Below are positions 1-61,853 of a stretch of 61,853 nucleotides of DNA, piece by piece. The notes beneath the pieces are model-generated. The model did no database searches. It was not told the origin of the DNA and was given only the letters and a program-made list of their open reading frames with translations. The position numbers and the translations under genes are program-made. Source of the stretch: Bacillota bacterium (GTDB lineage: Bacteria > Bacillota > Sulfobacillia > JACIYH01); assembly GCA_014360055.1 (NCBI GenBank), contig JACIYH010000004.1, positions 1 through 61,853 of the forward strand. The letters run 5' to 3'. How positions within the stretch are numbered: position 1 is the stretch's first letter; the number at the start of each line of letters is the position of its first letter.

Positions 1-1172
1 CGCTTTGCTGTGGCGAGCAGGGCGAGCCCGACCCCTAGGGCGATCGCGGTCGGCCAGGCGTTACCGGTGATGATAAGGAAGAGCGGTGCCACACCAAGTC
101 CTGCACCGCCTATAGCCTTCAGGTGGCGGTATCGCCTTTTCACCCGAGCGTTTCGCTCGAGCAGTTGCTCAAAGTGGGCCCGGGCACGTTCGAGTGCTGC
201 GCCGTCGAGCGCAAGCAATGATTCGCGCAGCGATTCCACCCAGGGTTGGCCGAAAAGCTTTTTGGCCAACTTGTTGAGGCCGTCCGTACATGCCTCAAGG
301 CGACTGTTAATGGTCGAGATCTCACCGTATACCTTGTTTAGCTCGCCCTGGTACTCGAGGGCGAGGGGCTGTGTTGTCAGCAGGTCCTGGCAGTACCCGG
401 AATACTCATCGATACGCCGTTGGGCCTCTCGTAACTCCTCGAACAACTCCTCCCGGGTTGCCCTCAGCCGCGCCACCTCTTGTTGAATCTGGGCGACTTC
501 CGATAGCAGTTCTGTTTGCCTGTGCAGTCGAACCAGGTTTTCAGTGAGTTGCATGTAGCTGTCGCAAAGCTTGAGTAGATGCTGGTATTCTGAGATCTTG
601 TTCTCCACAGCTTCGAGTTTGCGTCGGACTGCCCCTACCCGCTCGGCATCTTGGCGCCATTGTGCCAGAGCTGCCGTGACCTCTTTCTCCCCCGTAAGGC
701 CTTGGCTCACGAGTGCTTTCCAACACACCTCGCGGAAATACTCGGGGAGACACGAATCGGGGACTGCGCCGTGGAGGAGGATGGGTCCTACGTAAGCAAA
801 CCCGGGGTCATCTGGCACGGTGAGGAGATTGTACTCAGATAACGTTGTAACGAACAATCGACCCCACTCGGACTGGTACTCTACCTCTGGCACGCCGGTT
901 GCGCGGTGCACTGATGACCAAAAAACGCCCTCGCGATATCCGCGGATACCTTGCCACACCAGGAACATCGCGAACGACAACGGAGTCTTGTGTATGAGCG
1001 ACTGGGTTGCCAGGCGCGGATCCCGCTGGAAGCACCGGTGCACCTGGGTATCCAGCCACGTGACGTCCTCTTCTGATAGTGGGATCTCGCCGAGCAGGTT
1101 TACGCCGTGCGTGGTGACGAAATCCCTGATCCGCGCCTCAGATTCCCCCAGGTTCCGGCAGCCTTCGAGCAT
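1..1172 (-). CDS. hypothetical coiled-coil protein with C-terminal transmembrane segment(s); 3' end runs off the window
   Basis: Hand translation of the minus strand is stop-free from 1400 down to position 1. It is absent from the ORF track because it has no in-window stop. The first ATG is at 1172 (MLEGCRNLGESEARIRDF...). A long coiled-coil-like stretch (..RKLEAVENKISEYQHLLKL..LHRQTELLSEVAQIQQEVARLRATREELFEELREAQRRIDEY..) is followed by hydrophobic AIGGAGLGVAPLFLIITGNAWPTAIALGVGLALLA at the edge. The start codon is uncertain. Confidence 0.6.
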   Translation of the reverse strand, partial: MLEGCRNLGESEARIRDFVTTHGVNLLGEIPLSEEDVTWLDTQVHRCFQRDPRLATQSLIHKTPLSFAMFLVWQGIRGYREGVFWSSVHRATGVPEVEYQSEWGRLFVTTLSEYNLLTVPDDPGFAYVGPILLHGAVPDSCLPEYFREVCWKALVSQGLTGEKEVTAALAQWRQDAERVGAVRRKLEAVENKISEYQHLLKLCDSYMQLTENLVRLHRQTELLSEVAQIQQEVARLRATREELFEELREAQRRIDEYSGYCQDLLTTQPLALEYQGELNKVYGEISTINSRLEACTDGLNKLAKKLFGQPWVESLRESLLALDGAALERARAHFEQLLERNARVKRRYRHLKAIGGAGLGVAPLFLIITGNAWPTAIALGVGLALLATAK

Positions 1173-1400
1173 CAGGTGGTCACCGCCACTCGGGAACTCC
1201 TCGACCCGGCGTCCCGGCCGGGCGGTCGGCCGGGCACCGCGTGGTCGGGCAAAGTGCTTGGTAGGCCGGGAGCACAGGGCAGAAGATCGTATGGTGAACG
1301 GCGCCAGGGCGAACTTTACGTAGAATATTACGACGCCAGGGGGCGACCTTCCTGGTCCGTCACTGGGTGGCGTACCACCATTTGACTGGCGGGGGGTGCC

Positions 1401-3536
1401 CTAGCTGGGGGCGGCGTTCTTCAGGGTGACGTATACGGTGTAGCCTGGTCCCTTCTTCTTGGGCCTTTTGTCCCTCGTCCAAGCTCCCTTGCCGAACAGG
1501 GTGTCCAGCACCTGCGGCATCAGGCGGTAGGCCTCGTGGTCTTTATCCACTACGTGGTCGGGCAAAACCCGCTCGATCTCAACCTGTATTCCCTTCCAGG
1601 GGTGGCCCTGGGTGCGCACCCTCTCGGGCAGGTCTGTTTCCTGGATACGCTTGACCGCCTCTTCCACCCAAAGCTTCTGGGTATCCACCGGCGCCGTACC
1701 GGTTGTCTCGGCGCCCTCCCCTTCCTCGGAATCGGGCGCTGGCCCGGTGTGGTGGCCGGGGATGGACGCGAGTCGCGTCGCGAAGGTAGCGCGAAGTTGG
1801 GCGGCGTAGGTCGGTGCTGCGGGCCTGGTGTAGGTGGGGTCGGCGGCGGTGTACATCTTTTCGAAAGGCATCACGCGGAGGGAGACGGGGTAGCTCTTGC
1901 CGCCCGCGCTGCTCCAGAAGACGCAGTGGCCGGGGATGGGCTCGTTGAGCAGCGCGCTCAGGATGTCGTCGCTGAAGTGGGCGTTCGCCTTCTTCAGGGC
2001 GAGGAGGTCGCCGGTCGAGAGCAGGTGGAAGACGAACCAGTTGTCCCCCTGGCTCAGTATCTCGTGGGGGATGCTGCCCGGCTGCTGGGTGATGAGGACG
2101 GCGCCCAGGTCGTACTTACGGCCCTCCTTCACCCAGGTGACGTAAGGGGCGTAGCCGGAGGTCCCGCCGGAGGAGCCCAGCACCGCCTGGGCCTCCTCCA
2201 CCACGGCGATGACGGGGATGGTCTCGGGGTCGGCGCGGGTGAACTGCTCCTGATTGTAGTCGAAGATCCGCTGCAGGATGAGCGCCGAGAGGATGAGTCC
2301 CGCCTGCCCGCGCATCTGGGAGAGGTCCACGATGCAGAGTTTGCCGGCCTTGAGGGAGTTGATGAGCATGTCCAGCATCTGGCTCCCGGGGTCGTGCAGC
2401 ATCTTGACGATGGTGGTCATGTTGGCTCGCGCCGCCGCCATTTCTGCCTCTTGCGTCTTCTCCAGGTGGAGGAGTTCGCAGATGATGGCGGGGTCGGCCA
2501 TGTTGCCCTGGGCGTAGATTTCGTCCACCAGGCGGCTCCAGTCCGAGTCGTTCAGTTGCTTCAACCTGCGCACGTTCTGCTGGTCCTGCTTCTCGGGTGG
2601 CAGGGCAATGGAGACCACGTCCGCGGGGCGGAGCCTGCGGATGTCCAGCCTGATGTCGCTGGCGACGAAGGAGTCGTAGAAGGGGCTGGGGCCACTGCGG
2701 TTGGTGAAGAGGACGAGCTTGTCTTCCAGGTGTGGTACGTCGCACAGGCCAGGGCGGTTCTGGTCGTCCGGCCAGAAGTACTCGCCCTCCGGGTCGAAGA
2801 TGATGGTCCCCACGGGGGCCCTGCGCCCGCCGCGTTTCTGGACCGTCGGGGTATCCCGGTAGAGGCTGCTGAAGAGGAGCTTGGTGAGGTTGGATTTGCC
2901 GAAGCCGGCCCGGGCGAACACGAAGGTCCGGCGCGACACCAGACCCCGGATGTCGAACTTGGGGGTGACCCTGGGGTGCCTGATCTGCATCCAGTCCTCC
3001 ACGGTGATCAGCGGCTGCCCCCCGTTGACGTCGTCTCCCGCAAAGATGTACTCGCCCAGGGCCAGGTAGCCCAGCTCGGCGCCGGGGAGGTTGTGGCCGG
3101 CCACCTCCCGCAGCACGTCTTCCGCCAGGAAGGCCACCTTGCTGCCCAGATGGGGGAGGCGGCGGTGGGAGGCGGCGAAGACGAGGCGGTCACCTACCAC
3201 CCGCACCACTCCCAGCACCCGTATGTTGATGCGGTACTTCAGGTAGCGCTCGCGCAGTTCCTCCGGTATGGGGCGGTCCTCGGCTACCGCCCTCACCCCG
3301 TAGTCTTCGCCCTCGCTTGAGGTCAGGCGACCTTCGGCGGAGATGGAGCAGATCCTGCCCAGCACGGCTTCGCTCTCGGTTTCCAGTTGCACCACCACGA
3401 ACTGGCCGTGCATGGGGCTGTTCTGGTAGTCCTCCCGGTAGGGCAGGACCAGGTCGGCGTGGAATTCCAGGCCGCCTTCGCTGAACCCCCGGAAGATGCC
3501 CGCCACCTGTTCCCTGCGGAATAGCTTCAGGCTCAT
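1401..3536 (-). CDS. HerA-like (FtsK/HerA superfamily) ATPase with an extra C-terminal domain
   Basis: 711 aa ORF. Walker A is FARAGFGKSNLTKLL; the Walker B-like motif is PVIAVVEEAQAVLG, as in HerA (hhhhEEAH). An N-terminal barrel-like region precedes the ATPase. Its ATG overlaps the stop of the upstream NurA-like gene (ATGA at 3533-3536). Confidence 0.8.
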   Translation of the reverse strand: MSLKLFRREQVAGIFRGFSEGGLEFHADLVLPYREDYQNSPMHGQFVVVQLETESEAVLGRICSISAEGRLTSSEGEDYGVRAVAEDRPIPEELRERYLKYRINIRVLGVVRVVGDRLVFAASHRRLPHLGSKVAFLAEDVLREVAGHNLPGAELGYLALGEYIFAGDDVNGGQPLITVEDWMQIRHPRVTPKFDIRGLVSRRTFVFARAGFGKSNLTKLLFSSLYRDTPTVQKRGGRRAPVGTIIFDPEGEYFWPDDQNRPGLCDVPHLEDKLVLFTNRSGPSPFYDSFVASDIRLDIRRLRPADVVSIALPPEKQDQQNVRRLKQLNDSDWSRLVDEIYAQGNMADPAIICELLHLEKTQEAEMAAARANMTTIVKMLHDPGSQMLDMLINSLKAGKLCIVDLSQMRGQAGLILSALILQRIFDYNQEQFTRADPETIPVIAVVEEAQAVLGSSGGTSGYAPYVTWVKEGRKYDLGAVLITQQPGSIPHEILSQGDNWFVFHLLSTGDLLALKKANAHFSDDILSALLNEPIPGHCVFWSSAGGKSYPVSLRVMPFEKMYTAADPTYTRPAAPTYAAQLRATFATRLASIPGHHTGPAPDSEEGEGAETTGTAPVDTQKLWVEEAVKRIQETDLPERVRTQGHPWKGIQVEIERVLPDHVVDKDHEAYRLMPQVLDTLFGKGAWTRDKRPKKKGPGYTVYVTLKNAAPS

Positions 3537-4696
3537 GACGCACCTCCCATGCCGACCTCGGGGTGAAGTCGGGCCTCATCCAGGATCCCCCGCTTGTCGG
3601 GGGGTAGCAGGTCGCGCACTGCCTGGTAGATCTCGTCTTGCAGGATGGTGAGGTCGAAGCCGGTCACCTGGGCGTACTCGTGGGCTTTCTGCAGGCACCG
3701 CGGGTAGAGGGGCACGGGGAAGCCCGCGATGGCGTCCGCCAGCAGATACCCGAATATCTCGCCTGCGCTCTCGCTCTGGGAGGAGAAGACGTCTATCGTC
3801 CAGATGGGGTCTCCCGGTCGGGATCCAAAGCGCACGAAGTACATGTCGCCGGCGACGAACTTGGGCGCCTCGCGTTCGCCGCCTTCGGCCTCGGGCCCGC
3901 GAGCCCACTCGGGCCAGACGAAAGCCTTTGCCTCCATCTCTCTGGGCACGCGCACGTAGCAGGGTTCATCACGGAGCATCACACCCTCGATGGCCAGGGC
4001 CAGGCGGTAGCGCTCCAGCACCTTGCTGCGCTTGGCGATTCCCACCAGGTAGATGCGCCGCCGCTGCGTCCGCCAGACCCTCTCGATCGCTTCCTCTATC
4101 TTCTGGCGCCACCTGATGAACAGCTCCCCGCGGAATACCTTGCTGCGCAGCATCCCGTCCCGCACGATGAGGGTATCCGTGGCGAAGGAGTGGTTGCGGA
4201 TGCGGTCGTAGAGGACCGCCCACTCGCACAGGTCGCGGTAGACCTGAATCCATGAGGGCGAAACCATTTCCGGGTGCTCCCTGATCATGCTCGCCCGGGG
4301 GATCATGGGGCTCAGATTCCACAGCAGGGGCGGATCCACTCCCAGTTCGGTCATCATGACCCCCAGCGCGGTTTTCGGCTTTCCGTCGGGGGTGAACTGG
4401 GCCCGGCTCAGGGCTTCCGTGTCCGTGGTGGGGGAGACGCATTCGATGTGGTGCTCCTGCCCGTAGGAGTCGACCACGCGCACGAACTGCATGAAGAAGG
4501 GGTCGAACAGGAGCCGGTTGTTTCCCCCATCACTTCCCACCAGCGAGACCGCCGTGGTCGACCGGGGCCGTATGGGTTTGACGTTCCCGGCCAGGGGGCG
4601 CACCTCGCGGCACAGGTCGTCCAGCACCCTGCGGTCTTCCTCCGCCCGGCGGGCGATCAGCTCGCGCACCTGCCTCAGGGTTTCCGGTTCCAGCAT
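3533..4696 (-). CDS. NurA-like nuclease
   Basis: NurA-type motifs: LVGSDGGNNRL (catalytic Asp region), IYLVGIAKRSKV and YFVRFG. I place the start at ATG 4696 (MLEPETLRQVREL), 2 nt after the methyltransferase stop. The 471 aa version in the ORF track (to 4948) overlaps the methyltransferase by 250 nt and is Arg/Pro-rich filler. Confidence 0.7.
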   Translation of the reverse strand: MLEPETLRQVRELIARRAEEDRRVLDDLCREVRPLAGNVKPIRPRSTTAVSLVGSDGGNNRLLFDPFFMQFVRVVDSYGQEHHIECVSPTTDTEALSRAQFTPDGKPKTALGVMMTELGVDPPLLWNLSPMIPRASMIREHPEMVSPSWIQVYRDLCEWAVLYDRIRNHSFATDTLIVRDGMLRSKVFRGELFIRWRQKIEEAIERVWRTQRRRIYLVGIAKRSKVLERYRLALAIEGVMLRDEPCYVRVPREMEAKAFVWPEWARGPEAEGGEREAPKFVAGDMYFVRFGSRPGDPIWTIDVFSSQSESAGEIFGYLLADAIAGFPVPLYPRCLQKAHEYAQVTGFDLTILQDEIYQAVRDLLPPDKRGILDEARLHPEVGMGGAS

Positions 4697-4698
4697 GG

Positions 4699-5919
4699 CT
4701 ACGCCTCCAGTTGGGCCACCAGGTCTATCTCTTCGACGGCGGTTCCCGCCCTGCCGAATTGCTCCGCCTGCCGCTTCCCCCGGGTCGAGGGCCCGGCGCT
4801 GCGAACTTCTCTGATGGCCCAGCCGCAGTCGGCGAGGGCGAGGGTTCTCATCAGGACTTCGGCCCCGCTGTACCGGGCGCTGGGTATGCACCCGAAGCGC
4901 ACCACCAGGCGGGCCCCCGGTGCGCAGAGCCGGGACACGGCCCGCCACACCTCGGCCAGGGCAGCCGCGAAGGCGTCACCCCTCAGTTGTCCGATCTGAC
5001 CTTCATATGAATAATCGACGTTGGGGGGTCCGCCCAGGAACCAGTTGCGCAGCCACTGGTCGGGTACGTAGTTCCGCATCTGCATGTAAGGTGGCGAGGT
5101 CACCACCCAGCGGAACCGCTCGGGGAAAACGTGCTCGTCGAGCCTCCTGCTGTCGTCCTCCATTATCCACCCGGGGGTGCGCGGCGGTATGGTCGCGAAG
5201 AACCGGTGCGCGCGCCGGGATACGACCTCCAGAAGGCTGACCCTGGGCGGCTTCAGCCCGCGCTTGAGCCAGAAGTTGATGGCGCTGTTCGGCTTGGTCG
5301 CATACGTACGGGGCATCTGGTTGGAGAGGTAACCAGCCCCGTTTTTCTGCAAGGGTCCGTGCAGGGCGCCCAGCATAATGGCCCGCAGGGCAATCTGCGG
5401 CGCGGTGACACATTCTCGCAATAGGGCTTCGCGCACCTTGCACATTTCGGCCAGCGTGTCCGGGTGGTAGCACAAATCCCAGAAGGGGCCCGTGGGAACG
5501 TCTACCGGGTCAGCGCCGCCCTGCAGGATGCGCGCACACAGGGCGGTGACCTCCTCGGGGGTGACCTGCACCATCTTTGCTGCCGCGATGGCCACGGCCA
5601 CGCGGCACCGGTCGACCCCCACCGAGGGCAGGCCGAGCAACCTCGCAGCGTAGTTGGTGGTCCCCCGGCCGCAAAAGGGGTCGAGCACCCACTCGCCCGG
5701 TCCTGCCTGGCTCAGGTGGGCCAGTGGGAAATCCAGGGGGAACATGGAGAAATAGGGGCAAATACCGTTCAGGCGGAGCATCTCCGCGGGGAAGCCCGCC
5801 ACGCGGTCCTCCTCGGGTTCTCCATGTGCTACGTGTTGTCCCATGTTGTTTCCTGTGTCGCTTGCCGCGTTGTTTGTTGTATTGGCATCCGCAGGCTGAC
5901 AGCAGTTGCAGGCCGCCAC
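4699..5919 (-). CDS. DNA methyltransferase (N6-adenine/N4-cytosine type)
   Basis: SAM-binding motif I is LDPFCGRGTTNYAARLLG near the N-terminus. Catalytic motif IV is VVTSPPYMQMRNY about 190 aa later, so a variable region lies between them (alpha-like order). An alternative start is ATG 5844 (MGQHVAHG). Confidence 0.8.
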   Translation of the reverse strand: MAACNCCQPADANTTNNAASDTGNNMGQHVAHGEPEEDRVAGFPAEMLRLNGICPYFSMFPLDFPLAHLSQAGPGEWVLDPFCGRGTTNYAARLLGLPSVGVDRCRVAVAIAAAKMVQVTPEEVTALCARILQGGADPVDVPTGPFWDLCYHPDTLAEMCKVREALLRECVTAPQIALRAIMLGALHGPLQKNGAGYLSNQMPRTYATKPNSAINFWLKRGLKPPRVSLLEVVSRRAHRFFATIPPRTPGWIMEDDSRRLDEHVFPERFRWVVTSPPYMQMRNYVPDQWLRNWFLGGPPNVDYSYEGQIGQLRGDAFAAALAEVWRAVSRLCAPGARLVVRFGCIPSARYSGAEVLMRTLALADCGWAIREVRSAGPSTRGKRQAEQFGRAGTAVEEIDLVAQLEA

Positions 5920-6337
5920 TGTCCTCTCCCCATCACTCAGCCATCTGCCGTCTTTCTCTCGCCCCGGCTGACGACCGCGCGCGAAGCCCCTACCACATCA
6001 TGCGGCTACCGCGTACCCCAGATGCCCCAGTTTGTCGCAGGATTGGTAACCCATTGCGCTATCTGAAGAGTACCAAACCTGGAACACCTTATCAACGGTA
6101 CCACCGGTCGACTACCACCGGTCAGGTGTGGCGGCCGCGCCGAGGCGCCAAAGGGGTACGTCCGCCAACCGTGGCGGAGTAGGAGGAACGGGTGATAGTG
6201 TCGTACACGTCACGGTGGGAGGCCTTGCCACTGCGTTCCCCATGACCTTGTTCCGGCAATACGGGGGATGGACCTGGGGTGACCTGGGCTTCGCGATACT
6301 CGGAGTTCGCCGGCCCTCACCTCCGAAAGCCTGAGTG

Positions 6338-6354
6338 ACACGGTTAAACCGTGT
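6338..6354. promoter_or_regulatory. perfect 8+1+8 palindrome ACACGGTT-A-AACCGTGT upstream of the NERD gene
   Basis: Read directly from the sequence. It lies 20 nt upstream of the longest start (6375) of the NERD ORF, in the divergent intergenic region shared with the methyltransferase operon. Operator function is inferred only. Confidence 0.3.
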
Positions 6355-6374
6355 AAAGCCTGGGATAGCTCAGC

Positions 6375-7127
6375 GTGGGCGTCGTACGAGGCGAGCCGGA
6401 GGTGCAAGTGTTGCCAGCACGGGTGATCCACCAGAGCGACCGAATGAGGCAGCTGTTTCGCGAGAGGATCAGGCAGAAGGTGGAGCGCGAAAAGGAGCGC
6501 ATGAAGCAGCAGATAGACGAGGATGCCCCGTGGTGGATATCGTGGGCGGTCAAGCCACTGGCGGCCTACACGTTCGACCGGGAGCGCGCCCGGGACGCGG
6601 CGGTGGGGCGGGCGGGCGAGCGCCGCGCCTCGCTTAGTTTCTGGTTGCTCCTCCCCCCCTCGTGGGTGGTTATTCACGACGCAGTACTCGAGCCCGAGCC
6701 GGAAGAGTTCATCCAGATCGACCACCTGCTGGTCGGGCCGCCGGGTGTCTGCCTGGTGGAGACCAAGTCGTGGGAAGGAGCCTTCCTGTGCCGCGGGGAC
6801 CGCTGGCTGCGCAAGGATGGTGGCAGGTGGGTGCCTTGCAAGAGCCCCACCGCGCAGAGTCTCCGTCACGCCCGCCTTTTCCGCCGATGGGTGGCGACCA
6901 CCCTCGGGGACCGGGTTCCCGCCGGGGAATGGGTCCACCCCGTGATCCTGTTGAACGGTGCCAGCTGGCTCCGCGTGGAGGGCAGTAGCGTGCCGGTATT
7001 TGAGAGTGGAACCGCTCTGGCATGGCACCTGCGCAGGCAGACCCGTGACGCCATCCTGACTCCGGCGCAGGTCAACATGGTGGCAGAGGCCGTGGCCAAC
7101 GCCGGGCCGTGCGACCGCCGCGCCTGA
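6375..7127 (+). CDS. NERD (nuclease-related domain) protein
   Basis: The core EEFIQIDHLLVGPPGVCLVETKSWEG matches the NERD D...(hhh)E.K signature. The start is uncertain (GTG 6375 or ATG 6444). Confidence 0.65.
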   Translation: MGVVRGEPEVQVLPARVIHQSDRMRQLFRERIRQKVEREKERMKQQIDEDAPWWISWAVKPLAAYTFDRERARDAAVGRAGERRASLSFWLLLPPSWVVIHDAVLEPEPEEFIQIDHLLVGPPGVCLVETKSWEGAFLCRGDRWLRKDGGRWVPCKSPTAQSLRHARLFRRWVATTLGDRVPAGEWVHPVILLNGASWLRVEGSSVPVFESGTALAWHLRRQTRDAILTPAQVNMVAEAVANAGPCDRRA

Positions 7128-7150
7128 GATAAACGGCAGGGGGGATTTAC

Positions 7151-7930
7151 ATGAGCGGTCGCTATTTCGGTGCGGACGGGTGTGCCGGTGGTTGGGCGCT
7201 GGTGGAGTTGGTTGACGGCAGGCCGGTCATGCACCTTTTCGTCGCGGAGTTCGCAGGTGTCCTCCAGCGCACCAGAGATGCCCGCCTCGTGCTCGTCGAC
7301 ATCCCCATCGGGTTAGCGGATGCAGCCCGCGGGGAGCGCCGGTGCGACGTGCTCGCCAGGAAAGTACTCGGGGACCGGGGGAGCTGCATTTTCCCGGCTC
7401 CTATCCGCGAGGTAGTGGATCTGCCCGAACGGTGTACTCAGGCGGAAGCCTCAGCGCGCCAGCGTCAGCTCACTGGGCGCGGGCTCACCATGCAGGCGTA
7501 CTGCCTGCTTCCGAAGATACGCGAAGTGGACAGCCTCATGCGGCAGAACCCCCGGCTGCAGGAGACCGTGCGGGAAAGCCACCCTGAACTCTGCTTCGCA
7601 GCCCTGAATGGCGGGAACCCTGTGGAGCGCGGCAAGCTGAGCCGGGAAGGACGCCGCGAGAGGCTCGCGGCGCTGAGTCGCTACGTCCCGGCCGTGGACG
7701 CGTTCATCGCTGGGGTGCCCCGGAGCAAGAGGCGGGGGAGTGCCGCCGCCGATGACGTGCTGGACGCCCTGGCCCTTGCCGTCAACGCCTGGCTCGGCAG
7801 CGAGCACGGCTTCCGAGTGCTGCCCGACGAGGGGGAGGAACTGGACCGGTACGGGCTGCGCATGGAGATGGTCACCGCCCGTCTGGATAGTGCCATCGCG
7901 GTCGGGGCGGCTGCCGCCACCCGTGGGTAG
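7151..7930 (+). CDS. DUF429-family protein (predicted RNase H-like nuclease fold)
   Basis: N-terminal YFGADGCAGGWALVEL followed by LVLVDIPIGL is typical of DUF429. It starts 24 nt after the NERD stop. Confidence 0.6.
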   Translation: MSGRYFGADGCAGGWALVELVDGRPVMHLFVAEFAGVLQRTRDARLVLVDIPIGLADAARGERRCDVLARKVLGDRGSCIFPAPIREVVDLPERCTQAEASARQRQLTGRGLTMQAYCLLPKIREVDSLMRQNPRLQETVRESHPELCFAALNGGNPVERGKLSREGRRERLAALSRYVPAVDAFIAGVPRSKRRGSAAADDVLDALALAVNAWLGSEHGFRVLPDEGEELDRYGLRMEMVTARLDSAIAVGAAAATRG

Positions 7931-8040
7931 TCGCCCCCGTGGGTCACCGGGAGTGAAGGACCTCAGGGCGGCTGCCGCGAAGACCCCGGACGGGGCGGAG
8001 GTGGGGGTCCGTTGCGCCTGGGGAACTCGGAGGTGGCGCT

Positions 8041-9210
8041 GTGACGCAATCGGTGTCGGAGGCGGGGCCGGGGACCCCGGAAACGGTGGAGCTGCTGGCG
8101 ATCGCGGTGAAGTACAATGCGGTGCGCTGCCGGAGGCTCACCGACGGCGGCATCGTGACCTTTCGGCCGGCGGGCGGCGTGCGGGACGAAGCCGAGGGCC
8201 AGATCCTCACCGTCGTGCCCATCAAGGAATGGAGCTACATGCGGGGTCACTACTTGTCGGGCAAGGTGGTGGCCGCACGTGTGGACATGGCCGCGGTGGC
8301 AGCCCGTTTCGGGCTCCCGCCCCTTGTCCTGTACCCCGAAGGCATTTGGGATCCCCTACAAGAACACTGGCTTGCGGTGGACCTGGACGAAATCCTCGCG
8401 GAAGAGGGCGTGGCGGCGGACCTGGACGAGGTGCTCGCCGAGGAGGACGGCGCGGAAGATAACGTCCGCGAGGTGGAGGTCCCGCTGGTGGGGGGAGCCG
8501 TGCACCCCAATGGGGATCGCCGCCGCCGCGAGGATGAAGGCGGGGACGTGGGCCGGGATGAAGACGGGCGCCGGGACGGAGAGCAGAGGTGGCGGGAGGC
8601 CGTCCTGGAGGCCCTGCTCCGCCACCCGGACGTGTCTCCCTGGGAGCGCGAGATCATCCTGGCCGGCCCGCGACCGGCCTACGAAATGGAACAGGTGGTG
8701 CCGGGTGCCAACTGGGCCGAAATGATCGACCCCATCAGCGATTCGGTGGAGCTCAAGGAGGCGGGTGACTGGGAGGGTGCCCGACGCCCGCTCCACAGGT
8801 GCCTGGAGGCCGACCTGCGTTGTTTGGACGCCTACGCCCACCTGGGCAACATGTACTTCGGCGAGGGGAGGTGGTACGGGGAGGTGGAGCGGGCGCTGCA
8901 TACCTACCTAGCGGGGGTCCAGATGGGGGATCTCGCGCTGGGGCCGGACTTCCGCGGCGTGTTGCCGTGGAGCAGGATCGACAACCGTCCCTTCCTGCGC
9001 TGCCTGCACGGGCTTGGGCTGGCTCTCTGGCGGCTGGGCAGGGCGGACGAGGCCCGCGCCGTGTTCGTCCGCATGTTGTGGCTCAATCCCATGGACAACC
9101 AGGGTGCCCGCTTCCTGCTGGCCGACCTGGACGCCGGGAAGACCTACCTGGAAATGAGCGAAGAGGAAGAGCGCAGGTGGCGTCACCTGTACGGCGATCG
9201 GTCTCCCTGA
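8041..9210 (+). CDS. hypothetical protein: acidic repeat-rich middle, TPR-like helical C-terminus
   Basis: 389 aa ORF with coding-like composition. The middle is acidic (DLDEILAEEGVAADLDEVLAEEDGAED). The C-terminus looks like helical repeats (LDAYAHLGNMYF...LHGLGLALWRLGRADEARAVFVRMLWLNP). I recognise no family. Confidence 0.5.
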   Translation: MTQSVSEAGPGTPETVELLAIAVKYNAVRCRRLTDGGIVTFRPAGGVRDEAEGQILTVVPIKEWSYMRGHYLSGKVVAARVDMAAVAARFGLPPLVLYPEGIWDPLQEHWLAVDLDEILAEEGVAADLDEVLAEEDGAEDNVREVEVPLVGGAVHPNGDRRRREDEGGDVGRDEDGRRDGEQRWREAVLEALLRHPDVSPWEREIILAGPRPAYEMEQVVPGANWAEMIDPISDSVELKEAGDWEGARRPLHRCLEADLRCLDAYAHLGNMYFGEGRWYGEVERALHTYLAGVQMGDLALGPDFRGVLPWSRIDNRPFLRCLHGLGLALWRLGRADEARAVFVRMLWLNPMDNQGARFLLADLDAGKTYLEMSEEEERRWRHLYGDRSP

Positions 9211-9619
9211 CTGGCCCGGCGCGCCGGCTCGGGGCCTGAAAGATACCGGGGACTGGGGGCAGATTCAAGACCACACGATCGAAGTGGCGGATGGCCTGGT
9301 CAAGGCGCTACGCCCCCACATCCAGGGACTCACGAGCTGAGGCTTTCAGGTGGCAGGTGAAAAGTAGCAGACGGGAGCCATGGGTCGGCAGTCAGGATGA
9401 GGGGCTGGTCCGCTTTGGCCGCTTGCGTTTCGGCTTCTCATCGACAAGCACCGGCGCCAGCAGTATCGGTACGCCCAGTACTTTCTCAGACATTCCGTTA
9501 TAGTCTTCCGAGATGTGGGTGGGCTCTGGAATATCGAAGCGCACCCAGGCAGGTCGGGGATTACTGCCAGCCAGCCCCCGCCCTCGTCCTCATCGCCGCG
9601 CATGCCGGGCCCTGGGGGC

Positions 9620-11104
9620 TCAGCGCTCGTGGGCCTGCCGATCGACGATTTGGCCCGTGTAGGGATGCACGTGTACCACCAGGCGATGGGGCGGGTCTCC
9701 CATCTTGCAGAGCATGACAACCTCCCAGAGGCCCCGCGCGAAGGTCACCTGGACGTCCGGAAGCAGGTTGGCAACCGTAGAGGCGTATTCTCCGGTGGCC
9801 TTTTGCCAGCCTTCCGCGGTCTTCACGTACCACTGCCCGTTCTCCTGCTTCACCAGGTTTCGCCCCGTGTGAGCATCCCACCACCGCCCTACTTCAGGGT
9901 CCTTCAGGGCCAGGTCGCGGGCCTGGTCGGCGTTTACGAGGATGGCGCCCTCGCCGGCGATCTCGATTTCCACACTGGCCGAGACCTCCGTCGGCTCAAG
10001 TTGGGTGCCGCCCTTGGTCTCGGTGGCGGCGGTTCCCTCCGTGCCGGCAGTACACGGTGATTGCAGGTAGAACGAAGCCGTTATCCGGTACTTCCCCGGG
10101 GGCAAAGCTTCGGGAGGGTGATCCGGGGCGTCGCCTGGCAGGGATGTCCCCGGGAATACCGTCTTCCAGGCAATGCGCTGTGTAATGCTGGTTCCCGCCG
10201 CCAGGGTGCCGGTGCTCACCGCCGGCAGCCGGACGGGCGAAAGCCCCTCCTCCTCCAGGGTCATGCGCGGTACGGGCGATCCCGGATGAACCGGTTCGGC
10301 CCGTACGTATATCGCGGGGTCCCCGATGTTCCAACGCGTGAAAGCCAGTTCCCGGGAGGAGCGGTTCTCCACGCCCGCCACCACCCCGACCGTCTCCCCT
10401 TTGCGGTACAGACTCCTATCCGTATACAGGACCAGCCTGAGATCCCCGGCACTCTTCTCCGTCAGGTTCACGGGGAGGGAGGGAACCGGGATCCGCTCTG
10501 TAAGCTCGAATTTCTCCACTGCCCGGCGCAGGAAGGTGGCCGCCTCACCCAGGGTGAGATACTGCCGGGGGCGCAGGGTACCGTCGGGGAATCCCGCGAT
10601 GAGCCCGCGCTCCACGGCCACGTCTACGAGAGCCCCCTGGACGTCCGGTACTTCGGCCCAGTCCCCGAACCTGGTGGCGTGGCGCGGGGGTCCCAGGGAG
10701 GACAACTTCTCCCGGCCGTACAGGTTGAGGATCTTCATGAACGCTCCGAAGGCGTGCCCCCGTTCTATCCCTTCTTCGGTACCGAAGGCGCCGGTATAAC
10801 ACCAGAGCCAGTAGCGCAAGCTGCCCAAGACGCGGTCGTCCCCCGGCACCGCCCCGAACAGGCGGCACACCATGGAGTTCCATTCGGTCGGGGTCACGGG
10901 AGCATCATAGTTCGGTTCTTCTGCCCCCGCTGGCGCGGGAGCGCGCAGCCCGATCTCCTGGATGAAGCGGACACTCTCCTGCGCCCAGTGCCCGCCGCCA
11001 GCGTCGGGACCATCCGCTCGGCCGAGTTGCGGCCCCGCGACCGCACCCCCGAGCAACACGACGAGCACGGTGAAAACGACGAGCCCTCTGGACGGTCTGC
11101 CCAT
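9620..11104 (-). CDS. SLH-domain cell-envelope protein
   Basis: Signal/TM segment MGRPSRGLVVFTVLVVLLGGAVAG. SLH-like segments: HWAQESVRFIQEIGL and FGDWAEVPDVQGALVDVAVERGLIAGFPDGTLRPRQYLTLGEAATFL. I chose the start at ATG 11104, behind GGGAGGGA. Confidence 0.65.
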   Translation of the reverse strand: MGRPSRGLVVFTVLVVLLGGAVAGPQLGRADGPDAGGGHWAQESVRFIQEIGLRAPAPAGAEEPNYDAPVTPTEWNSMVCRLFGAVPGDDRVLGSLRYWLWCYTGAFGTEEGIERGHAFGAFMKILNLYGREKLSSLGPPRHATRFGDWAEVPDVQGALVDVAVERGLIAGFPDGTLRPRQYLTLGEAATFLRRAVEKFELTERIPVPSLPVNLTEKSAGDLRLVLYTDRSLYRKGETVGVVAGVENRSSRELAFTRWNIGDPAIYVRAEPVHPGSPVPRMTLEEEGLSPVRLPAVSTGTLAAGTSITQRIAWKTVFPGTSLPGDAPDHPPEALPPGKYRITASFYLQSPCTAGTEGTAATETKGGTQLEPTEVSASVEIEIAGEGAILVNADQARDLALKDPEVGRWWDAHTGRNLVKQENGQWYVKTAEGWQKATGEYASTVANLLPDVQVTFARGLWEVVMLCKMGDPPHRLVVHVHPYTGQIVDRQAHER

Positions 11105-11337
11105 GTGCGCGGCCACTCCCTCCCTGCGGGCTGTCCCATCAGGCCCTCCCATCAGGCCCGCCCATTGGACCACCTCGGCTGTCCCATCGGGTGGTGCTCA
11201 CAACGCCCCACCCACGATAACAGACGGCGGCGGCCTCCGGCGAGTTGCAGCAGACGCGCGGCTTCCCCGGTTGGTCCGTGACTCCTCTACCGGTTCCCGC
11301 TCGAGGATACGGTCCAGATCGACATCAATAGCCGGTC

Positions 11338-11520
11338 CGACCGCGCGGACTATACGCCACGATGTCGGGGTGGACTGCGGACTATACGCCGTGATCCGCG
11401 CCCGACCGCGGACTACACGCCATGATGTCGGGGTGGACCGTGGACTATACGCCGTGATCCGCGCCCGACCGGGGACTATACGCCGCGATCGCGGGCCCAC
11501 CGCGGACCCTACGCCCGATC
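11338..11520. repeat. six phased GGACTAYACGCC boxes (a ~63 nt higher-order unit, three copies)
   Basis: Boxes start at about 11347, 11379, 11410, 11442, 11473 and 11504. The last is degenerate (GGACCCTACGCC). Spacing is 31-32 nt. Flanks alternate between ..acgatgtcggggt.. and ..gtgatccgcgcc.. . The array lies between the MBL gene stop and the SLH gene promoter region. Confidence 0.8.
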
Positions 11521-11548
11521 GCAGTCCGGCGGGGGTGTCATTGAGTTT

Positions 11549-12379
11549 TCAGGAACGGTAGAAGCACCTCAGTAGAGAGTTGATGAGGTGGATCTTGCCG
11601 AAGTCGCCCCCGGTGAGGGAGTGCAGGGTGCTCTCCTCGCCGAGCAGCGCCTGCCTTATCTCCTCCGGCTCCCTGCCCTGTGCCCTCAGGCGGCAGGCCT
11701 CGGTGGCCAGGTGCTCCCAGAACTCGACCTTGGTCGCCAGTGCGCGCCTGCCGTCTTCCACCACGCGGCCGGACCCGCAGAAGATGGTCTTGAACTCGTA
11801 GTCCAGCAGCCGGCGCAGGGAGGCCAGGATCTGGCCGGCGTCCTCGTCGCTGCGCATGAGCTCGGTCCGTTCGGACAGGAACAGGTCGCCGGTGAACAGC
11901 CACCCCTCGTCCGGTTCCAGCAGGCAGATATGGTCGTCACTGTGGCCGGGTGTGTGGATGACCGCGTACCGGTGGCGCCCGACGGTCAGCTGGTCGGGGA
12001 TGGCCGCGGCCGCGGAGGCCGGAGGCGAACCCCAGGCGAAGTGCTGGTAGGGAAGCAGGCGTGCGATCCATGACGTCGGATCGCTGATGCGCGGCACCGC
12101 CAGCGGGTGGGCGAGGGCGGGACCGGTGCCGAACTGCTGCTGCAGGATGGCGTTGTTGCCGATGTGGTCCTCGTGGTGGTGGGTATTGACGACGGTCCTG
12201 ACGGGGTAGGGGGCGAGGGCGGCCGGTATCTCTTCTGCCACGTGAGCCGGGCCGGAATCGATCAAGAGCCCGTCCACATAGTAACAGGCCATGGTATAGA
12301 CCGGCTTCCCTCCGAACAGGCGGCCCATGGTAAACTGGGTCACCGGCCCGAACTCCCTGGTGGTTATCATGATGCGCAC
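11549..12379 (-). CDS. MBL-fold metallo-hydrolase
   Basis: HxHxDH motif (VNTHHHEDHIGN) plus a later HTPGHSDDH. Confidence 0.8.
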   Translation of the reverse strand: MRIMITTREFGPVTQFTMGRLFGGKPVYTMACYYVDGLLIDSGPAHVAEEIPAALAPYPVRTVVNTHHHEDHIGNNAILQQQFGTGPALAHPLAVPRISDPTSWIARLLPYQHFAWGSPPASAAAAIPDQLTVGRHRYAVIHTPGHSDDHICLLEPDEGWLFTGDLFLSERTELMRSDEDAGQILASLRRLLDYEFKTIFCGSGRVVEDGRRALATKVEFWEHLATEACRLRAQGREPEEIRQALLGEESTLHSLTGGDFGKIHLINSLLRCFYRS

Positions 12380-12711
12380 CCTCCTTGCGTGTACGCGGGA
12401 ACCCCGTGGAAACCAACGCGGGAACCGTGTGGCAACCGACGCGGCCGACGCAAGGCACGGCAGCCCCTGCTGGGCGGCACGAGGACTCCCTCACCGCGAT
12501 TCATTCGGCGCAGGCCGGTCCCGTCCTTCCAGCGTGTGGTTAAGCGGTGCCGGGGGACCTCGGGCGACCGGAGTTCCGTGCGAGCGAAGTTCCGTGAAGG
12601 GATGGGGCAGGGCGACGGAGAACAGGAGATGGCATACCGCCGATAGGAGGGGTCGGCGCCTCCCAGTCGGGGAGGCGGCTACACGGGGACGTCGTCTGGG
12701 GGTGTAAGGCG

Positions 12712-13248
12712 TTGCTGGTGGGAGAGAAAGTGGTGCTCAGGCCTCCCGAAATGGAGGATGTGGACACGCTCCTGCGCTGGATCAACGACCGCGAGGTGGG
12801 TCGTCACCTGATGCCCCACTTCCCCTATTCGCGCGCTCAGGAGCGCGACTGGATCGAGCGGGTCTCCCGCAGCGAGAGCGACCGCGTCTTAATCATCCAG
12901 ACCCACGAGGGCCGGCCCATCGGCGTCATGGGTTTGCACCGCATTGACCAGGTGCACCGGCAGGCCGAGCTGGGGATCTTCATCGGCGAGAAGGAATACT
13001 GGGGGCAGGGGTACGGCACGGACGCCATCCGTACCCTGCTGCGGTTCGCCTTCGACGCGATGAATTTCCACCGCATCTACCTGCGGGTCAACGCCGACAA
13101 CGTGAGGGCCCAGCGCTGCTACGAGAAGTGTGGCTTCGTGCGCGAGGGCACCCTGCGGGAGGCCGTGTTCAGGGATGGGGGCTGGCGCGACCAGCACCTC
13201 ATGGCCGTCCTGGCCGACGAATTCCGCCGGTGCTGTTCCACGTCATGA
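12712..13248 (+). CDS. GNAT family N-acetyltransferase (RimJ/RimL-like)
   Basis: Pattern VVLRPPEMEDVDTLLRW...YWGQGYGTDAIRTLLRFAF...NVRAQRCYEKCGFVREG. TTG start. Confidence 0.8.
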   Translation: MLVGEKVVLRPPEMEDVDTLLRWINDREVGRHLMPHFPYSRAQERDWIERVSRSESDRVLIIQTHEGRPIGVMGLHRIDQVHRQAELGIFIGEKEYWGQGYGTDAIRTLLRFAFDAMNFHRIYLRVNADNVRAQRCYEKCGFVREGTLREAVFRDGGWRDQHLMAVLADEFRRCCSTS

Positions 13249-13505
13249 TGAACTTCACCGGGGAGTTCTTCACCCACCCGATTGATCGCCAAGGACTACC
13301 TGCCTGGTGTGGAGCGCTCTGCTGGCCGTCGTGGCCGTGGCAGTACGGGGCCCCGAGAGACTTTCTCCCGGGCTCACACGCTGGCTTCCAGGCAAGGGGC
13401 CGGGCCCTTGACTCGCCCCACGGGCGGTGCTGTGATAATATGGTGCAAGCGCCGTTGGCGCCAGACGGGAGGTGTGTGGGGATGCGTGCGGTGGAACCAG
13501 CTGAC

Positions 13506-13691
13506 ATGGCGAACGGTGGGAAGGTCAGGACCTCGCACGTCGAAGTGGTGTTTTCCGCAGGTTGGCACCGGGAGGCGTGGCGCACCGACCTGCCGCGCGA
13601 GTGCCAGGAGTGCCAGACGTCCTGCCAGTCGGCCTGCAAGACTTCCTGCACGGTGAGCAACCAGCCCTGTCCGCTGGATGATGCCCGTTAG
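13506..13691 (+). CDS. scfA: SCIFF (six-cysteines-in-forty-five) ribosomal peptide precursor
   Basis: The C-terminus ECQECQTSCQSACKTSCTVSNQPC matches the SCIFF core as I recall it (GCGECQTSCQSACKTSCTVGNQ). It is hidden in the last third of the 13128..13691 ORF and lies directly upstream of the SPASM radical-SAM gene. The start is uncertain (ATG 13482, ATG 13506, or a later in-frame GTG). Confidence 0.8.
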   Translation: MANGGKVRTSHVEVVFSAGWHREAWRTDLPRECQECQTSCQSACKTSCTVSNQPCPLDDAR

Positions 13692-13723
13692 CCGGCCACG
13701 CCGCCGGTTGGGAATCGCTGACC

Positions 13724-15271
13724 GTGTCCGATTTGGGAGCTAGTGAGGTGGCCGGTCCGGGAGCACATAAGGTGTCCGACCCGGTAGCCCAGGGGGTCGG
13801 CCTGCGAGTCGGTGACGCCGCGGGGGGACGGCGGCATAGCCTGCCCCCCCGTGTGCACAGGTTTGAGTTACACGGGGTCAAGCTCGCCTTCGACGCGGGT
13901 AGTGGCACGCTGCTGGAACTGGACCAGGCGGCCTGGCGGGTGCTGGGCGACTATCTCGCGCAAGGGCCGGAGGCGCCCGCGCTTCGCTCCCCGATGCCGG
14001 GGATGCTGACCGCCGCCGAGGAAGAGGCCCGCCGGGAACTGGACCGCCTGCGCGAGTCGGGGGTTTTGCTTTCTCCGGTGACGCTACCGGCGCGACCGGA
14101 ACCGGTGTTGAAAGCGCTCTGCCTGCACGTCGCGCACCGTTGCCAGATGAGTTGCTCGTACTGCTTCGCTTCCGGAGGGGACTACGGCCGGGCCGCCGGG
14201 TCGGGCCTCATGAGCCCGGCCACGGCCCGGGCGGCCGTGGACTTCCTGCTGGGATCCTCCCCCCGGGTCGGGCGGTGGGCTATGGACTTCTTCGGCGGCG
14301 AGCCGCTCCTCAACTGGCCGGTGGTGAGGGAGACCATCCTTTATGCCGAGAGGCGGGCTGCCTCCTTGGGAGGGCAGGTGCGCTTCACCCTGACCACCAA
14401 CGGGCTCGCCCTGACGCCGGCACGGCTGGCGTTCCTGGACCAGCACGGGGTGGACCTGATCGTCAGTGTGGACGGGCGGCCTGCCGTCCACGACGCCGTC
14501 CGCCGGACGATCTCCGGCCGGCCCACCTGGAGCAGGGCGGTCAGGGCTGCCCGGCTGGCCACGTCCACCCGCCTGCTCGACGTGTGCGGCGGCGCCGCCG
14601 TCGGGCCCGGGGGCGGCGGACAGGACCGGTCGGGTGATGAGCGCCCCGTGCGCGGCGCGCGGGCGGGGCCCACGGTGTGGATACGCGGGACCTTCACCCG
14701 GCGCAATCTGGACTTCGCCCAGGATGCCCTCTTCCTTTTCCATCTGGGCTTCTCGCGGGTTTCCCTGGAACCGGTGTGCGGCGGCCCTCCCGACCTGGCC
14801 CTGCGGCCTGAGGACGTCCCGTACCTGGCCGGCCAGTACGAGTTGCTGGCCCGCGAGTGCGCCGCGAACGGCTTCCGGTTCTACCACTTTGAGCTGGACC
14901 CGACCGGCGGGCCCTGCCTCAGCCGCAGGATGGCTGCCTGCGGGGCGGGCAACGAGTACCTGGCGGTGACGCCGGAAGGGGACCTGTACGTGTGTCACCA
15001 GCTGGTGGGCCAGGAGGAATTCCGGGTAGGGGACGTCTGGCACGGGATCACCCGGCCGGAGGTGGGCAGAAAACTTTGGCAGCATGACGTCTCCTCGGGC
15101 CAGTGTGCCGATTGTTGGGCACGGTTTTTGTGCGGGGGTGGTTGCCGGGCGGCGGCTTTCTTCGAGCACGGGGAGGTGGGGAGGCCTCCCTCGCTGGAAT
15201 GCGCGTTGCAGAAGAAACGTTGGGAGTGCGCCCTGTGGCTCGCCGCCCGGCGCCGCGGCCGGCCCGGTTGA
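13724..15271 (+). CDS. scfB: SCIFF radical SAM/SPASM maturase
   Basis: Radical-SAM CxxxCxxC (HRCQMSCSYCFASG). C-terminal SPASM-type Cys clusters (CGAGNEYLAVTPEGDLYVCH, CADCWARFLCGGGCRA). Position next to scfA. The true start may be GTG 13853 (VHRFELHG..). It contains a Gly/Arg-rich insert. Confidence 0.8.
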   Translation: MSDLGASEVAGPGAHKVSDPVAQGVGLRVGDAAGGRRHSLPPRVHRFELHGVKLAFDAGSGTLLELDQAAWRVLGDYLAQGPEAPALRSPMPGMLTAAEEEARRELDRLRESGVLLSPVTLPARPEPVLKALCLHVAHRCQMSCSYCFASGGDYGRAAGSGLMSPATARAAVDFLLGSSPRVGRWAMDFFGGEPLLNWPVVRETILYAERRAASLGGQVRFTLTTNGLALTPARLAFLDQHGVDLIVSVDGRPAVHDAVRRTISGRPTWSRAVRAARLATSTRLLDVCGGAAVGPGGGGQDRSGDERPVRGARAGPTVWIRGTFTRRNLDFAQDALFLFHLGFSRVSLEPVCGGPPDLALRPEDVPYLAGQYELLARECAANGFRFYHFELDPTGGPCLSRRMAACGAGNEYLAVTPEGDLYVCHQLVGQEEFRVGDVWHGITRPEVGRKLWQHDVSSGQCADCWARFLCGGGCRAAAFFEHGEVGRPPSLECALQKKRWECALWLAARRRGRPG

Positions 15272-15289
15272 CCCCCCCGCCCACGGGGG

Positions 15290-15706
15290 CGGGTGGAGGC
15301 GCCCCCTGTGCGGTCGCGAACCGCCGCGCCTATCCCCGCGCGGCCCGCCTATGGGCCATGCGCCCGTCGGCGGGCTATCGGGCAGGCGGCAAAGGTACGC
15401 CAGGAGGAGGACGGGCCGCTCGGGATACTCGTGGTAGACCGCTGCGAGGACGTCCTCCACCTGCACCTCGAGGCCCAATTCTTCCCTCAATTCCCGGGCC
15501 AGGCACGTCTCGGGACTTTCGCCGGGTTCCAGTTTGCCACCGGGGAACTCCCACTGGCCCGCGAGGGGTCCCGACGCCCGGCGGGCGATGAGTACAGTGT
15601 CACCCCTGCGGACGACGCCTGCGGTGACGATCAGCGGATAACCGTCCCGGCCCACACCATGACCGTACCCGACCCCGCGATTCCCCTGCTCCCCGTGCGC
15701 GGGCAT
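15290..15706 (-). pseudogene. NUDIX (MutT-like) hydrolase, 3' end unresolved or lost
   Basis: NUDIX box GGKLEPGESPETCLARELREELGLE. After ..LLAYLCRL the frame continues as Pro/Gly/Arg filler with no stop until 14084, running antisense through scfB. The other two frames stop within about 45 nt. The lower coordinate is approximate. Confidence 0.5.
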
Positions 15707-16089
15707 GACTGCGCCCTCGCCCCCCTTCGGCTGCATCCCGTCAGCTACCCGGCACCTCCGTCCGGCCGACCCCGCCTCCTCGTTCCCCGGTGACTCGGAC
15801 CCGTCATGCTGCGTGGGACCTCCGTCCGGATGACGCCGCTTCCTGTTGCCCGGTGCCCGTCGTACCTCATGGCACCTCCGTCCGGTCTGGCCCCACTGCC
15901 TGTTTCTTCAGCAACTCCCCCATCCCCTGGTGGCCGAGAGCGATGGGAATGCGCCCACCCGGCGGCCGCAACCCGACCTCCCGTCACCATAGTGTGGGCC
16001 GATTTAGCGGTTGGTTCGCCGGTCAGGGGAGCCGGGAGGAGACGGGGTACCTGCCAGAGAAACCGAGACCCGACGAGGGGGCGAGCAGC

Positions 16090-17040
16090 ATGAGGCCGAG
16101 CACGTTTTCCATAGTGGGGTATGATCCCGTGCGGCAGGAGTGGGGCGTGGCAGTGGCCTCCAAGTTCCTGGCCGCGGGGGCGGTGGTCATGCATGCGCAG
16201 GCCGGGGCAGGGGCGGTGGCTACGCAGGCCCACGCCAATGTGAGCTACGGGCCCCGGGGGCTGGAGTTGATGGGCGGGGGTGTCCCGGCCCAAGAGACGG
16301 TGCGCCAACTGACGGGGGCCGACGAGGAACGCCACCTCCGCCAACTGGGGGTGGTCGATGCCTGCGGCCGCAGTGCCACCTTCACCGGGGAGGGGTGCAT
16401 CCCCTGGGCGGGAGGCATCGCGGGCGAGGGCTTTGCCTGCCAGGGCAACATCCTGGCGGGCGAGCAGGTGGTGCGGGCCATGGCCGACGCGTTCGTGACC
16501 GCCTCGGGTCCCCTGGCCCGGCGCCTGCACGCGGCCCTGCTGGCGGGCGACCGTGCGGGCGGCGACCGCCGCGGCAGGCAATCGGCGGGCATCCTGGTGG
16601 TACGTGCCGGAGGTGGTTATGGCGGCCTCAGCGACCGCTACATGGACCTGCGCGTGGACGACCACCCCGATCCCGTGGTGGAACTGGGGCGTCTCATCGA
16701 TTTGCACGATCTCTACTTCTTGCCCCCAGCACCCGAGGACATCCTCCCCCTCGATGAGGCGCTCATCACGGAGATCCAGCATGCTCTCGCCAGGCTCCGC
16801 TATTGGGATGGCCCGGTGGACGGGCGCTGGACGCCGGAACTGGAAGCGGCGCTGTCCACCTATGAGGGTGTGGAGAACCTGGAGGAGAGGCACCGGCGGG
16901 GACCCGAGATCGACCGTAAGGTGCTGGCTCACCTCCGTAGGCACGCGCAGCAGGCACGGGAGCGGCAGGGAGTTGCGCCCGGCGGCACCGACGCGGGCGG
17001 CCCGGGTGGCCCAGGTTGCGGGCCTACCTGGAGGACTTGA
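16090..17040 (+). CDS. DUF1028 (Ntn-hydrolase-like) protein with a peptidoglycan-binding-like C-terminus
   Basis: MRPSTFSIVGYDP..WGVAVASKFLAAG..QGNIL is typical of DUF1028. The C-terminus has YWDGPVDGRWTPELEAAL. I start it at ATG 16090; the upstream part of the tracked ORF is filler. Confidence 0.65.
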   Translation: MRPSTFSIVGYDPVRQEWGVAVASKFLAAGAVVMHAQAGAGAVATQAHANVSYGPRGLELMGGGVPAQETVRQLTGADEERHLRQLGVVDACGRSATFTGEGCIPWAGGIAGEGFACQGNILAGEQVVRAMADAFVTASGPLARRLHAALLAGDRAGGDRRGRQSAGILVVRAGGGYGGLSDRYMDLRVDDHPDPVVELGRLIDLHDLYFLPPAPEDILPLDEALITEIQHALARLRYWDGPVDGRWTPELEAALSTYEGVENLEERHRRGPEIDRKVLAHLRRHAQQARERQGVAPGGTDAGGPGGPGCGPTWRT

Positions 17041-17052
17041 GGGGGAGGGCCA

Positions 17053-17508
17053 CTAGCGGGGGACGAAAGTGACGCGGATGTTGGTGTAATACAACTGGGT
17101 CAGTCCCTCGAACCCGGAGTCGGTCCCTATCACGACCCAGGCTTCCGCCCGGTCGCCGGTCGTTATCTCACATTCGTGCTGGAAGGACTTGTACTCGTAC
17201 GAATCGTCCTGGGAGCCGGTCTTTTCGATATTGCCCAGTACGACCGGGGCGTTGCCGCCCCCGGCCTGGTTTCCCTTATCGAAGCTGACCCGGTAGTACC
17301 CGTCCCCGCCGACCGCGGGCGCCGGGTCGGAGGTGACTACGCCTGCCTTGACGTATACGCTGCCCCCCAGGGAACCCCCGATTCCGATCAGGCCCGGCGC
17401 CACGTTGGTGGCCAGGTCGAAAGACAGCCTGACCGTGTAGGTGGTGCGCCGCTTTAACCCGTCCTCTTTGCCGAATTTCCTGGCGATGAACATGAAGAGG
17501 TCTGCCAT
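17053..17508 (-). CDS. hypothetical protein
   Basis: Coding-like, non-filler composition (MADLFMFIARKFGKEDGLKRRTTYTVRLSFDL...YYTNIRVTFVPR). I recognise no family. Confidence 0.4.
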   Translation of the reverse strand: MADLFMFIARKFGKEDGLKRRTTYTVRLSFDLATNVAPGLIGIGGSLGGSVYVKAGVVTSDPAPAVGGDGYYRVSFDKGNQAGGGNAPVVLGNIEKTGSQDDSYEYKSFQHECEITTGDRAEAWVVIGTDSGFEGLTQLYYTNIRVTFVPR

Positions 17509-17607
17509 CCCTCGGGCCCGTTGCTGAAGTGTAAGGTGACTTCCAGCGGTTTGGTTCCACACCGAGGGTGTTGCCCCCCCCTGAGAAGGGGGGTTTTCGC
17601 CGCCTGC

Positions 17608-18606
17608 TTACCGGAGGCGCGAGGGAAAACCCTTATTGTGGGGTGCACCCAGGTAGCGCTCGACCGCCCTGGCCACTTCCCTCCCCGATGCCAGCCTCTT
17701 GATCAGGGGTTGGCCGTCCACACAGACTCCGCGGGTCAATCCGTACTCCTGCACCACCGCCCGCTCGTCGGTGTTGACCAGGCGCACTTCCACGTCGAAT
17801 TGCCCCAGAGCTCTCACGGCGCCGTCGATCATCCAGCCCGACCAGGGACACTGGCTGCTGTGCAGTACTTCCACCACATGACGGGTGGCCGGCACCACCC
17901 TCCTCGTGCGCGGACGTATCAGGGAGGGTCTGCGAGCACCACCCGGGTCCGGACGGACGGAGGGCCCACCGATACCCGGGTCCGGACGGACGGAGGGCCG
18001 ACCGACACCCAGGTCCGGATGGACGGAGGGCCTACCAGTACCACCCAGGTCGAGATGGAGGAGTACCCGGCTGCCGTCCCTGTCAACTTCCGAAAACCCC
18101 CATCTCTTGAAGAACCTCACAGGCATGTACGGGAAGTAGCCGAACCACTTGTCCCTCTCGTACCCAAGTAGGGTGATGCCACCGTACGGGTGCGGTGACG
18201 ATGGCGCCGACGGCGACGGTGACGATTGCGGAGACGACGACGGTGACGATGACGGCAACGGCAGGGACGATGACGGGGGCGACGGCGGCGGGTCGAGGGT
18301 GTCGCGGGCGCGCGCGATAACGTGTTCCATCAGCGCTCTGGCCACGCCAGTCTTCCAGTAGCGGGGCAGGACCCAGAGGCAGTTGATGAAGAGGCAGCCC
18401 TCGCCGTTGACGGGTTCCGCTGCCCATTCGATGGGAACGTATTCCATTAGGCCCTGCTTCTCGCCCTCCTCCCCAAGGGCGATGGCCACGCGCAGGCCCC
18501 TATCCACCATACGCTGGAGCCACGCCTTTCTCTGCTCCATGTAAGGTGTCATGACCCGGAGCATCCTGGGAGGGTCATCGGGATGGAGGCAGAGCCCTTC
18601 CACCAA
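17608..18606 (-). CDS. GNAT acetyltransferase with YoaP-like C-terminal domain, interrupted by repeat inserts
   Basis: GNAT-like segment ..FINCLWVLPRYWKTGVARALMEHV.. . C-terminal thioredoxin-like segment EVLHSSQCPWSGWMIDGA..VNTDERAVVQEYGLTRGVCVDG, like YoaP as I recall it. It carries a Ser/Pro-rich insert and a GRPSV(H/R)PD(L/P)G triple repeat. Confidence 0.5.
   Translation of the reverse strand: MVEGLCLHPDDPPRMLRVMTPYMEQRKAWLQRMVDRGLRVAIALGEEGEKQGLMEYVPIEWAAEPVNGEGCLFINCLWVLPRYWKTGVARALMEHVIARARDTLDPPPSPPSSSLPLPSSSPSSSPQSSPSPSAPSSPHPYGGITLLGYERDKWFGYFPYMPVRFFKRWGFSEVDRDGSRVLLHLDLGGTGRPSVHPDLGVGRPSVRPDPGIGGPSVRPDPGGARRPSLIRPRTRRVVPATRHVVEVLHSSQCPWSGWMIDGAVRALGQFDVEVRLVNTDERAVVQEYGLTRGVCVDGQPLIKRLASGREVARAVERYLGAPHNKGFPSRLR
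17941..18055. repeat. 33-nt in-frame tandem repeat (about 3.4 copies) inside the GNAT/YoaP gene
   Basis: The unit acccgggtccggacggacggagggcccaccgat starts at 17941, 17974 and 18007, with a partial copy at 18043. Confidence 0.8.
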
Positions 18607-18670
18607 CTATGGGTTGTCTCCCGAAAACTCTACGATGCGGACGGTCATCGTGGTTCACCCCGCGACCGCG

Positions 18671-19134
18671 CTAGCGGCGGCGTTGCTCGAGTTCCAGGCG
18701 CATCGGGTTGTGAGCGATGTCGTCGGTCGTCGGCCGGACCTCGTCTGGTCCCGGGCGGCGCGCCATGTCCTCCTGGAAGGGGAACTGGACGATCACCACC
18801 GTGTGGCATGATGGCTTGGCGGCCCGGGCGGCCTGCAGGGTGAAAAAGCCCATAGTGCCCGCCCCGAAGACGAGGACGCGCTCGCCCGGCCGGGGAGCGC
18901 GGCCGGGGCGATCCCGAGATCGCCTCGCCCGAATGCGAGGTGCAGCTCGCTGCCGCAGATGCCACAGGCGCGGTTGCGCATCCTGACCCAGTTCGGGCCG
19001 GGTAGGGGCGGTGGCGGGACGTCCGCCACACGGACTAGACCCAGGCGGCTGAAGTAGATGGAAGGGAATACCCTTCCCAGGAGTCGCGTGGCCACCAGGG
19101 AAGCGGGACGGAACTCTACATAGGCGGTCTTCAC
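18671..19134 (-). pseudogene. zinc-type alcohol dehydrogenase (MDR) remnant
   Basis: One frame gives the N-terminus MKTAYVEF...PGPNWVRMRNRACGICGSELH. Another frame gives the NAD-binding GERVLVFGAGTMGFFTLQAARAAK. About 90 aa that normally separate these are missing, and the frames differ. Confidence 0.6.
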
Positions 19135-19346
19135 CGTCTTGTCCTCCGCGGTCCGCCGGGGCCGTGGCCACGGTGCCTGCTGCCTGCGTCCGCTTGTACC
19201 TCGCCAGAGGCGAACCGTTTCGCTGGACAGCTACTTCGACGCAGGCGTGCCATTTCCTGCCGGGCCGGCTGCGGGGAGGAGACCACCCGGAGAGCCATAG
19301 AGCCTGTATGGAGCGGCACCGAGTGCCGGACAGGGGCTGGTGAGTG

Positions 19347-19450
19347 CCGCATGAGGGCTGCCCGGCAGCTGGCGACGGCCGCATGAGGGCTGCCCGGCAG
19401 CTGGCGACGGCCGCATGAGGGCTGCCCGGCAGTGAATCAAGGCCGCATGG
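19347..19450. repeat. 32-nt tandem repeat (about 3.2 copies), each unit with a small palindrome
   Basis: The unit ccgcatgagggctgcccggcagctggcgacgg starts at 19347, 19379 and 19411, with a partial copy at 19443. Each unit contains gctgc-ccg-gcagc. Confidence 0.8.
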
Positions 19451-19754
19451 AGTTGCCACCGTCAAAGCGCGTATACTGCGCGAGTTCCTCGAAACGTTTC
19501 GGCCCGTGCCGACTCGGGCGAGATGTTTACCTTCGCCGCCGGGTCAAGTTCCCGCCCCCGCCGGCGACGCGTGGAACACTAGGTATGCTGCTGCGTCAGG
19601 ACAGGTGGTTGGGTCCGGACGTGCCGGGTGGCTGCGGCCCGAGCGTGGGGCCGGGGCCAGAGTGTGTGGCTGCGGCCAGGGCGGGGTGACTGTGGCCAGG
19701 GCGGGTGGCTGCCGCCAGGTCGGCGTGGCCAGGGCGGGGGGTTGCGGGGCAGCT

Positions 19755-20642
19755 ATGGAGATTCCGTCAGCGCGTTGGTACCGTGCCATAGGAGAGAGAC
19801 ACAGCCGTCGGCGCTTTGAGCCGCGCCCGGTTGAGCCGGCGCTGCTTGCACGCCTGGTGGCCGTTTGCGAGGGGTTCCGCCCGTATGACGAAGCGCGGGC
19901 AGTGCTGGTGGCACGGCCAGCGGACGAGGTCTTGAGGGGCGTGGTCGGTAGCTATGGGCAGGTCAAGGGGGCACCTGCCTACGCAGCACTGGTGGGAAGA
20001 ACGGACAGCCCGTACGTGCATGAACGGTTGGGGTATACCGGCGAGGCCGTGGTGCTGGAGGCCACCTCGCTCGGGCTGGGTACGTGCTGGGTGGGTGGCT
20101 TCTTCCGTCCTGAGGTGGCCGCCCGCCTGCTGGGTGTGGCTGCCGGGGAACGGGTGATGGCGGTCATACCGCTGGGCTACCCGGGCCCTCGCAGCCGGGA
20201 AGAGTCAATCATGAGCGGCTTTGTCCACTCGCACCGTCGCAAGCCGCTGGCGGAGCTCACGGCGCGCGGTGCCCCCGGCGCTGTCGACGATCCTGCCCGG
20301 TGGCCGGCGTGGGTGAGGGCAGCGCTGGAGGCGGCTCGGCTGGCGCCCTCGGCGATGAACCGTCAGCCCTGGCGGTTTGCGGTTAGCGCTGAGCCCGCCG
20401 CCGCTGACAGCCCGGCTGGTGTTGACGGCCCGGGCGGTGCTGAACGGCCGGCTGGGGCTGAGGGCCCGGTCTGGACGATCACCGTCGGGGTGGCCGGAGG
20501 GCGCCAGACAGGCGAGATCAGCAGGCGATTGGACTGCGGGATCGCTATGCTCCATCTGGAAGTCGCTGCCCTTGCGCACGGGGTGCGCGGAGCCTGGGAG
20601 CCACTGCCTCCGCCTGGTGTGGCCCGCTTTTGGCCCCGGTGA
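19755..20642 (+). CDS. nitroreductase family protein
   Basis: MEIPSARWYRAIGERHSRRRFEPRPV...GLGTCWVGGFF...APSAMNRQPWRF. I start it at ATG 19755; the upstream 83 codons are repeat filler. Confidence 0.7.
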   Translation: MEIPSARWYRAIGERHSRRRFEPRPVEPALLARLVAVCEGFRPYDEARAVLVARPADEVLRGVVGSYGQVKGAPAYAALVGRTDSPYVHERLGYTGEAVVLEATSLGLGTCWVGGFFRPEVAARLLGVAAGERVMAVIPLGYPGPRSREESIMSGFVHSHRRKPLAELTARGAPGAVDDPARWPAWVRAALEAARLAPSAMNRQPWRFAVSAEPAAADSPAGVDGPGGAERPAGAEGPVWTITVGVAGGRQTGEISRRLDCGIAMLHLEVAALAHGVRGAWEPLPPPGVARFWPR

Positions 20643-20678
20643 GGGTGAGCAGTGCTCCATGAGGGGGGGCTGGGCCGC

Positions 20679-21572
20679 TTACCCCGGTTGGGTTCGAGGT
20701 CCCTGCGGTGGTTGAGGTCCTTGCGGTGGTTGAGGTCCCTGGGGCGGTTGAGGTCCTTGCGGTGGTTGAAGTCCTTGCGGCGGTTGCCGGGGTACCTGTG
20801 CCGGTTGTAACCCCCGTCCACGGCGGGCGGCTCGGATGTACTGGCGGCTCATATACGTGAGGTATCGGAGGATGGGGTCGTCTGGAGGGAGGTCGCGTAG
20901 AGGGAGGAGCCCGCGTACTTTCTCGGTCATGGTCTTAAAATTCAGGTCCTTCGCTGTAATGGTGATGAGGTGGATACCATGTTCCTGACAGAGCGCTTTC
21001 TTGATGTAGTCCCGGGCCATGGTCTCCCGGGCCCGGTCTGGATCAGGGAAGGCATCTGTCGGCCCGTAATGCTGGGGGCCGTTGAACTCGAAGGCCACGC
21101 GCTCTTTCAGGTAGTAGCGGTCGAACTCCAGGCAGGCGCCGGTGGCGGGATTGCGGATGGATCCCAGGCGGGCGTTGTTGTCGTACTCTGTGGACGCCAC
21201 TATGAGATCCAACCACTCCCGCATCAGGGCTTCTCCCTTGAAGCTGGCAGGCCCGAGGCGTGCCCGCACTTGGTTCAGTTCAGCATGGCGTTGTTCAAGG
21301 ATCGGGTTACGCAAGGTGAAGACGGTCTGACGGCCTGCCGCCCGCTCGAGTCGCAGCCATCCCGCCTGCTCCAGGGCCGCGACGCATTTACGCAGCGTAG
21401 CCGGGTCTACGCGGAGGGCCTGGGCCAACGCGGCCTGAGTCCCCCGCCATTGACGGGTCTGAGGTTCGCATTTCCCCAGAAGATAGATGTAGACGAACCT
21501 GGCCCCGATGGATAGCTCCGCGTTGACCAACTCAAGCGGCACGACGAGACCCGTCACTACTCCCACCTCCAT
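20679..21572 (-). CDS. wHTH + PD-(D/E)xK-like (DUF559/Vsr-like) nuclease-domain protein with a C-terminal (QPPQGP)5 repeat
   Basis: N-terminal wHTH (GTQAALAQALRVDPATLRKCVAALEQAGWLRL). Central CLEFDRYYLKERVAFEFNGPQHYG...ARDYIKKALCQEHGIHLITI resembles the D..(h)E.(D/N)G.QH endonuclease core. The 18-nt tandem repeats lie at about 20690-20790. ATG 21572 sits behind GGGGAGAAGG; ATG 21587 is an alternative. Confidence 0.5.
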   Translation of the reverse strand: MEVGVVTGLVVPLELVNAELSIGARFVYIYLLGKCEPQTRQWRGTQAALAQALRVDPATLRKCVAALEQAGWLRLERAAGRQTVFTLRNPILEQRHAELNQVRARLGPASFKGEALMREWLDLIVASTEYDNNARLGSIRNPATGACLEFDRYYLKERVAFEFNGPQHYGPTDAFPDPDRARETMARDYIKKALCQEHGIHLITITAKDLNFKTMTEKVRGLLPLRDLPPDDPILRYLTYMSRQYIRAARRGRGLQPAQVPRQPPQGLQPPQGPQPPQGPQPPQGPQPPQGPRTQPG

Positions 21573-21602
21573 GCGCCTTCTCCCCATTATTTGACACGTA
21601 CT

Positions 21603-22192
21603 CCAGTATTCTCCTGCAAACTGGCGTTTTGCCCGCTATCTCCGTCCTGCGAAAAGTGGTCGGGGTCGTTCGTCGGACGGGGCAGAGGCAATCAGGGAAA
21701 ATTTCGCTGCTTCTGTCCCGGGGATGGGACGAATTCTTCCGCTTATCGTTGGCGAGGGGCCGGTAGAGCAGGGCGGGCATCTGGGGAGAAGTGCCAAAAG
21801 GCTGCTGCCGTCGGGATTATGAGGTTACAAGTTCGACAACGAGATGCGTAGATGCATGGGTTGTCGACTTGTGCGCTGCAGAGGCGGGGTGGTTGGCGGG
21901 ACAAATGAGGGTGAGACCCCCCTCGGACAGGTGTTGGCACCGCAGAATGTGAATTCTTCGCAGCCACCCGGCGGGACAGAGGGCGAAGAAATCACTTCGA
22001 AGGGCGGCGCGCTGGTCGGTGTCAGGAGCCGGCGAGGGGCGGCGCGCTGGTCGGTGTCAGGAGCCGGCGAAGGGCGGCGCGCTGGTCAGTGTCAGGAGCC
22101 GGCGAGTTGCGGCGCTCTGGTCGGTGCCAGGGGAAGTAAGGCGGGGTGGGTGCGCCTGTAGCGGGAGCCCCGGGCGCCCGGGGCTGGGGTGG
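21603..22192 (+). repeat. left copy (about 590 nt) of a long imperfect inverted repeat
   Basis: Its reverse complement aligns by eye with 34105..34598. The core 21799-21893 differs at 1 position from the partner. Long hairpin at 21827-21872 (acaagt-t-cgacaac ... gttgtcgacttgt). Boundaries are approximate. Confidence 0.8.
22002..22131. repeat. 35-nt tandem repeat (about 3.6 copies) inside the left inverted-repeat copy
   Basis: The unit gggcggcgcgctggtcggtgtcaggagccggcgag starts at 22002, 22037 and 22072, with a degenerate copy at about 22107. The right copy carries only one unit. Confidence 0.8.
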
Positions 22193-23214
22193 CCGCGCGA
22201 TGGGAGGGTTCTGCGGGTAGGTCGTTGAAGTCGTTCGCAGGGGGGTGCGTTTTGCTCTGGGATCCGACGATTACGGATGTCTACCGGGCGCGGGCGGTGG
22301 TGAGCAGGTTCCTGCGTCCGACGCCGCTACTCAAGCCGGCCGCGCTCGGCGAAGCCCTGGGGTGCGAGGCCTGGCTCAAGTGTGAGAACCTGCAGCCCAT
22401 CGGCGCGTTCAAGGTCCGGGGTGGGCTGAACCTGGTGTCGCGGCTCACTGCGGAGGAGAGGGAACGCGGGGTGATCACCGCCTCGACGGGCAACCACGGG
22501 CAGTCCATCGCCTTCGCGGCGCGGGCGTTCGGGGTGAAGGCGGTGATCGCTGCTCCCGAGGGCGCCAACCCCTACAAGGTGGAGGCCATGCGGCGCCTGG
22601 GGGCGGAGGTGGTCCTGCGGGGGAAGGACTTCGACGAGGCGCGCGAGTGGGTGGAGGAGGAGGCGCAGCGCCGGGGGTACCGGTACGTGCACTCGATGAA
22701 CGAGCCCCTCCTCATCGCCGGGGTGGCGACTGCCTATTTGGAAATCCTGGAGGAAGTGCCCGACCTGGATTACATCATCGTGCCCATCGGGGGCGGCAGC
22801 GGGGCTTCCGGGGCCTGCATCGTGGCCAAGAGCCTTAATCCCGCCATCCGGGTGATCGGCGTGCAGGCCGAACGCGCACCGGCGGTCTACCAGTCGTGGA
22901 AGCAGGGGCGCCTCGTGGAGACGCCGGATTGTGATACCTTCGCCGAGGGGCTGGCCACGCGGGTGGCGTTTGAGTTGCCCTTCCGCATCCTTCGCCGTCA
23001 CCTCGACGACATGGTGCTGGTGTCGGAGGAGGAGATGAAGGCGGCCGTCGTCCTGCTCCTGGAGACGGCTCACCAGTTGGCCGAAGGGGCGGGGGCGGCG
23101 GCCACTGCGGCCGCGCTCAAGATGCGGGATCAACTGGCGGGTAAGAGAGTGGCGCTCGTGCTCTCCGGAGGGAACATCACCGTAGAGACGCTCCGCGGCA
23201 TCCTGTGCCGCTAA
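22189..23214 (+). CDS. threonine/serine dehydratase-family PLP enzyme
   Basis: PLP-lysine region ENLQPIGAFKVRGG, then ASTGNHGQSIAFAA and the Gly-rich loop PIGGGSGASG. The true start is probably TTG 22251, behind AGGGGGG. Confidence 0.8.
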   Translation: MAARWEGSAGRSLKSFAGGCVLLWDPTITDVYRARAVVSRFLRPTPLLKPAALGEALGCEAWLKCENLQPIGAFKVRGGLNLVSRLTAEERERGVITASTGNHGQSIAFAARAFGVKAVIAAPEGANPYKVEAMRRLGAEVVLRGKDFDEAREWVEEEAQRRGYRYVHSMNEPLLIAGVATAYLEILEEVPDLDYIIVPIGGGSGASGACIVAKSLNPAIRVIGVQAERAPAVYQSWKQGRLVETPDCDTFAEGLATRVAFELPFRILRRHLDDMVLVSEEEMKAAVVLLLETAHQLAEGAGAAATAAALKMRDQLAGKRVALVLSGGNITVETLRGILCR

Positions 23215-23266
23215 GGCTGCATGAGTTATGGACCGCCCCAGGCCCGGTCGTGAGGTGTGGCGGGTA

Positions 23267-24127
23267 TCAGTGGCGGCGCGGCGGGGTGTGCGCCGGGCAG
23301 CGGGCGACCAGGCCCCGGGATTGCAGCTGGTTGAGGGCGTTGGTGACGAGGAAGGCGGGGATGGGCAGGGCGCGGCAGATGTGCTGCTCTGAGGCGGCAC
23401 CGGCCAGTTGCAGGTAGTGGAGGACGACTTCCTCGGTGGCGCGGGAGCGGGCCAGGGATGCCGCCGCCGCCACCGCCGCGGGAAACCGGCGGGCGAAGGT
23501 GTCCCACACGTACGTGTATCGGCGCGGTCCCTCGGGCCGGGTGCCCGCCGGGACCAGGAGCATGGCCGTCTGTAGCTCCGTCAGGGCGCGGTCGAGGGTG
23601 GTCCGGCTCACGGCGAAGTGCCGCCCGAGTTCGATGGTGGAGGTCGGGCCTGACGCGGCGATCCGCTCGTAGATGGTGCAGGCGAAGGCCCCTATACGGG
23701 CCTCCTCGCGCGCGTTCAGGCAGTCGTCCTCGTCGCCCAGATTCCCTACCATGGCGTAAAAACGGGGCAACATCTGCGACGAGACGTACGTGGGCTTCCG
23801 TTGCACGAGCTTGGCGTAATAGAGCCGACCGGACTCGAGGAAGGAGTCCTTCCAGGTCCAGGCCCAGTCCCAGCGGGTGTCTTCGTCATCCGTGGGGAGC
23901 AGTTCGAAAAGGGCGGGCACGGCTGCCACGGGGAAGGGGTGGTCCGGTGGTTCGGGGGTGAAGGCGTGGCAGAAGCCGAGTTGATCCACCAGGCGCAGGA
24001 CCTGCTCCGGTCCCGACACGCGGGGGCCTTCCCTCCGCCTGAGCCGCAGTGCTGCCGCCTGCCACACGGTCCTGTCACCTGGCGCACTGCGTATCGCAGA
24101 GCCGGCAATGCCTGTCCAGTACCACAT
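23267..24127 (-). CDS. multi-winged-helix protein (possibly AlkZ/YcaQ-like)
   Basis: Two wHTH-like segments: IYERIAASGPTSTIELGRHFAVSRTTLDRALTELQ and LHYLQLAGAASEQHICRALPIPAFLVTNALNQLQSRGLV. I chose the start at ATG 24127 to avoid the Pro-rich N-terminal filler that overlaps the DUF3795 gene. The family call is tentative. Confidence 0.4.
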   Translation of the reverse strand: MWYWTGIAGSAIRSAPGDRTVWQAAALRLRRREGPRVSGPEQVLRLVDQLGFCHAFTPEPPDHPFPVAAVPALFELLPTDDEDTRWDWAWTWKDSFLESGRLYYAKLVQRKPTYVSSQMLPRFYAMVGNLGDEDDCLNAREEARIGAFACTIYERIAASGPTSTIELGRHFAVSRTTLDRALTELQTAMLLVPAGTRPEGPRRYTYVWDTFARRFPAAVAAAASLARSRATEEVVLHYLQLAGAASEQHICRALPIPAFLVTNALNQLQSRGLVARCPAHTPPRRH

Positions 24128-24335
24128 CACATAGAGGATAGCAGAACGGTTGTGCCGCCGCCACCATACGAGCGGGATGGGCGGGGCGGGTCCGACGCGG
24201 GGGGCACGGACGGGGCGGGGACACAGGGGGGCCGTTCTGCCGGGCGCATCTCCCGGGAAGGAGGCTGACATGGTGAGTGGCGAAGACCTGAGCAGACGTT
24301 CTGCGGGCGAAGGGAATCCGCCAGGAGGTGGTGTA

Positions 24336-24683
24336 ATGGACAGGTCGATGGTGGCGCCGTGCGGGCTGGATTGTGCCGTCTGCGACATTTACCTGGTGCA
24401 GACGGATCACGAAGTGAGGCGGCGGATGATCCGGTGGTTCCGCGAACACCGGGGTATCGAAGTGCGGGAAGAGGACATGCGTTGCGATGGCTGCCGCGGG
24501 GACCGCGCCAGGCACTGGTCCCCCGACTGCTGGATACTGAAGTGCTGCGTGGACGGGCGGCGCCTGGAGTACTGCAGCCAGTGCGGAGAGTTCGCCTGCT
24601 CGCGGCTGCAGGAATGGGCGGCCAGGCACGAGGACTACGGTCGTGCCCTGGCGCGCCTCAAGGGTATGGTGGAGAGCACCTGA
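24336..24683 (+). CDS. DUF3795-like Cys-rich protein
   Basis: MDRSMVAPCGLDCAVCDIY...CDGCRG...CWILKCC...YCSQCGEFAC. Strong RBS AGGAGGTG 6 nt upstream of ATG 24336. Confidence 0.65.
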   Translation: MDRSMVAPCGLDCAVCDIYLVQTDHEVRRRMIRWFREHRGIEVREEDMRCDGCRGDRARHWSPDCWILKCCVDGRRLEYCSQCGEFACSRLQEWAARHEDYGRALARLKGMVEST

Positions 24684-24765
24684 AGGCCCGGTCACCGCTC
24701 GAGGCGTGGACCCGGGTGGCTAGTTCGAACTGCACATTGAGGGGGCCGGTGCCTGAAAGGCGTGC

Positions 24766-25821
24766 TCAGGTGGCCACGAGCGTGCACCACTCCAGGGTGG
24801 TTTCCGCCACGGGAAGGGCGTCGATCCCGAACTCCGGGAGCAGTACGCTCCGGGGGGTGGGAAGCGCCCGGGCCCGGCGGACGTTGACGACCTCCACTCG
24901 CCATCCGGATCTTTCGAACAGGTCCAGGGCTTTGTCGCGGAAGAGAAAAGCGTCCAGGCCATGAGTCTCGATGGCATCCCGGTTAACGCGATCCTCCGGC
25001 GGGTAGAAACAGGAGATGGCGTAGAAAGTGCCGGATGTGATGCGCCTGAGTTCCCGCAGCAGATCGCCGGGGTGCTCGATGTTGGCGAGCCCGGCGAAGG
25101 TGGTCAGCGTACTGATGCTGCCGTCCCGGAAAGGGGTACGCCGGGCGTCGAAGGCGAGCAGGCTCACCCGGTCATACAGCCCCACCAACTCCAGGTAGCG
25201 GCGGTTGCGGCGGAGGACACGGAGACTGAAGTCACTGGCCACGATGGGACGGTCGAGGTGGCGGGCGAGCCTCTCCACCAGGCCGCATCGCCCCGATGCC
25301 AGGTCGACCACCGGGCGGTCGGCGGCAGGCCCACCGTGGCCGGCAGGCCCGCCGTGGGCGGCGGCAGCCCCACCGTGGCCGGCGAGGCGGTCGCACAGGT
25401 ACTTCATCTGGCTGTCTACCGCGGCATTGTACTCCTCGGTGTACAGTCTCGGTCCCGCCTGCGCCTCCAGGGCGGCCGCCGCTGCGTAATCGCCCCGCTC
25501 CTCGAGGGCCATGGCGCGGAAAAAGCGATCCGCGGCCGCGAGGGTCCCGGGGTCTGAGTTGAGCAGCCGGTCCTCGATGTCGGGGTGGGCGCGCAGGTAC
25601 CGGCTCAGGCCGCTTTCCACCTGCTCCCAGAGGTCGTGTCGGGTCAGGTCGGGTGTCAGGAAGACCCCGATGCCTTCCCGCACAGGGTATTGGGCCCCGC
25701 AGTCCGGGCAGCGGATGTCGGCCCGTTCGATGTGATCTCCGTGCGCTTCCTCGATGGTGAAGCGGAGATCATTCCGACAGGCGGGGCACTGAAGCATTTC
25801 CAGCAGATAGCGGTGCATCAT
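24766..25821 (-). CDS. Trm112-like zinc-ribbon fused to a class I SAM-dependent methyltransferase
   Basis: N-terminus LLEMLQCPACRNDL...IRCPDCGAQYPVREGIGVF (Trm112-type ribbon). Then VVDLASGRCG (motif I) and ..LLAFDARRTPF.. . ATG 25821 sits behind AAGGAGG and overlaps the upstream stop by 4 nt. Confidence 0.7.
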   Translation of the reverse strand: MMHRYLLEMLQCPACRNDLRFTIEEAHGDHIERADIRCPDCGAQYPVREGIGVFLTPDLTRHDLWEQVESGLSRYLRAHPDIEDRLLNSDPGTLAAADRFFRAMALEERGDYAAAAALEAQAGPRLYTEEYNAAVDSQMKYLCDRLAGHGGAAAAHGGPAGHGGPAADRPVVDLASGRCGLVERLARHLDRPIVASDFSLRVLRRNRRYLELVGLYDRVSLLAFDARRTPFRDGSISTLTTFAGLANIEHPGDLLRELRRITSGTFYAISCFYPPEDRVNRDAIETHGLDAFLFRDKALDLFERSGWRVEVVNVRRARALPTPRSVLLPEFGIDALPVAETTLEWCTLVAT

Positions 25822-26600
25822 TGAAGCCTCCTTTGCGGGTCCTGGGTTGGCTGGGACGGGCCGGGGGGAGTGAACAGGAAGCGGATGTCGCGCAGGCGCG
25901 AGCGCGGGCAGGCATCCTGGCAGGCGCGGCACATGATGTGGCTGCCCGCGGTGAGGCGGGGCTCGTGCCGCGCCACCACTTCCGGCGGCGGCATCCTGCC
26001 CGGCCCGCCCAGGGTGAGTCCCACCAGGCACTTCTCATCGTCCACCCGGAAGGGCTCCAGTGCCCCCACCGGGCAGGCTTCCACACAGGCCGAGCAGTTC
26101 CCGCAGAGGTCCCCCTCCCAGGGGTGATCGGGGGGAAGCACGGCGTCGGTGAGGATGCCCTCCAGGCGGAGGTCGGGTCCGCAGTCGGGGGTGATGAGCA
26201 GGGAGTTCTTGCCGAAAGTGCCCAGACCGGTGAGGCGGGCGAGGTTCTTGAGGGAGATGGCATCGGGGGTAAGGACCGCGCGGTGGCCGCGGGCGACGAG
26301 GAGGTTACACACCTCGCGCGCCCTCATGGCCACCGTACCGTATCCGGGATAACGCCACCCACCGCCCGGCAGCCGCACCGCCAGGTCCTCTGCCGGATCG
26401 CGGATCTGGGCCGCGACCACGATGGCCGTTCGCGCCCCCGGCAGCACCTCGGCGGGGCGGCGGGTGGGCTGGCGGATGATCCAGCCCACATGGATGCCGG
26501 CATACTGCTCCATATCCTCTGCCCGGGCGAACCCCACGCGGAAGCCGCGCCGTTGGGCCAGTTCCCGGATCTCGCCTGCTAGATCGTCCTGCCCTGGCAC
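25818..26600 (-). CDS. 4Fe-4S protein of the epoxyqueuosine-reductase (QueG)/reductive-dehalogenase-like type
   Basis: TGLGTFGKNSLLITPDCGPDLRLEGILTD...CGNCSACVEACPVGA, plus a second Cys cluster MCRACQDACP. GTG start. Confidence 0.55.
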   Translation of the reverse strand: MPGQDDLAGEIRELAQRRGFRVGFARAEDMEQYAGIHVGWIIRQPTRRPAEVLPGARTAIVVAAQIRDPAEDLAVRLPGGGWRYPGYGTVAMRAREVCNLLVARGHRAVLTPDAISLKNLARLTGLGTFGKNSLLITPDCGPDLRLEGILTDAVLPPDHPWEGDLCGNCSACVEACPVGALEPFRVDDEKCLVGLTLGGPGRMPPPEVVARHEPRLTAGSHIMCRACQDACPRSRLRDIRFLFTPPGPSQPTQDPQRRLQ

Positions 26601-26757
26601 GGCTTTCCCCCCATCCCGCCCATGCCCCCTGTGCCCCTCTTTCCCGCCCGCGAGCCGGCCCCGGGCCCCCGGACGGTGAGCCTGCGGACCCCCCCCTCAG
26701 AGCGGGTGCACGCAAGAGTACGGCCCCCGGAATAACGGCGCCAGCGTCAAGGTGTGG

Positions 26758-28587
26758 TCAGGGAGCAATGCCGGTGGCCCGGGTGCGGCGGGGGCTGTGT
26801 CCGGGGACGCGCAGCTTGCGGTAGAGGCTGGCGCGGCTGATCCCCAACTCGCGGGCGGCCTGGTCCACGGCACCGCTTCCTGAACCGTACCGGGCCAGGC
26901 ACGCCCTGATCAGTGAAGCCTCGAACCGCCGGACCTGGTCGCGCAGCGTACCGCCGCCAGCGGGCAATCCGCGGTGACGGAGGCGGGGCGGCAGGTCCTC
27001 CACCGAAATGGTGGGACCCCTGGTAAGGTGCGCGGCGTACTCGACCGCGTTCTGCAACTCGCGCACGTTGCCGGGCCATTCGTAGGCCAGAAAAGTCTCC
27101 AGCACCGCCCGGCTGAACCCGCTCACTTCTTTGGGCACCACCCGGCGCTGGCTGTCCAGGAAGTACTCCGCCAGCAGCGGGATGTCCTCGCGGCGCTCCC
27201 GCAGCGGCGGGATGTGCAGGGGGATGACGCTCAGGCGGAAATAGAGGTCCTCGCGGAACTCGTGGTCACGCATCATCTGCTCCAGGTCCCGGTTGCTGGC
27301 GGCGATCACGCGCACGTCCACCGGCAGTGGGCGCGTGCCGCCGACCCGTTCGACCACGTGGTCCTGGAGCACGCGCAGGAGCTTCACCTGCAGGTGCAGC
27401 GGCAGGTCCCCGATCTCGTCGAGGAAGACGGTGCCGCCGCTCGCCATCTCGAACTTGCCCGGCTTGCCCTCCCGCCGGGCCCCCGTGAAGGCGCCTCCCT
27501 CGTAGCCAAACAGCTCGCTCTCCAGGAGGGTCTCGGGGATGGCGCCGCAGTTGATCACCACGAAAGGACCGGCCGCCCGCGGGCTGGCGGCGTGGATGGC
27601 GCGGGCGAACATCTCCTTGCCGGTACCGCTCTCCCCGCAGATGAGGACGGTGACGTCACTCGCCGCCACCTGCATGGCCTGCTCCTTCACCCGCAAGAGG
27701 GCGGGACTGGTACCCTTGATGTCGGCAAAGGTGTATCCCGGGCGGGTGTCGGTCATGCTGCGCACCAGCCGGCGTACGTCGGAAAAGGCGCGGAAGGTCG
27801 CCACCACGCCTTTGACCGCACCCTCCACGCGCACGGGCAGCGCCGTAACCAGGAAGTGGGCGGGACGCGGGTGTTGGTACATTTCCTCCCGTTCCCGGTA
27901 CCCGCGGCCGGTGGCGAGTACCGTGAGCATGGGGGAGTCATGCCAGAGGGTGGAGAGGTGCCTTCCCACCAGTTCCCGCCGCGGCAGGCCGATGAGGACC
28001 TCGGCCGCCCGGTTGCAGTGGGAGATAAATCCCTCCTCGTCGATGGCCAGCACGCCCTCCCCGATACTCTCCAGGATGGTGGCCAGCTGGCCCGAGGTAA
28101 CGCTCAGGCGGGTCATGGCGTGGTGCTCCCTAACTTTGCTGGCCAGGAGTTCCGCCATGCGATGGAGGAATTCCAGCATCTCCCGCTGCTTGGTGAGCAG
28201 GAACTCGCGCTGCCCCGGCGTCATGGCCGTGAGTCCCATTACCCCCGCCACCCGGCCGTCCACGACCACGGGGCAGCAGATCTCGGCCTGCTCGTCGATT
28301 TCCCCGGTGATGGAGCGGGGGTCGTAGGTGGGGTCCGAGGCGGGATCTTCAACCACGAAGGACTGTCCGGTGCGGAGGACCCGGCCGTATAGAAAGCCGG
28401 CCGCCGGGTCGCCGCCCTCCTCCTTGGTACCGATGCGCTGGCGGTACTTGCCGGTGCCGGCCACTATGGTGAGCCGGTCGTCCACGATCTCCGTTTCCAC
28501 ACCCAGGGCGGCGGAAATGGCTTCCGCCACCTGCTGGACGGTATCCTGTATGGACATCAAATCGGAAACGGACAAGCCCCCTCGCAC
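26758..28587 (-). CDS. sigma-54-dependent transcriptional activator (GAF-PAS-AAA+-Fis HTH)
   Basis: AAA+ Walker A GESGTGKE, the GAFTGA loop (ESELFGYEGGAFTGA), and C-terminal HTH AARELGISRASLYRKL. N-terminal sensory domains. The start is uncertain (GTG 28587 or ATG 28557). Confidence 0.85.
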   Translation of the reverse strand: MRGGLSVSDLMSIQDTVQQVAEAISAALGVETEIVDDRLTIVAGTGKYRQRIGTKEEGGDPAAGFLYGRVLRTGQSFVVEDPASDPTYDPRSITGEIDEQAEICCPVVVDGRVAGVMGLTAMTPGQREFLLTKQREMLEFLHRMAELLASKVREHHAMTRLSVTSGQLATILESIGEGVLAIDEEGFISHCNRAAEVLIGLPRRELVGRHLSTLWHDSPMLTVLATGRGYREREEMYQHPRPAHFLVTALPVRVEGAVKGVVATFRAFSDVRRLVRSMTDTRPGYTFADIKGTSPALLRVKEQAMQVAASDVTVLICGESGTGKEMFARAIHAASPRAAGPFVVINCGAIPETLLESELFGYEGGAFTGARREGKPGKFEMASGGTVFLDEIGDLPLHLQVKLLRVLQDHVVERVGGTRPLPVDVRVIAASNRDLEQMMRDHEFREDLYFRLSVIPLHIPPLRERREDIPLLAEYFLDSQRRVVPKEVSGFSRAVLETFLAYEWPGNVRELQNAVEYAAHLTRGPTISVEDLPPRLRHRGLPAGGGTLRDQVRRFEASLIRACLARYGSGSGAVDQAARELGISRASLYRKLRVPGHSPRRTRATGIAP

Positions 28588-28678
28588 CCCCCATTTGGCG
28601 GCAAATCGCGTACTTACTTCGCCCCTGTGCCCATTTGCTCCTGCTCTCTGGGGGCCGAGTGGCGCGCACCCCCAGGGC

Positions 28679-30685
28679 TCAGACGGTGGCGTGGGCGGGC
28701 GAGAGGGGGCTCAGCCACTTGTGGGCTTCGGCGATGGAGTAGGCGGCCAGGGCGCCCTCCTGGGCGGCCTCCATGATGCGGCGCGGCCGTACGGCGTCCC
28801 CTATCACGTAGACCTCACCCACGCGGCCGGCCAGGTCCAGCGCCAGGTCGTTGACCGGGGTGGCCCCCACGGCCAGCACCACGGCGTCGGCGGGGAAGGA
28901 CGCCGTCTGCAGGTGGCGATCGATGGTGCGGACGGTGCTGTCGGTGATGCTGGTGGCGGTCACGCCGGTGAGGCCGTTGATGCCCAGGCGCTTGAAGCGC
29001 CCCAGCATGTCCAGCCGGTTGATGGGCTCCATGTCCAGGGCCAGGTCCTGGAGCATCTCCAGGATGGTCACCTGCTTGCCCCGCTCGGCCAGGAACTCTG
29101 CCGTTTCGCATCCCACCTGGCCACCTCCGATGATCACCACCCGCTGACCGTCCACCTGCTTCGTGCCGGCCAGCACGTCCCACGCCTGGAAGACGCGGGG
29201 ACCGTCCACGCCCGGGATGTCGGGGACGGCCGGCACCGCGCCCGTGGCGACGATGACCGCCGCCGGCTGCTCGCGCAGGACGTCCTCCGCGGAGACGTTG
29301 CGACCGGTGAACACGCGCACCCGGAAGAGGGCCAGTTCCCGGGTGAGGAAATCGGTGAACCAGTTGATCTTGTCCTTATGGGGTGGCAGGGCGGCGAGGA
29401 GCATCTGCCCGCCCAGCCGGTCCGACTTCTCGAAGAGGACCACATCGTGACCGCGCATGGCGGCGATGCGGGCCGCCTCCATGCCGGCGGGACCGCCTCC
29501 TACCACCACCACCTTCACGCGGTGGGGGGCGGGCGGGATGGTGCCCAGCAGCTCCTCCATACCCACGGCCGGGTTGACGGTGCAGCGCATGATGCTGGAG
29601 GCGAAGATGCCGTTGCCCACGCAGCCGATGTTGCAGCTGATGCAGCGGTTGATGCGGTCGGCATGCCCGGTGGCCGCCTTCAGGGCGAACTCGGCATCGG
29701 TGATGTGACCGCGTCCCACCGCCACGAAGTCGGCCTTGCCTTCGGCGATGATGCGGTCGGCCATCTCGGGGGTGCGGATGACGCCCACGGTGATCACCGG
29801 GATGGTCACCGCCTGCTTGATGGCCTCTGCCAGGTAGACGCGCCATCCCTCGGGGTAGGACATGGGCTCGAGGACGCGGTCCATGCTTTCGTAGATGCCG
29901 GCGGAGACGTGCAGGACGTCCACCCCCGCCTGCTGGAGCCGGGCGGCGATCTGCCTGGCTTCCTCCAGGGTGAGACCTCCGGGGATGAACTCGTCGGCGC
30001 TGAAGCGGAAGCCAATGATGAAGTCGTCCCCCACTTTCTCCCGCGTGCGCCGGATGATCTCGAGGGGGAAGCGAAGGCGCGCCTCCAGCGTCCCGCCGTA
30101 CTGGTCCACGCGCCGGTTGGTGTAGGGTGACATGAACTGGCCGATCAGGTAACCATGCGCCCCGTGCAGTTCGATGCCGTCGAAGCCGGCCAGTTTGGCG
30201 CGGGCGGCGGCTTCCGCGAACTTGTTGATGAGGGTGTCGATCTCTTCGCCGGTGAGTTCGCGCGGTTGCACACCCAGGAACCGGCAGGGCACCGGGGATG
30301 GCGCCACCGGCACACGCCCCTCGGTGATGGCGGGGGTGGTCTGTCTTCCGGCGTGGTGGATCTGCTGCAGGGCCACGGCGCCGTGGCGCTTGATGGCGGT
30401 GGCCAGCAGGCGCAGGCCGGGGACGAACTTATCGTTGTCGATGCGGTGCTGGCGGACCACGTTCTTGCCGGTGGGGTAGTCCACCTGGGCATTCTCCACG
30501 ATGATGACGCCCGTGCCGCCCTTGGCCCGCTCCTCGTAGTAGCGGATCATGCGGTCGGTGACCTCGCCGTCCTCGCCACCGTAGTTGGTGGCCATGGGCG
30601 GCATGACCAGGCGGTTGCGCGCGGTGACCTTACCGATACGGCCCGGTTGAAACAGACTGGGATAGTGATTGGTCGGCACTGACAC
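28679..30685 (-). CDS. two-domain NADH:flavin (OYE-like) / FAD-NAD(P) oxidoreductase (2,4-dienoyl-CoA/enoate reductase type)
   Basis: N-terminal OYE signature LVMPPMATNY...QIHHAGRQ...ELHGAHGYLIGQF. Cys cluster CISCNIGC. Two dinucleotide folds (VVVVGGGPAGMEAA, VVIIGGGQVGCE). Confidence 0.8.
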   Translation of the reverse strand: MSVPTNHYPSLFQPGRIGKVTARNRLVMPPMATNYGGEDGEVTDRMIRYYEERAKGGTGVIIVENAQVDYPTGKNVVRQHRIDNDKFVPGLRLLATAIKRHGAVALQQIHHAGRQTTPAITEGRVPVAPSPVPCRFLGVQPRELTGEEIDTLINKFAEAAARAKLAGFDGIELHGAHGYLIGQFMSPYTNRRVDQYGGTLEARLRFPLEIIRRTREKVGDDFIIGFRFSADEFIPGGLTLEEARQIAARLQQAGVDVLHVSAGIYESMDRVLEPMSYPEGWRVYLAEAIKQAVTIPVITVGVIRTPEMADRIIAEGKADFVAVGRGHITDAEFALKAATGHADRINRCISCNIGCVGNGIFASSIMRCTVNPAVGMEELLGTIPPAPHRVKVVVVGGGPAGMEAARIAAMRGHDVVLFEKSDRLGGQMLLAALPPHKDKINWFTDFLTRELALFRVRVFTGRNVSAEDVLREQPAAVIVATGAVPAVPDIPGVDGPRVFQAWDVLAGTKQVDGQRVVIIGGGQVGCETAEFLAERGKQVTILEMLQDLALDMEPINRLDMLGRFKRLGINGLTGVTATSITDSTVRTIDRHLQTASFPADAVVLAVGATPVNDLALDLAGRVGEVYVIGDAVRPRRIMEAAQEGALAAYSIAEAHKWLSPLSPAHATV

Positions 30686-30790
30686 TCCCTCCCCGCAGGC
30701 GCTGGCATTCTCTTCAGTATTGGTGTCCCGCGGAGGAGTGCCTCATGCCTGCCCCACGGCTGGTGCGTGGAGCAGTACCTCATGCGTGCC

Positions 30791-32050
30791 TCACGCCTGG
30801 TGAGGACCCCCGGGAGAGCTGCCCGTCGTCCTGCAGGGGAGAGGGACAACGGTGGCGCCCGCGTTGGGGCCGGCGGCGGGGGCGGCGTGGCGGGTCACCA
30901 GGACCCGCATGGCCACGAACATGACGGCTGCCGTGGCGCCCGCCAGGAGGAACGGCGCCAGTTCCATCCTCTGGCGCAGGTAGCCCGCCAGGGGCACGGC
31001 CAGGGCGGCCGCCAGGCTGCTCGCCGTACCGATGGCTCCCAGCGCCCGACCACGGATAGTCTCGGGGAGGGCGACCACCCGGAACGCGTCACTCGCCACC
31101 ATGGAAAACTGGAAGGCCGCAGACATAGCCAGCATACCGGCCATGATGGCCGCTGGATGCCTCTGCAAGGCCCAGAGCAGCACGGAACCACCCAGGCCCA
31201 GGGTTGCCCAGGAGAACACCCGGTAGACCCCCCAGCGGGCCACCGCCCGGCCGGCCAGCAGGCTGGACAGCGCCGAGACGGCCGACCCGGCGGCGTAGAA
31301 CAGGTTGATCTGGGACTTGCTCAGCCCCATGGCGTCGCTGGCGTGCAGGGCGAGGAACGGTCCCCACATGGTGGTACTCAGGACCAGGTAGTACGCCACC
31401 GAGATGAGCAGCACCACCGCCAGCCGCCCCGAGAACACGTGCGTGAACTGGAAGTGTTCGGAGCCCGCCGTGGCCGGTCGGGTTTCCCGCAGCAGTACCT
31501 GGCGGGCTACGGCTGTGCACACACAGGTGACACCGGTGATCAGGAGTAACCCCCTGGCTCGCACGAGGGGAAGCAGGTAAGCCCCCAGCAGCGGACCCGC
31601 CACCACGCCCACTCCGATGGTGAACTCGACCAGGCCGAAGGCGTGGCCATGGCGCTCCGGTGGAACGGCCTCGCCAATTATGGTGGAGAAGGTGGGTCCC
31701 TGAATGGCGTTGGCCACGTACCACAGGACGTATACCAGCACAAACGGCTGCCACGAGGGCATGAAGGCGGCCGCTGAGATGGCCGCTCCGGCGAGGTAGG
31801 TGGGATACAGGAGGGTGGGGCGACGGCCGAAGCGGTCGCTCCAGATACCTCCGCGGTACTGGAACAGCGCAGCCACGGCCGTCCAGGTGGCGACGGAAAG
31901 GCTGACCTGGAAGTCCGATGCCCCCAGGTCACGCAGGATGAGCGGAAGGATAGGACTCCACATCGTCATGGCCCCCACGTTGAGAGCACACGTGACGGCC
32001 ATGACGGGCACGTTTCTGGCTGCGGGCCACGGTCCGGTTGCCTGCTGCAC
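30791..32050 (-). CDS. MFS transporter
   Basis: About 12 hydrophobic segments and the loop motif GGIWSDRFGRRP. Confidence 0.75.
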   Translation of the reverse strand: MQQATGPWPAARNVPVMAVTCALNVGAMTMWSPILPLILRDLGASDFQVSLSVATWTAVAALFQYRGGIWSDRFGRRPTLLYPTYLAGAAISAAAFMPSWQPFVLVYVLWYVANAIQGPTFSTIIGEAVPPERHGHAFGLVEFTIGVGVVAGPLLGAYLLPLVRARGLLLITGVTCVCTAVARQVLLRETRPATAGSEHFQFTHVFSGRLAVVLLISVAYYLVLSTTMWGPFLALHASDAMGLSKSQINLFYAAGSAVSALSSLLAGRAVARWGVYRVFSWATLGLGGSVLLWALQRHPAAIMAGMLAMSAAFQFSMVASDAFRVVALPETIRGRALGAIGTASSLAAALAVPLAGYLRQRMELAPFLLAGATAAVMFVAMRVLVTRHAAPAAGPNAGATVVPLPCRTTGSSPGGPHQA

Positions 32051-32118
32051 GCCTACACGTTCGCGCCCGCCACATCACTTCCCTTCCGCCCTGTCCCACA
32101 CCCGTACCGGAGGCGGAT

Positions 32119-32297
32119 CACCTGGGGCGCGACATCCTGTCGCGCATCATCTACGGCTCCGCATATCCCTCGCCGTGGGGTTGATGTCCGAGTTCATCGT
32201 TACCGTCATCGGGGTCACGGTGGGCCTTCTGGCCGGATACTGCGGCGGCTGGTTCGACAGCCTGGTGATGCTCGTGTGCGACATCCTCTTTGCTTCC
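32119..32297 (+). pseudogene. fragment of an Opp/Dpp-type ABC permease (OppC/DppC-like), frameshifted
   Basis: HLGRDILSRIIYGS, then after a 1-nt frame break ISLAVGLMSEFIVTVIGVTVGLLAGYCGGWFDSLVMLVCDILFAS. This matches the conserved OppC core (LGRD..SR..yG.R.SL..G...G...GyfGG..D...M). There is no N- or C-terminal remainder. Confidence 0.6.
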
Positions 32298-32375
32298 AGC
32301 CTGGTGATGCGTGTGTGCGACATCCTCTTTGCTTCCAGCCTGGTGATGCGTGTGTGCGACATCCTCTTTGCTTCC
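32259..32375. repeat. 39-nt tandem triplication of the end of the oppC fragment
   Basis: The unit agcctggtgatgcgtgtgtgcgacatcctctttgcttcc starts at 32259, 32298 and 32337. Confidence 0.85.
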
Positions 32376-32399
32376 GCGACCTGCTCTTCTGCATCGGGA

Positions 32400-32915
32400 T
32401 CATATTTGCCAGAACGCCGGCAGCAGGCTGCGGGCCGCCACCGTGCCCCCCACCAGGGCGCCGATGGCGCAACCGGCGTTGACCGCCACGCGCAGGAGAC
32501 CGTAGGCTTCCATCCGCTGCCCGCCGGGTGTGACGTCGGCGACCACCGCATGGGCGGCAGGCAGGAACAGGGGGCTTCCCAGGCCGTGCACCATGGCGAG
32601 CAGCGACACGTAACGCAGGTCGCGGGCGAGGGCCAGGCCTACCAGGGCCAGGCTTTGCAGGCCCAGTCCGGCGAGCATGACGGGGCGGCGGCCCCGGGTA
32701 TCGGCGAGGTACCCTGACAGCAGCTGGCCTGCTATCCCTGCTGCGCCGTTGAGCGTGAGCATCAGCCCGGCCACCAGCGGCGTGGCCCCCAGGCGGCCGG
32801 TGGTGTACATGGAAAAGAAGGGCCAGATGGCGAAGTAGCCGATGCTGCTGACCAGCTCGCCCCAAACGAGTATCCACACGCGCCGATCGAACCGTTTGCC
32901 CATCGTATTTCGCAC
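32400..32915 (-). pseudogene. MFS transporter, N-terminal half only
   Basis: 171 aa with an MFS N-domain (GYLADTRGRRP loop). It stops abruptly beside the oppC fragment and repeats. Full-length MFS proteins are about 400 aa. Confidence 0.55.
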
Positions 32916-32918
32916 TAT

Positions 32919-33066
32919 CAGGCTGCGGGTTTGTCGCTGCTGGGGCTTACCTGCCAGGTGGCTGCGGGTTTGTCGCCGCTGGGGCCTGCCTGCCGGGTGG
33001 CTGCGGGTTTGTCGCCGCTGAGCCCTGCCTGCCAGGTGGCTGGGGGTTTCGCCGGGCTGCCTCCCA
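32919..33066. repeat. 39-nt tandem repeat (about 3.7 copies)
   Basis: The unit ctgcgggtttgtcgc(t/c)gctggggc(t/c)t(a/g)cctgcc(a/g)ggtgg starts at 32922, 32961 and 33000, with a degenerate copy at about 33039. It lies directly upstream of the truncated MFS gene. Confidence 0.8.
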
Positions 33067-33228
33067 GTCTCAGGGGCCGCCCGGCGTAAAAATGTTCGAT
33101 AGGGGATACCGGCGTTCCTGCCGGTGAGGCGGCGGGTGGGCCGGTACGGTGCGCTTCTTCATAAAACCTTCACGGTTGGTGGTTACTATAACGGCAGGAT
33201 CGGGAGCGGCAGAAGGAGGTTGATTGGT

Positions 33229-33999
33229 TTGCGTAAGTGGATGTGGGTGTTGGCCGGCGCCCTCGTGCTGGTGCTCGCGGCATCCCCGGTGCTGGCCGCC
33301 GGGATGGGTGGCGCTCGCCTGCGCGCCCGTGACGGGGCCGGCCTGGGCCAGTTGCGGCTGCAACTGCGCGACGCCACCTGTGCGGAACTGGGCGTGACTC
33401 CCGAGCAGTTCCAGCAGGCCAGGCAGCGCGCGGCCATCAAGGTGGTAGACCAGTTGCAGGCACAGGGTAAGATCACCGCGCAGCAGGCCGAGCGCATTCG
33501 CCAGCGCATCGAGCAGGGCGACTTCGGTCGCGGCATGGGCCGGCCGGCTGACGGTCCGCGTCAGGGCATGGGCCCGGGCACACGCGGGCCGGGCATCCGC
33601 CTGCAGGCCGGACGGCTGGCGCTGGACGAACTGGCCGGGTTCCTGGGCATCAGCACCGAGGACTTCTGGGCGGCCCTGCGCAGCGGTAAGTCCGTCGCCC
33701 AGGTGGCCGAGGAGCGGGGCAAGACGCGCCAGGAAGTGATCGATTTCCTGACCGCCAGGGTCAAGGAGCGCCTGGATGAGGCGGTGGCGGCCGACAAGAT
33801 CACGCAGGAGAGGGCCGACCAGGTGATGGCTGCCTTCCAGGCTCACCTGCCCCAACTGCTGGACTACGTGCGGGATTGCTCCAACTGTCCCTGCGGCGCC
33901 CCCGGCACCGGTGGCGGCCGTGGCGGCCGGTGGCAGCGGGGTGGCCAGGGTCCGCAAGCGCCTCAGGCACCCGCGGCCCCTCAGTCCAGCGGCCTCTGA
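33229..33999 (+). CDS. secreted helical-repeat protein (DUF2680/YckD-like?)
   Basis: Signal peptide WMWVLAGALVLVLAASPVLAAG. Repeated ..ITAQQAERIRQRIEQ.. / ..ITQERADQVMAAFQ.. segments. Gly/Gln/Pro-rich tail. RBS AGGAGG at 33214-33219; the start is TTG 33229 or ATG 33241. Confidence 0.45.
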   Translation: MRKWMWVLAGALVLVLAASPVLAAGMGGARLRARDGAGLGQLRLQLRDATCAELGVTPEQFQQARQRAAIKVVDQLQAQGKITAQQAERIRQRIEQGDFGRGMGRPADGPRQGMGPGTRGPGIRLQAGRLALDELAGFLGISTEDFWAALRSGKSVAQVAEERGKTRQEVIDFLTARVKERLDEAVAADKITQERADQVMAAFQAHLPQLLDYVRDCSNCPCGAPGTGGGRGGRWQRGGQGPQAPQAPAAPQSSGL

Positions 34000-34104
34000 C
34001 AGCGTGCAGGCCGTAGAGCCGGCCTGTGATGCGTGGAATCACTTGGGAGGGGACATCCCGACGGGGGGGTGTCCCCTCCGGCTTGGTTACCGGATGTGCG
34101 CGCA

Positions 34105-34598
34105 CCCCCGACCACCCCAACCCCAGGTGCCCGGGGCTCCCGCCACAGGCGTACCCGCCTCGCCTTCCCCTGGCACCGACCAGAGCGCCGCCCTTGGAAG
34201 TGATTTTCTCGCCCTCTGTCCCGCCAAGTAGCTGCGAAAAATTCACCTTCTGCGGTGCCAACACCTGTCCGATGGGGGGTCTTCCCCCCATTTGACCCGG
34301 CAACTACCCCGCCTCTGCAGCGCACAAGTCGACAACCCATGCATCTACGCGTCTCGTTGTCGAACTTGTAACCTCATAATCCCGACGGCAGCAGCCTCTT
34401 GATGCTCCCCCCCGCCTGCCCGCCCCGCTTTACCCGCCCTTCACCAAAGATAAGCGGAAAAACTCGTCCCATCGCCCGGACGGAAGCAGCGAAATTTTCC
34501 CTGATTGCCCGTGCCCCGCCCGACGAACGGCCCGGACCACCTTTTTCGCAGGACGGAGGTGCCCCGCAAAAGACCAGTCAGCAGGAGACTACTGGGGC
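34105..34598 (-). repeat. right copy (about 495 nt) of the long imperfect inverted repeat
   Basis: Reverse-complement partner of 21603..22192. It has the same core and hairpin (about 34322-34367). Boundaries are approximate. Confidence 0.8.
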
Positions 34599-34649
34599 GT
34601 GTGCTGAATAGTGCCGGAGCAGGCTGGGCCTTGACCCGGGCCTGAAGAC

Positions 34650-36413
34650 GTGAGGGTCAGCGTCGGGCGACCGGGTGCCGAGGGCGGTCATGAAGCGAAA
34701 GGGATTGGGGTGGTAGAAATCGGGGCCGATTTGATTCTGGTGGGGGGCAGGGTGTGGGAAGGCGGGGCTGCGGCGGGGGGGTACCGCATTGCGGAAGGCG
34801 GGGCTGCGGCGGGGGGGTACCGCATTGCGGAAGGCGTGGCGGTGGCGGGCGAGCGCATCCTGGCGGTGGGCGGCCGGGATCAGGTGATGTCGTACCGCGG
34901 ACGGGGTACCGAGGTGGTGGACCTCAAGGGGCGTACCGTCCTGCCCGGTCTCATCGATTCTCACTGTCACATCGTGGGGTTGGGGCTGGCCCGGACGGGC
35001 ATAGACCTCAACTACCCCCGGGCCAGGTCCATTGCCGACGTCTGCCGCCTGGTGGCCGAGCGGGCGGCCGCGCAGCCGCCCGGGACCTGGATCCGGGGAC
35101 GGGGGTACGATCACCTGCGCCTGGAGGAGCGGCGCCACCCCACCCGGTGGGACCTGGACCCGGTATCGGGCGACCACCCCGTGGTGCTGGTGCGTAGCTG
35201 CGGGCACATCTCTGTGGCCAACAGCGAGGCCCTGCGCCGGGCGGGGATCACGCGGGAGACCCCCGATCCTCCGGGAGGCGCCATCGAGCGCCGGGACGGC
35301 GAACCCACCGGCGTGCTGAAGGAGGCGGCGCAAGGCCTCGTGCACGGGGTGGCGCCCCACACCAGGGCCGAACTGGAGGAGGCCCTGCGGCAGGCAGCCC
35401 GTGAGTACCTTTCCCTGGGCGTCACCGCCGTTCACGACATGAGCGGCGGCGATCCGGAGGGCCCCGCTGTCATTCAGGACCTGGCCCGCGGGGGCGGGCT
35501 GGGCATACGCATCTCGTTTTCCCTCATTTCGGCGCCTCCCTCGGGGGGCAGGCCCGCGGCGGGGGATGCGGCCCTGAGCACGGGTTTGCACACGGGACTG
35601 GGTGATCACTGGGTGAAGCTTGGTCCCGCCAAGGTGGTGCTGGACGGCTCCGACGACGGTGCCACCGCCCTCATGTACCGACCCTACCGGGACGGCAGTG
35701 GCACCGGGATCGGGTACTGGCAGGACGAGGAGTTGCTGGCCTGGGCCCGCGAGGCGGCCCGGTGGGGCTGGCAGCTTTCCCTCCACGCCATCGGTGACCG
35801 GGCCATCGACCAGGCCCTGCACGCCATCGCCGAGGCCCGGCGCGGTGGGCGCGGGGAAGGGTGGTGGCGGCCGCGCATTGAGCACTTCATTTACCCGAGC
35901 CCGGAGGCGGTGGCGACCGCTGCCGCCTTGGGCGTGGTGCCCGTGGTCAACCCCATCTTCCTCTCTATGGTGGACCGGGGCTACCTGGAACTCATCGACG
36001 AGGAAACCCTCGCCCGGGGGTTTCCCATCAGGTCCCTGCTCGATGCCGGCCTCACGGTGGCGGCCGGCTCGGACGCTCCCGTGGCCGACGCCAACCCGCT
36101 GGCGGGGATGGCCTGTGCCGTGGACCGGTCCACCGCCGCGGGAGACCCCTTCCGCCCGGGGGAAGCGGTCTCGCTGGCCGAGGCGCTGGACATGTACACC
36201 CGGGCGGGGGCGGTAGCCGCAGGCTGGGGTGACGACCTGGGGGTGATCGCTCCGGGCAGGCTGGCCGACCTGGTGGTGCTGGACGGCGGCCTGGCGGTGC
36301 CCAAGTATGGCCGCCTGACCGCAACAGATGGCGGCCCCGTGCTGGCACGCTTGTTGCGCGAGATGCGGGTGACCATGACCGTGGTGGGTGGCCAGGTACG
36401 TTTCCACGTTTGA
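34650..36413 (+). CDS. amidohydrolase-family (YtcJ/amidohydrolase-3-like) metal hydrolase
   Basis: N-terminus ..LILVGGRVW.., the metal motif LPGLIDSHCHIVGLG, and C-terminal ..AAGSDAPVADANP.. . It contains an in-frame 36-nt duplication (34758-34850: GAAAGGYRIAEG, twice). Confidence 0.75.
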   Translation: MRVSVGRPGAEGGHEAKGIGVVEIGADLILVGGRVWEGGAAAGGYRIAEGGAAAGGYRIAEGVAVAGERILAVGGRDQVMSYRGRGTEVVDLKGRTVLPGLIDSHCHIVGLGLARTGIDLNYPRARSIADVCRLVAERAAAQPPGTWIRGRGYDHLRLEERRHPTRWDLDPVSGDHPVVLVRSCGHISVANSEALRRAGITRETPDPPGGAIERRDGEPTGVLKEAAQGLVHGVAPHTRAELEEALRQAAREYLSLGVTAVHDMSGGDPEGPAVIQDLARGGGLGIRISFSLISAPPSGGRPAAGDAALSTGLHTGLGDHWVKLGPAKVVLDGSDDGATALMYRPYRDGSGTGIGYWQDEELLAWAREAARWGWQLSLHAIGDRAIDQALHAIAEARRGGRGEGWWRPRIEHFIYPSPEAVATAAALGVVPVVNPIFLSMVDRGYLELIDEETLARGFPIRSLLDAGLTVAAGSDAPVADANPLAGMACAVDRSTAAGDPFRPGEAVSLAEALDMYTRAGAVAAGWGDDLGVIAPGRLADLVVLDGGLAVPKYGRLTATDGGPVLARLLREMRVTMTVVGGQVRFHV

Positions 36414-36540
36414 GGCGAACCCGTTGACCGATGCAACACCCTGGGCGGACACGGGCGCCGGGCAGGAGCCGTCTGCTGAAGGTGCAACGGGGGGAAGCTG
36501 CAGCCGCGTCTCAATTGTGGCATCCGTATCTCATCTATGA

Positions 36541-36561
36541 AACACCCGCGAGTGGGGTGTT
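36541..36561. promoter_or_regulatory. inverted repeat AACACCC-N7-GGGTGTT, a possible activator (UAS) site
   Basis: Perfect 7-bp arms read from the sequence. Its centre lies about 80 nt upstream of the sigma-54 -24 element. Function is inferred. Confidence 0.3.
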
Positions 36562-36626
36562 CGAGAGGCACCGGACCAATGGGCCGTTTTTCGCGGGTTT
36601 CGGCGAGCCAGAGCGCCGGACAATCC

Positions 36627-36642
36627 TGGCATGGATCTTGCA
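36627..36642 (+). promoter_or_regulatory. sigma-54 (-24/-12) promoter
   Basis: cCTGGCATGgatcTTGCAc against the consensus YTGGCACGrNNNTTGCW. GG and GC have the canonical spacing. It lies about 50 nt upstream of RBS AAGGGAGG plus GTG 36691. Confidence 0.65.
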
Positions 36643-36690
36643 CTGGTAACTGGTTGGAACCAGGCGAAACGCAAGAAGGGAGGCCAGAGC

Positions 36691-38286
36691 GTGGAGTTAG
36701 GAGCTTACCCGTATGCGAACTGGGTCCTGGCGGTGCTGGCGGTCTATCTCGCGGGCATGGTCTTCATCGGCTGGTGGGCGTCGAGGCGGATCAAGGACGT
36801 GGCGGACTACGTGGTGGCTGGTCGGCGCATGGGACTCCTGTGGATCAGCGGGTCGTTGTTTGCGACGTGGTTTTGCGCGGGCACGTTGATGGGGGCCACG
36901 GCCAACGCTTACCTGTTCGGGAACCAGGGCGTCATCTTCGACCCCTGGGGGGCGGCGTTGTGCCTGGCCCTGGCGGGGTTCTTCTTCGTGCGCATCATGA
37001 GGCGCGGTCGTTTCATCACCCTGGTGGATTTCTTCGAGATGCGCTACGGCCGGGGCATGGGGCTGGCCAGCACCATCGTCCTCATCATCGCCGAGATCGG
37101 CTGGGTGGGTGCCCAGCTGGTCGCCTTCGGGACCATCATCCAGATCTTCAGTGGCCTGCCCCTGTGGGTGGGGATCGTCATTTCCACCGTGGTGCTGGTG
37201 GCTTACACATACCTGGGAGGCATGTGGGCCGACACGCTCACCGACATCATCCAGATGGCCATCCTGGCCGTCGGTGTGATCGTGATGCTGCCGGCCGCCA
37301 TCTCCCACGTGGGCGGCTGGAGTTCGTTCTTCGCCAACGCCGGCAACTGGGCGGAGCTGCCCCCCTTCGCCATGGGTCCGGCGGGCGAGTCCGGATACCT
37401 GGGCTATACCGGCCTGCTGGGCTGGATCTACTACCTGGCGGCCTGGATGTCCATCGGACTGGGCAGCATCCCGGCCCAGGACTTCATGCAGCGGGCCCTT
37501 TCCTCCAAAGATGAGAAGGTCGCCGTATACTCTTCCTACATTGCCGCGGTGGGGTACATCGTGATCGGGCTCATCCCGGTGGCCCTGGGCATGGCCATGT
37601 TCATCATCAACCCCGACCTCACCGTGCCCGAGACCGAGATGATCCTGCCCTGGATGGCCATGAACTTCCTGCACCCGATCCTGGCCAGCGTCTTCGTGGC
37701 GGCGGCGGTGGCGGCCCTCATGTCCAGCGGCGACAGCGCCCTCCTGGCTATCGGCTCCCTGGCGGGGTACAACGGCCTGCGCTACTTCAAGCCCAACCCC
37801 TCGGAAAGGGAGAGCCTGTGGGTGACGCGCATCATCGTCCCCATCGCCGCGGTGGCCTCGCTGCTCCTGGCCCTCTATGCGGAGACCATCTACCGGCTCA
37901 TGGTGATCGCGTGGACGGTGATCCTGGTGGGGCTGTTCGCCCCCTATGCAGCGGCTTACTTCTGGAAAAAGGCCAACTCGACGGGGGCGATGGCGGCCCT
38001 CCTGGGGGGCTTTGCTTCGTGGGTGGGTCTGATCTTCTACTACCTGCCCACCACCATGGAGATGAACGTGGGGGTGATCGAAGAGGGCGTCGTCTACATG
38101 GACTGGGCCATCTGGGATGCCGTGTACCTGGCCTCCGTCCCCGGCTTCGTCGTGTCCGTGGTGTTGCTGGTGTTCGTCTCACTCCTGACACAGCGGCGTG
38201 ATCCGCCGCGGCCGCTCACCGACATCGACGGCAACCCGCTTCCCGTGAAGGACTGGCTGGGCATTTTCCGGCGCCAGGCGGCCTAG
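36691..38286 (+). CDS. sodium:solute symporter (SSF) family transporter
   Basis: Multi-TM protein with an SSF-type N-terminus (..DYVVAGRRMG..). I moved the start to GTG 36691 because the tracked ATG 36631 lies inside the sigma-54 promoter. Confidence 0.75.
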   Translation: MELGAYPYANWVLAVLAVYLAGMVFIGWWASRRIKDVADYVVAGRRMGLLWISGSLFATWFCAGTLMGATANAYLFGNQGVIFDPWGAALCLALAGFFFVRIMRRGRFITLVDFFEMRYGRGMGLASTIVLIIAEIGWVGAQLVAFGTIIQIFSGLPLWVGIVISTVVLVAYTYLGGMWADTLTDIIQMAILAVGVIVMLPAAISHVGGWSSFFANAGNWAELPPFAMGPAGESGYLGYTGLLGWIYYLAAWMSIGLGSIPAQDFMQRALSSKDEKVAVYSSYIAAVGYIVIGLIPVALGMAMFIINPDLTVPETEMILPWMAMNFLHPILASVFVAAAVAALMSSGDSALLAIGSLAGYNGLRYFKPNPSERESLWVTRIIVPIAAVASLLLALYAETIYRLMVIAWTVILVGLFAPYAAAYFWKKANSTGAMAALLGGFASWVGLIFYYLPTTMEMNVGVIEEGVVYMDWAIWDAVYLASVPGFVVSVVLLVFVSLLTQRRDPPRPLTDIDGNPLPVKDWLGIFRRQAA

Positions 38287-38388
38287 GGTGGTCCCGGCGC
38301 GCACTGCGTCGCGGCGGGCGAACCCTGAGTGGCCCGAGAGCGAGGCGGAAGGTCAGAGAGGGGCGCAGACCAGTGTGAGGAGGGATGT

Positions 38389-39744
38389 ATGGTGCCCCGC
38401 GCGAGCTACGAGCAGGTGATCGCGGAGTCGCAGAAGATCCTGGACATGATCGCCAAGAAGGAACTCACCCCCGAGGAGCGGGCGTGGGTGGTGGAGGAGA
38501 CCGTCCGGGGGTTCCGCGACCACGTCAATCCCGGGTTCCTGGAGTACCGCAAGTCGGTGTCCACCGACTACACCGCGGTGGAGTGGGACGACCGGGGAGT
38601 GACGTTCAAGGACGTCCACGGCAAGGTGTTCATCGACTGCCTGGGAGGGTACGGCATCTACAACTGCGGCCACCGTCACCCCAAGGTGATGGCGGCGGTG
38701 ATCAATCAGCTCGAACGCCAGGCCCTGCACAGCCAGGAGTTGCTCGACCCCCTGCGGGCCATGCTGGCCAAGCTGGTGGCCGACATCACGCCCGGCGACC
38801 TCCAGTACTCCTTCTTCACCAACAGCGGCACCGAGAGCATAGAGGGGGCCATGAAACTGGCCCGGCTGCACACCGGCCGTAAGGCCTACGTGGCCGCGGT
38901 GAACGCCTTCCACGGCAAGAGCATGGGGTCGCTGTCGCTCACCTCCAAGTCGGTGTTCCGCAAGCCCTACCTGCCCCTGCTCGCCCCCGTCCACCACGTG
39001 CCCTTCGGGGACGCCGACGCCCTGGAGAAGGTGCTGTCCAGTTGCGCCTTCGTGGGTGAGGACGTGGCGGCGGTGGTGCTGGAGCCGGTGCAGGGTGAGG
39101 GCGGCGTACACGTGGCGCCCGACGGATACCTGCCCCGCGTGCGGGAACTGTGCGACAGGTACGGTGCCCTCCTCGTGCTGGACGAGGTGCAGACGGGCAT
39201 GGGCCGCACCGGCAAGATGTTCGCCTGCGAGCACTGGGACGTGGTGCCCGACATCCTCTGCCTGGGCAAGGCCTTCGGGGGCGGTGTGATGCCCATCGGC
39301 GCCTTCGTCTCCACGGCGGAGATATGGGAGGAGATGACGCCCAACCCCTTCCTGCACACCACCACTTTCGGCGGCAACCCCATCGCCTGTGCGGCGGCCA
39401 TCGCGGCCATCAACGTGATCCTGGAGGAGAAGCTCTACGAGAAGGCTGCCGTGGTGGGGGACTACTTCCTGCGCGGGCTGCGTGTGCTGGCCGACCGCTA
39501 CCCGCAGGTCTGCCAGGAGGCGCGCGGGCTGGGCCTCATGCTGGGCGTGGAGTACCGGACCAACGAACTGGGTTACGAGGTGGCCAAGGGGCTGTTCGAG
39601 AACGGCGTGCTGGTGGCGGGGACCCTCATCAACGCCAAGACCATCCGCTTCGAGCCGCCCCTCACCATCGAGAAGGAAGAGGTGGACACCGTACTCAACA
39701 TCCTGGAGTCGGTGTACCAGAAAGTCGCGCGCAGTATGGGGTGA
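38389..39744 (+). CDS. class-III aminotransferase, putrescine aminotransferase (YgjG/PatA)-like
   Basis: ..GFLEYRKSV...DCLGGYGIYNCGHRHPKV...FFTNSGTESIEGAMKLAR...LDEVQTGMGRTGKMF...KAFGGG. RBS GAGGAGGGA precedes ATG 38389. Confidence 0.75.
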   Translation: MVPRASYEQVIAESQKILDMIAKKELTPEERAWVVEETVRGFRDHVNPGFLEYRKSVSTDYTAVEWDDRGVTFKDVHGKVFIDCLGGYGIYNCGHRHPKVMAAVINQLERQALHSQELLDPLRAMLAKLVADITPGDLQYSFFTNSGTESIEGAMKLARLHTGRKAYVAAVNAFHGKSMGSLSLTSKSVFRKPYLPLLAPVHHVPFGDADALEKVLSSCAFVGEDVAAVVLEPVQGEGGVHVAPDGYLPRVRELCDRYGALLVLDEVQTGMGRTGKMFACEHWDVVPDILCLGKAFGGGVMPIGAFVSTAEIWEEMTPNPFLHTTTFGGNPIACAAAIAAINVILEEKLYEKAAVVGDYFLRGLRVLADRYPQVCQEARGLGLMLGVEYRTNELGYEVAKGLFENGVLVAGTLINAKTIRFEPPLTIEKEEVDTVLNILESVYQKVARSMG

Positions 39745-40181
39745 TGGCTGTGAAACCGGTTGCCATCCTGTCCATCGACGGGTCCAGGTGCACAGGTTGC
39801 CAGATGTGCATGCTGGCGTGTGCGGCGGCCCGGGAGGGGGTATTCAACCCCTTCCGGGCCACCCTGCGGGTGGAAAAGCCGTACACCTACGCCGGACCCG
39901 AGGTGAGGTTCTCCGCCTGCGACGGGTGTCTCACCTGCCAGGAGGTGTGCCCCACGGAGGCCATCGGTGTGCGCGACGGGCACCTCTACCTGGACCTGGA
40001 CCTCTGCACCGAGTGCGGCCTGTGTGCCGGGAGTTGCCCGCACGGGGTGATCCGCACCGACCCCATGCGGCTGTGTGACGGCTGTGCCGGGCGGGAGGGC
40101 GGCCCGGCCTGTGTGGCCTGGTGCCCGGTGGAAGCCCTCTCCCTGGGGCAGGCGGTGGAGGAGGTGAGCCCCCGTGGCTAG
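39744..40181 (+). CDS. 4Fe-4S ferredoxin-domain protein
   Basis: CTGCQMCMLAC, CDGCLTCQEVCP and CTECGLCAGSCP clusters. Its ATG overlaps the aminotransferase stop (TGATG). Confidence 0.75.
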   Translation: MAVKPVAILSIDGSRCTGCQMCMLACAAAREGVFNPFRATLRVEKPYTYAGPEVRFSACDGCLTCQEVCPTEAIGVRDGHLYLDLDLCTECGLCAGSCPHGVIRTDPMRLCDGCAGREGGPACVAWCPVEALSLGQAVEEVSPRG

Positions 40182-40216
40182 TCGGGTGTCCGGGGGGGCC
40201 GAGGAGGTGGGTGGCT

Positions 40217-42139
40217 GTGGCTAGCCGAGGTTACCGCGGCCGCCCGGAGGGCGGCGACACGTATGCCGGCAAGGTGCTGCGGGTGGATCTGGGTGGCATG
40301 TCCAGCTGGACGGAGCCCCTCAACCGGGATTGGGCCCGCCTCTTCTTCGGGGGTAAGGGCCTGGGGTTCCGCTACTTCCACGATGCCGTACCGGCGGGGA
40401 CGGACCCCCTCTCCCCGGGCAACGCCCTCATCTTCGTGACGGGGCCGCTCACGGGGACCCTGGCCCCCTGCACGGGGAAGCTGGGGGTGGTGACCAGGTC
40501 GCCTGCCACCGGGACCATCCTGGACTGCTCGGTGGGGGGTACGGTGGGGCCCCAGTTGAAGTACGCCGGATACGACCTGGTGGTGATCACGGGGCGGGCG
40601 CCCCATCCGGTGGTGCTGGTGATTGACGACGACCGGGTCTCCTTCCGGGAGGCGAACGGGGTATGGGGGAGGGGGTGTCACGAGACCGAGTTCCTGCTGC
40701 GGGATGCCCTGGGGGCTGAGTTCCGCATCATCTCCACGGGACCCGCGGGGGAGAACCTGGTCCCCATGGCCTGCCTGACTTCGGAACTGTACCGCCAGGC
40801 GGGCCGGGGGGGCGTGGGGGCGGTGATGGGGTCCAAGCACCTCAAGGCGGTGGCGGTGCGGGGCACCGGCTCCCTGGCTGCTCCCGACATGGGCCGCTTC
40901 CTGGAGTTCGCCCACCGCGCCATGCGGGAGGACCTGCTCACCGACACCAACCTGTGGGCCTACACCGACGGTACCCCCATGATCGTGGGGCTTTCGCAGT
41001 CGGCGGGCATCCTGCCCACCCGCAACTTCCAGAGCGGCACCTTCGCCGGGGCCGAGGCCATCGGGGCCGAGGCGGTGCGCTCCCTGCGGGTGGCCAAGAA
41101 GTCCTGCTTCGGCTGCGGCCTGGGCTGCGGCAACTTCCTGCGCGCCCCCGCGGTCGGTGCCGCCGGCGCAGGCGCCGGCGCGTGGCCCGCGGGTGGGTCA
41201 CGCGGCGAGGCGGGCGCAGCGCCGGGCCGTGGCGGCGAGGCCGGTGCGGGGCCGCGGTGGCCGGGCGAGGGGGCGGTGGAGGGTCCCGAGTACGAGACCC
41301 TGGCCCTCACCGGCTCCAACTGCGGCATCGGGGACCTGGGGGCCATCATCGAGTTCAACCGCCTCTGCGACGACCTGGGGCTGGACACCATCTCCACCGG
41401 TGGCGTGGTGGCCTTCGCCATGGAACTGGCCGAGCGCGACCTGGCCGACCTGGGGTTGCGCTTCGGGGACGTGGATTCCTACCTGCGGGCGCCCGTGCTC
41501 ATCGCCCGGGGTGAGGGCGTGGGCCGCCAGTTGGGCCGGGGGGTGCGCTACCTGGCCGAGCGTTACGGGGGCAAAGAGTTCGCCATGGAAGTGAAGGGCC
41601 TGGAATTCCCCGGGTACGAGCCGCGGGGCTCCTGGGGGATGGGGCTCGCCTACGCCACCTCGGACCGGGGGGCGTGCCACATGCGGGCCTGGCCGGTGGC
41701 GGACGAGGCCTTCGGGAGCCTGGACCCCTTCACGGGAGAGGGCAAGGCGCAGCTGGTCATCAACGGGCAGCACCAGAACTCCATCAAGTTCTCCCTCATC
41801 TTCTGCGATTTCTGGGCCCTGAGCCCCGAGCTCATGGCCGGGTTCTGCTCGGTGGCGCTGGGCCGGGAGGTCACCGCCGACGAGTTGCGGCTGGCCGGGG
41901 AGCGCATCTGGAACCTGGGGCGGCTGCTCAACGTGCGGGAGGGGTTCCGCCGCGAGCACGACTACCTGCCCGCGCGGGTACTGGAGCACCCCCTGCCAGA
42001 CGGGCCGGCGGCCGGCAGGGTGGTGCCGCCGGAGGTATTCCGGGCCATGTTGGAGGAGTACTACCGCCTGCGGGGCTGGGATGAGGACGGCGTGCCCACC
42101 CCGGCCAAGTTGGCCGAACTGGGACTGGAGGGGCTGTGA
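40217..42139 (+). CDS. aldehyde:ferredoxin oxidoreductase (tungsten AOR family)
   Basis: YAGKVLRVDLGG...FGGKGLG...GPLTG...G...VTRSPATG, then ..EYETL.., ..DxGLD.. and ..CHMRAWP.. . It has a Gly/Ala/Arg-rich insert at about 41141-41280. I chose GTG 40217, behind GAGGAGG. Confidence 0.8.
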   Translation: MASRGYRGRPEGGDTYAGKVLRVDLGGMSSWTEPLNRDWARLFFGGKGLGFRYFHDAVPAGTDPLSPGNALIFVTGPLTGTLAPCTGKLGVVTRSPATGTILDCSVGGTVGPQLKYAGYDLVVITGRAPHPVVLVIDDDRVSFREANGVWGRGCHETEFLLRDALGAEFRIISTGPAGENLVPMACLTSELYRQAGRGGVGAVMGSKHLKAVAVRGTGSLAAPDMGRFLEFAHRAMREDLLTDTNLWAYTDGTPMIVGLSQSAGILPTRNFQSGTFAGAEAIGAEAVRSLRVAKKSCFGCGLGCGNFLRAPAVGAAGAGAGAWPAGGSRGEAGAAPGRGGEAGAGPRWPGEGAVEGPEYETLALTGSNCGIGDLGAIIEFNRLCDDLGLDTISTGGVVAFAMELAERDLADLGLRFGDVDSYLRAPVLIARGEGVGRQLGRGVRYLAERYGGKEFAMEVKGLEFPGYEPRGSWGMGLAYATSDRGACHMRAWPVADEAFGSLDPFTGEGKAQLVINGQHQNSIKFSLIFCDFWALSPELMAGFCSVALGREVTADELRLAGERIWNLGRLLNVREGFRREHDYLPARVLEHPLPDGPAAGRVVPPEVFRAMLEEYYRLRGWDEDGVPTPAKLAELGLEGL

Positions 42140-42141
42140 CC

Positions 42142-43476
42142 ATGGGTACCATCCGGCTGAAGACTGCCATCCCGGGGCCGCGCACGCGGGAGCTGCTGGA
42201 GCGGCGCGCGCGCTACGTGCCGCAGGGTGTTTCCTTTGGCACCCCCCTGTTCGTGCGGCGGGCGGAGGGCGCCGTGCTGGAGGACGTGGACGGCAACGTG
42301 TTCATCGATTTCGCGGGCGGTATTGCCGTGGTGAACGCCGGCCACTGCCCGGCCCCCGTGGTGGAGGCGGTGCGGGAGCAGGCGGGGAAGTTCCTCCACA
42401 CTTGCTTCATGGTGGTGGGGTACGAGTCGTACGTGGACCTGGCGGAAGCGCTGGCGCGGGTGGCGCCCGGCCCCACGCCCAAGAAGGTCATGTTCGTGAA
42501 CAGCGGGGCGGAGGCGGTGGAGAACGGGGTGAAGATCGCCCGCAAGGCCACGGGGCGGCAGGCGGTGGTGTGCTTCGACCACGCCTTCCACGGCCGCACC
42601 CTGCTCACCATGACCCTCACGGGCCACCTCATGCCCTACAAGGACGGCTTCGGCCCCTTTGCGCCCGAGGTGTACCGGTTCCCGTATGCGTATTGCTACC
42701 GCTGCGCCTACGGCAAGACCCATCCCGGCTGCGGGCTTTACTGCCTGGGTGCCTTCGAGGAGGGTCTGGAGGAGAAGGTGGGCGGGCGGAACGTGGCCGC
42801 CCTGGTGGTGGAGCCGGTGCAGGGGGAAGGCGGGTTCGTGGTGCCCCCGCCGGGGTACCTGCGGGGATTGAAGGAGATCTGTGAGAAGTACGGCATCCTG
42901 TTTGTGGCGGATGAGGTGCAGACGGGGTTCGGCCGCACGGGGAAGCTGTTCGCGGTGGAGCACGATGGTATCGAGCCCGATCTCTTGCTCGTGGCCAAGT
43001 CCATCGCGGCCGGGCTGCCCCTGGCGGGGGTGATTGGGAAAGAGGGGATAATGGACGCGGTGCACAAAGGCGGTCTGGGGGGCACGTACGGTGGGAACCC
43101 GCTGGCATGTGCGGCTGGCCTGAAGGTGCTCGAGATCATGCAGCAGCCGGGCTTCCTGGCGCGGGCCCGACAGGTGGGGGAGCGTATTGCGAGGTTCTGC
43201 CGCGACCTGGGGGTGCGCTATCCCCTGATTGGTGACGTGCGGGCGCTGGGGGCCATGGTGGCGGTGGAGTTGGTGAAAGACCGGCGGACCAAGGAGCCTG
43301 CTACCGCGGAGACGGCGGTGATCATCCAGCATGCTTACGAGCACGGGTTGATCCTGCTCAAGGCGGGGCGGTATGGAAATGTGCTACGGTTCCTGCCGCC
43401 CCTGGTGATCACCGACGACCAACTGGACGAGGCTCTCGCGGTCCTTGAGCGGGCGGTTTCCGCTGTCGCCGGCTAG
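42142..43476 (+). CDS. gabT: 4-aminobutyrate aminotransferase-like class-III aminotransferase
   Basis: TAIPGPRTRELLERR...FIDFAGGIAVVNAGH...FVNSGAEAVENGVKIAR...ADEVQTGFGRTGKLFA...KSIAAGLPL is a typical GabT pattern. The symbol is tentative. Confidence 0.7.
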   Translation: MGTIRLKTAIPGPRTRELLERRARYVPQGVSFGTPLFVRRAEGAVLEDVDGNVFIDFAGGIAVVNAGHCPAPVVEAVREQAGKFLHTCFMVVGYESYVDLAEALARVAPGPTPKKVMFVNSGAEAVENGVKIARKATGRQAVVCFDHAFHGRTLLTMTLTGHLMPYKDGFGPFAPEVYRFPYAYCYRCAYGKTHPGCGLYCLGAFEEGLEEKVGGRNVAALVVEPVQGEGGFVVPPPGYLRGLKEICEKYGILFVADEVQTGFGRTGKLFAVEHDGIEPDLLLVAKSIAAGLPLAGVIGKEGIMDAVHKGGLGGTYGGNPLACAAGLKVLEIMQQPGFLARARQVGERIARFCRDLGVRYPLIGDVRALGAMVAVELVKDRRTKEPATAETAVIIQHAYEHGLILLKAGRYGNVLRFLPPLVITDDQLDEALAVLERAVSAVAG

Positions 43477-43554
43477 CAGGAGGGCAATTTGGGATGGTGG
43501 TGCCCGACCCGCCAGGGCCGGGTGCGGACAGCCCGGGGAGAGGAGGAGATGCGC

Positions 43555-44415
43555 ATGGCAACTTACGTTCCCGATTCCTGGAGTCCTCTGAAACAGGTCC
43601 TGCTATGTCCCCCCACTCACTTTAGCTTTCAACCTATCAACGAGATTACCCGCCGGGTGATGGCCCAGGGCGAGACGGCCAAGCTGGAGCGCATAAGGCG
43701 GGAACATGAGGAGTTGGTACAGGCTTACCTGTCGGCGGGAGTACAGGTGGAACTGGCGGAACCAGATCCCAACCTGCCCTACATGGTATACGCGCGCGAC
43801 TTCGGCGCCTGCCTGGCTGAGGGCGTGCTCATCGGGCGGTTCCGCGAGCCCGTACGCCAGGGCGAAGAAGCCGTGTACCACAAGAAGCTGCGCGAACTGG
43901 GGATCCCTATCATCGGCAAGATCTGGCGGGGTGCGTTCGAGGGCGGTGACTTCTGGTTCCTTGACGAGACCACCGTGGCCCACGGCGTGGTGGCCCGCAG
44001 CGACTGGGAAGGCGTCCGCTGCGCCCAGGAAATTCTGCAGCCTCTGGGGTACACGGTCATCCCTGTGCCCGTGGATTCAAAGTACCTCCATCTGGACATG
44101 TGCTTCAACATCGTGGCGCCGAAGGTCTGCGTTGCCGCAGTTGATGTACTGCCGGAATTCTTCCTCCGCATGCTGCAGAAGCGGCGCTTCGAGATCGTAG
44201 CCACGACTCCTGAGGGCGTCCTTAAGCACTACTGCAACATCCAGGCCCTGGGCAACGGCACCGTGCTGAGCTTCGAGGCGAACGTTGACGTGAACCGGGC
44301 CCTTTCCGCTTTAGGGCTGGAAGTGATTACGGTCGGCTTGTGGGAGATCCTCAAAGGCGGTGGAGGCCCGCACTGTATGACCTTCCCGCTGCGCCGGGAG
44401 CCGCGTGGGAGCTAA
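43555..44415 (+). CDS. guanidino-group-modifying enzyme superfamily protein (DDAH/amidinotransferase-like), paralogue 1
   Basis: About 287 aa. ..VLLCPPTHF.., ..YARDFG.., ..FEGGDFWFLDE.., ..YLHLDMCFN.. and the C-terminal catalytic-Cys motif GGGGPHCMTF. Confidence 0.65.
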   Translation: MATYVPDSWSPLKQVLLCPPTHFSFQPINEITRRVMAQGETAKLERIRREHEELVQAYLSAGVQVELAEPDPNLPYMVYARDFGACLAEGVLIGRFREPVRQGEEAVYHKKLRELGIPIIGKIWRGAFEGGDFWFLDETTVAHGVVARSDWEGVRCAQEILQPLGYTVIPVPVDSKYLHLDMCFNIVAPKVCVAAVDVLPEFFLRMLQKRRFEIVATTPEGVLKHYCNIQALGNGTVLSFEANVDVNRALSALGLEVITVGLWEILKGGGGPHCMTFPLRREPRGS

Positions 44416-44686
44416 CACGTAGGGGTTCCCTGGGTCCGCCCCCAATTCTGGTGGCCCGTTTTTGGGGGAGACAACGAAGGCTCCCGGACAGGTTGGACGA
44501 AAAAACGCAGCAATGATAAGGGATCGGGAAAGGCTGTCGGAATTGATGGGCCCCGAAAACCACCCTGGGCAAGGGGGCAGGGTGAGCCCAGAAGGGGGGT
44601 GACAACCCCGCAGGCTACGTGAGCGCTTATGCCACCGCGAGCCGTGTGTCAGCCGTCTGCTGGGATGAACTGAAAGGGGTGGTCAT

Positions 44687-46132
44687 GTGGTAACCGGGCT
44701 CGACTACTTTGTAGTGCTGGTATACTTCGGAGTCATGCTGGTCTGCGGTTACATCGGCGCCCGCAGGTCCAAGACCCACGAGGATTACCTCGTCGCCGGG
44801 AGGAGACTCGGGTTCTGGACGTTTTTCGCCTGCATGTCGGCAGTGATCCTGGGCGGCGGAGCCACCTTCGGTACGGCCAAGCTGGGTTATCTGCACGGGA
44901 TCTCAGGCTTCTGGATGGTTTTCATGTACGGCCTGGGGATCCTGGCCCTGGCCGTGCTGGTGACGACCAGGATCTCCAACCTGCGCATCATGACGCTCAG
45001 CGAGATGCTGGGGATGCGCTACGACGAGAAGGCCAGGATCATTAGTGCCCTCATCGCCGCGGTGTACGCAGCACTCATAGCGACCCTTCAGATCGTAGCC
45101 ATCGGCACCATAATCCAGTCGGTGCTGGGCTGGGCCCCCAAGACCTCCATGCTTGTCGGCGGCCTGATCGTGCTCGCTTACACCCTGGCCGGTGGGATGT
45201 GGTCGGTTACGCTCACCGACGTCATTCAGTTCTGGCTCATGACCTTTGGAGTCCTCCTGATGCTGGTGATGGGACTGGCCAAGGTGGGTGGCTTTGCGGG
45301 ATTGCAAACCGCGCTGGAACCGAGTTATTTCGATCTGGGCACCATTGGCGGCAAGCGTATCTTCTCGTTCTTCCTGCTGTTCTTCCTCGGATTCCTGGTT
45401 GGGCAGGACATCTGGCAGCGGGTCTTCACCGCCAGGGACTCCCGCACCGCCCGCAGCGGAACGGTGGCGGCCGGGTTGTACTGCATAGGGTACGCGGTGG
45501 TAGTCGCCATCATCGGCATGTGCGCAGCAGTGATTGTCCCCGGACTCCAGAACGCCCAGTCGGCGTTTCCGGAAATGGCGATCCGGGTGTTGCCCCCGGG
45601 TCTTACCGGCCTCGTACTGGCCGGTACGCTGTCAGCCCTCATGTCCACGGCTGACGGCCCCATCCTTGCTGCCAGCACCTTAGTCATCCGCGACCTGTGG
45701 ATCCCGATACTCAAGCCCAGGTGGGATGACAGGCACCAGACGGCTGCGTACCGGTGGGTGACCCTGGCGGTCGGCGTGTTCGCCATAGTCAGCGCTGTGT
45801 GGATCCAGGACGTCCTCAACGCCCTGGATCTCGCCTACGACCTGCTCTCAGGAGCCATCGTTGTGCCGGTAATCGCGGCCCTCTTCTGGAAGAGGGCGAC
45901 GGCCCAGGGTGCCGTGCTCTCTATGATCCTCAGTTCTATCGTGGTAATCGTAGGGCTCATCCGGGAAGGGCTGTCCGCCACGAACCCCATTATTTACGGC
46001 GTGGTCACCAGCCTGGTGTCCCTGGTCGTCATCAGCCTGCTCACGCCACCACCCGACTCTGCCAGGATGAAGGAATGGGAAGAGCGGATGATGGGGGCAC
46101 CTGCCAGGGTCGGAGATGCGCACCAGGGCTAA
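44687..46132 (+). CDS. sodium:solute symporter (SSF) family transporter
   Basis: Multi-TM protein with N-terminus ..DYLVAGRRLG.. . GTG start behind AAAGGGG. Confidence 0.75.
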   Translation: MVTGLDYFVVLVYFGVMLVCGYIGARRSKTHEDYLVAGRRLGFWTFFACMSAVILGGGATFGTAKLGYLHGISGFWMVFMYGLGILALAVLVTTRISNLRIMTLSEMLGMRYDEKARIISALIAAVYAALIATLQIVAIGTIIQSVLGWAPKTSMLVGGLIVLAYTLAGGMWSVTLTDVIQFWLMTFGVLLMLVMGLAKVGGFAGLQTALEPSYFDLGTIGGKRIFSFFLLFFLGFLVGQDIWQRVFTARDSRTARSGTVAAGLYCIGYAVVVAIIGMCAAVIVPGLQNAQSAFPEMAIRVLPPGLTGLVLAGTLSALMSTADGPILAASTLVIRDLWIPILKPRWDDRHQTAAYRWVTLAVGVFAIVSAVWIQDVLNALDLAYDLLSGAIVVPVIAALFWKRATAQGAVLSMILSSIVVIVGLIREGLSATNPIIYGVVTSLVSLVVISLLTPPPDSARMKEWEERMMGAPARVGDAHQG

Positions 46133-46148
46133 GTCCCCAAGTAGAGCG

Positions 46149-46184
46149 ACAGGGAGGGTAACCCTGCGGGGATACCCTCCCTGT
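46149..46184 (+). terminator. 12-bp perfect hairpin after the second symporter gene
   Basis: acagggagggta-(12 nt)-taccctccctgt, 17 nt after the stop. No U-tract follows, so terminator function is uncertain. Confidence 0.4.
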
Positions 46185-46316
46185 GCCCTGCGGTTGGGTT
46201 GGCCACCCCAAAGGGTACTCTGCCTTTTGGGTTGAGCTACAAAGGGCGGCCGCGAGGGCGTATGGAATCGAGAAGGCGGCGCCATACCACACCAAGATGC
46301 GAGGAGGTTCAGGCCG

Positions 46317-47162
46317 GTGGCACAGTACAATTCCCACGGCAGCTTGCGTAAGGTCCTTTTGTGCCCGCCTACCTATTACGAGGAGCTTACCATCAGCGAG
46401 ATCGCTCATCGCAGCGTGGATGAGGGTGACGTGGTTAACCGCGAGCTCGCCATCGAGATGCACGAGGGGATGGTGCAGGCCCTCAGGGAGGCCGGGGTCG
46501 AGGTGTTGTTCGAGGAACCCCATCCCGATCACAAGTGGCAGGTGTACACGCGGGATTTCGGGGCCATGACGCCCGTTGGCGCGTTGATCGGTAAGTTCAA
46601 GTACCGCGAGCGCTGGGGCGACGAGGAGCCGGCCATGGACGCGCTGAACAAACTGGGTTACCCCATAGTGGGCCGGGTAACCCGAGGTGCGGTCGAGGGG
46701 GGAGACTGCTGGCTGCTGGACGAGTGCACGCTGGTGATAGGCTCCGGTAACCGCTCCACGATCCGGGGGATCGAGGAGGCTGGGGAAATCCTGAAGCCGC
46801 ACGGTGTCGAAGTGGTACCGGTGGAGTTTCTTGCCAAGTGGAATCACCTGGACATGATCTTCTCGGTGGTGGCGGATAAGCTGGCCCTGGTCTGTGCGGA
46901 GGCCCTGCCGGGGTCTTTCCTAAAGATGCTGGCGGACCGGGGATGGAGGACCATCGACGTCCCGGTTGAGCACGTCCTGAAGACAGGCTGCAACGTACTG
47001 GCCCTCGGTGATGGGCGTGTTCTGACGTTCGAGGAAAACACTTGGGTGAACGAAAGGCTGCGGGCCGAGGGATTCCGCCTGTACGATCCGCCTCTCCGGG
47101 AGTTCACCAAGATGGGCGGCGGCCCGCACTGCTTGACGTTCGAACTCGAGCGGGATCGGTGA
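46317..47162 (+). CDS. guanidino-group-modifying enzyme superfamily protein (DDAH/amidinotransferase-like), paralogue 2
   Basis: 281 aa with the same motif set as paralogue 1: ..VLLCPPTYY.., ..YTRDFG.., ..VEGGDCWLLDE.., ..WNHLDMIFS.., GGGPHCLTF. Confidence 0.65.
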   Translation: MAQYNSHGSLRKVLLCPPTYYEELTISEIAHRSVDEGDVVNRELAIEMHEGMVQALREAGVEVLFEEPHPDHKWQVYTRDFGAMTPVGALIGKFKYRERWGDEEPAMDALNKLGYPIVGRVTRGAVEGGDCWLLDECTLVIGSGNRSTIRGIEEAGEILKPHGVEVVPVEFLAKWNHLDMIFSVVADKLALVCAEALPGSFLKMLADRGWRTIDVPVEHVLKTGCNVLALGDGRVLTFEENTWVNERLRAEGFRLYDPPLREFTKMGGGPHCLTFELERDR

Positions 47163-47239
47163 TTTCGGGGTATCGGTGATGGGGCGGGAATCGCCCCAAC
47201 GGGGTGCTTAGGTGGTTCCCCGCTGATCCGGGAGGCGAA

Positions 47240-47262
47240 AGGGGCACCGGGCGGGTGCCCCT
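47240..47262 (+). terminator. GC-rich hairpin after the second GME gene
   Basis: aggggcacc-gggcg-ggtgcccct followed by ctgtgtt. Confidence 0.4.
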
Positions 47263-47409
47263 CTGTGTTAGCTGTCGGACTGTGAGGCCGACCCATAGCA
47301 GCGCTGGAATGTTGTTGTTATACCACAAAGGGCGGCGGCGCCGCCGGGCCGAATGGGCTGGTGGAATGAGCAGAGCCCTCGCGGTTTGCGAGGGGACGGG
47401 CAAGGGAGG

Positions 47410-48462
47410 GTGAATGGGTTGAAAACCAAGTCGTTGAGGGGTAGGGACTTCATCACGGTGCTGGAGTTCAGCAAGGAGGAGCTTGACACGATCCTGCGGC
47501 TGGCCGAGCAGCTCAAGCTGGAGAAGGCGGCCGGCAAGCGGCATCCGCTGCTCGTGGAGAAGACCCTCTTCCTCCTCTTCTATAACCGGTCGCTGCGGAC
47601 GCGGAACTCGTTCGAGTGCGGCATGACGCAGCTGGGCGGGCATGCGAACTACCTGGATTCGGAGAAGGTGTATACCCCGGCGGTGGCTGGGGAGGAAGTA
47701 GCATTTGTGACGGAGCGCGTGGCGGATGTGGCGCGTGTGCTTTCCTCGATGGGGGACGGCATAGCGATTCGGATATTCGGTGATCCGGTGGGCTGGTACT
47801 ACGGGCGGGGCAATGAGTATCTGCGCGAGTTTGCCCGGTGGGCCACCGTCCCGGTCATCAACATGGAAGACGACATGTACCATCCGTGTCAGGCGATGGC
47901 AGACATGCTCACTTTGCGGGAGAAGTGGGGCGATGTGGCTGGCCGGAAGATAGTGGTAAGCTGGGCGTATTCGCCGAGCATGAAGAAACCGGTGAGCGTG
48001 CCGCACTCGATGATGGCGATAGCGAGTTACTTCGGCATGCACATTGTGTTCGCACGCCCCAAGGGGTTTGAACTCGACCCCGCCATCATCGAGAAGGTTA
48101 AGGCGAACGTGGCCAAGCACGGCGGCAGCTTCGAGGAGACCGACTCGATGGAAGAGGCGTTCCGTGATGCCGACGCCGTTTACCCCAAGTGCTGGCCGAG
48201 TTTGGAGTATCTGCCGCCGAGGGTGCCGAAGCCTGACTTTGAGTCGATGAAGAAGCTGTTCGACGCGAACCGCCACTGGATCTGCGACGAGCGGATGATG
48301 AAGCTGGCCAAGCCCGATTGCCTCTACATGCACTGTCTCCCCTGCGACCGCGGCTTTGAGGTCACCGACGCCGTCATAGACGGGCCCAATTCGGTGGTCT
48401 TCGACCAGGCGGAGAACAGAATGCATGCCCAGAAGGCCATTATGGCCCTGACAATGCGATAA
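47410..48462 (+). CDS. divergent carbamoyltransferase (ATCase/OTCase superfamily; YgeW-like?)
   Basis: Carbamoyl-phosphate motifs are present: NRSLRTRNSFE (S-x-R-T-R), HPCQAMAD (HPxQ) and HCLPCDRG (HxLP). The C-terminus has FDQAENRMHAQKA. The OTC/PTC second-substrate region (..GD..NNV.., D..SMG) is replaced by SWAYSPSMKKPVSVPHS. The start is GTG 47410 or TTG 47419. Confidence 0.75.
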   Translation: MNGLKTKSLRGRDFITVLEFSKEELDTILRLAEQLKLEKAAGKRHPLLVEKTLFLLFYNRSLRTRNSFECGMTQLGGHANYLDSEKVYTPAVAGEEVAFVTERVADVARVLSSMGDGIAIRIFGDPVGWYYGRGNEYLREFARWATVPVINMEDDMYHPCQAMADMLTLREKWGDVAGRKIVVSWAYSPSMKKPVSVPHSMMAIASYFGMHIVFARPKGFELDPAIIEKVKANVAKHGGSFEETDSMEEAFRDADAVYPKCWPSLEYLPPRVPKPDFESMKKLFDANRHWICDERMMKLAKPDCLYMHCLPCDRGFEVTDAVIDGPNSVVFDQAENRMHAQKAIMALTMR

Positions 48463-48531
48463 CCAGTGCCTGTTCCTTGCCCGGGGGCGTTATGCCCCCG
48501 GACAAGGTCAGTGGTGGGAGCGGACAGGAGG

Positions 48532-49482
48532 ATGAAGGAAGTGCAGAAGGAGTTCGTGGTGATAGCCCTCGGGGGCAATGCCATCCTGCAGCCGGGTCAG
48601 CGGGGCACGGCCGAAGAGCAGTTCGCCAACGTGCGGGCCACCTGCCGGCAGATTGTGACCCTGCTGGAGCAGGGTTACCGCATAGTTCTCACGCACGGCA
48701 ACGGCCCCCAGGTGGGGAACATCATCATTCAGAACCAGGCGACCGACGCCGTGCCGGCCATGCCCATGGACATCTGCGGGGCCGAGAGCCAGGGAATGAT
48801 CGGCTACATGCTGCAGCAGAGTCTTGCCGATGAGCTACGCCGGCGCGGCATGGACCGGCCGGTGGCCAGCGTCATCACGCAGACCGTGGTTTCCGCTGAT
48901 GACCCCGCATTCCGCAAACCAACCAAGCCGGTGGGACCTTTCTACGACGAGGTGTACGCAAGAAAGAAGATGGCCGAAGGCGAGACGTGGATGGAGGACG
49001 CCGGGCGGGGCTGGCGGAAGGTGGTGCCTTCACCGGACCCGGTGGAGATCGTGGAACTGGAGGCGATTCGCCGGCTGGCGCGGGATCACACCATCGTGAT
49101 ATGCAACGGCGGTGGTGGAATCCCGGTGGTGCGGGAGAAGGATGGCACGCTGCGGGGAGTCGAGGCGGTAATCGACAAGGACCGGGGGGGCCAGCGCCTG
49201 GCGACCGGGCTTGGTGCCGACCTGTTCATGATCCTGACCGACGTCCCGGCCGTGGCGCTGGATTACGGGAAGCCCACCCAGCGCTGGGTATCCCGGATGA
49301 CGGTCGCGGAGGCCCGGGGGTACCAGAAGGAGGGCCACTTCAAGGCGGGGAGCATGGGGCCCAAGGTGGAGGCGTGTTGCCGTTTCGTGGAAGCAGGGGG
49401 CCGGGCAGCTGTTATCGCTTCCCTGAATGAGGCCCTGGCGGCACTGGCAGGAGAGGCGGGGACCCGTATTGTCCGTGATTGA
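48532..49482 (+). CDS. arcC: carbamate kinase
   Basis: VVIALGGNAIL, LTHGNGPQVG, ..VICNGGGGIPV.. . ATG 48532 sits behind ACAGGAGG. Confidence 0.85.
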   Translation: MKEVQKEFVVIALGGNAILQPGQRGTAEEQFANVRATCRQIVTLLEQGYRIVLTHGNGPQVGNIIIQNQATDAVPAMPMDICGAESQGMIGYMLQQSLADELRRRGMDRPVASVITQTVVSADDPAFRKPTKPVGPFYDEVYARKKMAEGETWMEDAGRGWRKVVPSPDPVEIVELEAIRRLARDHTIVICNGGGGIPVVREKDGTLRGVEAVIDKDRGGQRLATGLGADLFMILTDVPAVALDYGKPTQRWVSRMTVAEARGYQKEGHFKAGSMGPKVEACCRFVEAGGRAAVIASLNEALAALAGEAGTRIVRD

Positions 49483-50407
49483 CACGGGCGGGTCGTCGGA
49501 AGACGGTATCCTGGGGAGAAGTGGCAGGAGAGCGGTATTGAGCCTGGGCCGCGAGGTGGTCGGCCTCCAGGACGGGGAGGCGCCAGGTGGCGGAGCGAAT
49601 CTGCGCCTCCTGGGTCAGCAAGTGGTGGACATGCTGAAGGCTGGCTACCAGGTGGTGGTAACGCACGATATACGCGGGGACGGTGGAATGGCGGATCGGC
49701 TGCGGGGGAGGTCAGCCCGGGATGGTGGAGCGGCTTTCGGGATGTGGCTGGCCGGGGTTCAGGGGATAGCCGGTTACCGGCTCCAACAGGCCATTCACAA
49801 CCAGATGGCCCTGGCAAAGCTGACGCGCCCGGTGGTGACCGTGGTTACGCTGCTGGCGGTCAGGACGGTGGAGGACAGCGGGCGGGCCAGGCCCAGAATC
49901 ACTGCGGAGCCCCTGAGGGTGGTGAACAGCCGGATGATGCGGCTTCTCGCCGAGGGTGGGGTGGTAGTGGTGGCCGCCGGAGGTGGCGGGGTTCCCGTGG
50001 TACCGCGTGCCGACGGCACGCTGCAGAACGTGGCCGAGATGGTAGACCATGACCTGGTGGCGGAATGTCTGGCCTCGTCAGTGGGGGCGAATCTGCTGGT
50101 GATCCTGACCAACACGCCCGGAGTCAGGCCGGGACATGGAGCCCCGAAGGACGGGTTCATCCGGCGGATGAGCGTGCAGGAGGCCGTGTGTTACCTGGAA
50201 GAGGGGGCATTCTCTGCCAGGGGGTCCCGCCAGAAGGTCTTGTCGTGCATCCGGTTTATCGAGGGCGGGGGGGAGGCAGCGGTCATCACTCAGTGGAGTC
50301 GGTTAAGCGAGACCCTCGCCGGTCGGGCGGGGACGTGGATCGTACCGGAAGGATGCGCAAAGCGGGCAATCGTGAACCAGGAGCTTGGGGGTGCGTGTGA
50401 TGAGTAA
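49475..50407 (+). CDS. carbamate-kinase-like paralogue with degenerate active-site motifs
   Basis: Collinear with carbamate kinase (..VVVVAAGGGGVPVV.., ..LVILTNTPGV.., ..GSRQKVLSCIRFIEGGGEAAVI..). However, ALGGNA is replaced by SLGREV, and THGNGPQVG by THDIRGDGG. GTG 49475 lies just before the upstream stop. Confidence 0.6.
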   Translation: MIDTGGSSEDGILGRSGRRAVLSLGREVVGLQDGEAPGGGANLRLLGQQVVDMLKAGYQVVVTHDIRGDGGMADRLRGRSARDGGAAFGMWLAGVQGIAGYRLQQAIHNQMALAKLTRPVVTVVTLLAVRTVEDSGRARPRITAEPLRVVNSRMMRLLAEGGVVVVAAGGGGVPVVPRADGTLQNVAEMVDHDLVAECLASSVGANLLVILTNTPGVRPGHGAPKDGFIRRMSVQEAVCYLEEGAFSARGSRQKVLSCIRFIEGGGEAAVITQWSRLSETLAGRAGTWIVPEGCAKRAIVNQELGGACDE

Positions 50408-51674
50408 TGCTGCCGAGTTGAAGGAAAAGTACCTGTATCCCAATGTCCGTACCTACTACCGGGAGCCACTTGTGCTTTCCGAGGGCAATGGCTGCCGCGT
50501 CCGCGATAGGGAGGGGAGGTCATTTCTCGACCTTTTCGGAGGGATCCTCACCGTAAGCGTGGGGCACGCCCATCCCCGGGTCGTGGGTGCTGTTACGGAA
50601 CAGGTGCGCAAGATCTCGCATACGTCTACTTGCTACCTCAACGAACCCATGCTACGGCTTGCTGAGCGGCTGGCCGAGATCACCCCGGGCAGGTTGCAGA
50701 AGAGCTTCTTCACAAACAGCGGTACGGAGGCGATCGAGACGGCCATTGCGACCGCGCGCGCCTACACCGGCAGGCTTGAGGTAATCGCCCTTCGTCACAG
50801 CTACCATGGCCGTTCCAGCCTGGCCACCACGTTGACGGGTAACGCCGCCTGGCGCACCAGCAACCCCGCGGGCGGGATCGTACATGCCCACAGTCCCTAT
50901 TGCTACCGTTGTTCTTTTGGGCTCAGCTATCCGGGGTGCGGGGTGGCCTGTGCCCACGACATCGAGGAGTTGATAAAGACCGAGACGACCGGCACGGTCG
51001 CGGCCCTGATAGCGGAGCCCATTCAGGGTGTGGGCGGTTTCGTCACTCCGCCGCCTGAGTATTTCCGCGTCGCGGTCGATATTGTGCGCCGGCACGGGGG
51101 CATCTTCATCTGCGATGAGGTGCAGACCGGTTTTGGCCGTACCGGCGATTATCTCTTCGGGATTCAACACTGGGGCGTGGAACCGGATGTGATGGTCTTT
51201 GCGAAGGGTCTGGCAAACGGGGCTCCCATAGGCGCCACCATTGCCATTCCCGAGGTCGCCGACGCGGTCACGGCCAACAGCATATCCACTTTCGGAGGCA
51301 ATCCGGTCAGCATGGCGGCGGGTGTTGCCACGCTGGAAGTGATCATCGAAGAGAAGATCCCCGAGCACGTGGGTCGCGTGGGCAGAGTGATGATGGAGGG
51401 CCTGCGCCGACTGCAGGACCGCCACAGCTTCATCGGCGATGTCCGGGGTAAAGGTCTCATGATCGGCGTGGAACTGGTAGGGGAAAACAAGGCTCCGGCT
51501 CCCGACCTCACCACCTGCTTTATGGAGCTTGCGCGCGAAGAAGGTGTGCTGGTGGGCCGGGGCGGGCTGTACGGCAACGTGTTGCGCATAGCGCCTCCCA
51601 TGACGATTTCGGAGGAAGAGGCAGGCGAGGCGCTGGAGAAGCTGGGCCGGGTTTGCGCCCGGGTCCTGCGGTAG
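50400..51674 (+). CDS. class-III aminotransferase (omega-amino acid/beta-alanine:pyruvate or AGXT2-like)
   Basis: ..FLDLFGGILTVSVGHAHP.., FFTNSGTEAIETAI, ..CDEVQTGFGRTGDYLFG.., ..FAKGLANGAPIG.. . Its ATG overlaps the upstream gene by 8 nt. Confidence 0.7.
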   Translation: MSNAAELKEKYLYPNVRTYYREPLVLSEGNGCRVRDREGRSFLDLFGGILTVSVGHAHPRVVGAVTEQVRKISHTSTCYLNEPMLRLAERLAEITPGRLQKSFFTNSGTEAIETAIATARAYTGRLEVIALRHSYHGRSSLATTLTGNAAWRTSNPAGGIVHAHSPYCYRCSFGLSYPGCGVACAHDIEELIKTETTGTVAALIAEPIQGVGGFVTPPPEYFRVAVDIVRRHGGIFICDEVQTGFGRTGDYLFGIQHWGVEPDVMVFAKGLANGAPIGATIAIPEVADAVTANSISTFGGNPVSMAAGVATLEVIIEEKIPEHVGRVGRVMMEGLRRLQDRHSFIGDVRGKGLMIGVELVGENKAPAPDLTTCFMELAREEGVLVGRGGLYGNVLRIAPPMTISEEEAGEALEKLGRVCARVLR

Positions 51675-51693
51675 GGAGTTTGGGGGGAGCATC

Positions 51694-53181
51694 ATGGCGG
51701 GTCAAGTGGAAAGGCTGCGCAATTACGTAGGCGGCAAGTGGGTTGAATCCGAGAGTACCGCATGGGAAGAAATAAGGAATCCGGCAACGGATGAGGTTCT
51801 CAGCCTGGTTCCTATGAGCACAAAAGCGGAAGTGGACGCCTGCGTCTCTGCGGCCGCGGAAGCGTTCCCCGCCTGGCGGAACACACCTGCCGTCGTCAGG
51901 TGCCGGCACCTGTTCCAGCTCAAGCAACTCCTGGAGGAGAAGCAAGCCGAGCTGGCTCGCGTAATCACGCTGGAGCACGGGAAGGAGTACCGCGCTGCAC
52001 TCGGGGAAATGCGGCGTCTGATCGAGATGGTCGAGGTAGCGAGCGGTATCCCGACCCTGATGATGGGCGACTACTCCGAGCAGATTGCCCCCCGCATTGA
52101 CGAGTACAGTATCCGCGTACCTCTGGGCGTGTTCGCCATGATCCCGCCCTTCAACTTCCCCGGCATGGTGCCGTTCTGGTTCATGCCCTGGGCCGTGGCA
52201 CTGGGTAACACCTATATTATCAAGCCGAACGAGCAGTGCCCCATGACCCAACAGCGGCTGTTCGAGTTGATCGACCAGGTGGGCTTTCCGCCCGGGGTGG
52301 TGAACCTGATCAACGGCGGGCGCGACGTCGCCACCTGGCTGATCCAGCATCCGGACATCAGGGGTGTATCGTTCGTAGGTTCCACCCAGACGGCGCGCAC
52401 CGTCTACCGCATGTGTGCCGAATACGGCAAGAGGTGCCAGGCTCAGGGTGGGGCCAACAACTTCCTGGTGGTAATGCCCGACGTTGACCTGGACGCCATT
52501 ATGCCCAACATCATGGAGTCGTGCTTTGGAAACTCGGGCCAGAGGTGCCTGGCGGGAGGCGTAGTGCTCGGCGTCGGGGCGGTTTACGAGCCGCTGAAGG
52601 AGAAGTTCCTGGAGGCTTGCCGGAAGCTCAAGGTGGGGTGCGGGTTGGATGAGGATACCGACCTGGCGCCCGTAGTCTCGCGCCCGGCGCTCGAGAAGCT
52701 GCACGGGGCGATCGAGCGCGGGATCAGGGAGGGAGCCAGGCTTCTCCTGGACGGCCGCGGAGTCAAGGTCGCAGGGTATCCCAATGGATACTTCCTGGGT
52801 CCCACCGTGTTCGAAGCTGAGCCGGGGATGCACGTCTTCGACGAAGAGGTTTTCGGACCGGTGCGGTGTCTGAAAAGGGTGGAGACGCTTGACGAAGCTA
52901 TCAGCCTGATCAATGCCAGCCGTTACGGGAACGCGGCCACCATCTACACCCAAAATGGTGCCCATGCCCGTGAGTTCCGCTACCGGGTGGAATGCGGCAA
53001 TGTGGGCATCAACGTGGGCATCGCCGCGCCCATGGCGTTCTACCCGTTTGCAGGCAGGAAGGACTCCTTCTTCGGTGACCTGCACGGGCAGGGCAAGGAC
53101 GTGGTGGATTTCTTCACCGACCGCAAAGTTGTCATCGAGCGGTGGTTGCCGGAGAGGGAAGTAAGGGAAAGGTGGTTCTGA
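51694..53181 (+). CDS. mmsA: CoA-acylating methylmalonate/malonate-semialdehyde dehydrogenase (MmsA type)
   Basis: LRNYVGGKWVES..., ..PFNFPGMVPFWFMPWAVALGNTYIIKPNEQ.., catalytic GQRCLA, and the C-terminus ..FFGDLHGQGKDVVDFFT.. . Confidence 0.75.
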   Translation: MAGQVERLRNYVGGKWVESESTAWEEIRNPATDEVLSLVPMSTKAEVDACVSAAAEAFPAWRNTPAVVRCRHLFQLKQLLEEKQAELARVITLEHGKEYRAALGEMRRLIEMVEVASGIPTLMMGDYSEQIAPRIDEYSIRVPLGVFAMIPPFNFPGMVPFWFMPWAVALGNTYIIKPNEQCPMTQQRLFELIDQVGFPPGVVNLINGGRDVATWLIQHPDIRGVSFVGSTQTARTVYRMCAEYGKRCQAQGGANNFLVVMPDVDLDAIMPNIMESCFGNSGQRCLAGGVVLGVGAVYEPLKEKFLEACRKLKVGCGLDEDTDLAPVVSRPALEKLHGAIERGIREGARLLLDGRGVKVAGYPNGYFLGPTVFEAEPGMHVFDEEVFGPVRCLKRVETLDEAISLINASRYGNAATIYTQNGAHAREFRYRVECGNVGINVGIAAPMAFYPFAGRKDSFFGDLHGQGKDVVDFFTDRKVVIERWLPEREVRERWF

Positions 53182-53182
53182 G

Positions 53183-54304
53183 TTGACGGTCACTGTCGGT
53201 GTACCCCGGGAGATCAAAAGGGACGAAAACCGAGTTGCCATCACGCCGGCTGGGGTGGAGGCCTTTGTGCGGGCCGGGCACCGGGTGCTGGTGGAGACCG
53301 GTGCGGGGCTCGGTAGCGGGATAACTGACGATGACTACCGGGCGGCGGGAGCCACGATCTTGCCGCATGCATCCCAGGTGTTCGCCGAGGCTGACATGAT
53401 TCTCAAGGTTAAAGAGCCCCAGCCCTCTGAGTACGGGTTGTTGCGGGCCGGGCAGGTGCTTTTCACGTACCTGCACCTGGCGGCGGAACCAGAGCTGACC
53501 AGGGGGTTGATGGAGCGCCGGGTGGTGGCCGTAGCTTACGAGACGGTACAACTGCCGGACGGCTCGTTGCCGCTTCTGGCGCCCATGAGCGAGGTCGCGG
53601 GCCGGATGGCGGTTCAGATCGGTGCCCGGCTCCTGGAGAAGAGGTGCGGAGGCAGCGGGGTTCTGCTGGGGGGAGTCCCCGGCGTTCCACCTGCCGAGGT
53701 GGTGATCATCGGAGGCGGCACCGTGGGGATAAATGCCGCCAAGATCGCCCTGGGGATGGGTGCCAGGGTCACCGTACTGGACATCAACACGGCCCGGCTG
53801 CGCTATCTGGACGACGTGTTCGGCGGCCGGGTGGTCACCGAAGTATCGTATAGTTATAATATTGCTAAGGCTGTGGCCAGGGCTGACCTCCTGATCAGCG
53901 GAGTGTTGGTGCCCGGTGCCAGGGCGCCGCGGCTGGTCACGGAGGAGATGGTCAGGTCGATGAAGCCGGGCTCGGTGATCGTTGACGTGGCTATCGATCA
54001 GGGAGGGAGCGTCGAGACGATCGACCGGGTGACCACGCACTCAGATCCGTACTTCGTGAAGTATGGCGTGCTGCATTCGAGCGTGCCCAACATTCCGGGC
54101 GCGGTGCCTCGCACATCCACCTTCGCCCTGACCAATGTGACCATGCCCTACGCCCTGAAGCTGGCCAACCAGGGCTGGCGGGCGGCGGTGCAGTGCGATC
54201 CCGCTCTTGCCCGGGGTGTGAATGTGGCGGAGGGCTGCGTGACGAATCAACGGGTTGCCGAGGCCCACGGGCTCGAGTACACCCCGCTCGAGAGGGTGTT
54301 GTAG
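53183..54304 (+). CDS. ald: alanine dehydrogenase
   Basis: [20 protein letters not shown]..., the NAD fold [14 protein letters not shown], and ..VDVAIDQGG.. . TTG start 2 nt after the mmsA stop. Confidence 0.85.
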
Positions 54305-54318
54305 TGTAGCAGAACTGG

Positions 54319-54343
54319 GCGGGGGCGGGCCAACCGCCCCCGC
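54319..54343 (+). terminator. 10-bp perfect GC hairpin after ald
   Basis: gcgggggcgg-gccaa-ccgcccccgc, 15 nt after the stop. No clear U-tract. Confidence 0.45.
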
Positions 54344-54396
54344 TGCCTATCGGTGTGTTGGCGGCTGCAGGTTGCACCGGGAGTGGTGGTAGAGGC

Positions 54397-56061
54397 GTGT
54401 ACCTTACCGTACGGGAGGCACTGCAGATAGGACCCCTCAGGGAGGCGTCGGTGATCGCCGGGGCCCGCGGCCTGGACCGACAAATCAGGTCCGTCACGGT
54501 CATGGATACACCGGAGATCGAGTTGTGGGTCCGGGGCGGCGAGTTGCTCCTCACCAACGCTTACGTGGTCAAGGACGAGCAGGCACGCCTTATTTCCACG
54601 CTCGAACGCGTTCACGCCCGGGGCGTGGCGGCGGTGGGCATCAAGGTAAGGGATTTCCTGGAGAACGTCGTGCCCCAGCTGATCCGCGTTTGCGAGCGGC
54701 TTGACCTGCCTCTCTTGCAGGTACCCGTCCGTTATCCCTGGGTGGAGATCATCAACAGCCTCCTGGGGGAAATCATCAACCGCCAGGTGCGGGTGCTGGA
54801 GTACGCCCTGGAAGTGCACGAGCGACTGAGCAATGCCGTTCTGGAAGGCGGGGGACTCCAGCAGGTGGCAGAGCAGATCGCCGAACTCACGTCATCTCCG
54901 GTATCCATCCTCGATGCCAACTGGGAACCGCTCGTCAGCGTGAGGGGAGAGCCCCCCGCCCCCGAGGTGCTGGATGGACTGCGCAGGGAGATGGCGGGAA
55001 AATCAGGTCCCTCCGGGGAAGGAGCGGGGCAGCGCGGGGTCAGACAGCGGCTGGCGGTTATTGAGGTGCCCGGTCGGCCCGGCAACGCCGTGGCCGTGGT
55101 GAGGATGGCCGCGGGGCGCGAAGTGTACGGCTACGTGGTAGTTTCCGGGTTGACCCGACCCCTGGGTGATTTTGAGGCGGTCGGGGTGGAGCAGGGCGCG
55201 ATCGCTGCTGCCTTCGAGATCTTGCGGGATCGAACCGCCCGGGCGGTGGAGCGGCGCTTCCGCGACACCTTCCTGTTCGACCTGCTGTCAGGTAACATCG
55301 GCGACCGCGACCTCGCCGCAGCCAGGGCCAGGGCGCTGGGGTGGAACCTGGCGGGGCCGTACGTGGTGGCCGTGATATCTCTGGACGACCCGGGCGTCTG
55401 GCCGCGCCGGGACGGCCTGGAAGCGGGCCGGCTGGTGAGACAGGCAGTGGTGTCCGCGCTCGGGCTGCAGGCCGGGGTGGTATGGCTTGAGCGCACGGAC
55501 GGCGTAGTCGTGTGTGTCCCCATGCGGGCAAACAGCAACAATCGCATTCTGCGGCTGCTGGGCGAGAAGCTGAAAAGGGCCGCCGACCAATCGCACCCTG
55601 GATGCAGTGTGACCCTGGCGTTGGGCCGGGTGCACGAAGACATCATGGGGCTGGCAGTGAGCTACCGGGAAGCAAAGCAGGCCCTCGATCTGGGGCGTCG
55701 CCTCTGGGGCGGCAACCGGGTGATCCTGTACGACGAACTGGGTTTCTACCGTATCTTGAGCCAGTACCCGTTGGACTCCGAGGAGATGCGCCAGTTCTGT
55801 CAGGATACGCTCGGGCCTGTGGTCGAATATGATCGGCGAACCAGGTCGGACCTGCTCAAGACGCTGGAAGTATACCTGGACTGTATGGGCAGCTGGAACA
55901 GGGCGGCCGAGGTCTTGTGCGTCCACCCGAACACACTGGGGTACCGCCTGAACAGGATTCAGGAGTTGCTGGGGGTCGACCTGAACTCGCCCGAGCAGCG
56001 GTTACACCTGCAACTGGCATTAAAGATCCTGCGCATTGGTGACGGGGCCGGGTTATCCTAA
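54397..56061 (+). CDS. PucR-family transcriptional regulator
   Basis: N-terminal purine-catabolism-regulator-like domain (LTVREALQI..VIAGARGLDR.IRSVTVMD). C-terminal PucR HTH (NRAAEVLCVHPNTLGYRLNRIQELLGVDL). Confidence 0.8.
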   Translation: MYLTVREALQIGPLREASVIAGARGLDRQIRSVTVMDTPEIELWVRGGELLLTNAYVVKDEQARLISTLERVHARGVAAVGIKVRDFLENVVPQLIRVCERLDLPLLQVPVRYPWVEIINSLLGEIINRQVRVLEYALEVHERLSNAVLEGGGLQQVAEQIAELTSSPVSILDANWEPLVSVRGEPPAPEVLDGLRREMAGKSGPSGEGAGQRGVRQRLAVIEVPGRPGNAVAVVRMAAGREVYGYVVVSGLTRPLGDFEAVGVEQGAIAAAFEILRDRTARAVERRFRDTFLFDLLSGNIGDRDLAAARARALGWNLAGPYVVAVISLDDPGVWPRRDGLEAGRLVRQAVVSALGLQAGVVWLERTDGVVVCVPMRANSNNRILRLLGEKLKRAADQSHPGCSVTLALGRVHEDIMGLAVSYREAKQALDLGRRLWGGNRVILYDELGFYRILSQYPLDSEEMRQFCQDTLGPVVEYDRRTRSDLLKTLEVYLDCMGSWNRAAEVLCVHPNTLGYRLNRIQELLGVDLNSPEQRLHLQLALKILRIGDGAGLS

Positions 56062-56345
56062 ACGTCGCGGACGGTCTCCGGGATGATGCCTCGCAGGGCC
56101 GGGTCGCCGGCGTGGCGCCACGTGCTGGACGCTGTGCCTGGTGCTTGCGTTGGGGGCCGTGCTCCTGGCTTCGGATGACGGTAACTTTTACACCGGACAG
56201 ACGTTGAGCCCTAACGCCGGGGCGGTTCCTAAAACAGACCATGCGCGGGACCCACCCCGCCCTGGCGGCGGGGTGCGGCCGGTGTTGTGGGTGCTGCGGG
56301 ACAGGTGATAAGATATGGGGGACTGCGGCCGCGGGGGGTGGGTTT

Positions 56346-56654
56346 GTGCCCTTGAGTATTGCGGAAGTCGAGCATGTGGCCTGGCTGGCACGCCTGGCCC
56401 TCACTGAGGAGGAGAAGAGGGTCATGGCGGAACAGTTGGGCCGCATACTGGACTACATGGAGAAGCTCAGGGAACTGGACACCGAAGAGGTGCCCCCCAC
56501 CTTCCATACCCTGGAGGGCATGAGGGTGCCGTTGCGGGGGGACGATCCCCGCCCGGGGCTGGAGCGCGAGGAGGCGCTGGCGGCTGCCCCCGACCGGGCG
56601 GATGACCTCTTCCGCGTGCCCCGCACGGGCGAGGCGGAAGGTGAGGGAGCATGA
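56346..56654 (+). CDS. gatC: Asp/Glu-tRNA amidotransferase subunit C
   Basis: [50 protein letters not shown] start. It is followed directly by gatA and gatB. Confidence 0.85.
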
Positions 56655-58183
56655 TCGCTGAAACGGCGGCCGCCATCCGGCGCGGGGAGTTGCGGGCGCG
56701 GGAGCTGGTGGAATCCTGCCTGAGCCGGATCGCTTCCCTGGACGCCCTGCTGGGCTGTTTCCTGACCCTGGACGGCGAGCGGGCCCTGGAGCGGGCCGGC
56801 CACATCGATGAGGAACTGGCGCGGGCCCGCCAGCATGGCGGGCGTGCCGCGGGGGGCACTGGGGGCCTGAAGGCGCGTGGGGGGGCGCCCGGAGCGTCTG
56901 GAGGAAATCAGGCCGGGGATGGGCTCCTCCTGGGCATACCGTATGCGTGCAAGGACAACATCTGCACGCGGGGCGTGCCCACCACCTGTGCCTCCCGCAT
57001 CCTGGAGGGATACGTTCCCCCGTACAGCGCCACGGTGGTGGAAGGGCTGGAGGCAGCGGGGGCCGTTTTGCTGGGGAAGACCAACATGGACGAGTTCGCC
57101 ATGGGTTCTTCCGGGGAAAACTCGGCCTTCTTCCCCACCCGAAACCCCCGCGATACCACCAGGGTGCCGGGGGGGTCTTCGAGCGGGTCGGCCGCGGCGG
57201 TGGCGGCCGGGCTGGTCCCCTTTGCCCTGGGCTCGGACACGGGCGGTTCCGTGCGGCAGCCGGCCTCCTTCTGCGGGGTGGTGGGCTTCAAGCCCACCTA
57301 CGGCCGGGTATCCCGCTACGGCCTGGTGGCGTTCGCCTCCTCGCTGGACCAGATCGGTCCGCTCACGGCCACGGTGGAGGACTGCGCCCTGGTGATGGAG
57401 GTGCTGGCGGGCCACGACCCCCGCGATGCCACCTCGGCCGACGTACCGGTGCCCGCCTACCGCGAGGTACTGGGGCGCGAGGTGCGAGGGATGAAGCTGG
57501 GGGTTCCCCGCGAGTACATGGGGGAGGGGATCGAGCCCGGGGTGCGGGAAGCGGTGGAGGCCGCCCTGCGGGTATTCGAGGACCTGGGCTGCGTGGTGGA
57601 GGAGTGCTCCCTTCCCCACACGGAGTACGCCCTCGCCGTGTACTACCTGGTGGCACCGGCGGAGGCCTCCTCCAACCTGGCCCGCTACGACGGGGTGCGC
57701 TACGGCCTGCGGGTGGAGGGAGGCGACATCACGGGCATGTATTCCCACACCCGCCGCCAGGGATTCGGGGCAGAGGTACGCCGCCGCATCATGCTCGGGA
57801 CCTACGCCCTTTCCGCCGGTTACTACGACGCATACTACCTGAAGGCCCAGAAGGTGAGGACCCTGGTCAAGCGGGACTTCGAGCAGGCTTTTTCGCGCTA
57901 CGATCTCCTGGTGGCGCCTACCTCCCCCACGGTGGCCTTCCGGCTGGGGGAGCGCACGGAGGATCCCCTGAGCATGTACATGGCGGACGTGTGCACCATC
58001 CCGGTCAACCTGGCCGGCATCCCCGCCATATCCATCCCCTGCGGGGAGGAGGCGGGGCTGCCCGTGGGACTTCAGATCATGGGGCCTCCCTTCGCGGAGT
58101 CCACCATCCTGCAGGCGGCGCACGCCTTCGAGCGGGCCACGGTCGGGGCATCCTGGCGCCGCCGGGGAGGTGAGGGGCGGTGA
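56651..58183 (+). CDS. gatA: Asp/Glu-tRNA amidotransferase subunit A
   Basis: Amidase signature ..[42 protein letters not shown].. . It contains a Gly/Ala-rich insert at about 56828-56923. Confidence 0.9.
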
Positions 58184-59712
58184 GCGAAGTGCAGACGGGG
58201 CGGCCGGTACGCGCGGGCGGGCCTGCCAGCGCACCCGGCGGCGTGGCGGCCGGTGTACCCGCCGGGTGGGAGGCGGTCATCGGCCTGGAGGTGCACGTCG
58301 AGCTTTCCACCGCCTCCAAGATGTTCTGCAACTGCCCCACCCGGTTCGGAGCCCCGCCCAACAGCCAGGTGTGCCCGGTGTGCCTGGGGCTCCCCGGGGT
58401 GCTGCCCGTGCCCAACCGCCAGGCGGTGGAGCTGGCCGTGCGGGCGGCACTGGCCCTCAACTGCAAGGTGGCCACCTACAGCAAGTTCGACCGTAAGAAC
58501 TACTTCTACCCCGATATGCCCAAGAACTATCAGATATCGCAGTATGACCTGCCCCTGGCCACGGACGGCTACCTGGAGGTACCGGAGGGCGAGGGTAGCA
58601 GGCGGATACGCATCCGCCGGCTCCACCTGGAGGAGGACACCGGGAAATCCATGCACGCCGCCGACGACATCGTGACGGCGCGCTACTCCCTGCTGGATTT
58701 CAACCGGGCGGGCATCCCCCTGGTGGAGATCGTCTCCGAGCCCGACATTGCCACCCCCGAGCAGGCCCGGCTCTACCTGGAAAAGCTGAAGGCCATCATG
58801 CAGTACTGCGGGGTGTCCGACTGCCGCATGGAGGAGGGCTCCCTGCGGTGCGACATCAACGTCTCCGTACGGCGTCCGGGCGGCCGGGCGGGGACCCGCA
58901 CCGAAGTCAAAAATGTCAACTCCTTCCGGGCCGTGGAGCGGGCGCTCACCTATGAGATCGCGCGCCAGGTGGAGGTGCTGGAGGCCGGGGGCGAGGTGGA
59001 GCAGGAGACCCGTCACTGGGACGAGGGGGCGGGGTGCACGCGTACCCTGCGTACCAAGGAGTACGCGCACGACTACCGTTACTTCCCCGACCCCGACCTG
59101 CCGCCCCTGGTCCTGGACCCCGCCTGGATAGAAGAAATCAGGCGGTCGCTCCCCGAGTTACCGGACGCCCGCCGGGAGCGGTACGTGCGCGAGATGGGGT
59201 TGCCCCCGTACGACGCCGGCGTAATCACCGCTTCCCGGGCCCTGGCCGAGTTCTTCGAGGAGACGGTGCGCGCCTACCCGCAACCGAAAACCGTCTCCAA
59301 CTGGGTCATGGGGGAGGTGCGTCGCTACCTGAACGAGCACGGCCTGGAGCCGGAGCAGATCCCCGTGCGTCCCGCGGACCTGGCCGACCTGCTGGCCATG
59401 GTGGAACGGGGCACCGTCAACATGCGGGCGGCCAGGCAGGTGTTCACGGAGATGTGCGAGAGTGGCCGTCCCCCCGCCGAAATCGTGCGGGAGCGGGGGC
59501 TCGAGCAGGTGAGCGACGAGTCGCTGATCGAGCGGGCCGTGGATGAGGCCATCGCCGGGAATCCCGCCGTGGTGGCGGACTACCGCAAGGGGAAGGAGAA
59601 GGCGCTGGGATTCCTGGTGGGCCAGGTGATGAAGGCCACCCGGGGCCGGGCCAACCCGCAGGTGGTCAACCGGCTGCTGCGCGAACGGCTGGGCCCGCCC
59701 GGCACCGGCTAG
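58180..59712 (+). CDS. gatB: Asp/Glu-tRNA amidotransferase subunit B
   Basis: [23 protein letters not shown]...[14 protein letters not shown]...LHLEEDTGK. The N-terminal approx. 30 aa may be filler. Confidence 0.9.
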
Positions 59713-59861
59713 CCTGCCGGCCTCCCGGTACCCGACCGCAGCAGCCGGGGGGGAGACAGCCTCCCGCGGGTGCCCGGTGCGCCGGGGGACCGCCCGGCCG
59801 CGCCCTGCCGGCGAGGCCGGGTCGGGTGAGCGAAGGGCAATGTGAGGAGGAGGAGTCGCCG

Positions 59862-60854
59862 ATGCCAGGTTTGCTTACCCCGCTGGAGTTCAAAGGGTTG
59901 GTGTTGCGGAACCGTATCGTGATGCCCCCCATGGCATCCGACGTGGCCACGCCCGAAGGTGAGCCCACGCGCCGTCATTACGACCACTATCTCCCCCGCG
60001 CCCGCGGGGGAGTGGGCCTGGTCATCGTCGAGCACAGCTACATAGAGGTGCGGGGACGCCTCACCCGCACCCAGCTGGGCATCCACCACGATGGCATGGT
60101 GGAGCCCTTCCGGCGCCTGGCGGACGCCATCCGTGAGACGGGGGCCAGGGTGGCCGTGCAGATCACCCACGCCGGGGGTGCCACCACGGAAGAGGTGTGC
60201 GGTACCAGGCCCGTGGGGCCCTCCGAGGTGCCACATCCCCGCACGGGGAAGGCACCCCGTGCCCTGGGCGAGGATGAACTCCCCGCGCTGGTGGAAGCCT
60301 TTGCGGCGGCAGCGCGGCGGGTGCGGATGGCCGGGTTCGATGCGGTGGAGATCCACGGCGCCCACGGTTTTCTGCTCAACCAGTTCCTCTCGCCCCTCAC
60401 CAACCAGCGCCGGGATGGCTACGGAGGTCCGCTGGAGAGGCGGGCCCGTTTCCCCCTGGAGGTGGTGAGGGCGGTGAGGCAGGCGGTGGGGCCGGATTAC
60501 CCGGTGATGTACCGGTTGGGGGCGGCGGACAACCTGCCCGGTGGCCTCACCCTGGAGGAGGCCCAGGCAGTGGCTCCCCGGCTGGTGGAGGCGGGCGTCG
60601 ACCTCCTGGACATATCCGGCGGACTGGGCGGGTCGCGCCCGGCCGGTGCTCCCCCGGGTTATTTCGTACCCCTGGCGGTGGGCATCAAGGCAGTGGTGAA
60701 GGTGCCCGTGGTGGTCACGGGGGGCATCACCGACCCCCACTTCGCCGACGAGATCGTGCGCGAGGGTAAGGCCGACCTGGTGGGAATCGGCAGGGCTTTG
60801 CTGGCCGATGCCGACTGGGCGAAGAAGGCCATCGCCGCCCTGGCGACGTCCTGA
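59862..60854 (+). CDS. NADH:flavin oxidoreductase (Old Yellow Enzyme family)
   Basis: LTPLEFKGLVLRNRIVMPPM..., ..QITHAGG.., ..EIHGAHGFLLNQFLSPLTNQRRDGYGG.. . ATG 59862 sits behind GAGGAGGAGGAG. Confidence 0.8.
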   Translation: MPGLLTPLEFKGLVLRNRIVMPPMASDVATPEGEPTRRHYDHYLPRARGGVGLVIVEHSYIEVRGRLTRTQLGIHHDGMVEPFRRLADAIRETGARVAVQITHAGGATTEEVCGTRPVGPSEVPHPRTGKAPRALGEDELPALVEAFAAAARRVRMAGFDAVEIHGAHGFLLNQFLSPLTNQRRDGYGGPLERRARFPLEVVRAVRQAVGPDYPVMYRLGAADNLPGGLTLEEAQAVAPRLVEAGVDLLDISGGLGGSRPAGAPPGYFVPLAVGIKAVVKVPVVVTGGITDPHFADEIVREGKADLVGIGRALLADADWAKKAIAALATS

Positions 60855-60890
60855 CTCCGCAGGCCACAGCGGTGCGAGGGACCATCGGCC

Positions 60891-61217
60891 ATGAGCAGGT
60901 ATTGTGTCGTGTACGTTACGGCGGGTAATGAGGAGGAGGCCACGGCCCTGGGGGAGGCGGCCGTCGCCGCGCGCCTGGCCGCGTGCGCCAATGTGATCCC
61001 GGGTATGAGGTCCGTGTACTGGTGGGAGGGGAAACTGGAGCGCGCAGGGGAGGCGATTCTCATCCTTAAGACCAGGACGGACCTGGTGCCGGCTCTGCGC
61101 GATGAGATCAGGAGCCGGCACAGCTACCAGGTGCCCGCCTTCCTGGTCGTCCCTCTCGACCAGGTTGAACCGACTTATGCCTCCTGGATGGAGTCAGTCC
61201 TCAGGCCCTCAGGGTGA
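60891..61217 (+). CDS. cutA: divalent-cation tolerance protein CutA
   Basis: VVYVTAGNEEEA..LAACANVIPGMRSVYWWEGKLE...EAILILKT...HSYQVP. Confidence 0.85.
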   Translation: MSRYCVVYVTAGNEEEATALGEAAVAARLAACANVIPGMRSVYWWEGKLERAGEAILILKTRTDLVPALRDEIRSRHSYQVPAFLVVPLDQVEPTYASWMESVLRPSG

Positions 61218-61272
61218 ACTCCGTCCCGTCGTCCATGCGCACCACCATAGTGCGGCCACGCCGCGCTCTCTT

Positions 61273-61794
61273 TCAGCGGCCCTCTACCAGCCCTTTGACG
61301 CCCCGGAAGGCACGTACCAGTACCGCTCCCAGCACCACGCTGGCCAGCCCCTGCAGGCCGTTCTCGGGGATGGTGGCGAGCGCGGGCGCGAAACCGTGCA
61401 GCACCACCACAGAGGCCAGGTAGTACCCGGTGACCATCCAGGCGGCGCCGGCCACCATGGCCCCCACCGTGGCCGCAGTCAGGGCATGTCCGCGGGCAAA
61501 GGGGCGATGGGCCAGCACGCCCACCAGGAGTCCCTCCAGGCCCTTGATGGCCAGGGTCCACGGGGCCCACATGGCATACCCGGTCAGCACGTCCGCCAGC
61601 GCCGACCCCACCCCCCCGGCGATGGCCCCGGTGCGGGGACCCAGCCAGAGGGCCGCCCAGAAGATGACGGCCTCTCCCACGTTCAGGTACCCCTGGGTGG
61701 CACCGGTGGGGATCTTGATGGCCATGGTGGCTATGGCCACCAGGGCGACAAACAGAGCGGTCAAAACGACTTCCCTCAGCACATTCCTCGACAT
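61273..61794 (-). CDS. ECF-transporter S component-like membrane protein
   Basis: 173 aa with 5-6 TM segments. The pattern ..IKIPTGATQGYLNVGEAVIFWAALWLGPRTGAIAGGVGSALADVL.. is typical of ECF substrate-capture components. The substrate is unknown. Confidence 0.6.
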   Translation of the reverse strand: MSRNVLREVVLTALFVALVAIATMAIKIPTGATQGYLNVGEAVIFWAALWLGPRTGAIAGGVGSALADVLTGYAMWAPWTLAIKGLEGLLVGVLAHRPFARGHALTAATVGAMVAGAAWMVTGYYLASVVVLHGFAPALATIPENGLQGLASVVLGAVLVRAFRGVKGLVEGR

Positions 61795-61853
61795 GCCAAA
61801 CCCCCCTTGTCGTATTGGGGAGCCCGGGGCTGCTAGCAGAAGGGCTCCCTCGC

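Follow-up and report, generated by a model that had tools for sequence, protein, structure and literature searches.

What do a methyltransferase, a nuclease and an ATPase do together when their genes are packed almost without spacing on one strand of a Bacillota genome, and does the open reading frame behind them take part? We examined this locus in a window of 61,853 nt from a Bacillota bacterium (GCA_014360055.1 JACIYH010000004.1:1-61853), the window being the whole stretch of DNA analysed. All three genes lie on the minus strand. A DNA amino-methyltransferase (MTase), the predicted modification subunit, occupies 4699..5919 (maximal ORF 406 aa); it is followed by a NurA-like/TdpB-like nuclease with an RNase-H fold, the predicted restriction nuclease subunit (3533..4696, 387 aa), and by a HerA-like/TdpA-like hexameric ATPase of the HerA/FtsK family, the predicted translocase subunit (1401..3536, 711 aa). 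An earlier note on this DNA had drawn attention to the near-zero spacing of these genes, and both junctions are as it described them. The MTase stop codon TAG lies 2 nt ahead of the nuclease ATG at 4696 (...GCG TAG CC ATG CTG...), and the nuclease stop and the ATPase start share the ATGA at 3533-3536, a 4-nt overlap. Most of 57 complete loci in other phyla repeat this arrangement, with a modal MTase-nuclease gap of 2 nt and a nuclease/ATPase overlap of 4 nt, so the tight packing is not a matter of chance. The cassette is translationally coupled, conserved and co-inherited, and from the short gap and the overlap we infer that its genes are co-transcribed.

Across loci from 80 genomes, a set that spans more than 15 phyla and includes archaea, MTase, nuclease and ATPase are the only families kept together; all other genes vary. 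Counted over 86 sources, which include the window and duplicate loci, the nuclease is present in 86/86, the ATPase in 83 and the MTase in 68. In about 65 of the 80 genomes the order is MTase-nuclease-ATPase, with the MTase homologue directly upstream of the nuclease. The exception is L039, where the MTase lies downstream of the ATPase; it has moved and yet still adjoins its partners, which indicates that the linkage survives rearrangement. Pairwise divergences are correlated throughout (Mantel r 0.92 for nuclease-ATPase, 0.75 for ATPase-MTase and 0.66 for nuclease-MTase; p=0.001), and the co-occurrence of the three genes in this order, a check proposed in the earlier note, is borne out. Cross-phylum identity is 59-69% between Bacillota, Planctomycetota, Acidobacteriota and ANME/Methanoperedens archaea. 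The question of variable presence, also raised in the earlier note, is answered by just 91 matches in 185,579 species genomes: the locus does not belong to the core genome, and the cassette has spread horizontally and sporadically through bacteria and archaea. No member of the family turned up in 72,556 plasmids or 50,697 phages, which is neutral for a role in defence and shows a family that is rare in cultured model hosts.

In many genomes the cassette lies among defence genes, in keeping with the defence-island context proposed for the window, with frequent Septu, DISARM-part and restriction-modification (R-M) neighbours. Septu PtuA is encoded directly downstream of the cassette in 10-11 Bacteroidota loci, and DrmB, a part of DISARM, lies upstream of it in the Calderihabitans locus. 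Type I, II and III MTases, GajB, a DRT RT-helicase, PD-Lambda-5_B and NERD together with UvrD were found as further defence neighbours. The NERD/DUF429 pair next to the cassette in the window itself, assigned by domain calls on the plus strand (NERD, 6375-7127; DUF429, 7151-7930), had been regarded as typical defence-island context; it does not belong to the cassette, for none of the other loci has it, and in a close relative, L086, which shares 93-95% nucleotide identity with the window, part of it has been deleted.

The ATPase matches Pfam DUF87/HerA (E=1e-17), and the PADLOC HerA models match the C-terminal ATPase part of the protein (E about 1e-17). Its best PDB match is TdpA (8wet_A), with an E-value of 5e-19 when the single sequence is used and 4e-26 with the profile; the archaeal HerA match stands at 5e-15. 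Alignment with TdpA by hhalign covered 422 columns at about 30% identity (probability 99.5%, E=1e-22). The invariant positions comprise Walker A (FARAGFGKSN, within which is the GFGKSN previously pointed out), Walker B (VVEEAQ), EGRKY and TQQPG. The protein also bears a conserved extra C-terminal domain of ~95 aa and unknown fold, which returned no Pfam or PDB match.

For the second protein, described as NurA-like, an RNase-H fold related to TdpB is supported; Pfam NurA (PF09376) is matched only below threshold (17.1 bits, cutoff 21, E=0.004), and the PADLOC and NCBIfam models gave no match. TdpB was the sole match in a PDB search with the nuclease family profile (E=4e-4), and the AF2 model (pLDDT 80) likewise had TdpB as its best Foldseek match (8wet_G/8wfd_G, E=3e-10, TM about 0.6), followed by EndoV and Argonaute PIWI; the first 50 fold matches contained no canonical NurA structure. 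This protein does not belong to the canonical NurA nucleases. Comparison with TdpB by hhalign gave a probability of 91% (E=1e-6), a tblastn search with TdpB recovered 16 of the cassette loci, and an identity of 18-26% marks the relationship as remote. The nuclease family is compact, with 476 representatives among 1.84 billion, and D56 (SDGGNN), E158, D180 (RDG) and H339 are invariant in it; the GSDGG motif named in the earlier note is present in the sequence.

For the MTase, Pfam N6_N4_Mtase (PF01555) scored 34.8 bits (cutoff 26.7), in a match that spans the motif I region only, and the PADLOC Type II MTase model PDLC03325 (MTase_II) matched aa 73-345 (E=1e-14). Homologues can be aligned only from residue 40-47 on, and the start codon is probably GTG 5802 (SD GAGGAGG) or ATG 5781 rather than 5919, which would give a protein of ~360-367 aa. 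In a family alignment of 25 sequences, DPFCGRG (motif I), TSPPY (motif IV) and a YLSNQMPRTY insert are invariant; the protein carries both the SAM-binding motif I and the catalytic (S/D/N)PP(Y/F) motif IV by which R-M MTases are generically recognised. The invariance of these catalytic motifs argues for active methyl transfer, and the invariant SPPY suggests N4-methylcytosine as the product, with N6-adenine possible. The substrate is presumably DNA. With the AF2 model of the MTase (pLDDT 85), Foldseek matched only generic Rossmann MTases (TM 0.32-0.40), Trm11 and AviRa among them, in a search that cannot tell DNA from RNA or small-molecule methyltransferases. Each of the three cassette proteins thus has invariant catalytic motifs.

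The earlier note knew of no comparable system, a statement now outdated: TdpABC (2025) is the direct analogue, and an operon on a Thermus ICE combines the same three kinds of gene. TdpABC is a phosphorothioate (PT)-based, R-M-like system whose mark is made by a single gene, tdpC (PMC12914056). We compared the cassette with the TdpABC structures 8wet, 8wfd and 8y1k and with the Tdp locus L091, whose TdpA segment is 100% identical to PDB 8wet_A. In L091 a PAPS_reduct protein is followed by TdpB and TdpA, and 16 further Tdp-like loci that retain the upstream region have the same order (17 in total). Both systems consist of three genes, with the modification gene first, a NurA-like nuclease second and a HerA-like ATPase last. 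The cassette ATPase is homologous to TdpA, with a GFGKSN Walker A in both, and the nuclease to TdpB, its top and sole significant fold match in the PDB, neither of the two nucleases having a Pfam assignment; it is the modification gene that has been swapped. In TdpABC this is a PAPS-reductase/PP-loop enzyme, whereas the cassette encodes an unrelated PF01555 SAM-dependent methylase with SPPY, which has no similarity to the TdpC-like protein of L091; no TdpC-like gene occurs in 90 loci (L001-L090). PT on self DNA, as described by An et al. (Nat Chem Biol 2025), reportedly blocks translocation and cleavage by TdpAB. That mark is on the backbone, whereas the mark of the cassette would be on a base, so PT-sensing in the TdpA pore is not directly transferable. 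The cassette ATPase further exceeds TdpA by about 125-150 C-terminal residues, and Tdp is found in extremophilic bacteria, in contrast to the many mesophilic phyla and the archaea that carry the cassette. With an identity of only 18-30%, the cassette is a separate family from Tdp.

We read the cassette, with a probability of roughly 0.6, as a modification-guarded, ATP-driven restriction system and a methylation-based sister of TdpABC; because it has this appearance, it is a good candidate for an undescribed kind of R-M. The PF01555-type MTase would mark host DNA, and the HerA/FtsK-type ATPase would form a ring that threads and translocates DNA, while the RNase-H-fold nuclease, docked on the ring, would degrade it. 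Methylated self DNA would block loading, translocation or cleavage, and unmethylated incoming phage or plasmid DNA would be destroyed. Candidate readers of the methyl mark are the MTase acting as a specificity subunit, the ATPase pore and the ATPase C-terminal domain. DNA as the substrate, a self-protecting mark, a ring-plus-dimer complex and phage protection are what we infer for such a system. A bolder proposal, to which we give slightly less than an even chance, is that the cassette is the founding member of a separate methylation-based R-M class, in which a HerA/FtsK-type ring translocase together with an RNase-H-fold nuclease takes the place of the helicase and PD-(D/E)xK of Types I-III, the mark is read during threading or by the MTase or the ATPase C-terminal domain, and which has spread horizontally over more than 15 phyla and been missed by current defence-finding tools.

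If confirmed, this would be a new architectural type of methylation-based R-M, in which a ring translocase is the motor, the nuclease is RNase-H-like and the methylase is unusual and probably of the m4C type, and the HerA/NurA-like module of TdpABC would be a general chassis for varied DNA-marking enzymes, sulfur or methyl. It also raises the mechanistic question of how a pore-threading ATPase might sense a base methyl instead of a backbone sulfur. PADLOC, NCBIfam and Pfam do not recognise the nuclease family, and defence censuses therefore overlook it; the overlooked hosts include methanotrophic archaea, Planctomycetota and Bacteroidota (among them clinical Elizabethkingia).

The logic of a modification enzyme paired with a nuclease that translocates at the expense of NTP and leaves modified DNA intact is shared with the ATP-dependent Type I and Type III R-M and with modification-dependent restriction of the DndFGH/SspFGH type. 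These systems use an SF2 helicase motor and a PD-(D/E)xK or HNH nuclease, whereas the cassette has a HerA/FtsK ring (DUF87) and an RNase-H-like nuclease and, unlike Type I/III with S or Mod, no separate specificity subunit; ResIII and HsdR domains were not found in the three proteins. Among anti-phage systems, SIR2-HerA and DUF4297-HerA, reportedly described by Gao et al. in 2020 ('Her'), resemble the cassette in using a HerA-family ATPase as scaffold or motor. They combine it with a SIR2 or DUF4297 effector, as against the NurA/TdpB-like nuclease and modification gene of the cassette, in which neither Pfam nor PADLOC gave a SIR2 or DUF4297 match, and the ATPase scores far below the anti-phage HerA equivalogs (NF042943, 53 bits, cutoff 800; NF042944, 22 bits, cutoff 850). 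The eight-gene set (mad1-mad8) of MADS, the methylation-associated defence system, is absent: the cassette genes have no match to mad2 or any other member beyond mad8, to which the ATPase shows a weak match at the P-loop level (E=4e-8), and the neighbouring NERD protein matches just the NERD part of MAD6.

A HerA-family hexamer with an RNase-H-fold nuclease encoded just upstream, and with the acidic/His catalytic pattern kept, is also what archaeal and Deinococcus HerA-NurA offer, and the cassette might accordingly be a housekeeping pair for double-strand-break resection that lies beside an orphan methylase. In one database source a homologue indeed goes by the name 'DNA double-strand break repair nuclease NurA', and the ATPase gives weak matches to the NCBIfam repair HerA models (40-50 bits against cutoffs of 800-970). 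This explanation fails, and we give it hardly any weight, since mre11/rad50 are never linked to the cassette in the 80 loci, the locus is not part of a core genome and its nuclease, nearer to TdpB, is not a canonical NurA; a cross-domain identity near 60%, the co-inheritance of the MTase and an ATPase pseudogene in a close relative speak against it as well. Just as improbable is the four-gene version put forward in the earlier note, in which a coiled-coil/transmembrane protein encoded downstream serves as sensor, anchor or effector. The fourth ORF starts at 1172 on the minus strand, 228 nt downstream of the ATPase, and leaves the window at its start; the encoded protein contains a coiled coil and two hydrophobic stretches. 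It is on the strand and in the frame of the ATPase, as had been stated (3536-1172 = 2364 = 3 x 788), but across a 228-nt gap the common frame is without significance. Only 2 homologues exist in 5.8 billion proteins, neither of them near such an MTase, nuclease or ATPase, and none occurs in the 80 loci. Synteny with L086 ends at window position 1388, just past the ATPase stop, and where the window has the fourth ORF, the relative has a BrxD/Cas3-like-helicase cluster. Co-occurrence, homologue count and broken synteny refute the fourth gene as a general component: the system consists of three genes, not four.

More has to be weighed for a mobile element with genes of similar composition. The tdtA operon of Thermus thermophilus ICEth1 (TTC1877-1880), four co-transcribed genes in a 14.9-kb ICE, encodes the type IIG enzyme Tth111II, a 377-aa NurA-like nuclease (TTC1878), the 568-aa HerA-like ATPase TdtA (TTC1879) and a 410-aa PF01555 methylase (TTC1880), and losing the NurA-like gene or TdtA abolishes or strongly reduces DNA donation ('transjugation'), in which donor DNA is driven out of the cell (PMC5365140). 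By analogy the cassette could be a DNA-processing or export module of a mobile element, serving gene transfer or element maintenance, a reading that we consider quite unlikely. Compared by published description alone, the two have in common a nuclease, an ATPase and a methylase of similar sizes, (near-)overlapping genes and a horizontally mobile setting; L039 shows the Thermus order nuclease-ATPase-MTase, an integrase lies directly upstream of the cassette in one locus (L003), and a few integrases and transposases are found among the neighbours. The Thermus operon differs in this order and in its extra type IIG enzyme, the cassette having the MTase first and no type IIG, and it sits on an active ICE with DNA donation, not defence, as its demonstrated role. 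Against export, genes for conjugation, relaxases or type IIG enzymes do not recur beside the cassette in the 80 loci, integrases make up only 2-3 of 109 immediate neighbours, and the window has no tRNA gene and no integrase within 16 kb of the cassette, nor was one seen among the adjoining genes scanned (the fourth ORF, NERD, DUF429 and TPR). The nearest solved homologues are the defence proteins TdpA and TdpB, and donation in Thermus could itself arise incidentally from DNA fragments made by a restriction-type nuclease. If confirmed, a restriction role of the cassette would also bear on the interpretation of the 'transjugation' operon. It is likewise unlikely that the cassette is a defence system in which the MTase is not a simple self-marker: it might be a recognition or sensor subunit similar to BREX-PglX, or the cues that trigger the nuclease-ATPase pair might be others, such as phage proteins, replication intermediates or DNA ends, methylation then being regulatory or secondary. 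About 12-15 of the 80 loci (~15%), mostly from a clade of actinobacteria with 44-47% identity but also from some cyanobacteria, are missing an MTase of the cassette family, and 10-12 of these retain an intact nuclease and ATPase; with at least 10 such loci, lack of this MTase does not make the pair lethal in every case, and an obvious substitute, of the Eco57I type, is present in only one MTase-less locus (L037). The weaker covariation of the MTase, the ATPase C-terminal domain that Tdp does not have and the absence of a controller protein or other small conserved ORF from the loci point the same way. A modification-guarded restriction system is favoured over this by the invariant DPFCGRG and TSPPY and by the isomorphic Tdp, which uses its modification as a self mark. 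It is also favoured by the course of decay, in which the ATPase is lost first: in L086 the ATPase gene is frameshifted and in L004/L005 it is interrupted by an IS element, with the MTase intact in each case, a pattern that fits the classical logic of R-M.

The first 5919 nt of the window hold four ORFs, all on the minus strand. The outermost is a maximal ORF at 4699-5919 that matches the Pfam family N6_N4_Mtase; alignments with its homologues begin only at residue 40-47, and the methyltransferase (MTase) probably starts at GTG 5802, which has GAGGAGG in front of it, or at ATG 5781. A 2-nt spacer separates its TAG stop from the ATG (4696) of a 387-residue nuclease gene running to 3533, whose TGA overlaps the ATG of a 711-residue ATPase as ATGA at 3533-3536, so that the tight packing of this three-gene cassette described in the earlier note is confirmed from the window sequence. 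Also confirmed were the fourth ORF, on the same strand and in the frame of the ATPase, which starts at 1172 after a 228-nt gap and runs off the window start, and, by Pfam, the plus-strand NERD (6375-7127) and DUF429 (7151-7930) genes lying divergently upstream of the cassette. The family assignments proposed earlier held in HMM searches for the MTase and the ATPase (DUF87/HerA), whereas the nuclease reached Pfam NurA only below threshold (17.1 bits against a cutoff of 21) and the fourth ORF returned only coiled-coil noise. Scanning 900-6500 for promoters and terminators gave no signal above shuffled expectation, neither Rfam nor tRNA scanning of the window gave a match, and an exact-sequence lookup of the ATPase found no record.

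Relatives of the nuclease number more than 2,220 in a collection of 5.8 billion proteins, with 59-69% identity across Bacillota, Acidobacteriota, Planctomycetota, Bipolaricaulota and ANME/Methanoperedens archaea, and form a compact family (476 representatives among 1.84 billion); some 2,000 contigs carry the nuclease. A species-level scan with one genome each yielded 91 matches in 185,579 species, about 0.05% as a pattern-limited count; of these, 80 loci spanning more than 15 phyla were retained, and ORFs were called in every locus and then clustered. The cassette is rare yet phylogenetically very broad. Only three families recur, the nuclease (86 sources), the ATPase (83) and the MTase (68), and whatever else recurs is either a shadow ORF antisense to one of them or a neighbour confined to a lineage. 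The joint occurrence of the three in this order, which the earlier note had put forward for checking across genomes, was borne out in about 65 of the 80 loci: the order is MTase-nuclease-ATPase, save in L039, whose MTase gene lies past the ATPase. In the 57 complete loci the MTase-nuclease gap has a modal value of 2 nt, and most have a 4-nt nuclease/ATPase overlap. Pairwise identities correlate between nuclease and ATPase (r=0.92), ATPase and MTase (r=0.75) and nuclease and MTase (r=0.66), with Mantel p=0.001 for the two nuclease pairs, for which the test was run. No conserved small ORF, such as one for a controller protein, turned up next to the cassette. The nuclease had no match in 72,556 plasmids or 50,697 phages, and the ATPase gave only distant HerA-like matches in the plasmid collection. 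IMG/VR holds two incomplete nuclease copies on predicted viral contigs, L087 (4664-5242) and L088 (2951-3529); these cover only the first 193 residues, at 58% identity, and may represent a gene fragment or flanking host DNA.

The fourth ORF, which had been counted as part of the system, does not belong to this conserved core, nor do NERD and DUF429 hold as linked genes. By ORF clustering these three and a TPR gene are absent from every other locus. In L086 (GCA_030019365.1), a MAG from a close relative within Bacillota, nucleotide identity to window 13725-1388 is 88-95%, with 93% over the cassette, and synteny stops 13 nt past the ATPase stop. The position of the fourth ORF is occupied there, at 14463-21083 and on the opposite strand, by a metallo-beta-lactamase-fold gene, a DEAD/Cas3-like_C helicase and two BrxC/BrxD-family ATPases; because the genes at this position differ between the two genomes, the site past the ATPase stop is a swap hotspot. 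Window 6483-7629 is deleted in the same relative, which leaves residues 1-33 of NERD, a small part of that protein, and residues 148-259 of DUF429, its second half. The fourth ORF has two homologues in the 5.8-billion-protein collection, with no cassette near either. Besides an N-terminal domain, it has two membrane segments and a coiled coil. The full-length version in L089, about 1,300 residues long, has these latter features as well and a C-terminus rich in Cys; a 588-residue ORF follows that homologue. The fourth ORF is an independent, essentially orphan gene in a variable spot and, lying beside a defence cassette, may be an unknown defence gene in its own right.

We compared the nuclease with solved structures. 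TdpB, the nuclease of the phosphorothioate (PT)-based TdpABC system, was the sole match in a PDB sequence search, and Foldseek aligned the AlphaFold model (pLDDT 80) to it with E=3e-10 and a TM of about 0.6. The next matches were EndoV and Argonaute PIWI domains, and the model therefore indicates an RNase H fold. Residues D56 (SDGGNN), E158, D180 (RDG) and H339 are invariant. Neither PADLOC nor NCBIfam matched the nuclease; present defence and annotation libraries miss it. TdpA is likewise the best solved relative of the ATPase (5e-19 with a single sequence, 4e-26 with a profile, against 5e-15 for archaeal HerA), and hhalign pairs the two over 422 columns with a probability of 99.5%. Four features of the ATPase are invariant: Walker A (FARAGFGKSN, with K214), Walker B (VVEEAQ, with E447 and E448), EGRKY and TQQPG. 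Unlike TdpA, it continues through a linker into a C-terminal domain some 95 residues long (residues ~615-711, window 1404-1700) with the conserved pattern PW...LP...FG..W.TEKRP...TTW. This domain has no detectable relatives, with nothing below E=0.4 in the PDB or 0.008 in Pfam, and is a candidate DNA-binding or mark-reading module.

An et al. (2025) reportedly found that PT keeps TdpAB from translocating on self DNA and from cleaving it. Using the TdpA segment from the PDB match as query, we found a 100% identical match in the metagenomic locus L091, which encodes, in order, a PAPS-reductase-domain protein, TdpB (375 residues, no Pfam match) and TdpA (586 residues). Among the other Tdp-like loci, all 16 whose upstream region is present keep this order, at identities down to 40%, which makes 17 together with L091. 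The cassette has its MTase where L091 has the unrelated PAPS-reductase protein, and a PAPS-reductase (TdpC-like) gene occurs in none of the 90 cassette loci. Given the shared order and the homologous nuclease and ATPase, the cassette is isomorphic to Tdp, with a different enzyme in the marking role. The earlier note knew of no described system of this composition. A full-text literature search indeed found no defence system of MTase, NurA-like and HerA-like proteins, but TdpABC already embodies the idea of a HerA/NurA-like restriction machine guarded by a modification, being a PT-based restriction-modification-like system for whose mark the single gene tdpC suffices (PMC12914056). Membership of the MADS system was rejected, the similarity being at P-loop and NERD level only.

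The MTase has an invariant motif I (DPFCGRG) and, downstream, motif IV (TSPPY), with an invariant insert, YLSNQMPRTY, between them. SPPY is typical of N4-cytosine amino-methyltransferases. Since a fold search with the MTase model returned only generic Rossmann methyltransferases, the assignment of DNA as its putative substrate rests on the matches to PF01555 and to PADLOC Type II MTases.

The best-supported reading, to which we give a probability of roughly 60%, is that the cassette is a candidate methylation-guarded, ATP-driven restriction system, in which the methylase would place a mark on self DNA, the ring ATPase would thread DNA and the nuclease would degrade whatever is unmarked. Counting against it, 12-15 loci are missing the MTase, at least 10 of them keep intact nuclease and ATPase genes, and an obvious substitute methylase is present in one, the gammaproteobacterial L037. 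There, the genes past the ATPase (13575-16922) encode a DUF4917 protein and an N6 methylase of the Eco57I/TaqI_C type, which suggests that the modification module can be swapped. L046 offers a generic class I methyltransferase as a candidate replacement; in the other MTase-less loci the neighbours examined for a replacement modification gene were all unrelated. In three decayed loci the ATPase is broken and the MTase kept, a pattern typical of restriction-modification. A frameshift near residue 440 disrupts the ATPase of L086, where the MTase is retained, and in two Planctomycetota MAGs (L004 and L005, 11143-13304) an IS1-family transposase gene interrupts it after residue 325, the MTase and nuclease being intact despite the broken ATPase.

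The main rival to restriction is a DNA-donation module like the tdtA operon of Thermus ICEth1, which by its published description has the same three kinds of gene and is required for 'transjugation' (PMC5365140). None of the hallmarks of an ICE was seen near the cassette. The data on distribution and synteny contradict both a housekeeping role in repair and a four-gene version including the fourth ORF. The restriction reading is directly testable in cultured carriers of the cassette, among them Calderihabitans maritimus, Desulfurispora thermophila, Sphingobacterium spiritivorum ATCC 33861, Elizabethkingia meningoseptica, E. miricola, Methylacidiphilum fumariolicum SolV and Methanolobus mangrovi.

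Integrases and transposases are few among the cassette neighbours. In Bacteroidota, Septu PtuA (PADLOC E=4e-300) lies directly past the ATPase in 10-11 loci (L051, L052, L056, L058, L059, L061-L063, L065 and L068; about 13305-15940), and the cassette and Septu may form a five-gene co-transcribed unit. PtuA begins some 12-15 nt after the ATPase stop, a 303-residue ORF comes next, and the hosts include Sphingobacterium, Elizabethkingia, Pedobacter and Mucilaginibacter. In Calderihabitans maritimus (L001, 2851-20716) a DrmA-like helicase and DrmB, parts of DISARM, sit just upstream of the cassette, with neither DrmC nor the DISARM methylase seen in this locus, and a 1,961-residue AAA_22 protein and a 434-residue protein lie downstream; the locus may be a hybrid or composite island. 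The fourth ORF was also considered as the N-terminus of this 1,961-residue protein, and rejected as such, there being no similarity. Further neighbours elsewhere comprise type I, II and III methylases, GajB, a DRT RT-helicase, PD-Lambda-5_B, NERD with UvrD, an nSTAND-WD40 protein and a Schlafen-type helicase. Many short tandem arrays, each with 2-5 copies of a 31-39 bp unit at 90-100% matches, are spread over the window, at 11344-11515, 17940-18036, 19346-19432, 21998-22131, 32258-32375, 32921-33049 and 34757-34849, and in that at 11344-11515 the copy arrangement differs from the close relative.

Follow-up and report, generated by a model that had tools for sequence, protein, structure and literature searches.

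Inverted repeats around a chromosomal segment are familiar from invertons such as fim and hin, in which repeats of 10-40 bp enclose a segment that reaches a few kb at most, and often only a few hundred bp, next to a tyrosine or serine recombinase. RecA processes homologies down to a minimum of about 25 nt, and homologous recombination is strongly depressed by 13% divergence. A different kind of system is the Vsr-like 'EDxHD' family of homing endonucleases, typified by I-Bth0305I (PMC3239194, PMC2677866), and DUF2726 has been grouped with Vsr/DUF559 (PMC3424549).

Here we describe two inverted arms in a window of 61,853 nt (the whole stretch of DNA that was analysed) from a Bacillota bacterium. 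The original prediction regarded them as the brackets of a 12 kb unit that might switch orientation. We favour, with moderate confidence, the reading that they are the duplicated leader of a homing-endonuclease-like gene, of which the native copy lies on the left and an old, gene-less copy on the right.

Two copies of one non-coding module

A repeat search, MAFFT and BLASTN agree that 21603-22195 (+) and 34598-34109 (-) are reverse complements, so that the repeat first aligned by eye (21603-22192 and 34105-34598) is real. The arms match at 423 of 484 aligned positions (87.4% identity for the arms overall, where 80-90% had been estimated for the flanks) and are separated by three indels (2, 1 and 109 nt); the longest corresponds to the extra 35-nt units on the left, about three where two or three had been counted. 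Weaker homology widens the arms to approximately the limits given in Table 1. The core, foreseen as some 95 nt with one difference, is indeed 92 nt with a single mismatch, compared with 60 mismatches in 392 nt in the arms outside it (Fisher p = 3e-5), and the longest perfect runs shared by the arms are 46 and 45 nt. The arm sequence is not of low complexity, which had been raised as a possible source of the similarity: a 21-mer of the core occurs twice in the window with 0 occurrences expected by chance. The arms are non-coding, as the 1- and 2-nt indels disrupt every open reading frame common to both, and terminal inverted repeats are not evident in the module. A search for further copies, proposed at the outset, leaves two visible in the window, while the core is absent from the GTDB representative genomes, JGI metagenomes, IMG/VR, plasmids and phages searched, and a search with a core model found no match beyond the closest relatives. 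The two arms are two copies of one non-coding upstream module of about 0.5 kb.

Table 1. Features of the two arms and their neighbouring genes (positions in the window)
Feature	Position	Strand	Remark
wHTH + predicted Vsr/DUF559-like gene (homing-endonuclease-like)	20679..21587	-	start codon abuts left arm
Left arm	21588..22203	-	non-coding upstream module of the wHTH-nuclease gene, probably native; firm homology 21603-22195
GCGAARAWTTC-type motif, left arm	21697-21707(-), 21731-21742(-), 21951-21961(-), 21983-21993(+)		
Left core	21799..21890	-	92 nt, 1 mismatch to right core
Conserved hairpin, left arm	21827..21872	-	13-bp stem, one bulge, 4-bp apical stem
35-nt tandem units	21998..22131		left arm about 3 units more than right arm; repeat search and 109-nt indel
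256-aa-type gene	33124..33999	+	converges on inner end of right arm; terminator hairpin 34045-34079
Possible target-site duplication, left copy TTACCGGA	34087..34094	+	right copy TGCCGGA 34612-34618
Right arm	34095..34611	+	gene-less 517-nt module copy, in spacer upstream of amidohydrolase
GCGAARAWTTC-type motif, right arm	34202-34212(-), 34234-34244(+), 34454-34465(+), 34489-34499(+)		
Right core	34306..34397	+	partner of left core
Conserved hairpin, right arm	34324..34369	+	same hairpin as left arm
Amidohydrolase (Amidohydro_3)	34710..36413	+	downstream of right arm; ORF opens at 34650

Each module contains four GCGAARAWTTC-type sites, arranged as two pairs, that surround the conserved hairpin. 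Seven of the nine motif matches in the window lie inside the two arms, where 1.5 would be expected, and in two instances the pattern G..GAA.AA is invariant in 7/7 related upstream regions; near distant family members the motif is not enriched. The winged-helix domain of the neighbouring gene product would bind these sites. Within the hairpin 87% of cells are paired (22-41% with the partners slid), compensatory changes occur in two pairs, and G-T(U) cells number 11 on the outward-facing strand (minus for the left arm) against 1 on the opposite strand. The hairpin would be read on the outward-facing strand, in a leader RNA or in single-stranded DNA.

These same features, together with a core conserved well above its flanks, could be taken to mean that the 92-nt core with its hairpin is a structured RNA in two copies, that is an sRNA or a riboswitch-like leader under selection, but we find this improbable. 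The covariation score does not stand out from the column-shuffle control, being equalled or exceeded in 59 of 500 shuffles, folding of the whole arm improves only slightly on that of shuffled sequence (z about -1.9), and an Rfam search of the arms returned no family even at E <= 10. Moreover, conservation of the core is no more than about 65% in the relative L006; L008, L003 and relatives further away have no core, and in the right arm of L092 a change breaks the stem. We explain the near-identity of the core by a tract of gene conversion between the arms, or by constraint on both copies from the same protein.

A gene cassette, a solo copy of its module and the sequence between them

The left arm and the gene beside it form a discrete cassette. 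Compared with L006, identity is 96-100% in the flanks and drops to 50-88% between 20643 and about 22200; the right-hand boundary coincides with the left arm's inner end, where CGCGC opens both the cassette of the window and that of L006. The order nitroreductase, wHTH gene, spacer and PALP is found in L006, L090 and L008, and the versions at the locus in L090 and L008 are diverged, while L003 has kept the spacer and the first 94 nt of the nuclease gene and lost the remainder. The cassette occupies other loci in other genomes: at different loci, L007 has a family member that is 71% identical and shares the core, and L091 one that is 55% identical and lacks it. A -10-like element lies just 5' of the start of the wHTH gene and reads TATATAAT in L008. 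In the window, translation of this gene may really begin at the ATG at 21572.

The right arm is a secondary copy of the module, and an old one. It is carried by three assemblies of about 96% identity; L092 and L093 have a 95%-identical right arm at the same position, and the L095 contig ends within the right-arm core. L094, an empty-site reference that is at least 13% diverged, has no right arm: the 250-aa gene is followed by the amidohydrolase, the spacer is about 506 nt shorter and the empty site reads GCTTG-TGCCGG-TGGGCGGGCCTT. The alternative of an old insertion or duplication, which the original prediction had also offered, thus holds for the right arm, being common to assemblies about 4% diverged and absent from the remoter L094. 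A target-site duplication flanking the arm is suggestive only, as the proposed repeat (TnCCGGA on both sides) is short, imperfect and 6-7 bp long. In a three-way comparison of the window and L092, the two right arms agree and the left arm differs at 86 sites, which implies that the copying event is much older than the L092 split. The right arm points towards the amidohydrolase as the left arm does towards the wHTH gene. Its core in L092 has three private changes, including the broken stem pair, and consequently the solo copy may be decaying rather than functional.

It is also conceivable, though we think it unlikely, that there was once a second complete cassette upstream of the amidohydrolase, whose gene has since been lost from the cassette. 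L003 provides an example of gene loss with the module retained, and weak similarity continues for about 13 nt beyond the position of the start codon (ATGGGGAGAAGGC against GTGCCGGAGCAGGC). However, both sides of the 517-nt module align with the empty site of L094, with TnCCGGA repeated, no 3' end of a cassette remains, and the size difference of about 506 nt is that of the module alone. In the favoured reading, the left arm would be the native copy, with its gene still attached, and the right arm would have been inserted between the 256-aa gene and the amidohydrolase, probably with a short target duplication. The inverted layout would then be incidental, a consequence of the site and manner in which the second copy landed.

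Between the arms lie 12 kb of ordinary chromosomal DNA that has kept its ancestral orientation. Pfam bears out the gene list first drawn up for it (PALP, an AlkZ-related wHTH protein, DUF3795, Trm112 with a methyltransferase, a 4Fe-4S protein, a sigma-54 activator, an OYE/enoate reductase and an MFS transporter), and the 'decayed corner' noticed within it corresponds to 2.2 kb that are present in a 96%-identical relative and deleted here. The segment is not supported as a unit that the repeats enclose, since both junctions keep the ancestral gene order; together with the lack of any other orientation among the assemblies this means that the 12 kb was neither inserted nor visibly inverted.

The orientation switch itself, by which RecA would recombine the arms, flip the 12 kb and swap the leaders that face the flanking genes, fares poorly, and we give it little credence. 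The perfect runs of 46 and 45 nt exceed the RecA minimum, and a core so much more similar than its flanks is compatible with occasional exchange between the arms. With such runs and 87% identity RecA inversion is possible but should be rare, the 13% divergence depressing recombination. The opposite orientation was seen in none of the three assemblies compared (the window, L092 and L093), which share one orientation across the right arm and whose arms are not chimeric: the sites at which the right arms agree against the left lie on either side of the core. Ancestral neighbours are retained at both junctions, and GC skew is >= 0 throughout the segment, with no reversal.

More remote still is a composite transposon or IS-bounded island, which inverted repeats of about 0.5 kb around accessory-looking genes might call to mind. 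It is contradicted by synteny, as the interior is also syntenic in relatives without one of the arms; the arms code for nothing and fall short of the length of IS elements, and the 13 kb as a whole has no flanking duplication. A scan of 30 of the window's roughly 45 candidate ORFs, some two-thirds of them, with 49427-61851 outside the scan, revealed no transposase or integrase domain. The view that no recombinase is present was incomplete, as it overlooked the nuclease-like gene adjacent to the left arm.

The winged-helix protein and its family

For the protein encoded at 20679-21587 Pfam gives wHTH matches only. The N-terminal domain matches PHROG 'replication initiation protein' families, and the wHTH also matches HTH_36. 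Residues 118-224 match the phage family PHROG 9084, 'homing endonuclease' (E = 2e-12), and 'intron encoded nuclease' families are also matched. DUF2726 is found below threshold in 10 of 37 family members. AF2 models (pLDDT 88.6 and 91.2) yield Foldseek matches that are all weak and all to PD-(D/E)XK nucleases, namely Vsr (TM 0.52), TnsA, PvuRts1I and R2-RLE, and a PDB sequence search with the protein found no match. In the family alignment D, E, Q-H, D and K are invariant in the C-terminal domain, with the nuclease-like motif E-F-N-G-x-Q-H; the protein also carries a PQGPQP repeat tail. From the PHROG annotation, the sub-threshold Pfam match and the weak fold matches we predict a wHTH DNA-binding domain fused to a Vsr/DUF559-type PD-(D/E)XK nuclease domain with putative activity.

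A total of 116 loci of the family were found, and the family is multi-copy and repeat-associated. One long-read Limnochordia MAG holds at least 27 family loci; in one subfamily of this MAG 11 of 13 checked copies have intact ORFs, and the intact copies adjoin non-coding tandem or flanking repeats of 84-406 nt.

A possible, though clearly less probable, alternative is that the wHTH protein is a plain transcription factor and the module its operator and promoter, with nothing mobile involved, the right copy adding the amidohydrolase-SSF transporter genes to the regulon. The shared polarity of the arms, the repeated and conserved motifs and the -10-like element by the gene start would suit such a regulatory duplication, as would the NCBI name 'ArsR family transcriptional regulator' of some members. 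The invariant acidic, His and Lys residues of the C-terminal domain and its match to families annotated as homing endonucleases speak against it, as do the hypervariability of the cassette among near-identical strains and the many copies in one genome, each adjoining non-coding repeats, which is atypical for a regulator. The two readings overlap in part. On balance we hold it probable that the cassette is a small, selfish-looking element and that the module is its leader or control region; the mechanism by which the module was copied and the strand that is transcribed are both what we infer.

Comparison with known systems

Like invertons, the locus has inverted repeats around a segment, but it has none of their short repeats, short segment or adjacent tyrosine or serine recombinase. 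It shares with the repeats of RecA inversion (rrn operons, inverted IS) two inverted copies, here 12 kb apart and with a near-identical stretch of 92 nt; unlike them, the arms are 87% identical and non-chimeric, with one orientation in three assemblies. The HTH_36 and 'replication initiation protein' matches, and the repeated 11-nt motifs around a hairpin, recall iteron replication or partition regions with wHTH initiators, from which the locus differs in its chromosomal context with no other replicon genes, its roughly four irregularly spaced motifs and the fusion to a nuclease-like domain.

Similar to MITEs and solo IS derivatives, the right arm reproduces part of a gene-bearing element as a short, non-coding stretch of 517 nt; it is intergenic, has a possible 6-7 bp duplication and is absent from the empty site of a relative. 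In contrast to MITEs, it has no terminal inverted repeats and only two copies are seen, its partner gene is not a recognised transposase, and one side of the cassette, not both ends, has been copied.

The locus also resembles the free-standing homing endonucleases of the phage T4 seg/mob and I-Bth0305I type. They too are small, intergenic, self-contained cassettes that combine a DNA-binding module with a Vsr-type PD-(D/E)XK-like nuclease (predicted here), and they too show presence/absence and strong allelic divergence at one locus among near-identical strains; the PHROG matches point the same way. Compared with the EDxHD family, the protein carries E-F-N-G-x-Q-H and has no PDB sequence match. 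The cassette also lies outside any intron or intein and in bacterial chromosomes rather than phages, it has a non-coding module of 0.5 kb that can also stand apart from the gene, and its family is multi-copy and adjoins tandem repeats of 84-406 nt. The main interest of the locus lies in this uncharacterised family of a gene plus its repeat.

An inverted repeat with a conserved core

On the best-supported reading, one arm of the inverted repeat is the native module of a cassette resembling homing endonuclease genes and the other an old solo copy of that module. The module is the ~0.5 kb non-coding sequence of each arm, and the cassette is the module plus the adjoining gene for a winged-helix (wHTH) protein that is probably a nuclease.

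Inverted repeats had been claimed by eye at 21603-22192 and 34105-34598, and they are recovered by a repeat search, by global alignment and by BLASTN. The repeat search returns the inverted pairs 21652-21922/34274-34544 (271 nt, 88% identity), 21917-22037/34158-34278 and 22138-22195/34109-34166. Aligned globally, 21603-22195 and 34598-34109 are identical at 423 of 484 aligned positions (87.4%); 80-90% had first been estimated for the flanks. There are three indels of 2, 1 and 109 nt between the arms, the longest of which is the left arm's surplus of 35-nt tandem units (repeat family D2), as the original prediction had noticed. The core, put there at ~95 nt with one difference, measures 92 nt with 1 mismatch and is the most conserved stretch, against 60 mismatches in the 392 nt outside it (Fisher p = 3e-5). 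A 21-mer of the core has two exact occurrences in the 61.9 kb window, where chance predicts 0, and BLASTN of each arm against the window gives no third copy; there are two module copies in 62 kb of the source genome. The G+C of the window is 66.9%, and the arms are not of low complexity.

Features of the two arms and their neighbouring genes (window coordinates)
Feature	Position	Strand	Remarks
wHTH-nuclease gene	20679-21587	-	outside the left arm; ATG abuts the arm; product 302 aa
Left arm	21588-22203	-	native module
Core, left	21799-21890		
Hairpin, left	21827-21872	-	13-bp stem with one bulge plus 4-bp apical stem
35-nt tandem array	21998-22131		repeat family D2
Converging gene	33124-33999	+	terminator hairpin 34045-34079 faces the inner side of the right arm
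Right-arm module	34095-34611	+	flank alignment: TTACCGGA (34087-34094) left, TGCCGGA (34612-34618) right
Core, right	34306-34397		
Hairpin, right	34324-34369	+	13-bp stem with one bulge plus 4-bp apical stem
Amidohydrolase gene (Amidohydro_3)	34650-36413		ORF coordinates; likely start near 34710; outside the right arm

Short-read Logan contigs of near-identical strains (L001:1, L002:1 and L095:1) end within the arms, in the 35-nt units or the core, which is independent evidence that the genomes of these strains also carry the repeat; L095 begins within the core at window position 34362, where a core repeated in that genome would be expected to break the contig. The repeat thus fragments assemblies, as these contig ends illustrate. 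The source genome appears to have a tendency to tandem duplication. The wHTH-nuclease protein owes its PQGPQP tail to 18-nt in-frame tandem units (20665-20786), and in the N-terminal region of the amidohydrolase 36-nt in-frame units (34757-34864) duplicate 12 residues, the second unit being diverged in L092, a metagenome-assembled relative of the window.

The arms are non-coding, as indels disrupt every ORF common to both. The two ORFs lying over the core, 21844-22161(+) and 33981-34340(-), are in the same frame over just 24 codons, up to a 1-nt indel, and a small protein of 105 or 119 aa was therefore rejected. Neither a tRNA nor a tmRNA is present, and a known RNA family was rejected because no Rfam covariance model matches the arms at the gathering threshold, E <= 10 giving only eukaryotic lncRNA noise. 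Folding of the whole arms only marginally beats that of shuffled sequence (z ~ -1.9 and -1.8, both strands), and scans of the arms for sigma-70 promoters and terminators give nothing above shuffled expectation. A sigma-54 promoter or enhancer (TGGCAC-N5-TTGC) was likewise rejected for the arms, in which the TGGCAC present has the wrong spacing to the -12 element. The sole perfect sigma-54 site, TGGCACGCTTGTTGC, lies at 36343-36357(+), at the end of the amidohydrolase gene and upstream of genes for a sodium:solute symporter and a putrescine-type aminotransferase; it is likely a target of the GAF-PAS sigma-54 activator encoded inside the segment (26758-28587).

The segment between the arms

The ~12 kb between the arms had been proposed to be a bracketed unit, possibly one that inverts. 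Pfam confirms the genes listed for it in the original prediction, and a synteny comparison shows that it is not a unit: both junctions are ancestral and the interior is a patchwork. At the left, the order nitroreductase, wHTH gene, spacer and threonine-dehydratase-like gene (PALP) is found in three comparison contigs (L006, L090 and L008); at the right, a 250-aa gene is followed by the amidohydrolase in L094, a JGI metagenome contig without the arm that carries only the neighbouring genes of the segment. From PALP to the methyltransferase the interior is syntenic with L003 and L008, both of which are without the right arm, while the block of Fe-S protein, sigma-54 activator, enoate reductase and MFS transporter genes is present in L001 and L092 and missing from L003 and L008. 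A composite transposon or pair of insertion sequences was rejected, since the arms encode no transposase and the interior is not present or absent as a unit in relatives. No transposase or integrase domain was found by Pfam in the 30 window ORFs scanned (about two thirds of the candidates, all lying outside 49427-61851), as the original prediction had held for the window. An inverton was also rejected, there being no recombinase domain in the ORFs scanned and the repeats being ~500 nt long.

RecA-mediated inversion between the arms was the route by which the original prediction had the segment possibly existing in two orientations, and the comparisons show no sign of such a switch. One orientation is shared by the window, L092 and L093, and no second orientation was found in these assemblies. 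The arms of the window and L092 are non-chimeric on either side of the core, and the GC skew is >= 0, hence unreversed, throughout the segment. The longest perfect runs between the arms are 46 and 45 nt, over which RecA-mediated inversion is possible but, given mismatch-repair barriers, should be rare. Inversion is accordingly conceivable only as a rare event, and the idea of an invertible segment is without support.

The decayed corner noticed in the interior is real and corresponds to a 2.2 kb deletion relative to L092 (window 32177/32409). It took an NlpC/P60 gene and the greater part of a second MFS gene, both intact in L092, and left an N-terminal MFS fragment at 32409-32909(-). Tandem repeats of 39 nt form two separate arrays, in and next to the scar (32258-32375 and 32921-33049). 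The site of the right arm has itself been rearranged locally between L003/L008 and window/L092/L094. The amidohydrolase and symporter genes are missing from the L003/L008 lineage, in which the 252-aa gene points the opposite way with respect to the aminotransferase; the other arrangement is common to the window, L092 and L094 (L003:16911-18190 compared with window 33154-34084 and 34095-38374). Elsewhere in the window, a cluster resembling a defence island (1401-7930) comprises a HerA/DUF87 helicase, a DNA methylase fragment, a NERD nuclease-related protein and DUF429. No exact sequence match to the window's enoate reductase is on record.

The cassette and its gene-less module copy

The gene adjacent to the left arm likely encodes a wHTH protein with a Vsr-type nuclease domain, similar to homing endonucleases. 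Pfam gives only weak wHTH matches on the window protein; HTH_36 matches 36 of the 37 family members scanned, and the N-terminal domain matches PHROG ‘replication initiation protein’ families. The clearest signal comes from residues 118-224, which match phrog_9084 ‘homing endonuclease’ (E = 2e-12) and also phrog_559 and phrog_7140 ‘intron encoded nuclease’. Residues G118, E119, D156, R157, Y159, E167, G170, Q172, H173, T177, D193, K196 and D214 are invariant in the family alignment, and the E-F-N-G-x-Q-H block of the family resembles the E-x-D-G-x-x-H block of DUF559/Vsr-like nucleases. DUF2726 stays below its cut-off, with E = 0.16 for the window protein and matches in 10 of 37 members, the best at 0.014; a survey of PD-(D/E)XK nucleases puts this domain in one group with Vsr and DUF559, a group to which the intron homing endonuclease structure 3r3p also belongs (PMC3424549). 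In the AlphaFold (AF2) models, which are confident, the pLDDT is 88.6 over the full-length protein and 91.2 over the C-terminal domain. Foldseek matches of that domain are all weak (E > 1e-3), and those with the best fold are PD-(D/E)XK nucleases: PvuRts1I, AbaSI, the R2 restriction-like endonuclease, TnsA and Vsr (TM 0.52). PADLOC reported nothing meaningful for the protein, and no sequence match to it was found in the PDB.

Comparison with relatives shows that the left arm belongs to a discrete, fast-evolving cassette. In L006 (a Logan contig, SRR16588181), the nitroreductase gene (to ~20640) and PALP (from ~22200; the window gene begins at 22253, downstream of the arm when read inward) are 96-100% identical to the window, against 50-88% for the sequence between them and 76% for the wHTH-nuclease protein. 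On the PALP side identity switches at ~22200, where the left arm has its inner end, and CGCGC opens both cassette versions, as well as the right arm, at that end. Still more diverged versions occupy the same locus in L090 and L008. L003 has a spacer of the L008 type and the first 94 nt of the gene, with nothing further, so that loss of the gene need not take the spacer with it. These patterns of presence, absence and allelic divergence in L006 and L003 would be compatible with homing. L007 has a 71%-identical gene at a different locus, preceded by a recognisable core and adjoining a homologue of the window gene 8041-9210. In L091 a 55%-identical wHTH-nuclease gene adjoins an enoate-reductase-like gene, a pairing that may be coincidence or a recurrent association; there (L091:1335-4286) the family member lies directly upstream of that gene, whose domain architecture is that of window 28679-30685.

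The right arm is an old, gene-less, secondary copy, as the original prediction had allowed in speaking of an old insertion or duplication. Each arm, read outward, precedes a gene, with the same polarity for both. The NCBI MAG contigs L092 (GCA_030018155.1) and L093 (GCA_030024035.1), ~96% identical to the window, carry the right arm in the same place and orientation, at 95% identity over 700 nt. In L094 (JGI 3300005860), the amidohydrolase is 79% identical and directly follows the 250-aa gene; its unaligned spacer is ~506 nt shorter than the window's, the size of the right arm, and the module is absent. The non-coding insertion is thus present in L092, L093 and L095, with an orthologous empty site in L094. 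The empty site reads GCTTG-TGCCGG-TGGGCGGGCCTT, and the L094-type empty spacer contains GCTTGTGCCGGTGGG. What flanks the module looks like a 6-7-bp target duplication (TnCCGGA), albeit short and imperfect and read against the empty site of a diverged relative. The module begins with TGTGCGCGCAC and ends with GTGTGCTGAATAG, and no convincing terminal inverted repeats were found at these ends. When the right arms of the window and L092 are compared with the left arm, they match each other but not the left arm at 86 sites, and private changes number 14 in L092 and 9 in the window's right arm. The duplication is therefore several times older than the split between the window and L092.

For the contents of the module, both arms and the regions upstream of the gene in L006, L007, L090, L008 and L091 were aligned in the direction of the wHTH gene. 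Four sites of the GCGAARAWTTC type lie as two pairs ~125 nt either side of the hairpin; of the nine such matches in the window, 7 fall inside the arms (1.5 expected), and in two of the sites G..GAA.AA is invariant in all 7 aligned sequences. The motif was rejected as a family-wide one, as it is not enriched near distant family members. The hairpin is paired in 87% of cells, against 22-41% when the partners are slid; its compensatory changes, at two pairs, do not exceed a column-shuffle control. On the wHTH-sense strand it has 11 G-T(U) pairs, against 1 on the opposite strand, a bias that points to a hairpin acting in single-stranded form, as RNA or DNA, read outward. By the gene start lies a GGCAGGAGAAT…TGTCAAAT element, which in L008 reads TATATAAT.

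A covariance model of core and hairpin, run on 620 kb of family loci, recovers only its own input sequences and the truncated right-arm copy at the start of L095. Given this and the lack of motif enrichment near distant members, the module is fast-evolving and lineage-specific. No exact core match was found in GTDB representative genomes, in JGI metagenomes (two patterns) or in IMG/VR, and none in plasmids or phages by BLASTN. The right-arm core of L092 has 3 private changes, one of which disrupts a stem pair, so the solo copy is under no obviously strong constraint. For the near-identity of the window's two cores, a conversion tract is a better explanation than universal purifying selection, and so is a shared fit of the two copies to one protein.

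The wider family and its significance

The protein family is small, with 78 matches at E <= 1e-3. A scan of one genome per GTDB species yields 116 loci in Limnochordia, Symbiobacteriaceae, Thermaerobacter, Fermentithermobacillaceae and related MAGs. Among the best 80 loci, at least 27 belong to a single long-read Limnochordia MAG, JBMNJG01, in three subfamilies. The copies of one of these are ~90% identical to one another, with the 361-aa ORF intact in 11 of 13, and 1.5-6 units of a 406-nt non-coding tandem repeat precede every copy. In other subfamilies and genomes, 84-, 93-, 210- or 270-nt tandem repeats or 330-nt direct repeats lie beside the gene (the loci surveyed include L067-L088 of JBMNJG01, with L067:1713-3558, and also L022-L035, L049-L055, L023, L061, L054, L059 and L089). 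None of these repeats has an Rfam match. A duplicated, medium-sized non-coding sequence beside the gene is therefore a trait of the family, of which the distant, inverted solo copy in the window is one variant. Sequences downstream of the gene copies in JBMNJG01 are themselves repeated, in about three classes. The family has no specific Pfam or NCBIfam model, its members being annotated as ‘hypothetical’ or ‘ArsR regulator’, and a literature search on the family and on Limnochordia repeats returned nothing specific; the cassette family appears to be uncharacterised and its combination of features unusual.

The solo copy could have arisen by a transposition-like insertion, which the possible target duplication would favour, by repair of a break with the native module as template, or through gene loss from a second, complete cassette. 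It may now supply putative promoter or operator sequence to the amidohydrolase and transporter genes. We tentatively speculate, while regarding it as rather doubtful, that high-GC Bacillota (Limnochordia, Symbiobacteriaceae and Thermaerobacter) harbour, in this family, a class of chromosomal selfish element not yet described, in which the nuclease copies or amplifies its own 0.1-0.6 kb module. The outcomes would be solo copies as in the window, flanking direct repeats, and the 406-nt arrays beside dozens of gene copies in JBMNJG01; the inverted repeat of the window would then be one footprint of this copying.

The repeat itself is an ordinary old duplication with no sign of a switch, and is not to be described as an invertible element. 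What gives the locus its value is a small, fast-evolving cassette that pairs the gene of a predicted DNA-binding nuclease with a separately copyable non-coding module, and a family that reaches dozens of copies in some genomes, always alongside medium-sized non-coding repeats of an unusual kind. Should the nuclease drive the copying, the family would be a bacterial chromosomal counterpart of the free-standing homing endonucleases of phages, and would account for one origin of assembly breaks and of local rearrangements in poorly studied thermophilic Bacillota. The right arm differs from a MITE or similar solo element in missing terminal inverted repeats, but is alike in being a short non-coding insertion with an empty site. 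For the cassette family as a whole, the nearest known kinds are free-standing homing-endonuclease cassettes and solo, non-autonomous copies.

Follow-up and report, generated by a model that had tools for sequence, protein, structure and literature searches.

Two adjacent gene modules in an uncultured Bacillota bacterium that probably break down guanidino acids and make ATP via carbamoyl phosphate

The window analyzed here, a whole stretch of 61,853 nt, comes from an uncultured high-GC Bacillota bacterium. Between 34650 and 56061 it carries 17 features, all on the plus strand, and each of them was found by Pfam and NCBIfam searches and motif reading where an earlier note on this DNA had placed it. 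That note had taken the region for a single supercluster of about 20 kb; it is instead composed of a sigma-54 operon and separately spaced genes, and GC content changes at about 44 kb, so that it is not one unit and is best read as adjacent modules rather than a single pathway. Module 1 (36.6-44.4 kb) comprises an SSF-family symporter, a putrescine-type aminotransferase, a ferredoxin, an AOR-family aldehyde:ferredoxin oxidoreductase (AOR), GabT and a DDAH-like protein of type B (DDAH1); module 2 (46.3-56.1 kb) comprises a DDAH-like protein of type A (DDAH2), a carbamoyltransferase (CTase-X), a carbamate kinase (CK), a degenerate CK paralogue (CK2), a class-III aminotransferase (AT3), MmsA, alanine dehydrogenase (AlaDH) and a PucR-family regulator. 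Upstream of both lies a YtcJ-like Amidohydro_3 metallohydrolase (34650..36413; PF07969, 317 bits), whose only PDB relatives, 3icj and 3igh, are uncharacterised hydrolases; it had been counted as a cluster member, but it was never seen adjoining the module in more than 90 related loci (L numbers below), and its membership is doubtful.

Module 1 looks like one tightly packed sigma-54 operon, judging from a promoter site, an enhancer-binding protein and tight gene spacing. The -24/-12 element TGGCATGGATCTTGCA (36627..36642) is intergenic, is the sole exact match to TGGCAY-N5-TTGCW across the 61.8-kb window, and lies 49 nt upstream of a GTG at 36691 preceded by a ribosome-binding site. This GTG is the probable start of the symporter SSF1 (36691..38286; PF00474, 147 bits; no NCBIfam equivalog reached), as the mechanical ORF start at 36631 falls within the promoter element. 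There follow the putrescine-type class-III aminotransferase (38389..39744, alternative start 38329; 708 bits against NF008570, cutoff 612, and 608 against TIGR03372, under the cutoff of 659); a poly-4Fe-4S ferredoxin (39744..40181) with several CxxCxxCxxxCP motifs in its translation, the start of which overlaps the aminotransferase stop codon; AOR (40211..42139, alternative start 40121; AFOR_N 248 and AFOR_C 406 bits); the 4-aminobutyrate aminotransferase GabT (42136..43476; TIGR00700, 558 bits, cutoff 507), overlapping the AOR gene by 4 nt; and DDAH1 (43549..44415, alternative start 43489; Pfam DDAH_eukar and ADI). The enhancer-binding protein (26758..28587, minus strand; GAF-PAS-AAA+-HTH_8 architecture, with Pfam Sigma54_activat at 238 bits plus GAF, PAS and HTH_8) is encoded beyond the region of the earlier note, with the promoter 8 kb downstream, and is a candidate activator of the operon. 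Between the modules lies a second symporter, SSF2 (44687..46132; PF00474, 186 bits). A 12-mer, AGCCGTCTGCTG, occurs exactly twice in the window, both times between genes: upstream of SSF1 (36467..36478) and upstream of SSF2 (44651-44662).

The two DDAH-like proteins, DDAH1 (on record as a 288-aa form, P0241) and DDAH2 (46317..47162; 281 aa; Pfam ADI and DDAH_eukar), are 44% identical and fall in different orthogroups. Both score far under the cutoffs of the NCBIfam DDAH and ADI equivalogs; each finds its best match, by sequence and by structure, in the arginine dihydrolase ArgZ, at an identity of only 22-23% and with NF052232 scores of 52-66 bits (cutoff 450). The AlphaFold model of DDAH2 (pLDDT 95.4) has a GME fold closest to the N-terminal domain of ArgZ (TM 0.84-0.87), amidinotransferases being also among the fold matches. 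Within the DDAH2 family R79-D80, E127-G-G-D130 and L178-D179 are invariant, and H177 and P270-H-C272 nearly so; from the fold model and these motifs, the DDAH-like proteins appear to be functional deiminases. The position of ArgZ Asn71 is occupied by an invariant Asp, as in ADI and DDAH, which would be compatible with an enzyme that hydrolyses its substrate once only and leaves a ureido compound. Agmatine had been put forward as a candidate substrate, and appears disfavoured because both proteins retain the pair of arginines to which the substrate's carboxylate group binds in ADI, DDAH and ArgZ; L-arginine would be equally compatible with that pair, and the closest solved relatives all act on L-arginine or methylarginines.

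The gene partners of the two types differ. In four relatives (L090, L091, L094 and L096) type B is paired with an OTC-like carbamoyltransferase, CT312 (NTW[HT]SMG), and DDAH1 is 69-72% identical to the proteins adjoining this NxxxSMG enzyme in L090 and L091. CT312 scores above the NCBIfam OTC cutoff, and all five sequences carry Asn in place of the DxxxSMG Asp that binds the ornithine alpha-amino group (Shi 2015, PMC4581275). GabT adjoins type B in the window and CT312 in L089, and SSF2 accompanies type B, not type A, in relatives (an SSF of 52% identity, CT312 and type B in L091; type B and SSF in L095). The idea of two deiminases feeding one carbamoyltransferase therefore does not describe an ancestral design, given the separate orthogroups and type B's own OTC-family partner. 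A search of the window for CT312 found none, so any ureido product of DDAH1 would have to go to CTase-X or to an enzyme encoded elsewhere in the genome.

The carbamoyltransferase of module 2, CTase-X (47419..48462, alternative start 47353), has SLRTR, HPCQ and HCLP motifs and belongs to subgroup I of the AOTCase/YgeW-like (knotted-type) transcarbamylases. It reaches the cutoff of none of the NCBIfam transcarbamylase models and, as had been noted from the sequence, has no ornithine-binding DxxxSMG motif; its alignment with X. campestris AOTCase runs colinear across all four specificity loops (80's, 120's, proline-rich and 240's). A neighbour-joining tree unites it with YgeW, the second CTase and AOTCase at 82.5% support, apart from the OTCs, and Foldseek on its structure model, of moderate confidence (pLDDT 71.5), returns AOTCase as best match (TM 0.74-0.75, against 0.62-0.68 for OTC). 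Tree, fold and loop alignment agree in placing it away from the anabolic OTCs and ATCs, and CTase-X is neither OTC nor ATC but a member of an uncharacterised AOTCase/YgeW-like clade. Relatives are encoded in at least 581 species genomes, and the clade is usually linked to CK. We predict that CTase-X is a phosphorolytic ureido-acid carbamoyltransferase; a precedent for the carbamoyltransferase and CK step is YgeW/YqeA, in which a knotted-type transcarbamylase and a CK make ATP from 2,3-diureidopropionate (bioRxiv 10.1101/2025.04.24.650524; PMC12507026). DDAH2 lies 257 nt upstream of CTase-X, and a 12-mer with just two exact copies in the window, ACAAAGGGCGGC, stands in the same orientation in the intergenic regions upstream of DDAH2 (46239..46250) and CTase-X (47325-47336), a candidate operator shared by the two genes.

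CK (48514..49482, alternative start 48466; TIGR00746, 430 bits, cutoff 358) is called as a 322-aa protein in the identical contig L088. Its paralogue CK2 (49469..50407, alternative start 49427) is 38% identical to it, reaches 127-132 bits with the NCBIfam CK models, far under their cutoffs, and lacks the N-terminal GGNA motif, with a 31-residue deletion and DHD in place of DKD; when related loci were searched with CK2, no region matched it better than CK. AT3 (50385..51674; PF00202, 340 bits) reached no NCBIfam equivalog, has racemases and GabT as nearest solved relatives, and is predicted to consume the amine freed by CTase-X. MmsA, a malonate/methylmalonate-semialdehyde dehydrogenase (51694..53181; TIGR01722, 536 bits, cutoff 448), has QGGANN where the general-base motif ELGGK would stand, and GQRCLA, a combination that we take to mark the CoA-acylating type. 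AlaDH (53183..54304; TIGR00518, 553 bits, cutoff 392) is followed by the PucR-family gene (54355..56061; PucR, GGDEF_2 and HTH_30 domains), an order resembling the B. subtilis ald/adeR pair (the AdeR match is weak), and for this reason AlaDH may be an independent unit. The PucR protein is 55% identical to the one encoded after CTase-X and AT3 in L089, PucR genes flank DDAH-like/CTase modules in L012, L083-86, L089, L091 and L094, and it is a probable regulator of module 2.

The gene neighbourhoods of relatives conserve what the earlier note had proposed as the core logic, in which a deiminase-type enzyme is followed by a phosphorolytic carbamoyltransferase and CK and the amine passes to an omega-aminotransferase and MmsA. 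Of seven distinct places looked at, six have type A directly adjoining CTase-X (the window, L006, L083/84, L085, L090 and L091); in most of these CK and PucR are present too, and class-III aminotransferases recur as well. The type-A orthologue in L086/L087 has no adjoining CTase-X. About 10 further pairs of hits to the two proteins agree in the length of their longest contig and may be additional cases. CK lies within 6 kb of CTase-X in 9/20 subgroup-I loci. AT3 does so in 8/20, its orthologues (43-67% identity) adjoining CTase-X in L001, L012, L013, L016, L043, L056, L085 and L089, against none, adjoining or within 6 kb, of 66 subgroup-II loci. An MMSDH adjoins CTase-X and AT3 in L089, and a weaker MmsA-like match (tblastn only, 50% identity) is found near CTase-X in L009.

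We lean towards the hypothesis that the region holds two adjacent modules for breaking down amines and guanidino compounds, which together would follow the scheme of the arginine and agmatine deiminase pathways with different enzymes. In module 2, DDAH2, a Cys/His/Asp enzyme, would cleave a single C-N bond in an omega-guanidino acid by hydrolysis, giving a ureido acid and ammonia; CTase-X would phosphorolyse the ureido group to carbamoyl phosphate and an omega-amino acid; and CK would convert carbamoyl phosphate and ADP to ATP, CO2 and NH3. AT3 would then turn the amine into an aldehyde and MmsA the aldehyde into an acyl-CoA, with AlaDH regenerating pyruvate and PucR controlling the module. 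From the neighbouring genes, our best guess at the series is 3-guanidinopropionate, 3-ureidopropionate, beta-alanine, malonate semialdehyde and acetyl-CoA. Module 1 would take putrescine and GABA to succinate through its two aminotransferases and the ferredoxin-linked AOR, and DDAH1, by a best guess on the same basis, would deiminate 4-guanidinobutyrate or a close analogue, giving GABA.

It is unlikely, though part of the comparative evidence points that way, that module 2 serves mainly to break down ureido acids taken up from outside or derived from pyrimidines (3-ureidopropionate or 3-ureidoisobutyrate, yielding beta-alanine or 3-aminoisobutyrate and carbamoyl phosphate), with the DDAH-like genes accessory or unrelated and the supercluster a chance juxtaposition of putrescine/GABA and ureido-acid operons. 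The closest relatives of the window CTase-X, in L001 and L089 (100% bootstrap), stand with AT3 and an MmsA-like dehydrogenase (MMSDH by NCBIfam in L089, at 544 bits; 41% identical to the window MmsA in L001) in units that also hold ABC transporter, M20 and CN_hydrolase genes, and because neither locus has an adjoining type-A gene, CTase-X could by this comparison act on a ureido compound brought in from outside, with no need of a deiminase. CTase-X, AT3, CK and an ABC transporter occur without a DDAH-like gene in L012, L016 and L043; the modules differ in promoter or regulator, with a GC shift at 44 kb; and a catabolic beta-alanine transcarbamylase was foreseen by Shi 2015 (PMC4581275). Against this, the type A/CTase-X adjacency is seen in six independent loci, DDAH2 and CTase-X are close neighbours with a 12-mer in common, neither dihydropyrimidine dehydrogenase nor dihydropyrimidinase was found in the scanned parts of the window, and L089 brings AOR, GabT, MmsA, CTase-X and AT3 together, so that the juxtaposition is not specific to the window.

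We consider it improbable that the genes form an arginine or methylarginine deiminase pathway of non-orthologous parts, in which the DDAH-like proteins, as short ADIs or true DDAHs, would make citrulline, CTase-X (CT312 in relatives) would be a catabolic citrulline phosphorylase, CK would yield ATP, and AT3 would be an ornithine aminotransferase. The arcDABC-like four-part layouts of L094 (CK, PucR, AA_permease, CT312, type B) and L083/L091 (PucR, AA_permease, CTase-X, type A, CK) would suit it, as would the arginine-using solved relatives, the retained carboxylate-binding arginines and the OTC score of CT312. However, CTase-X is wholly without DxxxSMG and its AOTCase-type loops suit another second substrate, the ornithine-binding Asp is replaced in every CT312 sequence, the dehydrogenase is of the MmsA type and not a P5C or glutamate-semialdehyde dehydrogenase, the DDAH and ADI equivalog scores are far too low, and the two distinct deiminase/CTase pairs within one operon of L090 would be redundant if both used arginine. 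That the DDAH-like proteins are ArgZ/AstB-type dihydrolases or amidinotransferases that do not feed the carbamoyltransferase, CTase-X and CK serving an unrelated ureido compound, is very improbable: the ArgZ and amidinotransferase matches speak for it, but the low ArgZ identity and NF052232 scores and the invariant Asp at the Asn71 position speak against it, and it gives no reason why each orthogroup should lie so strictly beside a carbamoyltransferase of its own.

On the two-module hypothesis, this bacterium probably uses the cluster to break down guanidino acids and gain ATP via carbamoyl phosphate, as the arginine deiminase pathway does for arginine; what is new relative to that pathway is that the work would be done by two enzyme families of uncharacterised substrate.

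All the genes that the earlier note had read between 34650 and 56061 are present, in the order it gave and on the + strand, as seen from ORF listing, Pfam and NCBIfam. Most fall into two modules: the first (36.6-44.4 kb) comprises an SSF symporter (SSF1), a putrescine aminotransferase, a ferredoxin, an AOR-family oxidoreductase, a GabT aminotransferase and the DDAH-like protein DDAH1 (43549-44415), and the second (46.3-56.1 kb) comprises the DDAH-like protein DDAH2 (46317-47162), a divergent carbamoyltransferase that we call CTase-X (47419-48462), a carbamate kinase (CK, 48514-49482), a degenerate paralogue of it (CK2, 49469-50407), a class-III aminotransferase (AT3, 50385-51674), an MmsA-type semialdehyde dehydrogenase, an alanine dehydrogenase and a PucR regulator; a second symporter (SSF2, 44687-46132) lies between them. 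Four assignments pass the equivalog cutoff of NCBIfam: putrescine aminotransferase (NF008570, 708 bits against 612), GabT (TIGR00700, 558 against 507), carbamate kinase (TIGR00746, 430 against 358) and alanine dehydrogenase (TIGR00518, 553 against 392). MmsA passes a subfamily model, not an equivalog (TIGR01722, 536 against 448), and AT3 reaches no NCBIfam equivalog. The ferredoxin is a poly-CxxCxxCxxxCP ORF (39744-40181, +). The amidohydrolase at 34650-36413, formerly listed as the first gene of the cluster, is never seen with the module in relatives and is therefore not counted as part of it here; the idea that it is a UacY-like decarbamoylase (UacY likewise belongs to PF07969) found no support, as the protein is YtcJ-like, has no D-aminoacylase match in the PDB and is not conserved with the module.

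Operon spacing, a shift in GC content and shared pairs of 12-mers divide the region into several transcription units rather than one operon, so that the single "supercluster" proposed before has to be given up: spacing, promoter and GC point to at least two regulatory systems. Genes from 36691 to 44415 are packed (gaps of 0-102 nt or overlaps of 1-4 nt) downstream of a predicted sigma-54 promoter, TGGCATGGATCTTGCA (36627-36642, +), which is an exact TGGCAT-N5-TTGCA and the sole exact match to TGGCAY-N5-TTGCW in the window. This promoter has the -24/-12 consensus and spacing, and an enhancer-binding protein (GAF-PAS-AAA+-HTH_8 by domain matches) is encoded at 26758-28587 (-). The arrangement fits one operon running from SSF1 through the putrescine aminotransferase, ferredoxin, AOR and GabT genes to DDAH1; since the mechanical ATG of the SSF ORF falls within that site, SSF1 probably starts instead at the RBS-preceded GTG at 36691. 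Gaps of 272, 185 and 257 nt precede SSF2, DDAH2 and CTase-X, respectively, and a second packed run extends from CTase-X through CK, CK2, AT3, MmsA and alanine dehydrogenase to PucR. The 12-mer AGCCGTCTGCTG lies upstream of both SSF1 (36467-36478) and SSF2 (44651-44662), and ACAAAGGGCGGC upstream of both DDAH2 (46239-46250) and CTase-X (47325-47336); both pairs are intergenic, have no further exact copy in the window, and are possible operator sites. GC content is 0.61-0.65 at 44-54 kb against 0.66-0.72 on both flanks, and the segment from SSF2 to alanine dehydrogenase may have been acquired horizontally. The alanine dehydrogenase gene and the PucR-family gene after it could be an ald/adeR-like unit, although PucR genes also flank modules in loci that lack alanine dehydrogenase. 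Rfam gave no match, guanidine riboswitches included, across the whole window at the gathering threshold or across 34-56.7 kb at E<=1, and sigma-70 promoter and terminator scans did no better than on shuffled sequence.

Several other features of the window were recorded. The enhancer-binding protein gene adjoins an OYE/Pyr_redox_2 flavoenzyme gene (2,4-dienoyl-CoA-reductase-like, 28679-30685) and an MFS transporter gene (30791-32050), all on the minus strand, and this group (26758-32050) may be a separate sigma-54 regulon. A HerA-like DUF87 ATPase is encoded at 1401-3536 (-), radical-SAM (+) and NUDIX (-) ORFs overlap at 13724-15736, and the cluster is followed directly by gatA (56651-58183) and gatB (58180-59712), with gatC possibly at ~56.3-56.65 kb.

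CTase-X carries the carbamoyl-phosphate motifs SLRTR, HPCQ and HCLP, invariant across its family and conforming to the SxRT, HPxQ and HxLP of the transcarbamylase superfamily, and it scores below the cutoff of every NCBIfam transcarbamylase model. It comes nearest to AOTCase, which is both its best NCBIfam match (282.2 bits against 288) and its best structural match (Foldseek TM 0.74-0.75 against 0.62-0.68 for OTCs), the AlphaFold model being of moderate quality (pLDDT 71.5) with a poorly predicted N-domain. Shi et al. (2015, PMC4581275) attribute second-substrate specificity to four loops, the 80's, the 120's, the proline-rich and the 240's; CTase-X aligns with X. campestris AOTCase, SLRT/HPCQ/HCLP set included, without large gaps through all four, and its extended 120's loop GDPVGWYYGRGNEYLR and proline-rich loop YSPSMKKPVSVPHS are colinear with those of AOTCase. 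From these two loops, its tree clade and its best Foldseek match, CTase-X is predicted to belong to the knotted-type group (AOTCase, SOTCase, YTCase). It is nevertheless distinct from AOTCase: where the X. campestris enzyme has its specificity determinants Glu92, Asn185 and Lys302 (Shi 2015, PMC4581275), CTase-X has T, K and E, and the genes around it show no arginine-biosynthesis context. Its linkage to CK marks it as catabolic, unlike AOTCase and SOTCase.

YgeW offers a functional parallel, as YgeW and YqeA make ATP by phosphorolysis of 2,3-diureidopropionate (PMC12507026; bioRxiv 10.1101/2025.04.24.650524) in the reductive urate pathway, again by a catabolic knotted-type transcarbamylase with a carbamate kinase acting on a ureido acid; the E. 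coli operon, too, is neighboured by a sigma-54 regulator. A neighbour-joining tree (200 bootstraps) joins CTase-X, E. coli YgeW, a second new transcarbamylase group and AOTCase with 82.5% support, apart from P. furiosus OTC, E. coli ArgI and PyrB. CTase-X differs from YgeW, however, in length (347 against 396 aa), in its scores with the two YgeW models (184 bits against 453 and 174 against 500) and in fold (TM 0.67/0.62 to YgeW 3q98, rank 47), and the window contains no urate-pathway genes; the ureido substrate would come from a deiminase and not from ring opening. Nor is CTase-X an ornithine or putrescine transcarbamylase by motif and score, in keeping with the earlier note: the 240's-loop stretch YPKCWPSLEYLPP, aligned with the DxxxSMG of OTC, has no Asp and no SMG, the OTC models give 245.9 against 280.85 (TIGR00658) and 256.5 against 306 (NF001986), and the putrescine model TIGR04384 gives 218 against 500. 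Tree, motifs and fold match all speak against a firm grouping with anabolic OTC or ATC, which the proposed catabolic role had to avoid. Ureidoglycine carbamoyltransferase (UGTCase) of Rubrobacter, a pseudo-ATCase of the ATCase branch with the motif set STRT/HPTQ/HPLA (Barba 2013), was rejected, since both motif set and tree branch differ and ATCase models give CTase-X at most 120 bits.

The degeneracy claimed for the second carbamate kinase is real: CK2 is 38% identical to CK, has no GGNA, carries a 31-residue deletion and a DKD to DHD change, and falls short of the TIGR00746 cutoff with 127 bits. No counterpart was seen in the related loci examined, and CK2 seems to have arisen by a lineage-specific duplication and to have lost catalytic motifs; it may serve as a regulatory or structural partner of CK.

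With each species represented by one genome, the scan found relatives of CTase-X in at least 581 genomes. All of the best 80 come from MAGs, assigned to Thorarchaeota and other archaea, Eisenbacteria, Caldisericota, Atribacterota, Bipolaricaulota, Chloroflexota, Actinomycetota/Thermoleophilia and Thermodesulfobacteriota. By loop sequences the family splits in two, with 66 of these 80 loci in subgroup II and 12 in subgroup I, which includes the window: the 80's loop reads AYSTER in subgroup II and AF[VIA]TER in subgroup I, the proline-rich loop SPSV[HE]KPL and SPSxKKPVSVPHS, and the 240's loop YPKAWT[SC]K and YPK[CSA]WPS. Their neighbourhoods differ as well; among the best 80, a second carbamoyltransferase (~40% identical) lies within 6 kb in 39 subgroup II and 2 subgroup I loci, CK in 30 and 6, and AT3 in none and 5. 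Over all 20 subgroup I loci examined, AT3 is adjacent in 8, CK in 9 and a DDAH-like gene of the DDAH2 kind (type A) in 6. The core of subgroup I, the window included, has 99% bootstrap support. Subgroup I genes come from Bacillota, Thermoleophilia/Actinomycetota and Thermodesulfobacteriota, and near them lie genes for PucR or GntR regulators, APC or ABC transporters, CK, AT3 and MmsA, as well as the type A gene. The closest relatives of the window's CTase-X, at the loci L001 and L089 (100% bootstrap), have no adjacent type A gene, so that CTase-X can evidently serve imported ureido compounds.

Subgroup II genes have as neighbours SsnA, xanthine dehydrogenase, adenine deaminase, an allantoinase/hydantoinase-like hydrolase, M20 peptidase and PLP enzymes, the first four recalling the surroundings of YgeW. 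A subgroup II gene followed by the second unclassified transcarbamylase (~40% identical, below all NCBIfam cutoffs) and CK was seen in L003, L007, L020-L031, L036, L059, L070, L076 and L081, at positions ~10001-14000 in each locus, Thorarchaeota (Asgard) MAGs included. These clusters look like a form of the reductive urate (2,8-dioxopurine) pathway in which ureido groups are cleaved phosphorolytically twice. At another locus, L016:10229-13876 (a Thermodesulfobacteriota MAG), the CTase-X and ABC-transporter genes are followed immediately by AllH, AllG and an FdrA/AllF-like gene (oxamate carbamoyltransferase), placing two different carbamoyl-phosphate-yielding systems side by side.

DDAH1 and DDAH2 are 44% identical and belong to two orthogroups, types B and A, respectively. 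Both are remote from solved structures, with the N-terminal domain of ArgZ as best match (E ~1e-11); the DDAH2 model (pLDDT 95.4) gives TM 0.84-0.87 to ArgZ and 0.78-0.88 to DDAH, followed by ADI, NnhA and amidinotransferases. Across the DDAH-like family R79-D80, E127-G-G-D130 and L178-D179 are invariant and H177 and H271-C272 at least 90% conserved; by alignment these would be the Asp that binds guanidinium, the acidic and His pair and the nucleophilic Cys known from the guanidino-group-modifying superfamily, to whose hydrolase branch, with its alpha/beta-propeller fold, sequence and model assign the two proteins. They score far below the known types: the DDAH models NF045658/59/60 give at best 83 bits against 300 for DDAH1 and 72 against 340 for DDAH2, the ArgZ/AgrE model NF052232 gives 66 and 52 against 450, and AguA is excluded by the absence of PAD_porph (PF04371), only the DDAH_eukar and ADI Pfam models matching. 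Where ArgZ has Asn71, the family has an invariant Asp, a residue shared with ADI and DDAH; PDB entry 6juz is, by its title, an ArgZ N71S mutant that traps a covalent intermediate. This Asp lends modest support to single-step deimination over dihydrolase chemistry. Both proteins also retain two arginines, one in GNRS and one in RxG[DE]E, aligned with ArgZ arginines; in ADI and DDAH this pair binds the substrate alpha-carboxylate, and its retention argues for a carboxylate-bearing substrate and disfavours agmatine, one of the candidates first put forward.

The pairing of a deiminase-type gene with a carbamoyltransferase, for which conservation across genomes had been named as a check, recurs: type A orthologues (66-75% identical to DDAH2) directly adjoin CTase-X in L006, L083/84, L085, L090 and L091, and the type A orthologue of L086/L087 has no CTase-X beside it. 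Type B orthologues (69-72% identical to DDAH1 in L090 and L091) adjoin in those two loci a different partner, CT312, a 312-315-aa OTC-family transcarbamylase found at L090:3580-4518, L091:8603-9541, L089:3955-4902, L094:8958-9896 and L096:9009-9956 and always beside type B, except in L089, where the neighbour is GabT. The three copies scored (L089, L090, L091) lie above the OTC cutoff at 372-402 bits, and all five sequences have NTW[HT]SMG in place of DxxxSMG and GD[ILV][WF]N in place of GDGNN; CT312 is probably a neofunctionalised OTC for a substrate without an alpha-amino group. A tblastn search for CT312 in the window matched CTase-X alone, at 35% identity. In L090 one operon combines the two deiminase/carbamoyltransferase pairs with one CK. 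The genes of L094, in the order CK, PucR, AA_permease, CT312 and type B, amount to a full arc-like arrangement, and SSF2 accompanies type B in L091 and L095.

Further genes were noted around these modules. L089:1-843 encodes a third DDAH-like type (361 aa, 29-36% identical to types A and B) that adjoins an M20 peptidase and PucR, on a contig that also has CT312-GabT, AOR, MmsA and CTase-X-AT3. A polysaccharide-deacetylase gene (CE4, PF01522), of the family to which PuuE-type allantoinases belong, lies beside DDAH-like/transcarbamylase modules in four contexts (L085:8013-8876, L086:9115-9987, L089:18795-19625 and L096:5840-6730), accompanied in L085-87 by SDR genes.

In overall design the window resembles the ADI (ArcA-ArcB-ArcC-ArcD) and AgDI (AguA-PTCase-CK-AguD) systems, with a GME-superfamily hydrolase, a phosphorolytic transcarbamylase and an ATP-making carbamate kinase, and an ADI-like permease-CTase-deiminase-CK operon is present in L083, L091 and L094. 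ATP formation from a guanidino substrate via carbamoyl phosphate is predicted for the window. The components differ: the predicted deiminases are DDAH/ArgZ-like proteins of 281-288 aa, whereas ADI has ~410 aa and AguA is of PF04371; the transcarbamylase is AOTCase/YgeW-like, without OTC or PTC motifs; and uptake would be by two SSF symporters instead of an APC-type antiporter, the amine being oxidised further and not exchanged (APC permeases fill the transporter slot in L083, L085, L090, L091 and L094). The system lies outside ADI, AguA, DDAH, ArgZ, OTC, PTC, AOTCase and YgeW, and is functionally of ADI/AgDI design. In Pseudomonas, C4 and C3 omega-guanidino acids are handled by the paralogous enzymes GbuA and GpuA, which feed GABA and beta-alanine catabolism; both are ureohydrolases that release urea and conserve no energy, whereas a deiminase route would keep the carbamoyl group as ATP.

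Module 2 has a conserved set of four genes (type A, CTase-X, CK and AT3), to which several loci add an MmsA-type dehydrogenase and the window an alanine dehydrogenase. The MmsA protein has QGGANN without the general-base Glu and has GQRCLA, the marks of a lost Glu268 and a retained Arg-Cys catalytic pair; this CoA-acylating type suggests a C3 amine product, beta-alanine or 3-aminoisobutyrate. In known beta-alanine catabolism, BauA (beta-alanine:pyruvate aminotransferase) and BauC (malonate-semialdehyde dehydrogenase) act in sequence, and the class-III aminotransferase beside MmsA resembles this pair, although AT3 is no orthologue of a characterised beta-alanine aminotransferase. Module 2 would then convert 3-guanidinopropionate to 3-ureidopropionate and NH3, cleave 3-ureidopropionate to beta-alanine and carbamoyl phosphate, giving ATP, and take beta-alanine through malonate semialdehyde to acetyl-CoA while alanine dehydrogenase recycles pyruvate. 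The tie of the sister subgroup to a pathway of 3-ureidopropionate derivatives fits a common "beta-ureido acid" pocket that differs in detail between the subgroups. For module 1, GabT adjoins type B in the window and CT312 in L089, and this adjacency, with the loss in CT312 of the Asp for the ornithine alpha-amino group, suggests that DDAH1 converts 4-guanidinobutyrate to 4-ureidobutyrate, from which GABA would follow; oxidation of succinate semialdehyde and, where putrescine is the source, of 4-aminobutanal would fall to AOR and ferredoxin.

We infer every one of these substrates, the enzyme chemistry being drawn from family membership and gene context, and an arginine-specific pathway is likewise compatible with the sequence data. 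Somewhat doubtfully, we hypothesize that the window encodes a "guanidino-acid deiminase pathway", in which two short deiminases act on 3-guanidinopropionate and 4-guanidinobutyrate, CTase-X is a catabolic beta-alanine transcarbamylase and ATP is made at substrate level, and that the sister subgroup, with the second transcarbamylase and CK, forms a two-ATP reductive urate pathway. Our literature search found no described beta-alanine or GABA transcarbamylase, guanidino-acid (guanidinobutyrate or guanidinopropionate) deiminase, ureidobutyrate-metabolising enzyme or cluster of this kind. Shi et al. (2015, PMC4581275) named a catabolic beta-alanine transcarbamylase among the enzymes that might yet be discovered; that prediction becomes testable, and a few commercially available substrates would suffice for a direct test of the hypothesis.

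The gene-context evidence strongly suggests that two sizeable uncharacterised enzyme families are tied to ATP-yielding nitrogen catabolism. Carbamoyl-phosphate-linked substrate-level phosphorylation is one of the few ATP sources for strict fermenters growing on nitrogen-rich compounds, and if the hypothesis is true, omega-guanidino and ureido acids would join the substrates known so far, which are arginine, agmatine, oxalurate derived from allantoin and, as a recent addition, urate. A transcarbamylase clade annotated as OTC/AOTCase in hundreds of uncultured bacterial and archaeal genomes would gain a function, as would roughly a thousand "DDAH / arginine deiminase family" proteins, and MAG reconstructions that count such genes as arginine biosynthesis or the arginine deiminase pathway would need revising. 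The sister subgroup with the second new transcarbamylase and CK would likewise bring a two-ATP reductive urate pathway to Thorarchaeota, Caldisericota, Atribacterota, Eisenbacteria and Bipolaricaulota.
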